From Hemiscyllium ocellatum (taxonomy: Eukaryota): a stretch of 64,000 bases of DNA. Location: the NCBI RefSeq assembly GCF_020745735.1, contig NC_083428.1, forward strand, positions 44,708,217 through 44,772,216, in the 5' to 3' direction. Positions 1-64,000 of this stretch are shown here, in pieces; the stretch's first letter is position 1; every line of letters starts with the position of its first letter. The position numbers were made by a program, and so were the translations under genes. The notes under the pieces were generated by a model, which was given only the letters and a program-made list of their open reading frames with translations, was not told the origin of the DNA and did not search any database.

Positions 1-1299
1 TTGTTAGCATGGGGTTGCTTGGGAATGTATCTACCACATTATAGAAGAGATGTCTGTATTGTATAAAGATTGAAATTAGGATGTCGCAAAGGCAGAATAG
101 CATTAATGGGGGATTTTCATCTTAACACAGACTGGGGAAGACAGGCAAGCACCTGCCAGAAAGGATGTGAATTTCTAGAGTGTATCCAGAATAGTTTCCT
201 ACTGCAATGTCTTGGATGCGACAAGGGACAAGCAATATTGGATCTAGTAATGAGCAATTAAATTAGTGATCTAGTTGTGTGTGAGAATTCATCAAATAGT
301 GATTATAATGTGATCGAGTTTCACATTGAGTTTGAAGGAGACAAGCAAAGATCGGTTATTAGAATTTTGGATTTAAGTAAAGCAGACTTTAATGGATGAG
401 GCAGAGACTGACCAAAGTAAACTGGGAAACTCTGCTAACAAATAAAACAAATGAAGAAAGAAAAGATATTCAAAGAAACATTTGATGCTTTTCAAAAACA
501 GTTTATACCCACGAGAAGGAAAAGATTCACCTCACAAAAAAACAACCATGGACATCTAAGGAGGTAAGGGACAGCATAAAATTCAAGAAATGGCTTGTAA
601 AAACACAAAGATCAGTATAGATCCACAGAATAGGATAAATACTAAAACCAACAAAGCAGCTGATAGGGGAGGATAAAAAGGATAGAAAGGAAACTTGGAA
701 GGGATGTAAAAGACAAGAAGTAAAGATTGCACAGTTATACAAAGGGAAAGCAACTGGTTAAGAGTACTATTGGGCCACTGAAGGCTGAGAATGGGGACAT
801 TGTTGATGACTGTGGAGAATGGCAGACATATTGAATAATTATTTTGTTTCAATATTCACAACAGAAAAGGAGGATAACTCACTGGAAGTCACAAAGAAAT
901 TAACAGAAGACCATTAGTTTAAGTAAATCATCAATACTGGGGAAATTAATGAAACTGGAGTGACAAATATCCAGGACCTGTTTCCATCCACAGCTATTAA
1001 AGGAGGTAGGAGAGTACATTGCCGATGCCCTTACTACAATCTAACAGAATTCCCTGGATTCAGGAGTTGTATCTGTGGATTTGAAAGTTGCTCGTGTCAA
1101 TCCGCTCTTTCAGAAACATGTAGAGGGAAACCGGGGAATTACAGACCAGTTAGCCTGAGATCTGTGGTGGGGAAATTGTTGGATTCAACAATCAAGGATA
1201 GGTAACTGATCACCTTGAAAAATTACAGTTAATGAGGGAGAATCAGCATCGATTCATTAAGGCTTGGTCATAACTGACAAATCTCATTGTTTTCTGAAG

Positions 1300-1665
1300 A
1301 AGTGGTTGGCTGCTCGTGTTGGTGGTTGGACCTAAAGCCTAGCGAGCGGTGGCGAAGCCTGGTGTGCACGGGTGGGTCTTAGCCCAGCATGGGCGAAAGC
1401 ATGTCCAGTGCAGAGAGAGCGAGCCCTCTTGGGGAAAGCCCAGTTTGAAGCATCTACAGGTCCATGGCTCATGCTAAGAAGACTGTGGTGCTGAACTTTT
1501 AACCTTGTTTCTTTATTTTTATATTTCAGTAACTAAGATTTTGTGCCGAGGTACTTTATATCTAAGATGGCGCCGTATGTGGCGACATTGTACATTTTTC
1601 ACTCTACTTTTGTACCCTGTACTTGAGTATACATGACAATTAAACCTAAATTTAAAATCTAATTC
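1300..1665 (+). mobile_element. Short insertion within the CR1, with a LINE-like 3' tail (Rex1/Babar-like tail; possibly a SINE)
   Basis: Interrupts the CR1 RT region. Ends TTTTCACTCTAC...TACATGACAATTAAACCTAAATTTAAA, which resembles the tail of the element at 56775-57003. Confidence 0.5.
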
Positions 1666-2692
1666 TAGAAATCTAAAAGCGGTGGACAAAGCTAAGTTAA
1701 TGGGTATTGTTTATATGGACTTCCAGAAGGCCTTTATGAAGTCCCAAACAAGAGACTGTTTGTTAAGGTGGATAAGGGCAAATAAGTGACGAGTGAGAAA
1801 TTGGTGGAATGGGAGGAAACAGAGAACTGGTATAATAGGTAATTTGGTAGCACATGATGAATGGTGTCCCACAGGGATCTGTGTTGGGGCCTCAGTTACA
1901 CAAAATATTCATTAGTAACTTGGACAATGGCACAAAAAGTCAAATATCCAAGTTTGCAGATCATACAAAATTGGGCAGCATTGATGACAGCAAAAAATTA
2001 CAACAAAATATTGATAGATTGGATGAATGGGAAAAAACTGTAGTAGATGGATTTAATATAAGCAAGGGTGAGGTTTTCCATTTTGGACTGAAAAAGGATA
2101 GATCAGGGCATAAGGTTAAACAAGGTGGATGTTGAATGAGATTAGGAGGTTCAGGTGCATAGTTCTTTCAAATTCCACAGAGAGAGTAGTCAAAAAGTCT
2201 CATGGAATGCTGGTCTTCATATCTAAAGGGTTGGATGCATATGTTATCCTGGGGTTATACAAAACCCTTGTTAGAATCTCCATAGAGTTCTGTGCACAGA
2301 TTTGGGCACCATATCTTAGAAAGGAGGTTTTGGCTGTGGAGGGGGTTCAACACAGTTTTACAAGCATGATCTGGACTTCAAGGGTTAGGATGTGAGGAGA
2401 GATTAGAGAAATTAGGCTTTTATTCTTTAGAAATTAGGATGTTAAGAGGTGATCTGATTGAGGTCTTCAGTATATTAACTGGGAAAATAAACTGTTACCA
2501 CTGATTGAACATTACAGAACCAGGAATGTAGTCTCAGAATTAGGGCCAGGCCAATTACATGCAGAGAATAATGGAGGTTTGGAACTCTCTTCCTCCAACA
2601 GCATTTTATGTTAATTCAATTGTTAATTTTAAATCTGAGATTGACAATTTTTTATTAATCGAGGGCATCAAGGAATATGGGCCGAAGACAGG

Positions 2693-2822
2693 CTTCCTGA
2701 TGAAGGGCTTATGCCCGAAACATCGATTCTTCTGCTTCTCGGATGCTGCCTGACCTGCTGTGCTTTTCCAGCACCACATTCTTGACTCTGATCTCTAGCA
2801 TCTGCAGTCCACACTTTCTCCA
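2693..2822 (+). mobile_element. Penelope-like pseudo-LTR fragment with a hammerhead motif (helix III mutated)
   Basis: CTGATGA-AGGGCTTATGCCC-GAAA-CATC, then the same ~100-bp sequence that flanks the PLE ORF at 19736. Confidence 0.85.
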
Positions 2823-3142
2823 TATAGAATTAGGCAACAGATCAGCCACGATCTTATTGAATGGTGGAGCAGTTTGCCTCAAGGGGCCAAATTGCCTACT
2901 CCTGTTCTTAGGATTTGTAGAACTTACCTCCACTGTGAGAAACATGGGCATATAAAAACATATAGATATCGATGGTGTTACCAGCACAAATCAATAGGTG
3001 TCTCTGTGGTTAAGACATTGGCTGCGGCCATTTAAGTTGTATGATTATGGTCTAAAGTAACTCCAACAGGCTCAGTATTTGTGCACAAAAAGGGATAATA
3101 ACCTTCAGCTTTATCAAGAAACTAGAAAAAGTCTTGAGGCTA

Positions 3143-3515
3143 CTGAATCAAACAAAAACAGAAATTGCTGGAGAAACTCAGCAGGTCTGACAGTATCTGT
3201 GGAGAGAAAACAAGAGTTAATGTTTCAAGTGATGATCTTCCTTCAGAACTGAAAGTATCGAGGAAAGGGTGGTAGTTATGCTGATGATACTGTGTGTAAG
3301 AAGGAGTGAGCGGTTAAGTGAAGACAGAGCCCAAAGAGAGAATAAAAAGGATTGCACATAGTAAGCTGGGAAGAAGAGAATGAGTGATAATGGGGACTGT
3401 GAGTAGTTGAAAATGAGTTGGCTGCGCTGAAAGCAACCTATTTGAAAACAGAACCTGGGGTTTTTGAGGTGAGTGATAGACATGGAAGAAGATGTTCATG
3501 CTCTGAAATTGTTAC
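3143..3515 (-). mobile_element. Older Penelope-like 3' fragment (different family)
   Basis: Minus strand reads CTGAAGGAAG...GAAACATTAACTC...AGACCTGCTGAGTTTCTCCAGCAATTTCTG, the same organisation as the younger pLTRs. Confidence 0.6.
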
Positions 3516-3939
3516 CTAAAGTGGAAGTTACCGAAGGGAAAGATGACGTGCATTCTGTCTTGCTGAAGCAAGTGAAGGGTCTATGGCAGGGAAGGGTGTA
3601 GAAACAGTGGTAACAGTCAGTGTGGGGGAAGGTATGTGGCAAGATCAGTGTGGTGGGGGGGTCAGTAAGGGGATAGTGTGGGGACTGAGAGTAATGAGGG
3701 AGAGGGAGTGGACGGTGCACATTGAAGGTCAGTACGGTTGAGTGTCAAGTGTGAAGTGAGGGTCAGTATGGCTAAGGATGGAGGGGACAGTGAGGGATGA
3801 AGGGTTGAGGGTCAGTAAGGTTGAGAAGATGGAGAAGAGTGTGTGAGGGTCAGTGTGGGGAGGTTGAGGGTCAGTGAGTGGGCGAGTGTTGGTGAAAGGG
3901 AGTGCCTAGGGGAAGGGAAAGTGAAAGGGATGTTGTGGG

Positions 3940-6790
3940 GTGAGTGTGGTGGGGAGGGGGTTGAGGGTGTGGCAGTTGGGGTTGGGGATTGGAGAATGTG
4001 GGGTTTGGGGAGTTTGGCGGTTGGTGTGGGGGACTGGGGAGGTGTGGGGTTGGGGTTTGGCGGTTGGGGTGGGTTTGGCGGTTGGGGTGGGGGGTGGAGT
4101 TTGGAAGTTGGGGTGGGGTGTGGGGAGTTTGGCAGTTGGGGTGGGTTTGGTGGTTGGGGTGGGTTTGGCGATTGGGTTGGGAATTGGGGAGGGGAGGGGT
4201 TGGGGGTGTAGCGGTTGAGGAGTTTGGTGGTTGGGGTTGGGGAGGTATGGGGTTTGGCGGTTGGGGATTGGGGAAGTGTGGGGATGGGGGCGTGGCGGTT
4301 GGGGTGGGGGTGGAGTTTGGCGGTAGGGGTGGGTTTGGCGATTGGGAGTTTGGCGGTTGGGGTTAGGGAGGTGTGGAGTTGGGGGTGTGGTGGTTGGCGA
4401 GTTTGGTGGTTGGGGTTGAGGAGGTGTGGGGTTTGGCGGTTGGGTTGGGGATTGGGGAGGTGTGGGGTTTGGGGGTTTGGCGGTTGGGGAGGTGTGGGGA
4501 TGAGAGTGTGGCAGTTGGGGTAGGGATGGGTTTGGCGATAGGGAGTTTGGCGGTTGGGGTTGGGGAGGTGTGGGGTTGGGAGGGTTTGGTATTTGGGGGG
4601 TTTGGTGTTTGGGGTTGAGGATTGGGGAGGTGTGGGGATGGGGGTGTGGCAGTTGGGGTAGGGGTGGAGTTTGGGTAGATTGGCGGTTGGGGTGGGTTTG
4701 GTGGTTGGGGATTGCAGAGGTGTGGGGATGGGGTTTGGTGGTTGGGGTTGGGGATTGGGGAGGTGTGGGGATAGGGGTGTGGTGGTTGGGGTGGGGGTGG
4801 AGTTTGGGTAGATTGGCGGTTGGGGTGGGTTTGGCGATTGGGGGTTTGGCGGTTGGGGATTGCAGAGGTGTGGGGATTGGGTTTGGCAGTTGGGGTTGGG
4901 GATTGGGGAGGTGTGGGGATAGGGGTGTGGTGGTTGGGGTGGGGGGTGGAGTTTGGCGGTTGGAGTGGGATTGGCGATTGGGGGTTTGGCGGTTGGGGAT
5001 TGCAGAAGTGTGAGGATGGGTGTGTGGCGGTTGGGGAGTTTGGCAGTTGGGGTTAGGGATTGGGGAGGTGTGGGTTTGGGGGTGGTTTGGGTGGGGGTGG
5101 AGATGGGGGTGGTGTGGGGATGGGAATTGGCATGTGTGGGGATGGGGGTGTGGCGGTTGGGGATTGGGGAGGTGTGGGGTTGGGGGTTTTGGTGGTTGGG
5201 GTTGGGGATTGGGGCAGTGTGGGGTTGGAGGGGTTTGGTAGTTGGGGGTTTGGTGGTTGGGGTTGGGGATTGGGGTGGTGTGGGGATGGGGGTGTGGCGG
5301 TTGGGGTGGAGGTGGAGTTTGGGTAGTTTGGCAATTGGGGTGGGTTTGGCGATTGGGGGTTTGGCGGTTGGGGATTGGGGAGGTGTGGGGATGGGGTTTG
5401 GCGGTTGGGTTTGGGAATTGGGGAGGTGTAGGGATGGGGGTGTGGTGGTTGGGGTGGGGGGTGGAGTTTGGGTAGTTTGGCGATTGGGGTAGGATTGGCA
5501 ATTGGGGGTTTGGCGGTTGGGGATTGGGGAGGTGTGGGGAAGGGCGTGTGGCGGTTGGGGTTGGGGATTAGGGAGGTGTGGGGTTTGGGAGGTTTGGCGG
5601 TTGGGGTTGGGGATTGGGGTGTTTGGCGGTTGGGGTTGGGGATTGTGGAGGTGTGGGGTTGGGGGCGGTTTGGCGGTTGGGGTGGGGGATTGGGGAGGTG
5701 TGGAGATGGGGGTGTGACGGTTGGTGTTGGGGAGGTGTGGGTGGGGTGGTTTGGCAGTTGGGGGTGGGGATTGGGGAGGTGTGAGGTTTGCAGGGTTTGG
5801 TGGTTGGGGTTGGGGATATGTGGGGATGTGAAGTTTGGTGGTTGGGGTTGGGGATGGGGGGTGTAGGGAACGGGGTGTGGCTGTTGGGGTTAAGGTTGGG
5901 GATTGGGGAGATGTGGGGATGGGGCGGTTTGGCGGTTGGGGATTGGGGAGGTGTGGGGATGGGGAGGTGTGGGGATGGGGCGGTTATGGATTGGGGAGGT
6001 GTGGGGATGGGGAGTTTGGCTGTTGGGGTTGGGGATTGGGGAGGTGTGGGGATGGGGCGGTTTGGCGGTTGGGGATTGGGGAGGTGTGGGGATGGGGAGG
6101 TGTGGGGATGGGGCGGTTATGGATTGGGGAGGTGTGGGGATGGGGCGGTTTGGAGTTGGGGAGGTGTGGGGGTGTAGCGGTTGGGGATTGGGGAGGTGTG
6201 GGGATGGGGCGGTTTGGCGGTTGGGGATTGGGGAGGTGTGGGGATGGGGAGTTTGGCTGTTGGGGTTGGGGATTGGGGAGGTGTGGGGATGGGGCGGTTT
6301 GGCGGTTGGGGATTGGGGAGGTGTGGGGATGGGGCGGTTTGGCGGTTGGGGATTGGGGAGGTGTGGGGATGGGGAGGTGTGGGGATGGGGCGGTTATGGA
6401 TTGGGGAGGTGTGGGGATGGGGCGGTTTGGAGTTGGGGAGGTGTGGGGAGGGTTGGGGGGAGGTGTGGGGGTGTAGCGGTTGGGGATTGGGGAGGTGTGG
6501 GGACGGGGGTAGGGGGGTTTGGCGGTTGGGGAGGTGTGGGGATGGCGGTGGGGGGGTTGGCGGTTGGGGAGGTGTGGGGATGGGGTGGTGTGCCGGTTGG
6601 GGTTTGGGCAGGTGTGGGGTGGGGGGGGGGGTTGGGGATTGGTAAGGTGTGGGGATAGGAGTTTGGGGAGGTGTGGGGATGAGGGGTGTGGCTGTTGGGG
6701 TGGGGAGGTTTGGGGATGGGGTGTGTGGTGATGAGGGGTGTGGCTGTTGGGATGGGGGTGGAGTTTGGGGAGTTTGGCGGTTGGGGGGAG
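3940..6790. repeat. G/T-rich degenerate tandem (minisatellite-like) repeat with hundreds of G-runs
   Basis: Recurrent modules GGGGATTGGGGAGGTGTGGGG, TTTGGCGGTTGGGG and GGGGTGGGG, with extreme strand asymmetry. Confidence 0.95.
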
Positions 6791-6794
6791 TTGC

Positions 6795-6891
6795 CTGTTT
6801 CCCGCCTTGTCGCTGGTTAAAGCCCGCTTGACCGCCCCGCCCCCTGCGTGTTGACGTCAGTGCGCAGTCGGTGCAGAGGACACGAGGGGAC
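6795..6891 (+). promoter_or_regulatory. CpG-rich proximal promoter with E2F-like site, tandem GC boxes and a perfect CRE
   Basis: TTTCCCGC at 6798-6805, CCGCCCCGCCCC at 6832-6843 and TGACGTCA at 6852-6859. The CpG-rich patch (~6790-7090) stands out from a CpG-poor background and directly precedes the ATG. Confidence 0.7.
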
Positions 6892-7000
6892 ATGTCCAAG
6901 CCGTGCAGCCCGAACCCGGCCTCGGGGTTCGCCATCGCCTTTACCGTCACCATCAGCTTCCAGCTCGGACTCACCACTGCTTTCCCCCAGCCCCGACATG
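6892..7000 (+). CDS. LDLR-family (VLDLR-like) gene, exon 1: signal peptide
   Basis: ATG at 6892 in a CpG-rich patch encodes MSKPCSPNPASGFAIAFTVTISFQLGLTTAFPQPRH, with a hydrophobic core. Strong donor G|GTGAGT at 7001, phase 1, which matches the acceptor phase of the next exon. Confidence 0.75.
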
Positions 7001-7140
7001 GTGAGTTCTCCAACACCCTCCGTGCACTGCCCGTCCACTCCTTCTATTGGCTATCTTTAGGTCCGTAACCATGGAGACGGCTTCCTGACTGACTGCAGCT
7101 CATGTCAATCACAGCCCCATGTGGACTGCACCATGGGCGG

Positions 7141-7238
7141 GGGGGCAGGGGGTGGGGTAGTTACTGGCTCAGAGGGGAGGGAGGGCAGGGGGTGGGGTAG
7201 TTACTGGCTCAGAGGGGAGGGAGGGCAGTTACTGGCTC
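7141..7238. repeat. 40-bp tandem repeat, about 2.4 copies, in intron 1
   Basis: GGGCAGGGGGTGGGGTAGTTACTGGCTCAGAGGGGAGGGA repeated twice, plus a partial copy. Confidence 0.85.
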
Positions 7239-8009
7239 TGTGCCAAGACCCTCATGCTAGGGGACTAGCCCTGGCTCTTTGCCAGTCTACAGAGACCCAC
7301 CACTGGGAGTGTAGCTCTGGCTCTGTGCAAGGACACTCCACTGATGGACCAGCCCTGGTTTGCACAGAGGCTGTCACTGATTTTTGGGAGGGTGAATGGG
7401 AGTTGAGGGGTAGTGGGAATGTTTGGGGCTAGGAGCTGCATGGAGGGGTGAAGGGTAAGGGTGGATGTTGAAATTGGTAGGTGTAGGTGTCTGGGGAATT
7501 GTGGAAATGGAGTGTAGGTGTGTGTGATGTACGAAAGACCATAGAGGCAGGGTTGGGGGTATAGGATGGGGATGTAGGTGAAAGGAAGGGACAGTAGGAT
7601 TGGATGGTTAGGAAAGTTGAGGGTGAGGTGTCGGGGAGAGGTTGGATTTAGGGGCAGAGAATGGAGAGGGGAATGGTGTCTGCTGCAGGGTTGAAGTAAG
7701 AAAAAGCTGTGCAGCAGGAAGGATTATATTAGTCAGTGGAGGAGAGCTGCAAGGGTGAAGGTGGCAGGATGCAGGAGTGGGATTGTTATTGATAAGGCCA
7801 TCAATGACCGATTTTTGAAGTTGAACAAATGGGTATAGCTGTGGGACAAAAGTAAAAGAATTTGTCTTTCTGGTGGTAGAGGAGCATGTGAAGGATAATC
7901 AGTTTAAATGAGGATTAATGAAAGAGGTGGTTTGTGTTGGGGATATAGTAATATGTTGGGAATATTGAACATGGACTAAGGGGAAGGAAAAATAGTTTCA
8001 TGAATGAAG

Positions 8010-8990
8010 CTTTATGGCAGAGCCGTAGAACAGTTACAGCACTGAAAGAGGCCATTCAGTCTGTAAGGTCTGCACCAGCTGAATAAACTGAATAGCTATT
8101 CTAATCCTAACTGGTCTGTAGCCTCATAGATTATAGCAGTTTTGGTGCCAATCCAGGTTCCTTTTAAATTAGTTGAGCGTTGCCATCTCAACCACCCTGG
8201 GCAGTGAATTCCAGACACATCACTCTCTTTGTAAAAATGTTTTTTTTTCTCATGTTCCTTCAAATCATTTTATTACATCTAACCACCTGCTAATTGATCT
8301 TGCTGTGAGGGGAATCAGGTCCTCCCCATGCACTTGAGTCATACAGCCCCATTGAGTCTGCACTGACCCATCTACACTGATCCCACTTCCCAGCACATGG
8401 CCCCCATACCCTTGAATGTTATGACATTTGAAGTTTTCATCCATTGACTTCTTAAACATTGAGGTTTCTTACCTCTGATAACCTCCCAGGCAATGCATTT
8501 CAGGTTCCCACTACCCTCTGAAAAAGATTCTACCACCCTCTGAACCTCCTGCCCTTCGCTTTAAAATTATGCCTCCTTGTTATTTGATCTCGGCTGCTCA
8601 TTATTTGGCACACCTCAATGAAGTTAAACTCCGCCTCCTCTGTTTGTAGAAAAAAACCTCAGTCTATCCAATCTGTCTTCATACCCGCAACTTTCTTGCC
8701 CTGGTAACATTCTTCTAAATCTCCTCTGTACATTTTTGTGGAACAATTATATCCTTCCTGTGATGGGATCAGAATTGTGTGACTTAACCATGTTATCTAG
8801 CTCACCTGCCACCTTCAGGGACCTGTAAACATGTACACTGTTCTGCTGTCGATACCCTTCTGTTTATTACGTATTTCATTTGTCACTTTTCAGTCCACCT
8901 CTGACCCATTGATATCATTTGTGGTTGACAGCCTTCCTCTCTGTCAACTACTAAGCCAATTTCTTTGTGTTTTCTGAAAGTTTCCCGATC
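8010..8990 (-). mobile_element. Degenerate CR1 3' fragments
   Basis: Antisense CR1 3'-UTR and C-terminal sequence, similar to other copies in the window. Confidence 0.65.
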
Positions 8991-9273
8991 GTGCATCTTG
9001 CATTTGGGTTGAGGAAGCAAGGAATAGGCAGTTGATGGGAGAAGAAGATATTGTGTATATGTGGCACACTGTGGGACAAAAGGATGGTGAGAAAGATTAC
9101 AGATGAGGAATGGATGGGGAGGAAGTAATAGAGAGGGATTAGAAGAGGAGAGTAAAATGAGTGACATGCTGCATAGCCTGGAAGTTGATTTGAAATGAAG
9201 TTAGGAAGGCAGTCAATGTGGTTATATTGCTGGGTAGTTTATGAATTTGATTATTCACTATGATTGTTTGCAG

Positions 9274-9648
9274 GTGATGTACAATGTGGTGAGAATGAAT
9301 TCCTCTGTCTGAATGGACGCTGCGTTTCTGCACTGACACTGTGCAGTGGAAGGGATGACTGCAATGATCAGAGCGATGAGCGAAACTGTTCTGTATCAGG
9401 GTGTGGACCTCATGGGTTTCTTTGCAGCAACTCTACTGTCTGTATCTCTAAAAACCAGCTCTGTGACGGTCACCAGGACTGTGCATCAGGCGTTGATGAA
9501 TCTGATGACCTTTGTGAAAAGAGAGCACTGCAACCTGAAGGTTGTGGGGAGTTGGAGTTCCTGTGTCGTTCAGGCCAGTGCATAGAGCTTCAGTCAGCTT
9601 GTGACAACTTTCCTGACTGCAGTGATGGTAGTGATGAAGTCAATTGTG
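9274..9648 (+). CDS. LDLR-family gene, exon 2: three LDL-receptor class A modules with a linker between modules 2 and 3
   Basis: Acceptor ttgcag|, donor G|GTAAGT, 375 nt, phase 1-1. Three 6-Cys modules end in DCNDQSDE, DCASGVDE and DCSDGSDE. Same layout as LDLR exon 4 / VLDLR exon 5. Confidence 0.95.
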
Positions 9649-9769
9649 GTAAGTGTGGAATTGTGAGATGGACTTTATAAATTTTTAAATGTAGAATTTG
9701 CAATCAAACATTTGACCTAGCTGTTCTCTTTTAATGTTTATTTTCTACATGAGCCTTATTCCATCCTAT

Positions 9770-10260
9770 GTAAGATCATAAGGCAGGAGTAGATCATTTG
9801 GTCTCTTGAGCTTGCTCCAGTCTTCAGTAAGAACATGTTGGTTTGATTGTAGCCTTAATTCCACTTTTCCTGTCCACTACAACCCTTGACTCCTTTTGTT
9901 TATATATCCAGTTCAGCCTTCGATATATTCCATGTCTCATCTTCCACAGCTCTCTGGGGAAGAAAATTCAAAAAACCCAAGTCCCTCAGAAGAAATTCCT
10001 TCTTATCTTTGTCTTAAATATGAAACCCTCTTGTTCTCGATTTCTCTACAAGGGGAACCATTCTCTCACCACCTCTCAAGCTTCTGCGGTGTCTTGGATG
10101 TTTCAGTGAGGTTGTTTCTCATTCTTCTAAACTCTAGTGGGTTAGTTGTTAGAGGCATTTCTATGTTTCTGTCAATTATGCCATCATCCTCTTGAGAAGG
10201 GCCAGTGTTCACTGTAATTTTTCTTTCAGTACCTCTGTGCATGTCCACTGCAGTTCTTTT
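9770..10260 (-). mobile_element. Degenerate CR1 3' fragment
   Basis: Minus strand LEFRRMRNNLTET matches the CR1 C-terminal LEFRRLRGDLIE motif. Confidence 0.65.
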
Positions 10261-10359
10261 ACTAAATTATTCCTTTATTTAAATTTTCAAATAAATTTTA
10301 TCAATCACTTCTTGACTTTTAAAAATGTATGCATCTGTTCTTCGGTAACCAGGGAGATG

Positions 10360-13153
10360 CCAATTTTCTCCTGTTCCATTTTAGAAAACAACCTGGGAAT
10401 TGTAGACTGGAGTCAGTGATGGGTAAGTTGGAAGGGGTTCTGAGAGGCAGGATTAACATGCATTTGGAGAGGAAAGAACTAATTAGGGATAGTCAGCATG
10501 GCTTTGTGAATAATAAATTGTACATCAAACTTGATTTTTTTTGAGAATTTGACCAAGAAGGTAGATGAGGGCAGGTGGTAGACATTAGGAGACAGTGAGC
10601 ACTGCAGATGCTGGAGATCAGAGTTGAAAAGTGTGATGCTGGAAAAGCACAGCAGGTCACACAGCATCTAAGGAGCAGGAAGTCAATGTTTTGAGCAGCT
10701 ATAAATGGACTTTAGCAAGCCAAAACCTTTGTCAAAGTTCCACATGGTGGATTGGTTAGTAAAGTTCGATCACATAGGATTCAGGTGAACTTGCCAATTG
10801 AATGCAGAATTGACTTGATGGGAAACAGAGGGTGATAGTGGAGGGTTGTTTTTTAGACTGGAGGTCTGTAACCAGTGGTGCTCTGTAGGTATTGATGTTG
10901 GGTCTAAGTTATAATCTCATCTAAATTCTTTATATAAAAGCATAGTTAGGAAGTTTGCGGATAACACCAAAATTATAGTAGACCGTGAAGAAGGTTACCT
11001 AAGAATAAAAAGGATCTTGATCAATTTGGTCAGTGGGCCAAGGAGTGGCCGATTGAGTTTAATTTAGATAAATGTGAGGTATTACATTTTTGGTAAGTTG
11101 AAAATCAACACAGTTAATGGTAGCACTCTGGGGAGTGTTGTTGAACAGAGATTCCTGGGGTTCAGGTGCATAGTTCCTTGAAGGTTGCATCACAGGTAGA
11201 CAAGATAAATAAAGAAGGCATTTGGCATGCTTGCCTTCATTGCTCAGACCATTGAATACTGGAGTTGCGATGTCATGTTGCACTTGTACAGGGCATTTGG
11301 TTGGCCACCTTTGGAGTATGTGTACAGTTCTGATTGCCCTGCTATAGGAGGGAATTATTAACTTGGAGAGTGTGCAGAAAATATTTGAAGCAATGTTACA
11401 GGGCTGGAGAGTTTGAGTTGTAAGGAGAGCCTGGATAGGCTGGGAGGTTTTTTTTACTGGAGAGTATGAAGTTGAGAGATGATGTTCTCTAGGGTATGGG
11501 AGTTCAAAACTAGAGGGCCTAATTTTAAGACAGAGGAGAAAGATTTAAAAATTTGAGGTGCAACTTTTTCACACAGAAGAATGAACTGCCAGAGGAAGTA
11601 GTAGATACCTGTACAGTTACAACATTTAAAAGACATTTGGAAAGGTACATGAGCAGGAAAGGTTTAGAGGGTTTTGGGCCAAATGCAGGCAAGTGGGACT
11701 AGTTTAGTTGGGAATCCTACTGGCATGGACCGAAGGGTCTGTTTCTGTGCTGTATGACTCTGACACTCGGACTATAAATTGTCTCACAAATTTGATTGTG
11801 TTTATTGAAGAGGGTGACCGAGAAGATAGGTACTCTCTACATGAACTTAACATATGAGGAAAGTTTGATGGCTCTGGGTCTATACTTGGAGTTTTGAAGA
11901 GGGGGGTGGAAATATAATTGAAACATACAGAATACTGAATGGCCTGAACAGAGTAGATGTTGGGAAGGTGTTTCCATTGGTAGGAGAGACTAGACCCAAG
12001 GACACAGCCTTAGAGTAAAGGGAAGACCTTTTAGAATGGAGATAAAGAGAAACGTCTTCAGCCAGAGAGCGGTGAATCAATGGAATTCATTACCACAGAA
12101 GGCTGTGGAGGGCAGGTCATTGAGTATATTTAAGACTGAGATAGATAGGTTCTTGAGTGTCAAGGGTTATGGGGAGAAAGTGGGAGAATGGGGTTGAGAA
12201 ACGTATCAGCCATGTTGAATGGTGAAGCAGACTCAGTGGGCTAAATGGTCTAATTTTCTGCTCCTGTGTCTTATGGACTTTATCAAGACCTTCCACAAGG
12301 TTCGATATTGTAGATTGGTTAGAGTTGAAAAGTGCGTTGCTGGAAAAGCACAACAGGTCAGGCAGCATCTGAGGAGCAGGAGAATCGATGTTTCAGGAAT
12401 GTGGTGATGATGAAGGGCGTATGCCCAAAATGTGGACTCTCCTGCTCCTCGGATGCTGCTTGACCTGCTGTGCTTTTCCAGTGCCACACTTTTCGACTTT
12501 GACTCTCCAGCATCTGCAGTCCTCACTTTCTCTCATGGTAGACTGGTTAGCATGATTAGATCATATGGGATCCAGGGAAGGCTAGCCATTTGGATACAAA
12601 GTTGGCTTGATGGTAGGAGACGGAGTATAGTGGGAGAGGGTTGTTCAGATTGGAGGCCTGTGACCAGCAGTGTGCTGCAAAGATTCAGACTATTGTTTGT
12701 CGTTTATATAAATTATTTGGATGAGAATATAGGAGGCATAGTTTGTAGTTGACACCAAAATTGGTCATATGATGGACAGTGAAGGTTATCTATAGATCAG
12801 CTGGACCAGTGGGCCGAGGAATGGCAGTTGTATTTTAATTTAGATAAATGTGAGTGTTGCATTTTGGTAAGACAAACCAGGGCAGGGCATGTTCTGATAA
12901 TGGTAGGACCCTGGGGAATGTCTTCAAACAAAGAGACCTAGGGGTACAGATACATAGTTCCTTGAAAGTGGCGTCACAGTTAGACAGTGTGGTGAAGAAA
13001 GTGTTTGGTCCACTTGTAATCAATGTTCTGACCAATGAAGAAGAGTTGGAACATCATTTACCAGTTGTACAGGACATTGGAAAGGCTGTATTCGGAGCAC
13101 TTCTTGCAATTCTAAAGTGGAAACGATGTAAAAATAGGTTTACAAGGATTTTA
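10360..13153 (+). mobile_element. Stacked degenerate CR1 RT/3' fragments, with PLE inserts at ~10588-10697 and 12323-12534
   Basis: LIRDSQHGFV, WRPVTS, HFGKTNQGR and QRDLGVQIHSSLKVA motifs. The last copy breaks at ~13153 and resumes at ~17806. Confidence 0.85.
12323..12534. mobile_element. Inverted pair of PLE pseudo-LTR fragments (aged)
   Basis: A minus copy is followed by a plus copy. Flanked by near-identical TAGATTGGTTAG (12311-12322) and TAGACTGGTTAG (12539-12550). Confidence 0.8.
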
Positions 13154-13156
13154 TGG

Positions 13157-16100
13157 AGACCATACGACATAGGAGTGGAAGTAAGGCCATTCAGCCCATC
13201 GAGTCCACTCCGCCATTCAATCATGGCTGACGGGCATTTCAACTCCACTTAGCAGCGTTCTCCCCGTAGCCCTTAATTCCTCGAGACAACAAGAATCTAT
13301 TGATCTCTGCCTTGAAGACATTTAGCGTCCCGGCCTCCACTGCACTCCGTGGCAATGAATTCCACAGGCCCACCACCCTCTGGCTGAAGAAATGTCTCCG
13401 CATTTCTGTTCTGAATTGACCCCCTCTAATTCTAAGGCTGCGTCCACAGGTCCTAGTCTCCTCGCCTAACGGAAACAATTTCCTAGCGTCCACCCTTTCC
13501 AAGCCATGTATTATCTTGTACGTCTCTATTAAGTCTCCCCTTAATCTTCTAAACCCCAATGAATACAATCCCAGGATCCTCAGCCATTCCTCATATGTTA
13601 GACCTACCATTCCGAGGATCATCCGTGTGAATCTCTGCTGGACACGTTCCAGTGCCAGTATGTCCTTCCTGAGGTATGGGGACCAAAACTGGACACAGTA
13701 CTCCAAATGGGGCCTAACCAGAGCTTTATAAAGTCTCAGTAGCACATCTCTGCTTTTATATTTCAACCCTCTTGAGATAAGTGACAACATTGCATTCGCT
13801 TTCTTAATCACAGACTCAACCTGCATGTTTACCTTTAGAGAATCCTCGACTAGCACTCCCAGATCCCTTTGTACTTTGGCTTAACTAATTTTCTCACCAT
13901 TTAGAAAGTAGTCTATGCTTTTATTCTTTTTTCCAAAGTGCAAGACCTCGCATTTGCTCACGTTGAATTCCATCAGCCATTTCCTGGACCACTCTCCCAA
14001 ACTTCTGTAGCCTCCCCATTTCCTCAGTACTACCTGCCTGTCCACCTAACTTCGTATCATCTGCAAACTTCGCTAGAATGCCCCCAGTCCCTTCATCCAA
14101 ATCATTAGTATATAATGCGAACAGCTGCGACCCCAACACTGTACCCTGCGGGACACCGCTCGTCACTGGCTGCCATTCCGAAAAAGAACCTTTTACATAG
14201 AACATAGAACATAGAAGGATACAGCGCAGTACAGGCCCTTCGGCCCTCGATGTTGCGCCGACCGAATCCTACCTAACCTATACTAGCCCAATAACTTCCA
14301 AATGCCTATCCAATGCCCGCTTAAATGACCATAAAGAAGGAGAGTTCACCACTGATACGGGCAGGGCATTCCATGAACTCACAACCCGCTGTGTGAAGAA
14401 TCTACCCCTAACATCTGTCCTATACCTACCACCCCTTAATTTAAAGCTATGTCCCCTAGTAACACCTGACTCCATTAGCAGTAAAAGGTTCTTAGTATCT
14501 ACCCTATCTAAACCCCTAATCATCTTATACACTTCTATCAGATCTCCCCTAAACCTTCTCTTCTCCAATGAGAACAGCCCCAAGTGCCTCAGCCTTTCCT
14601 CATAAGATTTTCCTACCATTCCAGGCAACATCCTGGTAAACCTCCTCTGCACTCGTTCTAAAGCTTCCACATCCTTCCTATAGTATGGCGACCAAAACTG
14701 CACACAATACTCCAGATGAGGCCTCACCAGAGTCTTATACAACTGCAACATGACCTCAGGACTCCGGAACTCAATTCCTCTGCCAATAAAGCCCAGTACA
14801 CCATATGCCTTCCTCACAGCACTATTTACCTGGGTGGCAACTTTCAGAGATCTGTGTACATAGACACCAAGATCCCTCTGCTCATCCACACTACCAAGTA
14901 ACCTACCATTAGCCCAGTAATCCATCATCTTGTTATTCCTACCAAAGTGAACGACTTCGCACTTAGCTACATTGAATTCCATTTGCCACATTTCCGCCCA
15001 GCTCTGCAACTTATCTATATCCCGCTGTAACCTACCACTTCCTTCCTCACTATCCACAACTCCACCGACTTTTGTGTCATCCGCAAACTTGCTTACCCAG
15101 CTTTCAAGTCCTTCCTCTAGATCATTTATAAAGATAACAAAAAGCAATGGTCCCAAAACAGATCCTTGTGGTACACCGCTAGTAACTGCGCTCCAAGATG
15201 AACATAATCCATCAACTACTACCCTCTGTCTCCTTCCAGCCAGCCAATTCCTAATCCAAACCTCTAATGTATCCTCAATGCCATACCTCCGAAGTTTTAG
15301 CATTAGCCTACCATGGGGAACCTTATCGAACGCCTTACTAAAATCCATATACACAACATCTACAGCTTTACCCTCGTCCACTTCCTTAGTCACCTTCTCA
15401 AAGAACTCAATAAGGTTTGTGAGGCACGACCTGCCCTTCACAAAACCATGCTGGCTATCCCTGATCACGTTATTCCTACCCAGATGTTCATAAATCTTAT
15501 CCCTTACCATTCTCTGTAAGACTTTGCCCACCACTGAAGTCAGACTCACTGGCCTATAGTTACTAGGGCTATCCCTACTCCCTTTCTTGAACAATGGGAC
15601 CACATTCGCTATCCTCCAGTCCTCTGGTACTATTCCTGTTGACAACGACGACATAAAAATCCAGGCCAATGGCTCTGCTATCTCCTCCCTAGCTTCCCAT
15701 AGGATCCTGGGGTAAATGCCATCAGGCCCAGGAGACTTATCTATATTCATCCTTTCCAATATTCCCAAAACCTCTTCCCTGCATATTTCCAGGGCATCCA
15801 TTCTAATTATTTGTGATTCCATATTCACATCAGCAACAGTGTCCTGTTCCTGAGTGAATACTGATGAAAAGTACTGATTTAATGTCTCTCCAATCTCCTC
15901 TGCCTCCACACACAACTTCCCACTACTATCCTTGACTGGACCGATACCTACCCTAGTCATCCTTTTATTCTTGACATACCTATAGAAAGCCTTTGGGTTT
16001 TCCCTAATCCTACCAGCTAAAGACTTTTCATGTCCCCTTCTCGCTTCTCTTAGCTCCCTCTTTAGCTCCTTCCTGGCTACCTTATAACTCTCAATCGCCC

Positions 16101-17805
16101 CTACTGAACCTTCACGCCTCATCTTTACATATGCCGCCTTCTTCCCTTTCACAAGGGACTCCAATTCCTTACTAAACCACGGCTGCCTCACAAGGCCCTT
16201 TACACCATGCCTGACTGGTACATACCTATCGAGGACACGCAGTAGCTGCTCCTTGAATACTCCCCACATCTCATTAGTGTTCTTCTCTTGAAGCCTGTTT
16301 TTCCAATCCACACATCCTAAGTCATGCCTCACTGCATCATAATTTCCCTGCCCCCAGCTATAGCTCTTGCCCTGCGGCGCACGATTATCCCTCTCCATCA
16401 CTAAAGTAAAAGTCACCGAGTTGTGGTCACTGTCCCCGAAGTGCTCACCTACCTCCAAGTCTAACACCTGGCCTGGTTCATTACCTAGAACCAAATCCAA
16501 TATAGCCTCCCCTCTTGTTGGCCTGTCGACATATTGTGTCAGGAAACCTTCCTGCACACATTGTACAAACACCGACCCATCTAATGAACTCGAGCTATAG
16601 CTCTCCCAGTCAATATCTGGGAAGTTAAAGTCCCCCATAACAACCACCCTGCTACCTTCACTCTTTTCCTGAATCATCCTCGCAATATTATCCTCTACTT
16701 CTCTAGGACTATTAGGAGGCCTGTAGAAAACACCTAACAGGGTGACCTCACCTTTCCTATTTCTAACCTTTTATCCCAACTCTCTGCCTTCTGTCAGACA
16801 GCCAATCCTCAATCATTCCCAGCAGCTCGTCTCGAACACCATGGGCCCCTCACCTTGCTCAGCAGCCTCCCGTGTGGCACCTTATCAAAGGCCTTTTGAA
16901 AGTCTAGATAGACCACATCCACTGGGTTTCCCTGGTCTAACCTACCTGTCACCTCTTCAAAGAATTCCAACAGGTTTGTCAGGCATGACCTCCCCTTACT
17001 AAATCCATGTTGACTTGTTCTAATCAGACTCTGCTCTTCTAAGAATTTAGAAGCCTCATCCTTAATGATGGATTCTAGAATGTTACCAACAACCGAGGTG
17101 AGGCTAATTGGCCTATAATTTTCCATCTTTTGTCTTGATCCTTTCTTGAACAAGGGGGTTACAACAGCCATCTTCCAATCATCTGGGACCTTTCCTGATT
17201 CCAGTGACTCTTGAAAGATCTCAACCAATGCCTCCGCTATTTCCTCAGCCACCTCTCTCAGAACTCTAGGGGCCAGGAGATTTAGCAATTTTAAGACTTT
17301 TTTTTAACTTTTCTAGCACTATCTCTTTTGTAATGGCAACCATACTCAACTCAGCCCCCTGACTCCGTTTAATTGTTGGGATATTACTCATGTCTTCCAC
17401 TGTGAAAACTGACGCAAAGTACTTGTTAAGTTCTCCTGCTATTTCCTTATCTCCCATCACTAGGCTTCCTGCATCAGTTTGAAGTGGCCCAATGTCTACT
17501 TTTGCCTGGCGTTTGTTTCTTATGTACTGAAAGAAACTTTTACTATCATTTCTAATATTACTGGCTAGCCTACCTTCATATTTGATCCTCTCATTTCTTA
17601 TGACACTCTTTGTTATCCTCTGTTTGTTTTTATAGCCTTCCCAATCTTCTGATTTCCCACTGTTCTTGGCCACTTTATAGGATCTCTCTTTTTCTTTAAT
17701 ATATTTCCTGACTTCCTTTGTCAGCCATGGTGGTCTAATCCCTCCCCAGATAATCTTTCTTTTCTTGGGGATGAACCTCTGTATAGTGTCCTCAATTATA
17801 CCCAC
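13157..17805 (-). mobile_element. Young 5'-truncated CR1 LINE (family A), split by a second CR1
   Basis: ORFs 17266-17805, 16809-17288, 13921-14205 and 13239-13856 form a collinear ORF2 (YRPISLTSVVG, DFQKAFDKVPH, GVPQG, FADDTK) with few lesions. Confidence 0.95.
14196..16764 (-). mobile_element. Very young 5'-truncated CR1 LINE (family B) with an uninterrupted 799-aa ORF2 fragment
   Basis: ORF 14278-16677 runs from the APE endonuclease C-half (GDFN, SDH) through the full RT (QGSVLGP, FADD) to the C-terminus. 3' tail is (TTCTATG)n. AACCTTTTA flanks both sides (14187-14195 and 16765-16773). Confidence 0.97.
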
Positions 17806-18230
17806 AACTGTAGGACTTGAGTTTTAATGAGAGGTTGGATAAGCTGGGGACTTTTTTCACTGGAGCTTAGGGGACTGAGGGATGAGCTTATAAATATTTT
17901 GAAGTCATGAGGGGCATAGATATGGTGAATAGCTGAGACCTTTTGCCCAGGGTAGGAGAGTCCAAAACTAGAGGACACAGATTTAAGTTGAGAGGGGAAA
18001 GATTTAAAAGGGATCTGAGAGTGTGGTGCATATATGGAACAAATTGCAAGAGGAAGTGTTTGAGGCAAGTATTATAACCTTTAAAGGGACATTTGGATAG
18101 ATACATGAATAGAAAAGGTTTAGAGGGATAAGGGCCAAACACTGGCAAATGGGACTTGTTCAGTTTAGGAAACCAGGTCACATGGATGATTTGAGCCATA
18201 GGTTTTGTTTCTGGGCCGTATGGCCCTATC
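17806..18230 (+). mobile_element. CR1 3' end, continuing the copy broken at 13153
   Basis: CR1 C-terminal and 3'-UTR sequence, collinear with the fragment ending RFTRIL at ~13153. Confidence 0.8.
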
Positions 18231-18234
18231 CCTT

Positions 18235-19150
18235 CTAAATCTTCTGCCCCTTTCTTTAAAACTATGCTCCCTTGTCACTGATCCCTCCACCAAAGGGAAA
18301 AGTTCCTTCTGTCTATACCTCTCAAAATGTTATACGTCTTAATTATCTCTCCCTTCAGTCTTCTCTGCTGCAAGGAAAACTACCCCAATCTGTCCCATCT
18401 CTCTTCGTAACTCAGCCTCTCCACCACAGGCAACGTCTTGAAAAGTTGTCTCGTGCCTCTCGAGTGCACTCACGTTCCTCCTATAATATGGATTCCAGAA
18501 CTGTACAGAATGAATATTAGCTGTGGTCTAACCAATGTTTTCTACAAATCTAGTATCACCTCCCTGCTCTAAACTCTATGCCTTTTGTAATAAAGGCAAG
18601 TATCCCTTATGCTTTTTTAATCACTTTATCCACTGTCCTGCTACCATAAGGGATCAGTATACATGCATGCCACGTTTTCTGTTCCTTGGTGCTTCCCAGG
18701 GTTTTACCGTTTATTGTGCCCTGTTTGATCAGCCCAAATGCATCACCTCTGACTTTTCAGATTGCCACTGATTGGTGCATCTGACCACCCTGGCTCAATC
18801 CTTCCATAATCTACAGCTATTCTCACTATTTACCACCTGAAAAAATATTTTTAACGTTCACAAACCTATTGATCCACCTTCCTGCATTCAAGTCTAAATC
18901 ACTTATATACACACCACAAACAGTAAGGGCTCCACCACCGATCCCTGTGGAACCAGGCTTCTAGTCACAAAAACACCATTCGACCATCACCCTCTGCTTC
19001 TTGCCCACTTTCCCTGGACCATATCGGCTCTTACCTTTGCTACCAGGCTCCCATGTGGGACCTTTTCAGAAGCTTGCTGAAATGCATTGTTGTCATCAAC
19101 ATACCTGGTTACCTCTTTGAAAATTTTATTCAAGTTGATCAAAGGTTTTG
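18235..19150 (-). mobile_element. Degenerate CR1 RT/3' fragment
   Basis: Minus strand FKEVTRYVD...KVPHGSLV. Confidence 0.75.
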
Positions 19151-19514
19151 ACCACAAAAATAAAGATGACAAAGCACAGTGCTAGAAATGGAATATATAA
19201 TAACCAGAGGTGAGGAGAGCAGTGGGCTTTAGCAGGACTTCAGCCTTTCATTACTGTATCTGGTACACGTCAGGGAGATTGATGAACTTGATGCTGGAGG
19301 TGAAAAACCTGTCCAACCAATTGCTATGCTGATGCCAAGCTGTATACATCGTTTGGACTAATACAGCGTATTCAAGATGAAAATATCACAAAGTTACATC
19401 ATGGATATGACTTTGCGGCATACCCCATCAAAGACCGATCCATGCAATTGCATTATCAATTTTGAATCACTTACAGATTCAGTGTTGCTTCGTTTATGTT
19501 CGTTTTTTTGACAG

Positions 19515-19634
19515 ATCGGAATGAGTGCTTGGTGGCAAATGGACAGTGTTCTGATTATTGCTGGGACCTACCTTTAGGATATGAATGTGCTTGTCCAACT
19601 GGATTGGAGCTAATAAATCATTTCACATGTGAAG
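19515..19634 (+). CDS. LDLR-family gene, exon 3: EGF-A
   Basis: Acceptor tttgacag|, donor G|GTGAGT, 120 nt (same size as LDLR exon 7). Encodes [40 protein letters not shown]. Confidence 0.95.
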
Positions 19635-19735
19635 GTGAGTTTACCTACATCTGATTAAAAGTATTCCAGCTCACAGTGATACATAAAATTAGCATTTTAG
19701 TGAGGAAAAATTAACCATGGTTTTTTTGAGTAAGC

Positions 19736-20652
19736 TGAAAATGTGTTGCTAGTTAAAACACAGCAGGTCAGGCAGCATCCAAGGAACAGGAAATTCGACG
19801 TTTCGGGCCAGAGCCCTTCATCAGGAATGAGGAGAGTGTGCCAGGCAGGCTAAGATAAAAGGTAGGGAGGAGGGACTTGGGGGAGGGGCGATGGAGATGT
19901 GATAGGTGGAAGGAAGTCAAGGTGAGGGTGATAGGCTGGAGTGGGGTGGGGGCGGAGAGGTCAGGAAGAAGATTGCAGGTTAGGAGGGCGGTGCTGAGTT
20001 GAGGGAACCGACTGAGACAAGGTGGGGGGAGGGGAAATGAGGAAACTGGAGAAATCTGAGTTCATTCCTTGTGGTTGGAGGGTTCCCAGGCGGAAGATGA
20101 GGCGCTCTTCCTCCAACCGTCGTGTTGTTATGTTCTGGCAATGGAGGAGTCCAAGGACCTGCATGTCCTCTGTGGAGTGGGAGGGGGAGTGAAAGTGTTG
20201 AGCCATGGGGTGGTTGGGTTGGTTGGTCCGGGCGTCCCAGAGGTGTTCTCTGAAGTGTTCCGCAAGTAGGCGGCCCGTCTCCCCAATATAGAGGAGGCCA
20301 CATCGGGTGCAGCGGATGCAATAGATGATGTGTGTGGAGGTGCAGGTGAATTTGTGGCGGATATGGAAGGATCCCTCGGGGCCTTGGAGAGAAGTAAGGG
20401 AGGAGGTGTGGGCGCAAGTTTTACATTTCCTGCGGTTGCAGGGGAAGGTGCCGGGAGTGGAGGTTGGGTTGGTGGGGGGTGTGGACCTGACAAGGGAGTC
20501 ACGAAGGGAGTGGTCTTTGCGGAACGCTGATAGGGGAGCGGAGGGAAATAGATCCCTGGTGGTGGGGTCCATTTGGAGGTGGCGGAAATGACGGCAGATG
20601 ATACGCTGTATACGGAGGTTGGTGGGGTGGTAGGTGAGAACTAGTGGGGTAC
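19736..20652 (-). mobile_element. 5'-truncated Penelope-like retroelement: GIY-YIG endonuclease plus 3' pLTR
   Basis: ORF contains PLVLTYHP...CNRRKCKTC...IIYCIRCTRCGLLYIGETGR...FREH...GMN. Perfect 15-bp TSD TTTTTTTGAGTAAGC at 19721-19735 and 20653-20667. Confidence 0.95.
19793..19828 (-). ncRNA. Minimal type I hammerhead ribozyme (PLE-associated)
   Basis: Minus strand ATTC-CTGATGA-A-GGGC-TCTG-GCCC-GAA-ACGT-C-GAAT. Core intact, stem I ATTC/GAAT, stem II GGGC/GCCC, palindromic ACGT helix III, GUC cleavage triplet. Confidence 0.85.
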
Positions 20653-21469
20653 TTTTTTTGAGTAAGCATTGACCTAAAAAAGGGGGACAGTTGCTGAAAG
20701 AGTAATATACGCAACTGTTCAACCCTGGTGTATCTTAGAAATATGAAGAAAAAAATATGAAGCCAGGAGAAGAACTCATTAAAATGCTCTACATAATAGG
20801 ACATTGCCAGTAAATGTATGAAATATTGGAAAGAAAATGAGAGAATGTGAAGCAATAACTACTAATGTACTGTATTGCTCTGAGTTTCATTTCATGATGT
20901 ATGAATGTCATCATTGAAGCCTGCAATCTTGCAGCTTTTACAGAGTTGGCACGTCAAAAGAGTGAATGGGGGAGTGGGGGAAGTAAAATATATATTGAGA
21001 AATGAAATGCATGAAACAGTTCTTCAGCTGTTTGTCAAAGTGGTTCTTGATTGGCCTAAAGACCTGTCAGGAATTTGGGATAAGAACTGTAATGTTGTCC
21101 TGCTGACAGCAACAGTGACATTTTGTTGCTTTACTGCATATCAGTTCAAAACAGCCTTCACCTGTTACTGAATTCTGCACCTACCAGAACATCAATCACC
21201 ATCAGTATAGGAGATCATTAATTACCACCTTCCTTGCATCTCTGAGACCATCTCTCAGTGCAACACGAACGTGTATATTTCTACTTCATGTTCTGCAGGA
21301 TTGGTGGACTCTTTATTTTTGCTTTCAGAAAGCCAAGTGCAGACTGGATGTTCACTATCATTATTTTAATCATACACATTGAGAAGTCAGAAACAGCTCA
21401 TGTATTGTTACCTCTGTTGTTCTTCTGACCTATGTGCAAACTTGCAGATGAGGACCAAGAATTGGTCTT

Positions 21470-22590
21470 TCTGTCTGTATGTCACTCCCATTCAGTGAGA
21501 TCATTGGTGCTCTGACTGCGATATCAACTCTGCAGTCTTACCTACCACAATACATTTTGAATCCCTTGTCAATCAAGAATCTAAGTCAGCCTTAAAAATA
21601 TCCGATGACCCAGCCTCCACAATGCTCTGGGAAGAAAATTCCATATACTGATGACCCTCTGAGAGAAAAAAACATTTTCTTCATTTTTAAAAGGGAAAGC
21701 TCTTAATTTCCATTCTGTTCCTCTAGTCCTAGACTGCCACAAGGAGAAGGATCCTTTCAGCTTCCACCCTGTCAGGTCCCCTCAGTATCTTGTTTCAGTA
21801 AAATCACCTCGCATTCTAAAGTCTAATGTGCATAAGCTCAATCTGTCCTCAGTATGATCCCCTCCTTTAATCCCCAAAATCGGTTTTAATCAACTGAGTG
21901 CACCTCTGCATTGCATTTAATGGCCTCTCTCCCCTTAGAAAGGGAGACAACGACTGTACATGGTCCTCGTGATTTCACCAACGCCATGTACAACATTTGC
22001 AATACTTCTCAAATTTTATATTCCATTCTGTTTGCAATGAATGACAACATTTCATTTTCTTCCTAATTACTTGCTGTACCTGCATATTGATCTTTTGTGA
22101 TTCATGTACCAGAATTTCCAGACTCCTCTGTATCTCTCTAGTTACACATGACCAATTCTGGAACAGCAGGTTTGTTTGGCTCTAGAATTTGCTTCTTTAT
22201 GAAATTTTCCAAAAAATGCTTGGTCAGTTCATGTTTCAGATTACTTTAGTCTTTCATCTAATTATTCACCTAATTGAGTCATCTAATCTATACGTAGCTT
22301 GAAACTACTTATGATCCCATCCAATACATTTGTATTGTACAGAAACAGGCTCTTTAGTCCACTGCACTAGTCAAAAGCACCAAACTACATGAATCCTACT
22401 TACTTGCACTTAGTCTAAGCCAATTTTGTCCTGGAATTTTAAGTGCCCATCCAGATGCTATTTGCATGTTATAAGAGAGCTTGCCTTCATCGCCCTTTCA
22501 GGCAGCGTATTCCATATTTCTACCACCCTCTGGGTGAAAAGCTTTTCCTCAGATTCCCTCTAAACTACTCACTTGTCACCTTTATACATG
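21470..22590 (-). mobile_element. Degenerate CR1 3' fragments
   Basis: Antisense CR1 3'-UTR and C-terminal similarity in two blocks, ~21470-22135 and ~22330-22590. Confidence 0.6.
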
Positions 22591-23674
22591 TGCCTTCCAG
22601 TCTTAAGAGGGAATCTGAGAAAGGGTTTTTCACTTCGGATAGTAGGAATATGGAAGCTAATGAGGGTGCTGGTATGTTGGTTGAGTGTGGTTCGAGCCAA
22701 ACTTCAGACACTACAGGGTGGGGGGGGAAAGAGGAAAGGAAGATATAAAGTAATAGGGGATTCTTTAGTTAGGGGAGTAAACAGGTGCTTCTGTGGTCAA
22801 AGACATGACTTCAGGATGGTGTATTGCCTCCCTGGTGGCAGGAGCAGCGATGTCACTGAATGGCCACAAGGCACCCTGAAAGGGAAGTGTGATGAGTTAG
22901 AGGTCAAGGTATGTCTTGGTACCAGTGATATGGGCAAAGTGAGGAATGAGGCTTTTCACCAACAATTTGGGGAGCTAGGCAGTAGTTAAAGGGCAGGACC
23001 TGAAAGGTTGTAATCTCTGGATTACTCCCAGTGGCACATGGTAGCGAGTCTAGAAATAGGAAAATAGGACAGATAAATGCATGGCGAAAGAGTTGGTGCA
23101 AGGGACAGGGTTTCAGGTTCTTGGATTATTGGGACCTCTTCTGGGGCAGGGTTGACATGTACAGGAGGAATGGATTGCACCTAAACTGGAGGGGAACCAA
23201 TGTCCTTGCAGGGAGGTTCACTCGTGCTACTCAGATGGGTTTAAACAAGAGTGGTCAGGGAACCAGAGCAGCAGGTCAGCAAGTGGAGAGACTGACGGGA
23301 AGGTATATGCTATGACCAGTAAGTCTGAAAAGAAGGACAAGTTAATGAACATGATGGGGCTGATGGCTTGAAGTGTACTATGATGTTGTACAGACCTGGT
23401 TGAGAAGGGGCAGGATTAGCTGCCCACTGTTCCAGGGTTTCCATGTTTTCGATGAAATAGTGATACAGCTGGAGGAGTTGCATTACTAATGAGGGAGAAT
23501 ATTAGCTGCATTCAGAGAGAATGTACTGGAAGGTTAATTTCTGAGGTAATATGGGTAGAACTCTAAAATAAGAAAAGTGCAATCACTCTGGGATTATACT
23601 GTGGGCCCCAAATCAGCCACCAGTACATTGAGGAACAGACATGTAGGCAAATTATGGAAAAATACACAGACAGG

Positions 23675-24775
23675 CACTTGACAAGATTCCTCACGGTAGG
23701 CTGTTGCACAAAATACGGAGGCTTGGGATTGAGGGTGATTTAGTGGGTTGGATCATAAATTAGCTAGCTGAAAGAAGGGAAAGGGTGGTGGTTGATGGGA
23801 AATGTTCATACTGGAGTTCATTTACTAGTGGTGTACTGCAAGGATCTGTTTTAGGGCTACTGCTGTTTGTCATTTTTATAAATGAGCTAGATGAGGGTGT
23901 AGAAGGATGGGTTAGTAATTTGGCAAATGACACTAAGGTCGGTGGAGTTGTGGATAGTGCTGAAGGATGTTGCAGGTTACAGAAGGACATGGATACGCTG
24001 CAGAGCTTGGCTGAGAGGTGACAAATGGAGTTTAATGCAGAAAAGTGTGAGGTGATTCACTTTGGAAGAAGCAAGAGGAGTAAAGAGTACTGGGCTAATG
24101 CTAAGATTCTTGGTAGTGTAGACGAGCAAAGAGATCTGCGTCCATGTACATAGATCCCTGAAAGTTGCCACCCAGGTTGATAGGGTTGTTAAAGAGGCAT
24201 ATGGTGTTTTAGCTTTTGTTGGTGGAGGGATTGAGTTTCGGAGTCACGAGGTCCTGCTTCAGCTGTACAAAACCCTGGTGTGGCCACACTTGGAGTATTG
24301 TGCACAGTTCTGGTCACCGCATTACAGGAAGAATGTGGATACTTTGGAAAAGGTTCAAAGTAGATTTGCCAGGATGTTGCCTGGTATGGAGGGAAGGCTG
24401 GGGGACTTGAGGCTGTTTTTGTTAGAGAGAAGAAGTTGAAGGATGATTTAATTGAGACACATAAGATAATCATAGGGTTAGATAGGGTGGATAGTAGGAG
24501 TCTTTTTCCTCAGATGGTGATGGCTAGCATGAGGGGCCATAGATTTAAATTGAGGAGTGATAGATATAGGACAGATGTCAGAGGTAGTTTCTTTACTCAG
24601 AGTAGTAGGGGTGAGGAATGCTTTGCCTGCAACAGTGTTAGATTTGCCAACTTTAAGGGCATTTAAATGGTCATTGGATAAACATATGGATGAAAATGGA
24701 ATAGTGTAGGATAAGTAGGCTTCAGATTGGTTCCACAGGTCAGTGCAACATTGACGGCCAATGTTCTGTATTCTA
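23675..24775 (+). mobile_element. CR1 RT/3' fragment related to family B, nested in the older CR1
   Basis: QGSVLG, ANDTKVGGVVDS and RYRTDVRG motifs resemble the 14278-16677 ORF. Confidence 0.88.
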
Positions 24776-24988
24776 ACAGGATTGTCAAAGTGGGTGACTT
24801 TAACATCTCCAATATTGACTGGAGCAAGAGGCTTAGACGAGGCAGAATTTGTTAGGTGCATCCAAGAGTGTTTCTTGAAACAGGAGGTTGGATAGTTCAA
24901 TGAGAGGAGGGGCCATTCTGGACCTTGTGTTGGCTATTGACTGACCTTTCAGTAGGAGAACATTTTGGAAACAGTGATCATTACTCCT

Positions 24989-25123
24989 CCATTCTTGATG
25001 AAGGGCTTTTGCCCGAAACATTGATTTTCCTGCTCCTCGGATGTTGCCTGACCTGCTGTGCTTTTCCAGCACCACTGTAATCTAGACTCTGGTTTCCAGC
25101 ATCTGCAGTCCTCACTTTTGCCT
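24989..25123 (+). mobile_element. PLE pseudo-LTR fragment with a decayed hammerhead
   Basis: ATTC-TTGATGA-AGGGCTTTTGCCC-GAAA-CATTG, with C3>T and the ACGT palindrome lost. Confidence 0.8.
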
Positions 25124-25226
25124 CCTTATGTTTTAAGACAGTTATATATAAGGATAATTTGGAACCTTGAGGGAAGATACTAAATTAGGGGAGGACAAAT
25201 AACATGTGTTAGGCAGAAGCTAGGGA

Positions 25227-26198
25227 TGAGGATCTAAAATCTGAACACAGGCTGCTGTCAGGAGCAACCACTTGATCCATAGGCAGCAACAACATGGCTT
25301 CCTAATGCAAGTAACAGGACAAAATGGCTTCTAGGCTACAACTTAACAATTCTGCTTAGAAGTTGCATAAAATGGCTTTAATCCTGGTAAAAGCAAGCTG
25401 CATTCCTAAATTAATCATAATGTGCTCCGACAAACATTAGCAGACAATGTTTCCTTTTCAGCATAGAAATAACTAGACTAGATAAGACATCACTAGCCAT
25501 CCTAACTGACCTTGCAAATGCAGGTGGAGAGAATAGTTTCAGGAGATAAAGGTGCTTGGATGTGTAAAGCATGGTTGGTTCCCAGGAAATATCATTGAGC
25601 TAAATTGCTGTCAATAATGTCACTCTATTAAATTTGATTGGTAATTGTCTGAATCTACTTTGTAACCATGGCAGTACGACTTTTCAGAAAATATATAAAA
25701 ATGGCTTTGTCTTAAGCCATGTGCATAACTTTCTCCTAGGAGCACAGAAGTGTTTGACCTCTGTGTTGCTGGACAACCTATTCCCAGCCGTGATAATTAA
25801 AGTGTGAAATTTCGCAGGACCAGACCAAATTGCTAGTGTTTATTTTTCAGATTAGATTAGATTACTTACAGTGTGGAAACAGGCCCTTCGGCCCAATAAG
25901 TCCACACCGACCCGCCAAAGCGCCACCCACTCGTATCCCTACATTTACCCCTTCATCTAACACTACGGGCAATTTAGCACGGCCAATTCACCTGATCTGC
26001 ACATCTTTGGACTGTGGGAGGAAACCAGAGCACCCGGAGGAAACCCACGCAGACACGGGGAGAATGTTCAAACTTCACACAGTCAGTCGCTTGAGGCGGG
26101 AATTGAACCCGGTCTCTGGTGCTGTGAGGCAGCAGTGCTAACCACTGTGCCACCGTGCTGCCCAACGGCAAGACCCCTCCCATGGGTCGAGATCTTCA
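25227..26198 (+). mobile_element. Solo LTR (ERV- or Gypsy-type) with a nested SINE
   Basis: Termini TGAGGATCT...AGATCTTCA (TG..CA, 8/9 inverted match). 4-bp TSD GGGA at 25223-25226 and 26199-26202. Internal TATATAAAA (~25692) and AATTAAA (~25795). Confidence 0.85.
25850..26163 (-). mobile_element. tRNA-derived V-SINE (HE1-like)
   Basis: A box TGGCACAGTGG, B box GGTTCAATTCC, V-domain TTCTCCCCGTGTCTGCGTGGGTTTCCTCCGGGTGCTC, CR1-like tail ending (AATCT)n. Confidence 0.9.
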
Positions 26199-29100
26199 GG
26201 GAGTGTTAATTGGAAACAACTGCTATCAGGCGAGTTCACATTTGACATGTGGGAGTTGTTTGAAGGCCTAATGACCAGAGTTCAGGACCAGCATGTATCA
26301 GTCAGGAGGAAGCTTAGGGATGTCAAGGTATGGGAGGGAGATTGTGAATTCAGTCAAAAAGGAAGAGGAAGCATGTGTAAGGTATAGAAAGCTAAAATCC
26401 GACAGGGCCTCTGAGGGATATAAAGCAGGAAAGAACTCTAGCAAGAACGGGCCAAGAAATGTCCTCGGCAAGAAGGGTTAAAGAAAATCCCACGGCATTT
26501 TATACGTATGTTAAAAGCAAGGGCTAACTCTGAAGAGGGTAGGCCACTCAAGGATAAAGGAGGGAACATTTGCTTGGAGGCAGAGGATATGGGCACGATC
26601 CTAAATGAGTACTTTGTGTCGGTATTCATCCCGGAGCAGGACATGGAGGATAACGAGATAAGTGTGGAGCATGCCAGTATGCTAGGACATTTTGAAGTCA
26701 AGAATGAAGTGGTGCTGGATCTCTTGAAGAGCATTAAGGGGGTAGGTCTCCAGGGCTTGATGGGATCTACCCAGTTTATTGAGATAGGCAAGAGAGCAGA
26801 TTGCTGGGGGCATTGACCAAGATATATGTTTCCTCTAGCCACTGGAAAGCTCCTTGAAGACTGGCAAGTAGCTAATGTTCCTCTTTTCAAGAAGGCAAAT
26901 AGGGATAATCCAGGAAACCATAAGACTGGTCAGTCTCACCTCAGTGGTTGGGAACCTATTGGAAAGGATACTTAGGATTTGCATGCATTTGGAAAAACGT
27001 GGCCTAATTAGGAACAGTCAGCATGGCTTTGTGTAGGGCAGATCATGTCTTACTAACTTGATCTTTTTTGAGGAGTTGACGAGTGATCAATTAGGGTAGA
27101 TCAGTGGATATTGCTTAAGGATTTTTGTAAGCTTTCAACAAGGTCTGTCATGGTAGGCTCACCCAGAAGTTTAAGATGCCTGGGATCTATGGTGCCTTGG
27201 CCTTTGGATTCAGAATGGGCTTGCCCATAGAAGGCAGAGGGTAGTGGTGGAAGCATGGTTTGGCTGGAGGTCCTTGACGGGTGGTTCGCAGGGATCTGTA
27301 TTGGGCCCTCTGTTGTTTGTGATAGGATGAAAATGTAGATGGGTGAGTTTGTAAGTTTGCAGATGTATCAAAGATCAGAGAGTTGTGGATAGTGTAGAAG
27401 GTTGTCAAAAGATACTGTGATATATATGTCATTTGCAGAAATGGGCTGAGAAATGGCAGATGGAGTTCAATCTGGGCAGGTGTGAGGTAGTGCACTTTGG
27501 GAGATCAACTGTTAGGGGAAAGTATACAGTTATTGGCAGGGCCCTTAACAGCATTGATGTCTTTAAGTCCAACGCTCCCTGAAAGTAGCCACACAAGTAG
27601 ATAGGGTGGTAAAGAAGGTGTATGGCATGCTTGCCTTTTATTGGTCAGGCCACTGAGTACAAGGGTCATGTTGTGGCTTTATAAAACTTTGGTTAGGCAA
27701 TACATAGAGTATTGTTGTCAATTCTGAACTCTACATTACAGGAAGTATATGGATACTTTGGAGAGGGTGTAGATAATGTTAACCTGTATTAGAGGGTATG
27801 AGGTATAAGGAGAGGTGGACAAACTAGGGTTGTTTTTTCTGAAGCAGAGGAGACTGAAGGGAGACCGGAGTCTGAAGATCTGAAATTTATGAAATTGAGA
27901 GGCGTAGATCAGGTTGACAGTTAACCTTTTCCCCAGAGTTGAAATGCCTCTGACTAGAGGGCATGCTTTTAAGGAAAGAGGGGGAAAGTTTTACACGGTG
28001 TTTTACACAGAATGCGGGTGCATGGAATGCATTGCCAGGGCTAGTGGTGGAGGCAGATACAATAGGGACATCTAAGCGGTTTTAAGATAGACACATGAAT
28101 AAGTAAGGAATGGAGGGATATAGAGTAGTTTAATTTGGTGTCATGTTTAGTAGGCTGTTTCTGTGCTTCACTGTTTTGTGTTGTCATTGTAGCTAACATC
28201 CTGGTGAATCTCCCCCTTTGGTTCATCGCATCCTTCCAATAGTGTGGTGACCTGAACTGGACACAGTATTTCATTTGTGGCCTAATGGATGTTTTATAAA
28301 GTTGTCACAAAATCTCGTTGCTCTGATATTCTACACCACAGTTAATGAAGGCCATTTGCCGTCTTCACCACCTAATTTACCTGTGCTGACACTTTCAGGG
28401 ATCTATGGACATGTACACTATGGTTTGTGTTCTTCAGTACTCCCCAGGCCCCTACCATTTATTGTGCCTTCCCAACCTTATTAGACCTTATAAAATACAT
28501 CACTTCATATTTATAACAAACCCTGATTTTCATATTGGACAAGTCAGGTCGCAGCAAGAAACGTGGCTTGATAGATCATAAGTTTTATTTTTACAATTTG
28601 GCTTCTGTGGTAGTTATTCATGGAACATATCCACACAAACAGAAGTTTATTACATTTTGGAAAAAAATCAAGGATGATGTCCAGTGAGTGTGAATCAGTG
28701 CTCTGATTGCTGTCTGTGTCTGAGCAGATTTTGGATGAAGCTGTCGAGAGAGAGGCAGTGATTGCTTTTACAGGGAATGTGGGAATTAACTTAAATTTTA
28801 CCCTTGTTTGTAAAATGTTTTTGTTTAGTTGTTATAAAGTAGCGACTGGTGACCAAAGGTTGGAGAAGTGTTTAAATATTGTTTTTTGTGGGTGTGTTAT
28901 CTAACTGGAAACACATTAGTCCAGACAGAGTATGATTTCCAAGCAACTGAACAGCATTAAACTAATTAAAGTAAAGGTAGTATAGTTGATGTATTTTATA
29001 TGGATTTCAGGTAAAGTTTGTGACATGGTCCCACAAAAGAGTTTGATGAAGATGGGATCCAGGGTAACTTGGCAAGTTGGATCCAAAATTGCTTGAACCA

Positions 29101-31215
29101 GAGGGTGATGGATGAAGGCTATTTGTGTGACTGAAGGCCAGTGTCTATCTGGATCAGTGCTGGGTCCTTTTATTGATCGTGATGCGTGTAAATATGTAAA
29201 TGCCAATGTTGGGCGGGGATGGGTGCGCATGATAACGAAGTTTGTGGATGATACAAAGACTGATTGCGTAATTGATCGTGAGGAAAAATGTCTTAGATTA
29301 GAGAAGGATGTTAGTCACATTGGTCAGATGTACAGATGAATGGCAGATAGAATTTAACCCTGATAAGTGTGAGGTAAATGCATTTTGGAAAAAGAAACAA
29401 GGCAAGGACAAGGCTCTGAATGGTGGGACATTAGGAAGCTTTAGGGAGCAAAGGGATCTTGGGATGTTTGTTTACAGATCAATAAAGGCAGCAGGGCAGG
29501 TTAGTGGGGTAGTTAAGAAGGTAGCCTTTATCAAGCAAGGCATTGATTATAAGAACAAGAGAGGTAAGGAAGGTAGCTCCTTAGAAAGTCCCAAGGAAAT
29601 TAATTGTGGATCTGAATAAAGATTAATGTAAATAAATCATTGGCTTTTAAGAAATAAATGGAATTACAGAGTGACAGATCCCCAGGACCTGACGGTTTCT
29701 GTTCAAGGGTACTGGAGAGGAGTATATTGTAGATGCCCTAACTGTAATCTTTCAGATATCCCTTGTTAGAGAGGTCATCCCTCTGGACTGGAAAATTGTA
29801 CATGTCTCTCCATTTTTTTAAAGAAGGGTGAAGGGAGAAAGCCAAGTAAATACAGACCTGTTAGTCTATCATCTGTGGTGGGAAAAGTTTTGGAGTCCAC
29901 AATCAAGGATGGGATAACTAAACACGTTTAAAAGGTTTGTTAATCAGGGAGAGCCAGCATGGGTTCATGACCAGTAGATCATACCTGACAAACCTCTTTT
30001 TGAAATTCTTGAAGAGGAGGAATGTTTATGGATATTGTTTATGTGGACTTTCCAGGATGCATTTGATAAATTCCTGCATGAGAGACTTAATGGATATGTA
30101 CACAAATTGGTAGGATGGGACCACTGGTGTTCCACAAGGGATCTGTGTTAGGTGCTCGATTATTTGTTATTTGTTAATGACTTTGACAATGACATAGAAA
30201 GTCATATATCCAAATTTGCTGATGCTACAAAGTTAGGCAACACTTATAGACAATGTAGATGGTAATAAACTTACAAGTAGATAGTGATAGACTAAGTGAA
30301 TGGGTAAACTGTGGCAGATGAAGTTTAATGTATGCAAGTGTGAAGTTATCCATTTTGAACCAAAAAAAAAGATCGGGGTATCTTTTAGATGGTATGAATT
30401 TAACTACAATGATTATCCCAAAAAGACTTGAGGGTTGGTGCATAAGTCTTTTTAAAATGTCACAGAGGTACAGAAAATAATTCAGAAAGCTAATGAAATA
30501 TTGGCTGTTATATCTAGAGGATAGAGTACAAGGATTGCTGTAGTTATGCAAAGACCCCACTGGGAGCACTAACTAGCAGATGTGGGCAGCATGCTTAGGA
30601 AATAGACCTGGCCTTGGAGGAAGTATAAAGTAGGTTTAGAGAATGATGTGTTAAGCTATAAGGAGAGATGACACAAATTAGACCTATTTTCTCTAGAATT
30701 TAGAAGATTATGGAATGATCTGATTGAAATCTTAAAAGATATTAACAGGAAAGGACGGGCTAGATAAAGATAAGCTGTTTCCATGATTGGGAATTCTAGA
30801 ACTTGGGGCATAGTCTGAGACTTGGGGCCAGACCATTCAAGAAAGATATTAAGAAGCACTTCAACACAGAAGGTATTTTAGATGTTTGAAACTCTTCCAC
30901 AAATGACAGTGGATGCAGGATCAGTTGTTAATTTTAAATCCCAGATCGATAAATCTGTTAAGTGAAGGTATTAAGGGATATGGGCCAAGGGTATTTATAT
31001 GGAGTCAGACCACAGATCACCCATGATCTCATTGAATGGTGGAGCAGGCTCGAGGGGCTGAATGGCCTACTCCTGTTCCTATGACTTTGGTTAACCACAA
31101 CTGGATGGTCCTGGCCACTGCACTATAGAAAGGATGTGATTGCACTGGAGAGAGTACTAAGGAGATACTCCAGGAAGTTGTCCCAGCTGGAGCATCTTAG
31201 CTATGAAGAGACCCT

Positions 31216-32135
31216 TGTTATGAAGTTGACGGCGTACCTTTTAAGAGAGAGTGAAAGTTGAAAAGCTGGCAAACCCCTGTCATGTGACTGGCTGCAAGCA
31301 CAAAGTGTACTGGATAATTTCAAGATGCAACATTTGAGCTGTAACTCAGATACTGAGTTGTTTTCACAACAATTCGAATTTAGCCAGTCAGCTTAAATTT
31401 TGCCCCAAGATACTAAAACCCAATCGAATTTGAATTTTACTGTTTTGACAACATTGAACCAATGAGACAATCCGATGTTTTGGGATTTAAAAAGCCGGCA
31501 TTTTGGGATAGTTATCCAGAGAAAGAGCACCATCTTACATTCGAATGCCTGCCTGCAACCTTTCCTTTTGAAAGGTACCTTTTTCATATGAAACATTTTT
31601 GCAGCAGAAGGCCGCAAACAGGGAAGCCAACAAACAGAGGAAGTTCGACACTTGAAGACCACAGCTAGTTTTGAAAAGTGATTTGCTGCAAATTTAATAG
31701 GGGCTTTATCGGATCAGTATGTTGTTATAGAGTGGGAGGTAGATGACAACTTTTTGAGAATGGAGGCTTACAGTTGTGAATAGTTTTTGTTTAATGTTCT
31801 CTTTTGGAGTTAAAGAATAAAATTATTGTTGTTTTCTTTTAATAGTGGGATTTGGGTAGTTCTCGGTCACCCTTACTTAAACAGATTACAAGGCGAGGTG
31901 AGATTTTTTTTTATGTGGAGAAAGTGAGGACTGCAGATGCTGGAGATCAGAGCTGAAAATGTGTTGCTGGAAAAGTGCAGCAGGTCAGGCAGCATCCAAG
32001 GAGCAGGAGATTCGACGTCAATTCTCCTGCTCCTTGGATTCTGCCTGACCTGCTGTGCTTTTCCAGCAACACATTTTCAGAGCTTTTCTCTGTGTTTGGT
32101 TTAATTAGCAGAAGGGTTTATTCCGTGTCATAACA
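31216..32135 (+). mobile_element. Solo LTR-like element
   Basis: Perfect 8-bp inverted termini TGTTATGA...TCATAACA. Internal CCAAT boxes, TTTAAAA and AATAAA (~31816). No clean TSD. Confidence 0.7.
31917..32080. mobile_element. PLE pseudo-LTR fold-back (palindrome) inserted in the solo LTR
   Basis: 64-bp inverted arms (31953-32016 and 32017-32080) centred on GACGTC. Confidence 0.88.
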
Positions 32136-33713
32136 TGCTGGATAAGTTTGGTTTGTTTTATTTGAAGCAGAGAAGGTTGAGGTCAACCTGATGTAGTTGT
32201 ACAAGATTGAGGGGCACGGACAGTGTGGATAGAAAACAGCTGTTCCCTTTAGCTTGAATAGTCAATAATAAGGGGGCATAATTTTAAGGTGAAATTAGGA
32301 TTAAAGGGGTCTTGAGGAAAGATTGTTTCATCCAGAGGGTGGTATGGTCTGGAATGTACTGAGAAAACAGTTGAGACGAGTAATCTTATCCTTAATAAAG
32401 TACTTGGATGAATGCTTGTAATGCCATAATATTCAAGGCCGTGGCCTCATGCTGGATAGTAGGATTAGTATAGGCGTAGTGTATTTTTGGCAGTACAATG
32501 GGCCAAAGTGCCTCTTCTGCACTTAACGATTCATTAATGAATCATTAATGCTGATTATTTGTTGTAGAATTGTTTATAACACGGGAGGAGAACATTCAGC
32601 CCATTATATCACCACTCCATTCACAGCTAATCCCCTTAATTACCTACGTACCTCTGCATCTTTATTTTCCCAAGTGCCATCTTTATTTCCTTTTGAAATT
32701 TTTCAGTTAGATGGCTAAAGTATGATGCAGAAAAATGCGAACAGCGTGGTTAAGTCTCGAGGCTGGTTGTGCTGCATATGGAGGCCCACATCACTGCCTT
32801 TTAAGCTACACAACCAATGATTTCACTCTGAGGGAGAGAAACCCCCATCATCCCCTGATGTCTCTGCCAATCCCATGAGTGAATTTACAGGAGTGGGAAA
32901 GTTGCTGTTGGATTAACAGCTGCCAAGCCTTTGCTTACTGGTTACTAGGTCATTAGAATTAAAGTTGGCCCAATTCACAATTTAAGCAGTGTACACGCTT
33001 TAAACAAATACTTCCTGCAAATGCAAAGCACGTTTATCAACTGTTAAGCAACTTTTAAAGATTAGCTGTGCAAGATCAGAACATAGTAAAAAGACAAACT
33101 CATTTCAAGAGGATATAGTCAAATTGTAAGAAAACAAAAGGTCACAACATGGGGGGCATGATTATTAGTGCATTCTTCCCAATTAAGTTGTGACAGATGC
33201 TCCTTAAAATCTATTGGTATATTTTTGACCAAGCTTTAGGTCATTGGTATTATGTGGCCTTAATGTGTCTGAGTCAAACTTTTGTTTCATAATACTTCTG
33301 ATGAGCACCTTGAGATGTTTTGCTATGTTATAGGTGCTTTGCAAGTACAGGCTACCCTAACACAGGAAATGCGAGAAATTCACAGCAAGCGTGGCAACAT
33401 TTTGAGTACCGTTGTTTGTGAGAAAGCATTATCATTTAGTTAAGACATGGTATTTGCAAAAACTTATTTATGTTTTGAAGTTGAAATAATAATATGAAAT
33501 AATCTATCCCAAGACAAAGCCCAGTCACGACTGCCAACCATAACTGCTCTAAATCCTTGGTGTATGTAACTTTGTGCTCCCCCCTTAACATTTCACTATC
33601 TAAACAGGGTGCTCATGCAGCACAGTGTGAAGAAATATGCAGTACAATGAACACAAGTTAAAAATACTTTGTGATCTGGATGTAATTCAGAAATACTCTG
33701 TCTTCCTTTTCAG

Positions 33714-33839
33714 ATGTGGATGAGTGCAGAAACCCTGACTTGTGTGACCAGATTTGTCTAAACCTGCCTGGATCATATGTCTGTGAGTGCTCCCAGGGAT
33801 ATCAGAAGGACACACACACTGGCACTTGCCAAGCTGCGG
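33714..33839 (+). CDS. LDLR-family gene, exon 4: calcium-binding EGF-B
   Basis: Acceptor ttttcag|, donor G|GTAGGT, 126 nt (as LDLR exon 8). Encodes [42 protein letters not shown]. Confidence 0.95.
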
Positions 33840-34469
33840 GTAGGTTGTTATTTGTGCTACCTCTTTGATTTTCTGGTCACTCCTTTATTTAGAAAGGGAC
33901 TGACTGGATGCTGTGTGGAATACTGAAGTTTTCCTCAAAAAGGTAATGGTTTGCTGATGAGTTCTTTGATCTTAATTAAAAAGAGACAGAGCAGGAGTCT
34001 CTGTCATATCCCTGACCTTTTAGTCTTTGTTAATCATTCCATTTTTGTTGGATTGATGTAAATCTTTTTATGATGTAGGTAGCTATAACTTATACAACCC
34101 CACTTATTATATTGTTTCCTTCTGAAACAAAGTGCTACTTTCCAAGGAGTGCTAAGGCCAGGATTTAAAACAAACATCTGCTCTTGTTTAAGTGGAGACA
34201 CAAACATAAATTTAATACTTTTTATTTTGCCTCTCCCAAGAGGCAAGTTAATCGCTGGTGGGTGTTGGGAATGTTAAAGTATTGTGACAGTGGGGCACAT
34301 TCAGGGGCTGGTCTTTGCCTGTTCAGGATGCTGTTTCTGGTTTTGAGTACTTTGGGAAAAGGAGATGAAATTGATTCTGAAGGTGCCAGGTGTTGGTTTC
34401 AAAAGGAGGCTGGTCTTTTTACATGTCACCAATGTTGTCGGTATTGCATCAAATTCTGCTTTCTTTTTT

Positions 34470-35345
34470 CACTCATTGGGTATGGGCGTCTGTGTTGACC
34501 AACATTTATTGCCTGTTCCCAGTTGCCTTTGAGAAGGTGATGGTGAACTGTCTCTTGAACAATTGCAGTTCATGTCTGTAGTAGACCCACATGCCATTAG
34601 AGTATTCCAAGATTTTGACCCAGTGACAATGAAGGAGAGGTGATGTGTTTTAAATTGGAGGGGAGTTTTCAGATGGTAGCTTGGAGGGGCATTTGCAAGC
34701 GGTAGTATTCCCATGTATCTGCTGCACTGTCCTTCTAAATCAAGGTGGTCATGTGTTTCGAAGATGCTGTCTGAGGATCTTTGGTGAATTTCTGCAGTGC
34801 TCCTTGGAGATACTGCTACTGAGTGTTGCTGGTGGAGAGAGTGGATGCTTGTGGATGTATTGCCAACGAAGTGGGCTCATTTATCTTGGATGCTGTGAAG
34901 CTTCCTGTGTATTGTTGGAGTTGCATTCATTCAGGAAAGTGAGGAATATTCCATCACACTCTTGACTTACGTCTTGTAGATGGTGGACAGGCTTTGGGAG
35001 TCAAGAGGTGTTACTTGCTGCAGTATTCCTATCCTCTGACCTGCTCTTTATAGCCATTACATTTATATGGCGAGTATCATTGTGTTTCTGGTTAACCCCA
35101 GGATGTTGATAGTGGGGGATTCATTTATGGTGACGCCATTTAAAATCAAAGAGCAGTGCTTAGATTGTCTCCTTTTGGAGATGGTCATTGCCAGGCATTT
35201 GTGTGGTGTATTACTTGTCACTTGTGCCAGGTATGACTCCAAAATGGTGGAAGGTTTTTCCCCCCCGACTCCCATTGATTCCAGTTTTGCTAAGGCTCCT
35301 TGATGCCATACTTGGTTGAATGGTCTTGACATCAAGAGCTGTCAC
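34470..35345 (-). mobile_element. Old CR1/L2-clade LINE fragment; related pieces at ~37040-37360, 39580-40390, 53405-53700 and 62050-62250
   Basis: Minus strand FNQVWHQGALAKLESMG is an RT motif. The pieces share the CATTTATTGCC...GAGAAGGTGGTG end. Confidence 0.65.
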
Positions 35346-35755
35346 TATCACTTCTGGTTGGATCAATGAATAGTTATCCAGTTGAAAATCTTGATTCACA
35401 TTTTTCTTTATTATAGTAAACATACTATCGCTGTAGATAATGCAACAAAGATTAGTTCAGTACTGTACAAAGAGTGGCATGTCTACCCAGTCAGCCATCT
35501 GGGCAGTTGCTTTTGACATTGCCCTATTTCCAACATTAGAGCTCCAGCTTTGTTTGGTGAGTGATTTTGATTTGGATTGCTAGCTCTGTTTCTGTACCCC
35601 TTGAGTTTCAGTTAACAGCACAGCTTTGTGAGCAGGTATTGAGTGGATGCAACTGTGCAGGGTAAAAATATGCTAAGCACAAAACAGACAGTTGGAGAAC
35701 TGGAGAGAATGAGCGATTATTGTACTCTATTTTCTGTTGTTTTCCTGCTTGCTAG

Positions 35756-35927
35756 GAGAGGAACCATTCATGATTGTCACTAACCGTGGAGATATCAAGA
35801 GCATAAATATGAACAGAACGGAATATTTGGAGATAGCTGATAGATTGCAGAGCGCAACAGCTCTCAGCATGGATATCACCTCATCAACCATCTTTTGGTC
35901 TGGTGACAAACATCATGGAATTTTCAG
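35756..35927 (+). CDS. LDLR-family gene, exon 5: YWTD beta-propeller, part 1
   Basis: Acceptor gctag|, donor AG|GTAAAC, 172 nt, phase 1-2 (as LDLR exon 9). Encodes GEEPFMIVTNRGDI...IFWSGD...GIFR. Confidence 0.93.
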
Positions 35928-37676
35928 GTAAACTGACTGATCACAGAGAGAATGGCAACTAAAGTCATTGCGATTGTGCCATCCTGAGTCATCTAGCAGG
36001 AGAGGTGCGAATGGAACACTTACTAAACACAAGCCGCACAAAAGAAAGAAACAAAGGTTACTGAATTTTGAGAGCAGTGGTGGGAGAAACAAAATGAAAT
36101 GCTCTGACAGCTGTTTGGAGAATTTCCTCTCCCCAGATTTGATTTCCAAGCAGAAAGCTATATGTGGGAGGAAACTATTTCTGCATGTTCAGTGATTGAC
36201 TACAAAACTGGCTATTTGCAGAATGCTGTGGTTTACCTATCCTGCACTGAAGAGAGTACAAAATGATAAGCTTGTGCAGATTTTGAGTGACACACTCAGT
36301 CGTCATGTATCCTGAACAGCTACCTATATATCTGGCAGTTAGCACTGACTGCTTGCTGTTACAAATTCCATTACAAATGGCTGCCTTGAACTGCATTGAG
36401 CATGTCAGCTATTTTGGGCAGTTTAAGCAGCTGTTCACCTCTCACATTCTTTACCATCTCACTTATTCACTATTTATGTCACAAATTCAAGACTCTTTTA
36501 CATTCAAGTTTAGAATTTCAGTTTCAGGTTTAAAATAAATAATAAAACTTATCTGCTCTGTCTCAACAAATTCCTTGTGTTACAATGTCCAGGATTTTGG
36601 GTGACCGATATGCATTGACATATGACTAAGTTATAATTGTATATATTGTTTTTTGAAATATTAATAAATTGTGCAATTAGTAATTTTGAAAAGTCCATAG
36701 TTTTTCAAGGTAAATGTTAACTGTTTCATTCCTGATCAAGTAGTTAGTCCAGACTCCTGCCAAACTACTTGTCAATAACAGTGCTTCTGCCTGATTTTAA
36801 AGCCTTTCTTGTCGACAATCTGTTTGACCTTCCCAGTCTTTTTTTCCAATTTTCGCCCCAATGTATAGGTTTTAATTCTGTGCAGTTTCCTCAGAATGTG
36901 CCCTTTCCTTTCCAATGACAAATATAACAAATGCCTGCAGGGCTAGTATTAATGTAGCCCTTTAATCTGCTACTGAGTGATTACAAGACTGAATTTGAAT
37001 TTGCTTCTTTTGGTACCAAGTCAGCTCACTTCTTTAAAATTAATTCACGGGATGTGAACGTTGCTGACTGGTAAGCATTTATTGCCTAGGAGTCAACCAG
37101 TTTGTGGGTCTGGAGTCACATTTAGGCCAGATCAGGTAAAAAGAGCATTTCCTCCCCTCAAGAACATGAGTGAATCTGATGGGTTTTTCTGACAATTAAC
37201 AATGGTTTCATGATCATCATTAGACTCTCAATTCTAGATTTCTTTGTTTGTTGAATTCAAATTGCACCTTCTACCATTGTGGGGTTTGAACACGAGTCCC
37301 CACGATGTTAGCTGAATCTCTGGATTAATAATCAAGCAATAATACTACTGAGTCGTCATCTCTCCACTACTGTCCGCATCAGCCAAAGATTGGAAAACTA
37401 GGATCCGCGTTCTCCATATTGGAGACATGGAACCAAGATGGACAAATGGAATTGAGATACAAATTTAGGTACACTGAATGATGGATAAGTTTGAAGGGGC
37501 TGAATAGCCTCCTCCTCCTATGCCCGTCATCCTGTTGTGAATAATACTGAACAATTGCATCAATGTTCTTTTGGAAAGATTCTTGTAAATTAGCTAAGGT
37601 TGTGAAAATATATTGTGACTTTTTGTATTAGGTGATTCATACTTTAACACCTCTGTAACCTGCAATTCACCCACAG

Positions 37677-37895
37677 GACATCCGTAGACCCAAACAGAAA
37701 GGAGATCAGACAGATTTTGGGTGATGTACAAAGTCCTGGTGGAATTGCTGTGGACTGGATCTACAGCCACATCTACTGGACTGATTCTAGAGCCAGAACT
37801 TTATCTCTTGCTACTCTGGATGGATTGAAAAGGAAGACCCTGTTCAGTACGAACCTAAGAGAGCCTACAGCTATAGCAGTTGACCCAGAATCGGG
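37677..37895 (+). CDS. LDLR-family gene, exon 6: YWTD propeller, part 2
   Basis: Acceptor ccacag|, donor GG|GTATGT, 219 nt, phase 2-2. Encodes ...[15 protein letters not shown]...[27 protein letters not shown]. Confidence 0.95.
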
Positions 37896-38242
37896 GTATG
37901 TCTAATGCTTTTGCTTCAGCATTTCCTCTAAAATGGTCTATTTTTGACTTGGTTGGAGTGATCCCACTAAATGTTTTCTCAAAGCAGGAATAATGCAGTA
38001 TGTTATTGTAAGCCAATGTTCAACTCCAAGCCCCACCAACTATTGAGTCAGAATTCTATTCTGTTCAATTGGAATTGTGGATAAATGCATACTTGCTGGA
38101 TCCTGCAATAAATGAGTATTTATTGATCAAGGATACATGTCAGTAAATTGGACTTCAGGATATTACCCAATAAGGTGAAGCTGATTAGGCTTTTCTTATG
38201 AAGAGTCATTACTGAGTCCCAGTTCAAGATCCATCTTGCATG

Positions 38243-38449
38243 AATTCCATGATGTGGAGGTACCAGTGTTGGACTGGGGTGGACAAAGCTAAAAATCATG
38301 CAAGACTAGGTTATAGTCTAACAGGTTTATTTGAAAGTACTAGCTTTTGGAGTGTTGCTCCACAGCTACCTGATGAAGGAACAGTGTTCTGAAAGCTAGT
38401 ACTTCCAATTAAACCTGTTGAACTGTAACCTGGTGTTGTGATTTTTAAC
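38243..38449. mobile_element. Second PLE-like family: inverted pLTR pair with a hammerhead motif
   Basis: 13-bp TSD TCCATCTTGCATG at 38230-38242 and 38450-38462. Inverted arms surround CTGATGAAGGAACAGTGTTCTGAAAGCTAGT. Confidence 0.8.
38367..38401 (+). ncRNA. Minimal hammerhead ribozyme variant (AGCT helix III, CUA site)
   Basis: TAC-CTGATGA-A-GGAAC-AGT-GTTCT-GAA-AGCT-A-GTA. Confidence 0.65.
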
Positions 38450-41400
38450 TCCATCTTGCATGTGGATGGTTCTTGTAGGTTTCTGCTCTCATCTCCGATG
38501 AGATGTCACCTTGTATAGTTGGTTCTGCCTTTCAAAAATGTTCAGAGCCCTCTGTATCTAGAGTCTTACAGCACAGAAATGGACCCTTCAGTCCAACTTG
38601 TTCATGCGACCAGACATCCCAAACTGATCTAGTTGCATTTGCAAGCACTTGGCCCATATCCCTCTAAACCCTTCCTATTCACACGCCCATCCAGATGGCT
38701 TTTGATTATTGTAATTGTGCCCACCTCCTTCAGTTCCTCTGGCAGCTCGTTTCATACATGCACCACCTTCTACATGAAACATTTACCCCTCAGTTCTCTC
38801 GACCCCTACCACGCCCCTTCTTTTTGATCAGTAAATCTGTATGTTTGTGGTTGTTGATTCTTGCAATTCCTCCTTTGTCACATAAATCCTTTAATGTGCA
38901 ACATTCTCTTTTTCAATTGCTTACTGATCGCAGGAGTGTCTGCTCCGTTGCTACCTTTTCAGTTTTTTGCTTAGGAACATTTGCTGCAATTCCATATTTA
39001 ATAGGTTCTTGTTACAAGGTTGCTCAGCAAATTAGCATATTAAGCTGGAATCACACACATCCTCCACAGCTCTTATACTGCTATAATGTTGGCTTCTTTT
39101 CCCTTCATGCTTTGCGATTTTAGCTGTTTGCCAAATGGCCGCACACCATGCCACAGGTACCTGAAAATTGTCAAATAACAATCTTCATGAAGAAGGTTGA
39201 ATTTCACCAAGATAGTTTCCCTAAATGGGTAGGTGAACTGAATCATCTCAACCTTGGCTGTAATCTTGTTTTTAATACAAGCTTTACTTAACTTAAGCTC
39301 AATGAATATTTGGCTTGAAAGATTGAATAAATTTTGTATGTTATTTTATTTTAGTAGAAGCCAAATGAACTATGAAATTGTTAAATACTAAACAAGAACT
39401 TGCAGACATAATCGTTTTAAATTCCTACTACTGCTTGCAATTTGATTTTTGGAAATTGCATCTGCCAAACCCATGACCTCAACAACTGACAAAAGATGAA
39501 GATAGCAGAAGCATGGGGTCATTACAAGCTGCAAGTTTTTCTCTAAACTACACATCATTTTACTTTTCAAAAACTTCAATCATGAGATGTGCATCCGTGG
39601 CTGCGCCAGCATTTATTGCCCATACTTAGTTGTCCATTAGAAGGTGGTGCTGAGCTTCCTCCTTGAAATCCTGTAGTAGATTTGGTGTAGGTGTCCCCTA
39701 ATGCTCTTTGTTCGGAAGATCAAGGATTTTGACACTGAGGAAGCAGCAGTATATTTCCTGAGTATGAATATGTTAGGTGGTTGATTGACATAACTGTGAG
39801 GTAGCTCTCCAAATTTTGCACTTGTGCCCAAGATCTTGGTCAGAAGAACCTTGCAGGGTTGACGGGGCTGGTGCCCACTCAATGCAGATGGTCTGTCCTG
39901 TGGTCACTCCTTTTTTTTTTTGAAACTGTTCAACAGTTTAGTACAACTGAATGGCTTGCCATTTCAGATGGCAGTTGAGTTAACCACAGTTGCGGCTGTG
40001 GGTTTGAATTCACATACAGGCCACAGGAGGTGAGGATAACAGATTTTCCTTCCTTAAAGGATATTAGAGATTTTTATTTCTTTGTCAATGGTTTCATGGT
40101 CATTGGACTTTTTGATTCCAGACTTTATGGCATTCAAATTCTATCTTTTGCCAGGTTACCCAGGACATGCCCTTGGTAACGGGATTACTAGTTGAGCTAT
40201 AAACACCATTCTTCCATTGCTTCCCCTAAATTGGAACTCTATCATCATTTCTTCATTGTCACTTGATCAAAATCCTGGACCTCCCTTACTAACAGCACTT
40301 TGGGTGTCCCAACATCCCAAGGACTGTAAATGTTCAGAGGCAACTCACTGTTGCCACCTCAAGGGCAATTAGAGATGTGCAATAAATGCCCCAGGAACAA
40401 GTAGAAAAAAAAATCTAAGATAATGACGACATATGCAATAGAATCATCGAGATGTACAGCATGGAAACAGACCCTTCGGTCCAACCCGTCCATACCGACC
40501 AGATATCCCAACCCAATCTAGTCCCACCTGGCCCATATCCCTCCAGTCAAGAGTGAACGAGTGAATAGAAAGAAAATCAAGCTTAGTTGTGCACAGCTGC
40601 CATACTGTAAAACTGGATTCAATTAGAAATAACAAACTCTGAAACACAAATACTCACTGATATATCCCACTGCAAGCAGAAATATAACACTTATCCTTAC
40701 ACAATTGCTTTGAAGGAAACTAGCCTGTCTTTATATCAAAGTTCAAATCACCAACTGGATCTCTGTCGTGTTGCTGTTTATATTCATGAATAAATACAAC
40801 ATTCTGATAACAAATAATTTATAAAGTCTTGACCTGAAGAGCAAGACTCACATTTCTAAATATTATATTTAATCCTCACATATGACAGCTGCTACAAATT
40901 GGCTTTCACCATTCTGTTGCACAATAGAAAGTGTGAACCACAAGAATGAATGACAATTACTGTTTCTAAGAGTATTACTTTTAGTCAACTGAAAGAAAAG
41001 GCCAGTGTAAAGAAGATAGTGCTGGAACAGAACACCGGTTTATTCTCTACCCAAACCATGTTACACATTATCTCTAAATGCCTAACATTGTGTTAAATAT
41101 AAAAAGTATTCTAGCACTCAAATAGAGGTTAGTTCCTTGTTCAATCTTCCCACCTAACAACCTGAGATTAATGTTCTGTGTCACTAAACAAAGAGGCAAT
41201 CATACCCTATGGTTTGCTTTAAATATGGACCTGTACGGGGGCATTGTTCTTTATCATGTAGTCTTCTGGTGGCAAGGGATGTTTTGTGAGCTCTCGAGAC
41301 AAAAATCCTACTGGGGATCATGGATGACCTGACCCTAATGGTTAAGCTGGATTTCCTCAGCAGGCTCAGTTGAAAATCAGGAACATGAGTTCCTCCCTAA

Positions 41401-42838
41401 CTTGGTGATAGTGAAAGTAATTGTATTTCTTCTGTTTTTAACCAACTAAACTGAGCCATCTCAACTTAGCAGACCCAGAATGTTTAAAACTGGAAGACTT
41501 GCTGAATGCCCAGCTCCTGGCCTCCCATTCACTTTCCCTGCTTATGAAACGGAATCATTGCATTACAAAATCATGTGATTCGTCTCAACGGAAAGCAGCT
41601 TTAATAACTGATAATGGAAAATTAATTCTGGCATTGAACTTGTATCTAATCATGTAATCACTTAATTCATCAGTTTGGCTTTCAAGGGCATCTAGAAGTT
41701 AACTCTATTTTTAAATCAACCTTGAAGTATATCTCTAACTTGTACAATAAAATTTGTTTCTTCCATTCTGTTGCAGACCAGAAGTCATTCTTAATCCACA
41801 ACTTTCTCCTTGTGGAGATTAAAATGATAACACATCTGACAGAATATTAAGATAGAAGTCAGTTGTTTATTCCCTTGAACCTGTTTTGCTGTTTGATTGC
41901 ATCACCACTTTATTTGCTCCAGACACCTTGCTTAACAAAAAATGCTAAGAATGTCAATTGGAATGTTAGAGTTAAATATTATCTCACACCACCTCCGTCT
42001 CTACAAGTTTTTCAGAGAGAAATAATGAGCGCCAATAGTCTCTGTGACCATCACCTCTGAAAGATTTAATGTGATCTAAATTTTGTATACCCTTGCTCTG
42101 AATTCTACAGTAGAAAAGTAGTCTATTTCCACTTGTCCAGTTAAATCTTTTAACCATCTTAAACATGCAATCAGATCATCCCTTAATCTTCTATGTTTAG
42201 AGGAATTTAGGTAGGGTCTGTTGAACTAGTCCTTGTAATTTCACCCTTTAAAGCCCTGGATAATTTTCAAGTGAGTCTGTACTGTCTCCGAAAGCTTCCT
42301 GAGATGTAATAATTTGATTCCAATTCTATGATTTTATTTTGATGAATGGTTTGTAATATGCAACTTTGTCAAAATCTCTTCTGAAATCCACGTATGCAAT
42401 ATCTAAAACATTCCCTTTCCTGGACATTAGTCACTCCTCCCAGAAGTTAAGCAAGTGCATTTCTGATGGCGGTTTGTCTTTAATTTCATATTTGTCCAAA
42501 AGATCAGTCAATGTCCATAATAATTACAGAACATAACATCTGCTCATCCTGTTCCCTCCCCCTCCTCCATCTCAGTTTTACCCTCCAAACAGACTGTGGT
42601 TTGCCAGTTCCTGGATTAACTCACCTGTCCCGCTTAAATAATGGAATTGCATTGAGAAATTGTCAATAAGTATATATTTTTGATAATCTGAGGTACCAAC
42701 TGTACTTAAACTGTAAGCATCATTTGATTTTCTGCCTTTCCTTATGCTCTCAGTTAACTTTAGAATGGTTTGACCACGCATTACTGTCTGCTGCCATTGC
42801 ATCTCACAATGTTTTAGAGTCTTTTCGTCTCTCAACAG

Positions 42839-42957
42839 CTTCTTATACTGGGCCGATATAGGAAAACCAGCAAAAATTGAAAAGGCGGGGATGAATGGAG
42901 TTGGCAGAAGGATACTAGTCAGCGTTGGAATTGAGAAGCCAACTGGGATTGCATTGG
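42839..42957 (+). CDS. LDLR-family gene, exon 7: YWTD propeller, part 3
   Basis: Acceptor caacag|, donor G|GTAAGC, 119 nt (as LDLR exon 11). Encodes [39 protein letters not shown]. Confidence 0.95.
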
Positions 42958-43971
42958 GTAAGCCTATGTGTTACTTAGACACTTTGTTGTGCATGTAACC
43001 AGATTAGATTGTTTTGGATCAATTAATGTCTAGTGAGGCAAGTTGCTTAAATTATGTCACTTAAAGATCCCAAGGGAAGAGTGACCATAACATGATAGAA
43101 TTTAGTGTTCAGATTGAAAATGAGAAACTTGAGTGGGAAACAACTATTCTAAACTTTAATAAGAGTTGGCAGCAGTAGATTGGGAAAGTGGTTTGCTGGT
43201 AAGACCGTTGAAGAACAACAGTGGATGATTAAGAAAATGATTAAGGATTAACAGCAAAAATGTATCCCAGTGAGAACATGGTTCCAGGAAGGGGCTAAAC
43301 CAGCTGTTAGTAGCCAAGGCAGTTAAGAAAATCATCAAATTTAAAGAAAACAACATACAATATGTCAAAGACTAATGCAAACCAGAGGATTAGGAAAGCT
43401 TTAAAAGGTTTTAGAGGGGAAGACTGTTTTCAGGTAAAGGGACACCTGGCAAGTAGGAGGTTTTTAAGTGAGGTAACAGGGTCACCATGTTCCTGTTAGT
43501 GTGAATGGTAAGGCTAGCAGGAATAGGGAAAACTGGATGATTAGAGATATTGAGGCTCTGGTCAAGAGAAAAGGGAGGCGTGTGTTAGTTGTAGGCAACT
43601 GGGATCAAGTGAATCTCTTGAGGAATATAGGTGATGTGGGAGTGCACTTCAGAGGGAATTCTGGAGAGCAAAAAGGAGACTTGAGATAGCTATAGCAGAG
43701 AGGGTAAAGGAGAATCTTAAAAAGATTCTACAACTATATTAAGGGTAGAAGAGTAACTAGGGAGAGAAGGTCCCATAATGGTTAATGAGGCTGTCTGTGT
43801 GGAACGACAGAAGATTGGTGAGATCTTAAACAAACATTTTGCATCTGTATTTACCGTGGAAAAAGATGTGAAAGCTAAGGAACTCTGGGAAATAAATAGT
43901 GATGTCTTGAAAAAAATCCACATTATAGAAGAGGTGGTGGAGGTCTTAAACCACGTAAAAGTAGATAAATC

Positions 43972-44187
43972 TTTGGGTAAAAAAATGAGGTCTGCAGATG
44001 CTGGAGATCAGAGCTGAAAATGTGTTGCTGGTTAAAGCACAGCAGGTTAGGCAGCATCCGAGGAACAGGAAATTCGACGTTTCGGGCATAAGGACGTTCC
44101 TGATGAAGGGCTTATGCCCGAAACGTCGAATTTCCTGTTCCTCGGATGCTGCCTAACCTGCTGCGCTTTAACCAGCAACACATTTTC
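43972..44187. mobile_element. Young inverted PLE pseudo-LTR pair
   Basis: 15-bp TSD AAAAGTAGATAAATC at 43957-43971 and 44188-44202. 78-bp arms with 1 mismatch and an 18-nt loop. Confidence 0.93.
44096..44131 (+). ncRNA. Minimal type I hammerhead ribozyme, sense to the host gene
   Basis: GTTC-CTGATGA-A-GGGC-TTAT-GCCC-GAA-ACGT-C-GAAT. Confidence 0.85.
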
Positions 44188-46465
44188 AAAAGTAGATAAA
44201 TCCCCAGGACCTGATCATGTGTATCCCAGGACATTGTTGGAAGATAGAGAAGAAATCGTGGGGCCCCTAGATGTTTATCAACATCTAGGGATAATATGCC
44301 AGAAGGACTTGGAAAGTGGTTAATGTGGTGCCATTATTTAATAAAGGCTGCAAGGAAAAGCTAGGGAACTACAGATTGGTGAGCCTAACATCAGTGATGG
44401 GTTAGTTGTTGGAGGGAATTCTGAGAGACAGGATCTACGTGCATTTGGAAAGGCAAGGACTGATCAGGAGTAATCAGCATGGCTTTGTGCTTGGTAAATT
44501 GTGTCTCTCAGATCTGATTGAAATGATCAAGAAAATAGATGATGGCAGAGCGATAGATGTGCTTGTATGGACTTTGGCAAGGCCTTCGACAAGATTACAC
44601 ATGATAGACAAGTTAGTAAAGTTAGATCATGTGATCCAGCGAGAGCTAGCCAATTGAATGCAAAATTGGCTTAACAGTAGGAGACAGGGTGGAATGGAGC
44701 ACTGGTCAGACTGGAGACCTATGACCATCTGTACGCTGCAAGGATCAGTGCTGGGTCCATTGTTGTTAGTTATTTATATAAATGATTTGGGTGAGAATAT
44801 AGGAGGCATGGTTAGTAAGTTAGTTGATGATAGAAAAAAATGGTGGTACAGTGACAGTGAAGAAGGTTATCTAAGAGTACAATGGGATCTTGATCAACTG
44901 GCCCTTGGGCTGAGGAATGGCAGATGGGAGTTTAATTTAGATAAATGCAAAGTGTTGCATTTTGGTAAGACAAACTAGGGCTGGACTTACACAGATAACT
45001 TTAGAGCCCTGGGGAGTGTTGTCGAACAGAGATACCTAGGAGTGCAGGTACATAGTTCCTTGAAAGTGGCATTACAAGTAGATAGGATGGTGAAGAAAAT
45101 GTTTGGAACGCTTGCCTTCATCGGTCGGGACATTGAGTACAGGATTGGGATGTCATGTTATGGCTGTACCAGACATTTGTAAGCCCGTGTTTGGGGTACT
45201 GCACACAATCCTGGTTGCCCTGCCACTGGAAGGATGTTATTAAACCTGAAAGGGTGTAAAAAAAAAAGATTGATAATGATGTTATTGAGACTGGAAGGTT
45301 TGAGCTATAAGGTGAGATTGGATAGGCTGGGACTTCTTTCTCTTGAGTGTAGGAGGCTGATAGAGGTTTCTAAAATTTTCAGGGGCATAGATAAGGTGAA
45401 TAACCAAGGTCGTCTCCCAATGGTAGGTTAGTCCAAATCTAGAGGATTTGGGTTGAGGTGGGAATATTTTAAAAGGGACGTGAGGGGCAACTTTTTCACA
45501 GAGACGGTGGTACATATATAGAATGAGCTGCTAGAGGAAGTGGTAGAAGTGAGTACAATTACATCATTTAAAAGGCATTTGGACAGGTACAGGAATAAGA
45601 AGGGTTTACAGGAACATAGGCAAATGGGACAAAGTTTAGTTTAGGAAACCTGGTCGATATGGATGGACTGAAGGGTCTGTTTTTGTGCTGAATGACTCCA
45701 GGAAATATGATCAAAAAAGTAATAGAGGGAAAAAATAAACACTGAGGGCAAACCAGCAAACAATATAAAAACAGGCAGTAAGAGCTTCTTTATGTATACA
45801 GAAAAGGAAGAGAGAGGCCGAAATGATGAATAATAGGAAACCAGGAAGTGGTAGAGAAATTTTGAAATACTTTGTATCGGTCTTCACACTAGAAGACATT
45901 AATAACATTCCAAAAATACAAAACAATCCGTTTTCTAAATTGGGCAAGGAAATAAATACAATGATTATCACTAGAGAAAATACTAGGGTAAGTAATGGGA
46001 TTAAAGGCCGTTATGTCCCCTGGTTTTGATGTGATATAGCCTGATATTTTAAAGGAAGTAGCCACAGACAAAAGTGAATGAACTGTAGACCCTTAGATTC
46101 TGACATTCCCAGAGAGTTGTGAAACTGACAATGTCATACACTTATTCAAAGAAAGAAGACAAAAAAAGGTAGATTGGGAAAATCCTTGGCTCCATTTATA
46201 AAGGATGTAAAATCAGAGCATTTACAAAGACAGAATATGATCAAGCAGAGTCAATGTGGCTTCATGTGAGAGAAATCATATCTGAGAAACTTAGTGTTCT
46301 TAGAGGAAGGAAGGAGCAGGCAAGATAATGTATATGTAATTTTTTTTAAAGAAAAGATGATCAATAAAATATTGCACATAAGGCTACATCTGAACTAAGG
46401 GCAGGAGTAGGAATTCAGCCTGCAAATTGTTCCACCATTTGATATGATCTTGGCTGATCTTATCT

Positions 46466-46556
46466 TTGAAGAAGGGCTTATGCCCGAAACGTCGAATCTC
46501 CTGTTCCTTGGATGCTGCCTGACCTGCTGTGATTTTCCAGCAACACATTTTCAGCT
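46466..46556 (+). mobile_element. PLE pseudo-LTR fragment truncated inside the hammerhead core
   Basis: TTGAAGAAGGGCTTATGCCCGAAACGTCGAAT (C3 missing). 12-bp direct repeat CTGATCTTATCT at 46454-46465 and 46557-46568. Confidence 0.88.
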
Positions 46557-46689
46557 CTGATCTTATCTCTGCATCACTTCCACCTTCCTGTCTATTTTTC
46601 ATAACCCTGCAACCTATTACTTATTAAAAATCAGTTTATATGCTCCTTAAATTTACTCACCTGTCCAGTATCCACCACATTCTGGGGTG

Positions 46690-46924
46690 ATTAGATTAGA
46701 TTCCCTTCAGTGTGGAAACAAGTCCTTCCCCTCTGACTAATGCACCTAACACTATGGGCAATTTAGCACGGCCAGCTCACCTGACCTGTATATCTTTGGA
46801 TTGTGGGAGGAAACCTGACCACCTGGAGGAATGGCAAATTCTGCACAGACAGTCGCGTGGAATCGAACCTGGGACCCTGGTGCTGTGAGGCAGCAGTGGT
46901 AACCACTGAGCCACCATGCTGCCC
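46690..46924 (-). mobile_element. V-SINE (HE1-like), internally deleted
   Basis: Same tRNA head and (AATCT)n tail as 25850-26163. Confidence 0.8.
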
Positions 46925-48099
46925 TAGTGTAGTGAATTCCACAGATTCATGACTCTTTGAGAGAGGTAATTTCTCTTCCATCTGTTTTAAATGTGCTGCC
47001 CCTTATCCTAAAACTATGTGACTTCTCAATCTAGATAGACCCGCAATAATTTAAGTCAGCTTAAGATGAGAGACAATGCTGTTGGTGTAGTGTATTAGCA
47101 TAGAGGGATAGTTAACTAATAGTTGGGATTAAGGGCACGTTTTTGGGGTGGCAACATTTCACTATTGGAATGCTGCAGGGATCAGTGGTGGGGCCACAAT
47201 TATTTACAATCCATATTAAAGTCTTATTTGATGGACGTGAATGTACTATAATCAAGTTTGTGAATAACACAAAACAGACCGGAAGGCAAGTAATGAGAAT
47301 GATGTGAGTTCTAGACTGGTGAGTGAGTAGGTTACAAACTTAGCAGATGGACTGTAATTTGGGAAATGAGGTTATGCACTTTGCAGTAAGAATAGAGGAG
47401 GTGAATATTATTTACTTAAGAAATGCTGCAGAAAGTTGCTTTGAGAGTCCTTATCCATGAATCATGAAAAGCTAATATCTACGTGCAGTGGGAAATAGGG
47501 AAAGCAAAGGGAATGAAATATAAAAATGGAGAGGTCTTATTAAAACTTTACAAGTCACTCATCATACGCAGTAGGAATACTGTTAACAGTTTTGGTCCCC
47601 TTATTAAAGGAAAGATGTACTGACATTTGAAGTGGATTCCTTGGGTTGATACCAGAATAGAGATTTTCTTGTGAGACAAGGTTAAGTTAGGTTGTGCTTG
47701 TACTTATTGGAGTTTAAAAGAATAAGAGAAGAAACTATTAAAACGTAAGATTCTTAGGGGCTTGACAGGGTGGATGCAGAGAGGTTGTTTCCCCTCATGG
47801 GAGAGTATAGGACCAGACGGAATAATCTCCGAATAAGGGCTTGTCCATTTAAGACAAAGAGAAGGAATTTCATCTGAGAATAGTGAATCTGTAGAATTCT
47901 TTGCCACAAGAGGGTTGTTGAGCCTGGGCCTTAAGTACATTCAAGGCCAAGATTGACAGATTTGTAATCAGTAAGGTATGGGTGATATGGGAATGAGTTA
48001 AGGATTACCAGATCTGCAGTGATCTTATTGAATGGCAGAGCCAACTAAATGTGCTGATGACCCACTTCTGCTCTTTGGTTTTATGGTCAACCTTCATGA

Positions 48100-48470
48100 T
48101 TTCTGTATTTCAAAGCACTTTACCACCATTGAAGTCACAATTGGAAACTTGGAAATGCGGCAGCTAATTTGTACATAGCAAGCTGCCAAAAATAGCAACG
48201 TGATGATGGTCAGATAATCTGCCTTGGTGATGTTGATTGAGGCACAGATGTTGGCCAAGGGAAAGGAGTGAACTACCTTGTGCCATTGGATATGTTCTAC
48301 TCTCCTGAGAGAGCAGTAACTCTGAATTCACATGTCACCCAAAAGACTATTTCTAACAACACCATCCTTCCTCAGTAGAATATCGTCTAAGATAGGTGCC
48401 CAAGTCTTTAGAATGGGACTTGAACTGATAATCTTCTGATTCAGAGGTGAGAATGCTACCCGCTGAAGTG
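48100..48470 (-). mobile_element. Ancient tRNA-derived SINE (DeuSINE/SacSINE1-like); a related piece lies at ~59875-60050
   Basis: Minus strand tRNA-like head TCAGCGGGTAGCATTCTCACCTCTGAATCAGAAG...GTTCAAGTCCCA. The body resembles SacSINE1 from memory only. Confidence 0.5.
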
Positions 48471-49536
48471 CGCTGATGTTTGCCCTCTTTCTGAAGAATT
48501 CGATTGGGAATGCTGACTAGGAGAAATTTTAGAATCAAAGTCTGTTGTTGTCCAATTAAAGATTTTAGTTTGATTATTTATGCTATCCTGAATTTCTAAC
48601 CACACCGTTCTCACTCCTTCCCTATTTTAAGCTCTATTCTGAACAATGTTCCCTCTAAACCACAGGCTATGTAGCTGCTGGGAACCTATATGCATGTCGA
48701 TCAATGAGCCAATGTATTGTTTCACTTCCAACAGTGCGCACAAGGACCTCCGAGCTCCACACAGCAGCAAGTTACACAGAATGTTGACATTGAGCCACTT
48801 CTTAGTTTGCTTACCTCTCTCCTGATTTGATGTCCTTCTCGCTTTCCCTTAATCCTTCCTCCTTAGAAATCCTTCAACTCTTATTTGTGGTCACTCTCTG
48901 AAACTCCTATCTGTGTTCATGTTCTCAAACATTTTGTGTAGTTTTCTATTTCTGTGATTTCTATCACAGTTGAAATGATCACTGATCAATTTCTTGCTCC
49001 CTTGTCACACTTGGCACCATTTCCTTCTGCATCAGCCTGAAATGCCCTGTCACCTTTCACTGAAGTTTAAAACCCCTTTGACCTTCCATTTGCTATAACG
49101 TGCTCAGCCTTTGGTCTGCTCTCCAGTCCCTTTTATTCTCTGCTGCCATGGACACATATGGGGAGCTTGAAATTCTTTAAAGTTTGCCTAAACTCTGAAG
49201 AGCTTGTGTCCTGAAAAGTTTGAAATGTAGATTTCATACATGTTTTAAAATGTAGATTTCATACATGTTTTAACTACACGCTTAAAGTGTGAATGGTAAA
49301 ATAAAATCCAGAAATCATGGAAACCTCGAACCAGAAAGTAATGATAGGATAAGGTACCAATGTGATCCTTCCCAAAACACATAGTCAGTCTGTATTTTCA
49401 ATGTCTGAGCTCATTTGGAATTGGTTTCTGCAAGGAGACAGCCTTTTTAAGGAGCATTGTAGAAATAAATGGAAACAAGCCTTTTGTAATCCTTCAAGTA
49501 TCAACAAAGTTAAAAGTTTCTATGCATCATTTTCAG

Positions 49537-60636: not shown

Positions 60637-61315
60637 GGCTGATTACTAGTATTCTCATTTTCCATCCAATTGGAAATATTATTTGAGGGTACCTGAGAAT
60701 TGAGTGCTAATTTGATGCTGGGAACTAACAGTAACAAGTCTGCATTTACAGACAGCTGTGTTGGGATTTACTGGATTCATCCGTTTGGATGATCCTTTTC
60801 CTTCTAGCTGCTGAAATTCTGTGTGCCTTTGTTAAAGAGGCAATGTCAGCCTGAAAGTTTTATTAGAGAGACTGAAGATGTAAAACAAGACATGCCCCTT
60901 CTGTGAATTAGTGATCTTAATGCAATGCATGATAAATCAGATGGAAATAAAAACTGCTGAAAACCTTAAAGAAAAATGAGCCAGTGATGGAATATTAACT
61001 TGAGGCTGATTGACCTGCTTTGTGTAACATCTTTGATGTTAAGTGCCAGTAAAGTTTCCCCACTGCCCTTTGTCTCATCTTCCTTCTGTATCAAAGCAAA
61101 ATTGTTGCAAAGGATTTCACTCTCGGAATTAATTCTCCTCATTGTGACCGAGGTCAGGAAAACCGATTGTGGCAGAAACAGTGAACTATTCCATTTCATG
61201 GTGAAAATCTCAGCGATGGGCCCAGGTGGTCAGACCTCCAGATTGTCAGGGATTAAACAGACGACTGAAGCCCCTCATGTATAGGAGTTGCCTGGAAAGG
61301 TTAAGGTTCTGATGG

Positions 61316-61435
61316 TAAAAAGTGAGGTCTGCAGATGCTGGAGATCAGAGCGGAAAATGTGTTGCTGGTTAGAGCGCAGCAGGTCAGGCAGCATCCAAGG
61401 AACAGGAAATTCGACGTTTCGGGCATAAGCCCTTC
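61316..61435 (-). mobile_element. PLE pseudo-LTR fragment truncated inside the hammerhead core
   Basis: 12-bp TSD AGGTTCTGATGG at 61304-61315 and 61436-61447. Confidence 0.88.
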
Positions 61436-62292
61436 AGGTTCTGATGGGCAAGTCCCCTAATGCCAGGATCCTCTGTAAATGTCTCTGACTGGCATAATTC
61501 CATACTTACATAATGGCTATGTTAAAACCTGGTCCAGCAGTTGGTAACCTTCACAGTCAATACCCACCCTCGGCACTTTGCTGACCTGACCAAAGCAACA
61601 CCTACCTACCCAAACTGACACAACTACCTCCCTACCAACTGTCCAGTCGACAACCTGACCATATCCCAACTCCTCACCCACCACCCAGTCCAGACCCTTA
61701 TACTTGCCGTATAGTAGCTAATGCTAGAGGAGGAGGAGGAGGCATGTCCTGCTTACTCTGATTCCGACAGGGATGGCTGAGTTTGCTGCACCTCACATTT
61801 CTTTGATAGCATGGATTGGGAAAAATTGTGGAAGAAATGTGCAGCAGTTAGTCTTCATGTGTGATGACAATTGCAATCAAAGTTGTTGCTTCTTGGAAGG
61901 TTCAGCACCTTATTTTAGTGAAGTATGTAGCTGGATTGTGGTGCTGTGGATTTCATCCCACTGTCCTGTAGATGTCAGTATGTGCAATGGCTCCAATTCT
62001 TATCTCTCTGTCAATGATCCAGCCCCGCTCCAAAATTTGAGAATTGAGATTAAGGACGGTAATGCAGTATCAGCAAGTGCTACAACTCAATACAATATTT
62101 GGGTCAAAATCTTGGAGCACTCTCCCAAACAACATTGTGAGTCTCTCCCTGTCAAGTGGATTGTAGCAGCTCGAGGAGGTGGCTCACCACCTTCTCAATG
62201 ACCAGTAGGGATGGGCTGTAAATTTTGGCCCAATCAATGTGACACCTATATGTCTAAATGAATAAAATTGACCAGACTATACCGAGCTTTTT

Positions 62293-62637
62293 GGAGTCCC
62301 TGTTACAGTGGTGTCACTGGTGTTGGGATCCCTGTTACAGTGGGTGTCACTGGCGTTGGGATCCCTGTTACAGTGGGTGTCACTGGCGTTGGGATCCCTG
62401 TTACAGTGGGTGTCACTGGCGTTGGGATCCCTGTTACAGTGGGTGTCACTGGCGTTGGGATCCCTGTTACAGTGGTGTCACTGGCGTTGGGATCCCTGTT
62501 ACAGTGATATCACTGGCGTTGGGATCCCTGTTACAGTGATGTCACTGGCGTTGGGATCCCTGTTACAGTGGTGTCACTGGCGTTGGGATCCCTGTTACAG
62601 TGGTGTCACTGGCGTTGGGATCCCTGTTACAGTGATG
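62293..62637. repeat. 32/33-bp minisatellite, about 10.5 copies
   Basis: Unit GGGATCCCTGTTACAGTG(G)GTGTCACTGGCGTT, head to tail with no spacers. Confidence 0.97.
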
Positions 62638-62997
62638 TTTGTACAGAATAACACCACCTAATAATTCAGTTATTTTTCCTGAACTTTATAGATGTGGATT
62701 TGTTAAAGCTGCAATTTTGAAAGTAAAAGTTATGGGTCAACACAAAATCATGTTCTGATTTGATGCTGAGTTCCATGTAAGTGGAAAGAATAGCTATACA
62801 CATATGAACATCAGCATTTAGCCAATAATGTGAGCAAGGACCAATTAAGAGTGACGTGGGATCTGAGAGTTAGATAAAAGTAGAATTCATACTGTCTCTT
62901 TGCAGATGTTAGTGTGAGAATGAAGCTCTCTGAAGGCTATCATGTTTCCTTACTGCGTTAAATCTGCTCATCTCCATCTGTCTGTTTGTTTTTATAG

Positions 62998-63016
62998 GTT
63001 TTTGCTATCTGAATGA
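62998..63016 (+). CDS. Probable terminal coding exon (adds QFLLSE*), followed by a ~1 kb 3' UTR
   Basis: Strong pyrimidine tract ending ttttatag| at 62997. Phase 2 gives a short C-terminal extension, as in LDLR exon 18. Other acceptors (62691, 62905) cannot be excluded. Confidence 0.4.
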
Positions 63017-63974
63017 AGAGGAATGGATCTGAGATTTCTTGTTTGGAGTGTTGGGTTTTTAATTTCAACAGAGCTTCCTATGTTGGTGAATTGATCAGAC
63101 AGCCTAAGGATCAGTTTAATATTTAATTTTATTGCTCAGGGTTTTGGTAAAGTACTTATTTGTCAGGTTCTGGTAGTACTTGTAGGATGTTTTAATGAGG
63201 AGATTGTGCCCAAAAAAGGATTCCAGGAAAATTCCAAAAGGGTGCCCTGTCGCTGACCATTCACCATGACACTGGGAAAAGGAAAAAAACTCACACACAT
63301 TCGAGCATTCCAATCTCCAGCACACCAAGGTTCCTTCCTTCAAGTTACCACCACCAAAAAGTGACTTACAATCTCTTCGACATATTTCTGTAGTTAAAGC
63401 CATAAAGATTCTGTGCATGTATTGCTTCAAATTGAGCTTTGCCAATTCTAGATTGTTCTTTTGGCCTGTCTTAATAGCCAATCTGATGTGTAATTCTGAT
63501 TGAACAATGCCTCCCTCACTAAGAATCTCTGTCAGCACTAGATCTTAGTGAGAGAATACGACATTGTGGTGGATGTTGATGGAATGTCTTGGCACAGGCA
63601 GGAGGTAAAACTTGTCAACAGCCAAGCAAGTCTATTCAAGTATAAGCCAAATTGGAAATCTAAATGTGATTGCTACTTCCTTATTACTGTGAGAACCTTT
63701 GCAAATGTTGAATATTAATAAGCTGAAAATGACCAGCAAACTAGCAGAGAAATGTCTGAAGAGTTTGTGTGGCATTCCTTCCAGTTCTAACCTTCAGATA
63801 TTTAGTCATTTTAAATATCTGAACAAGAACATAATCCTGTAACATTGTTGGAAATATTTATTGACAGTAAATCTTCAATGGTTTACCAGTTTGAGATCTA
63901 AGGCACTTAAACATATTTATTTACACCATAGAAATTTTATTTATGCTTTTTATTCTTTATTGCTTTAACATTAG

Positions 63975-63980
63975 AATAAA
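63975..63980 (+). promoter_or_regulatory. Candidate polyadenylation signal
   Basis: AATAAA after an AT-rich stretch with ATTTA motifs, about 1 kb downstream of the candidate last exon. Confidence 0.45.
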
Positions 63981-64000
63981 CTTGAACTGGGTACTTGAAG

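What the first reader, a model, noticed from the sequence alone, without database searches (positions are those of the whole stretch)
6892..63016. An intact but non-canonical LDLR/VLDLR-like receptor with only three ligand-binding modules
Seen: 12 exons splice in phase with no stop, giving signal peptide, 3 LA modules, EGF-A, EGF-B, YWTD propeller, EGF-C, stalk, TM and tail. I found no other LA exon in intron 1 or intron 2, which are largely transposon-derived. Known: LDLR has 7 LA modules, VLDLR 8 and LRP8 7-8. They share these exon sizes (120, 126, 172, 119, 140, 142), and only the triple-LA exon is kept here. Motifs such as [18 protein letters not shown] and LREP.IAVDP look most like VLDLR, but the protein appears far more diverged than a shark VLDLR orthologue should be. 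Inference: this is a distinct paralogue. It could be the 'missing fourth' whole-genome-duplication ohnologue of LDLR/VLDLR/LRP8 retained in cartilaginous fish, or a lineage-specific VLDLR duplicate.
Basis: partly seen in the sequence, partly recalled or inferred. Interest (0 to 1): 0.85.

Follow-up and report, generated by a model that had tools for sequence, protein, structure and literature searches.

The report
Short shark LDL-receptor relative, possibly long-form CD320
The window holds an intact gene for a short LDL-receptor-type membrane protein with only three ligand-binding modules; it is conserved in sharks, rays and chimaeras, is already predicted in RefSeq as "VLDLR-like", and may be the cartilaginous-fish, full-length form of the vitamin-B12 carrier receptor CD320.

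Summary
Thirteen coding exons (6892-63016, + strand) splice in phase, with canonical sites except one GC donor. They give a 697-aa protein: signal peptide, 3 LA modules, EGF-A, EGF-B, YWTD propeller, EGF-C, repeat stalk, TM and tail. My model is identical to RefSeq XP_060702336.1 (Hemiscyllium ocellatum, "VLDLR-like"). No other LA module exists anywhere in the 64 kb.

The same short gene occurs in at least 17 cartilaginous fishes, chimaera included. It keeps 3 LA modules (2 in skates), all cysteines, a tail without NPxY and a conserved C-terminal SQQxLL. It changes about twice as fast as VLDLR but is clearly constrained.

It is not the VLDLR, LDLR or LRP8 orthologue. Relatives carry those genes separately, and grouping with LDLR or LRP8 is rejected (AU p<0.001). 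The tree gives (LDLR,LRP8) and (short family, all VLDLR), the pattern expected of a fourth ohnologue. A cartilaginous-fish-specific VLDLR duplicate is not rejected (p=0.27).

One paper's supplementary table already labels the chimaera member "CD320". The best short-protein match of its LA region is axolotl CD320. My own test of that link was inconclusive.

Verdict: real, conserved and already annotated, but uncharacterised. The scan has no record of it on other DNA.

The parts
6892..7000 (+). Exon 1: start codon and signal peptide (109 nt, ends in phase 1)
   Evidence: ATG and GT donor. Same start as the RefSeq model, which is identical to mine. Hydrophobic stretch at residues 13-31.
9274..9648 (+). 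Exon 2: three LA modules in one 375-nt exon, 18 cysteines
   Evidence: It aligns best with the triple-LA exon of relatives: VLDLR LA4-6, LRP8 LA4-6 and LDLR LA3-5 score 100-110 bits, against about 70 bits for other LA triples.
19515..19634 (+). Exon 3: EGF-A (120 nt)
   Evidence: Pfam FXa_inhibition/cEGF.
33714..33839 (+). Exon 4: EGF-B, calcium-binding type (126 nt)
   Evidence: Pfam EGF_CA at residues 202-240.
35756..35927 (+). Exon 5: first propeller blade (172 nt)
   Evidence: PDB scores: human VLDLR 43.9 bits, LDLR 37.5, LRP8 28.1.
37677..37895 (+). Exon 6: propeller blades 2-3 (219 nt; I recall the LDLR counterpart as 228 nt)
42839..42957 (+). Exon 7: propeller (119 nt)
49537..49676 (+). 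Exon 8: propeller (140 nt)
50839..50980 (+). Exon 9: last propeller blade (142 nt)
55213..55347 (+). Exon 10: EGF-C (135 nt)
   Evidence: The predicted propeller plus EGF-C superposes on LDLR 1IJQ: TM 0.93 by target, rmsd 1.8 A.
57499..57762 (+). Exon 11: Ser/Thr/Pro-rich stalk made of 7.3 copies of a 30-nt repeat, then the first half of the TM helix; GC donor
   Evidence: Only the GC-donor version reproduces the RefSeq protein and the orthologues' TM sequence.
58960..59113 (+). Exon 12: rest of the TM helix and the cytoplasmic tail, with FYSPVH where relatives have FDNPVY
62998..63016 (+). Exon 13: last 6 codons (..QFLLSE) and the stop
   Evidence: The same C-terminus is seen in the Chiloscyllium and Stegostoma proteins.

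Best explanation
The window carries the epaulette-shark copy of a functional gene found throughout cartilaginous fishes. It encodes a short type-I receptor of the LDLR/VLDLR/LRP8 core group. Shown: three Ca2+-cage LA modules come from the family's ancestral triple-LA exon. They are followed by EGF-A, EGF-B, a six-bladed YWTD propeller and EGF-C, then a repeat-built stalk, one TM helix and a 44-residue tail. Shown: the family is the sister of all jawed-vertebrate VLDLR genes. It lies on a different chromosome from VLDLR and LRP8, with a Kv-type potassium-channel gene just downstream. Inferred: it is the fourth product of the early vertebrate genome duplications, and bony vertebrates keep this lineage only as the truncated CD320 (about 50%). 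The alternative is an old VLDLR duplicate specific to cartilaginous fishes (about 35%). Inferred mechanism: the LA modules bind a ligand in a Ca2+-dependent way, and the EGF-propeller unit releases it in acidic endosomes. Because NPxY is replaced, uptake would have to use another signal, perhaps the conserved C-terminal SQQxLL. The ligand is unknown. A cobalamin carrier (as for CD320) or a yolk or lipoprotein particle (as for VLDLR) are the candidates. All three modules lack the usual aromatic residue, which argues for a narrowed or changed specificity.
For: The exon model is in phase and identical to RefSeq XP_060702336.1. No other LA module exists in the window. Orthologues of 608-736 aa occur in about 17 species, including Callorhinchus. 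They have 3 LA modules, 2 in skates. All cysteines and the acidic-cage residues are invariant. The rate of change is 1.5-2.4 times that of VLDLR for the same species pairs, with 54-64% identity between elasmobranchs (sharks and rays) and the chimaera. Careful tree: family 100/100, family+VLDLR 98/96, VLDLR without the family 97/93, LDLR+LRP8 99/95. AU tests reject family+LDLR (p=0.0006) and family+LRP8 (p=0.00015). The fold model matches the LDLR YWTD-EGF pair at TM 0.93. The contigs differ from those of VLDLR and LRP8. A Kv gene lies 4.5-5.6 kb downstream on the same strand in Chiloscyllium, Carcharodon and two skates. This mirrors vldlr-kcnv2a in teleosts (PMC12480657). CD320 link: PMC10015161 lists C. 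milii XP_007909401.1, a member of this family, under CD320. Axolotl CD320 is the best named match of the N-terminal profile at 203 bits, against 140 for the next protein, and consists of two triple-LA units.
Against: The AU test does not reject a clade of this family with cartilaginous-fish VLDLR (p=0.27), nor a position outside all three receptors (p=0.14). The family sits on a long stem (0.55), so its basal position could be long-branch attraction. The tree of the triple-LA region joins it to axolotl CD320 with support of only 14/0. Each axolotl unit scores no better (91-100 bits) than VLDLR LA4-6 (100-110 bits). The PLxWRCD motif of CD320 (PMC4947154) is absent. I saw no expression data and no ligand data. 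Wider synteny (KANK3, ANGPTL4) could not be examined.
Confidence: 0.75

Rival explanations
1. The gene is a VLDLR duplicate specific to cartilaginous fishes. It arose on their stem, moved with a KCNV2-like neighbour to another chromosome, lost five LA modules and then diverged fast. It would be unrelated to CD320.
For: The AU test does not reject a clade with cartilaginous-fish VLDLR (delta lnL 7.3, p=0.27). Cartilaginous fishes did duplicate VLDLR repeatedly (VLDLRc2/c3, PMC10015161), and the multi-unit proteins nest with their VLDLR in my tree. The long stem of 0.55 allows long-branch attraction. The Kv neighbour mirrors VLDLR-KCNV2.
Against: The ML tree puts the family outside all VLDLR with 97/93 support. 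The known VLDLR duplicates are tandem on the VLDLR chromosome, whereas this gene is on another chromosome in every species checked. A published table groups the chimaera member with CD320.
Confidence: 0.35
2. It is the ordinary shark orthologue of VLDLR, LDLR or LRP8 that has lost LA exons, or whose LA exons lie outside the window.
For: The exon sizes are those of the family, and the triple-LA exon is homologous to theirs.
Against: Canonical 8-LA VLDLR and LRP8 exist in related sharks and rays on other contigs. A chimaera LDLR is listed in PMC10015161. Same-species identity to VLDLR is only 45-51%. AU tests reject LDLR and LRP8 grouping. The signal peptide directly precedes the triple-LA exon in about 17 species.
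Confidence: 0.02
3. It is a decaying duplicate (unitary pseudogene in the making), as suggested by the loss of NPxY and of the LA aromatic residues.
For: FDNPVY is replaced by FYSPVH. All three LA modules lack the aromatic residue before the fourth cysteine.
Against: The frame is open and every splice site is intact. All 36 domain cysteines and the Ca2+ ligands are conserved from shark to chimaera. The unusual tail and LA signatures are themselves conserved across the family. The rate is only about twice that of VLDLR.
Confidence: 0.03
4. It is the cartilaginous-fish orthologue of Lrp13 (LRX+1), the second fish vitellogenin receptor.
For: Both are VLDLR-like receptors outside the classical trio, and kcnv2b is named in the gene list of the eel paper's vldlr/lrp13 synteny figure, without saying which locus it lies at (PMC9935665).
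Against: Lrp13 has 7-13 N-terminal LA modules, extra EGF and YWTD repeats and a characteristic LA module next to the TM helix. It clusters away from VLDLR (PMC12480657). None of these features is present here. No Lrp13 sequence could be fetched for a direct tree.
Confidence: 0.03

Closest known systems
VLDLR (very-low-density lipoprotein / vitellogenin receptor)
   Same: Closest full-length relative: 45-51% identity within a species, and sister group in the tree. Same exon sizes and phases, same domain order after the LA region, and a Kv gene downstream on the same strand.
   Different: It has 3 LA modules instead of 8. The aromatic residues in the LA modules are lost, and NPxY is replaced by SPVH. 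It lies on a different chromosome and evolves about twice as fast.
CD320 (transcobalamin receptor; Tva in chicken)
   Same: A small LDLR-family receptor whose ectodomain corresponds to the triple-LA unit. Axolotl CD320 consists of two such units that are 43-44% identical to exon 2. The chimaera member is filed under CD320 in PMC10015161. The axolotl CD320 tail likewise has no NPxY.
   Different: The one bony-vertebrate CD320 I could examine (axolotl) has no EGF-A/B, propeller or EGF-C; the shark protein keeps them all. The PLxWRCD motif that CD320 uses for Ca2+ and transcobalamin contact is absent. Orthology was not resolved by my own tree.
VLDLRc2 / VLDLRc3 of cartilaginous fishes (Ohishi et al. 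2023)
   Same: They are also extra VLDLR-like genes of cartilaginous fishes. Each of their repeated units is about 46% identical to this protein over its LA-EGF-propeller region.
   Different: They are 1,900-2,100-aa multi-unit proteins, tandem to VLDLR, and they nest within cartilaginous-fish VLDLR in the tree. This gene has a single unit, lies elsewhere and branches outside.
LDLR and LRP8 (ApoER2)
   Same: Same modular plan and gene structure. The predicted ectodomain matches ApoER2 5B4X and LDLR 3M0C/1IJQ.
   Different: They lie on the other side of the tree, and grouping with either is rejected. They have 7-8 LA modules and an NPxY tail.

Membership tests
LDLR/VLDLR/LRP8 core receptors | LA modules with six cysteines and an acidic Ca2+ cage | tested here: met
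   Three modules, 18 cysteines, and the D/E cage largely kept. LA-a has S or N at the first Asp position.
LDLR/VLDLR/LRP8 core receptors | EGF-A, EGF-B, six-bladed YWTD propeller, EGF-C | tested here: met
   Pfam hits. Five YWTD-type motifs. AF2 model with pLDDT around 90 in the propeller, which superposes on LDLR 1IJQ at TM 0.93 and rmsd 1.8 A.
LDLR/VLDLR/LRP8 core receptors | Shared exon sizes and phases, including one exon that encodes three LA modules | tested here: met
   Exons of 375, 120, 126, 172, 119, 140 and 142 nt. The triple-LA profile best matches the corresponding triples in VLDLR, LRP8 and LDLR. The reference exon sizes are from my own knowledge.
LDLR/VLDLR/LRP8 core receptors | Seven or eight LA modules | tested here: not met
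   Three here and in the orthologues, two in skates. Controls give 7-8.
LDLR/VLDLR/LRP8 core receptors | FxNPxY internalisation and adaptor motif in the tail | tested here: not met
   FYSPVH in the window, [CF]YSPV[HN] in most elasmobranchs (sharks and rays), WYPVY in the chimaera.
VLDLR orthologue | Falls inside the jawed-vertebrate VLDLR clade and is the only VLDLR of the genome | tested here: not met
   It branches outside all VLDLR (97/93), and canonical VLDLR exists in related species on other contigs. The AU test against a clade with cartilaginous-fish VLDLR is inconclusive (p=0.27).
CD320 | Orthology by tree | tested here: inconclusive
   The triple-LA tree joins it to axolotl CD320 with support of only 14/0. 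A published table groups the chimaera member with CD320. Only one CD320 sequence could be fetched.
CD320 | Ectodomain of LA modules only, with no EGF-precursor domain | tested here: not met
   The full EGF-propeller-EGF unit is present.
CD320 | PLxWRCD motif in the LA modules (PMC4947154) | tested here: not met
   The corresponding stretches read SALTLCSG, SKNQLCDG and ELQSACDN.
CD320 | Binds holo-transcobalamin; lies in the syntenic position of CD320 | not testable with these tools
   There is no binding assay, and only about 10 kb of flank could be seen in relatives.
Lrp13 (LRX+1) | LA module next to the TM helix, and 7-13 N-terminal LA modules | tested here: not met
   No LA module lies after EGF-C, and there are three N-terminal LA modules. 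The features are taken from PMC12480657 and PMC9935665.

The most novel reading that the evidence does not exclude
CD320, known in mammals as a tiny two-LA vitamin-B12 carrier receptor, is the truncated survivor of the fourth 2R ohnologue of LDLR, VLDLR and LRP8. Cartilaginous fishes alone would keep its ancestral full-length form, with EGF-precursor domain and propeller. That would date the loss of the release module to the bony-vertebrate stem. It would also give a natural 'before' state for asking how a multi-ligand lipoprotein receptor became a single-ligand vitamin receptor.
Probability: 0.45. Interest if true: 0.7.

Novelty: new member of a known kind. Interest (0 to 1): 0.5.

Why it matters
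The LDLR/VLDLR/LRP8 trio is a textbook set of genome-duplication paralogues, yet none of the papers read here discusses the origin of CD320. This is a conserved, full-length, three-LA receptor that branches beside VLDLR and has been filed with CD320. It makes that origin testable with synteny and a broader tree. It is also a natural minimal LDLR-type receptor: three modules, no NPxY and no stacking aromatic residues. Such a protein is useful for asking which parts of the design are needed for ligand capture, release and uptake. For shark biology it is a candidate receptor for vitamin B12 or yolk uptake, and no functional data were found in the papers searched.

Tried and rejected
1. Propeller and LA pieces make poor queries for the large protein library, because giant multi-propeller proteins (LRP2/4/6) outrank the family by summed score. 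The first-blade exon worked.

2. A search with the whale-shark N-terminal fragment found only one fragment.

3. The profile search returned a single CD320 (axolotl). Other short hits (carp, Seriola, Ranitomeya) are LA fragments of other receptors.

4. The triple-LA tree is unresolved.

The Lrp13 paper PMC4617131 is not held.

6. Flanking DNA of the shark orthologues was unavailable for Chiloscyllium, Carcharodon, Mobula and Hemitrygon. Only the skate loci came with DNA, and there the Kv gene is frameshifted. The Kv subtype is therefore known only as Kv2-like.

7. I did not attempt dN/dS, because the only orthologous DNA (skate) is too distant.

8. The pseudogene, Lrp13 and ordinary-orthologue readings were considered and rejected for the reasons given under the rival explanations.


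Full report
OBSERVATION

The + strand carries a complete LDLR-type gene.
- The ATG is at 6892, and exon 1 (109 nt) ends in phase 1.
- The 375-nt exon at 9274-9648 encodes three LA modules with 18 cysteines.
- The next exons are 120, 126, 172, 219, 119, 140, 142 and 135 nt long. All have AG/GT boundaries and are in phase.
- The stalk exon (57499-57762) is 7.3 copies of a 30-nt repeat, rich in Ser, Thr and Pro codons. It runs into the first half of the TM helix.
- Two in-frame donors exist there. The GC donor at 57762 is the one that reproduces the orthologues' TM sequence.
- Exon 12 (58960-59113) completes the TM helix and the tail. A 19-nt exon (62998-63016) adds QFLLSE and the stop.
- The 697-aa product is identical, residue for residue, to RefSeq XP_060702336.1, "very low-density lipoprotein receptor-like" of Hemiscyllium ocellatum. 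The window is therefore epaulette-shark DNA, and an automatic annotation already holds this model.

No LA exon is hidden. An HMM of the three modules was run against all six frames of the 64 kb. It finds only exon 2, and the next best hit has E=0.15. Pfam sees three LA stretches, class-B repeats and EGF domains. Intron 2 contains a LINE ORF of 799 aa with endonuclease and reverse transcriptase domains on the minus strand.

A CONSERVED FAMILY

The first-blade exon, searched against 1.8 billion cluster representatives, recovered a 650-aa Narcine protein that is 53% identical over the full length. It also recovered large multi-unit "LRP1-like" proteins of cartilaginous fishes.

A full-length search and cluster look-ups then gave proteins of 608-736 aa, all named "VLDLR-like" by NCBI. 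They come from:
- Sharks: Chiloscyllium punctatum (88% identity), C. plagiosum, Stegostoma, Rhincodon (partial), Scyliorhinus canicula and S. torazame, Mustelus, Heterodontus, Carcharodon, Cetorhinus and Pristiophorus.
- Rays and skates: Amblyraja, Leucoraja, Rhinoraja, Narcine, Hemitrygon and Mobula.
- Chimaera: Callorhinchus (57% identity).

All have a signal peptide followed directly by three LA modules. Skates have two, because the genomic exon lacks the middle module. The models of three rays lack EGF-B.

Every domain cysteine and most Ca2+-cage acids are invariant. The unusual features are themselves conserved:
- No aromatic residue stands before the fourth cysteine of any module.
- The tail reads [CF]YSPV[HN] in most elasmobranchs (sharks and rays) and WYPVY in the chimaera, in place of FDNPVY.
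- The C-terminus is SQQSLL, or SQQFLLSE in orectolobiforms.
- The stalk is a different decapeptide repeat with a different copy number in each lineage.

For the same species pairs the core region differs 1.5-2.4 times as much as VLDLR does. It is still 54-64% identical between elasmobranchs and the chimaera. This is a constrained, functional gene, not a decaying copy.

An AlphaFold model built on a 29-sequence alignment has pLDDT around 90 in the propeller. Its propeller plus EGF-C superposes on the LDLR YWTD-EGF pair 1IJQ (TM 0.93 by target, rmsd 1.8 A). The best whole-ectodomain match is ApoER2 5B4X.

WHICH RELATIVE IS IT?

The LA exon is the family's triple-LA exon. Its profile scores 100-110 bits on VLDLR LA4-6, LRP8 LA4-6 and LDLR LA3-5, and about 70 bits on any other triple.

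A careful ML tree of the EGF-A to EGF-C region (55 rows, 399 columns, LG+C20) gives:
- the short family, 100/100, on a stem of 0.55;
- the family plus all VLDLR, 98/96;
- VLDLR without the family, 97/93, including bony-vertebrate VLDLR, cartilaginous-fish VLDLR and the multi-unit proteins;
- LDLR plus LRP8, 99/95.

This is the symmetric 2+2 shape expected from two rounds of genome duplication.

AU tests:
- Family with LDLR: rejected (p=0.0006).
- Family with LRP8: rejected (p=0.00015).
- Family outside all three: not rejected (p=0.14).
- Family with cartilaginous-fish VLDLR: not rejected (p=0.27).

The gene is therefore VLDLR-affiliated and distinct. Whether it split before or after the divergence of bony and cartilaginous fishes is not settled by sequence alone.

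GENOMIC POSITION

Contig lengths show that the short gene, VLDLR and LRP8 lie on different chromosomes in Mustelus, Heterodontus, Stegostoma, Carcharodon, Hemitrygon, Chiloscyllium and Narcine. The multi-unit genes share the VLDLR chromosome in Heptranchias. That fits the VLDLRc2/c3 tandem duplicates of Ohishi et al. 2023 (PMC10015161).

A gene with BTB_2 and Ion_trans domains lies 4.5-5.1 kb downstream on the same strand in Chiloscyllium and Carcharodon. The two skates have the same gene with shared frameshifts. Its best PDB relative is Kv2.1. In teleosts vldlr is flanked by kcnv2a (PMC12480657), so the pair receptor-plus-Kv looks duplicated as a block. This excludes retroposition. It fits either genome duplication or an old segmental copy.

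THE CD320 LEAD

The supplementary table of PMC10015161 lists C. milii XP_007909401.1 and a zebra-shark gene under "CD320", together with human, frog and gar CD320. It lists separate LRP8 and LDLR groups, including a C. milii LDLR. XP_007909401.1 belongs to the cluster of the Callorhinchus member of this family. The main text does not discuss it.

A profile of the family's N-termini was searched among proteins of 110-350 aa. After a Logan fragment that is probably the same gene, its best hit is axolotl "CD320 antigen" (203 bits; the next protein scores 140). That protein is two tandem triple-LA units, each 43-44% identical to exon 2, followed by a TM helix and a tail. It has no EGF or propeller.

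My own tests do not prove orthology:
- Per unit, the axolotl score (91-100 bits) equals that of VLDLR.
- The triple-LA tree joins the two groups with negligible support.
- The PLxWRCD motif of CD320 (PMC4947154) is missing.

From memory, and unverified here, human CD320 sits beside KANK3 and ANGPTL4. These are paralogues of the KANK and ANGPTL genes near LDLR, VLDLR and LRP8, which would fit a fourth paralogon. I put CD320 co-orthology at about one half.

HOW IT PROBABLY WORKS

By its parts it is a Ca2+-dependent, ligand-binding, recycling receptor. The three LA modules capture a ligand. The EGF-propeller unit, intact and highly conserved, provides acid-triggered release as in LDLR. The mucin-like stalk holds the ectodomain away from the membrane.

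NPxY is lost throughout the family, so ARH, Dab2 or Dab1-type adaptors are unlikely to bind. The conserved C-terminal SQQxLL is a candidate dileucine-type signal; this is inference only. The ligand is unknown. The candidates are a cobalamin carrier if the CD320 link holds, or a yolk or lipoprotein particle by analogy with VLDLR. The concerted loss of the stacking aromatic residues points to a specialised interface.

NOVELTY

The sequence is in RefSeq under a generic name, and one paper files a member under CD320 without comment. I found no paper that describes the architecture, its conservation or its meaning for the origin of CD320. I class it as a new member of a known kind, of moderate interest.

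Notes s1-178380 and s1-178458 on the tail and the LA modules agree with what I see. The scan has no record of this gene on other DNA.

Noticed in passing
window 3957-6721: A 2.8-kb G-rich minisatellite (units like GGTTGGGGTTGGGGA; periods of 16, 40, 83 and 133) ends about 170 bp upstream of the start codon. The G-runs are on the coding strand, so it could form G-quadruplexes in the promoter or 5' UTR region.
   Followed up: no
window 14278-16677 (minus strand): An uninterrupted 799-aa LINE ORF with endonuclease and reverse transcriptase domains lies inside intron 2. It may be a young element.
   Followed up: partly
window 62297-62638: A 32-bp minisatellite of 10.6 copies with 97% matches lies in the last intron, just upstream of the terminal 19-nt exon.
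   Followed up: no
window 57499-57783: The stalk exon is a 30-nt repeat whose copy number differs between close species (697 aa here, 659 aa in C. punctatum). It uses a GC donor at 57762. An in-frame GT donor lies 21 nt downstream, and the C. plagiosum RefSeq model reads on past the GC site.
   Followed up: partly
L001:11681-11941 (Amblyraja radiata): In skates the LA exon is 261 nt and encodes only two modules, because the middle one is cleanly deleted. This parallels the degenerate middle segment of human CD320.
   Followed up: partly
L001:40063-40970 and L002:41062-41991: The Kv-channel gene downstream of the receptor has the same frame breaks in Amblyraja and Leucoraja, and no gene is called there. 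It is called as an intact gene in Chiloscyllium and Carcharodon. It may be a skate-specific pseudogene.
   Followed up: partly
P0005, P0030, P0029 (Narcine, Hemitrygon, Mobula): The RefSeq models of three rays lack the EGF-B exon, while skates and sharks keep it. This could be a real loss or exon skipping in the models.
   Followed up: no
P0176 (Ambystoma mexicanum CD320 isoform X2): Axolotl CD320 carries six LA modules as two tandem copies of the triple-LA unit, 60% identical to each other. CD320 architecture therefore varies widely among vertebrates.
   Followed up: partly
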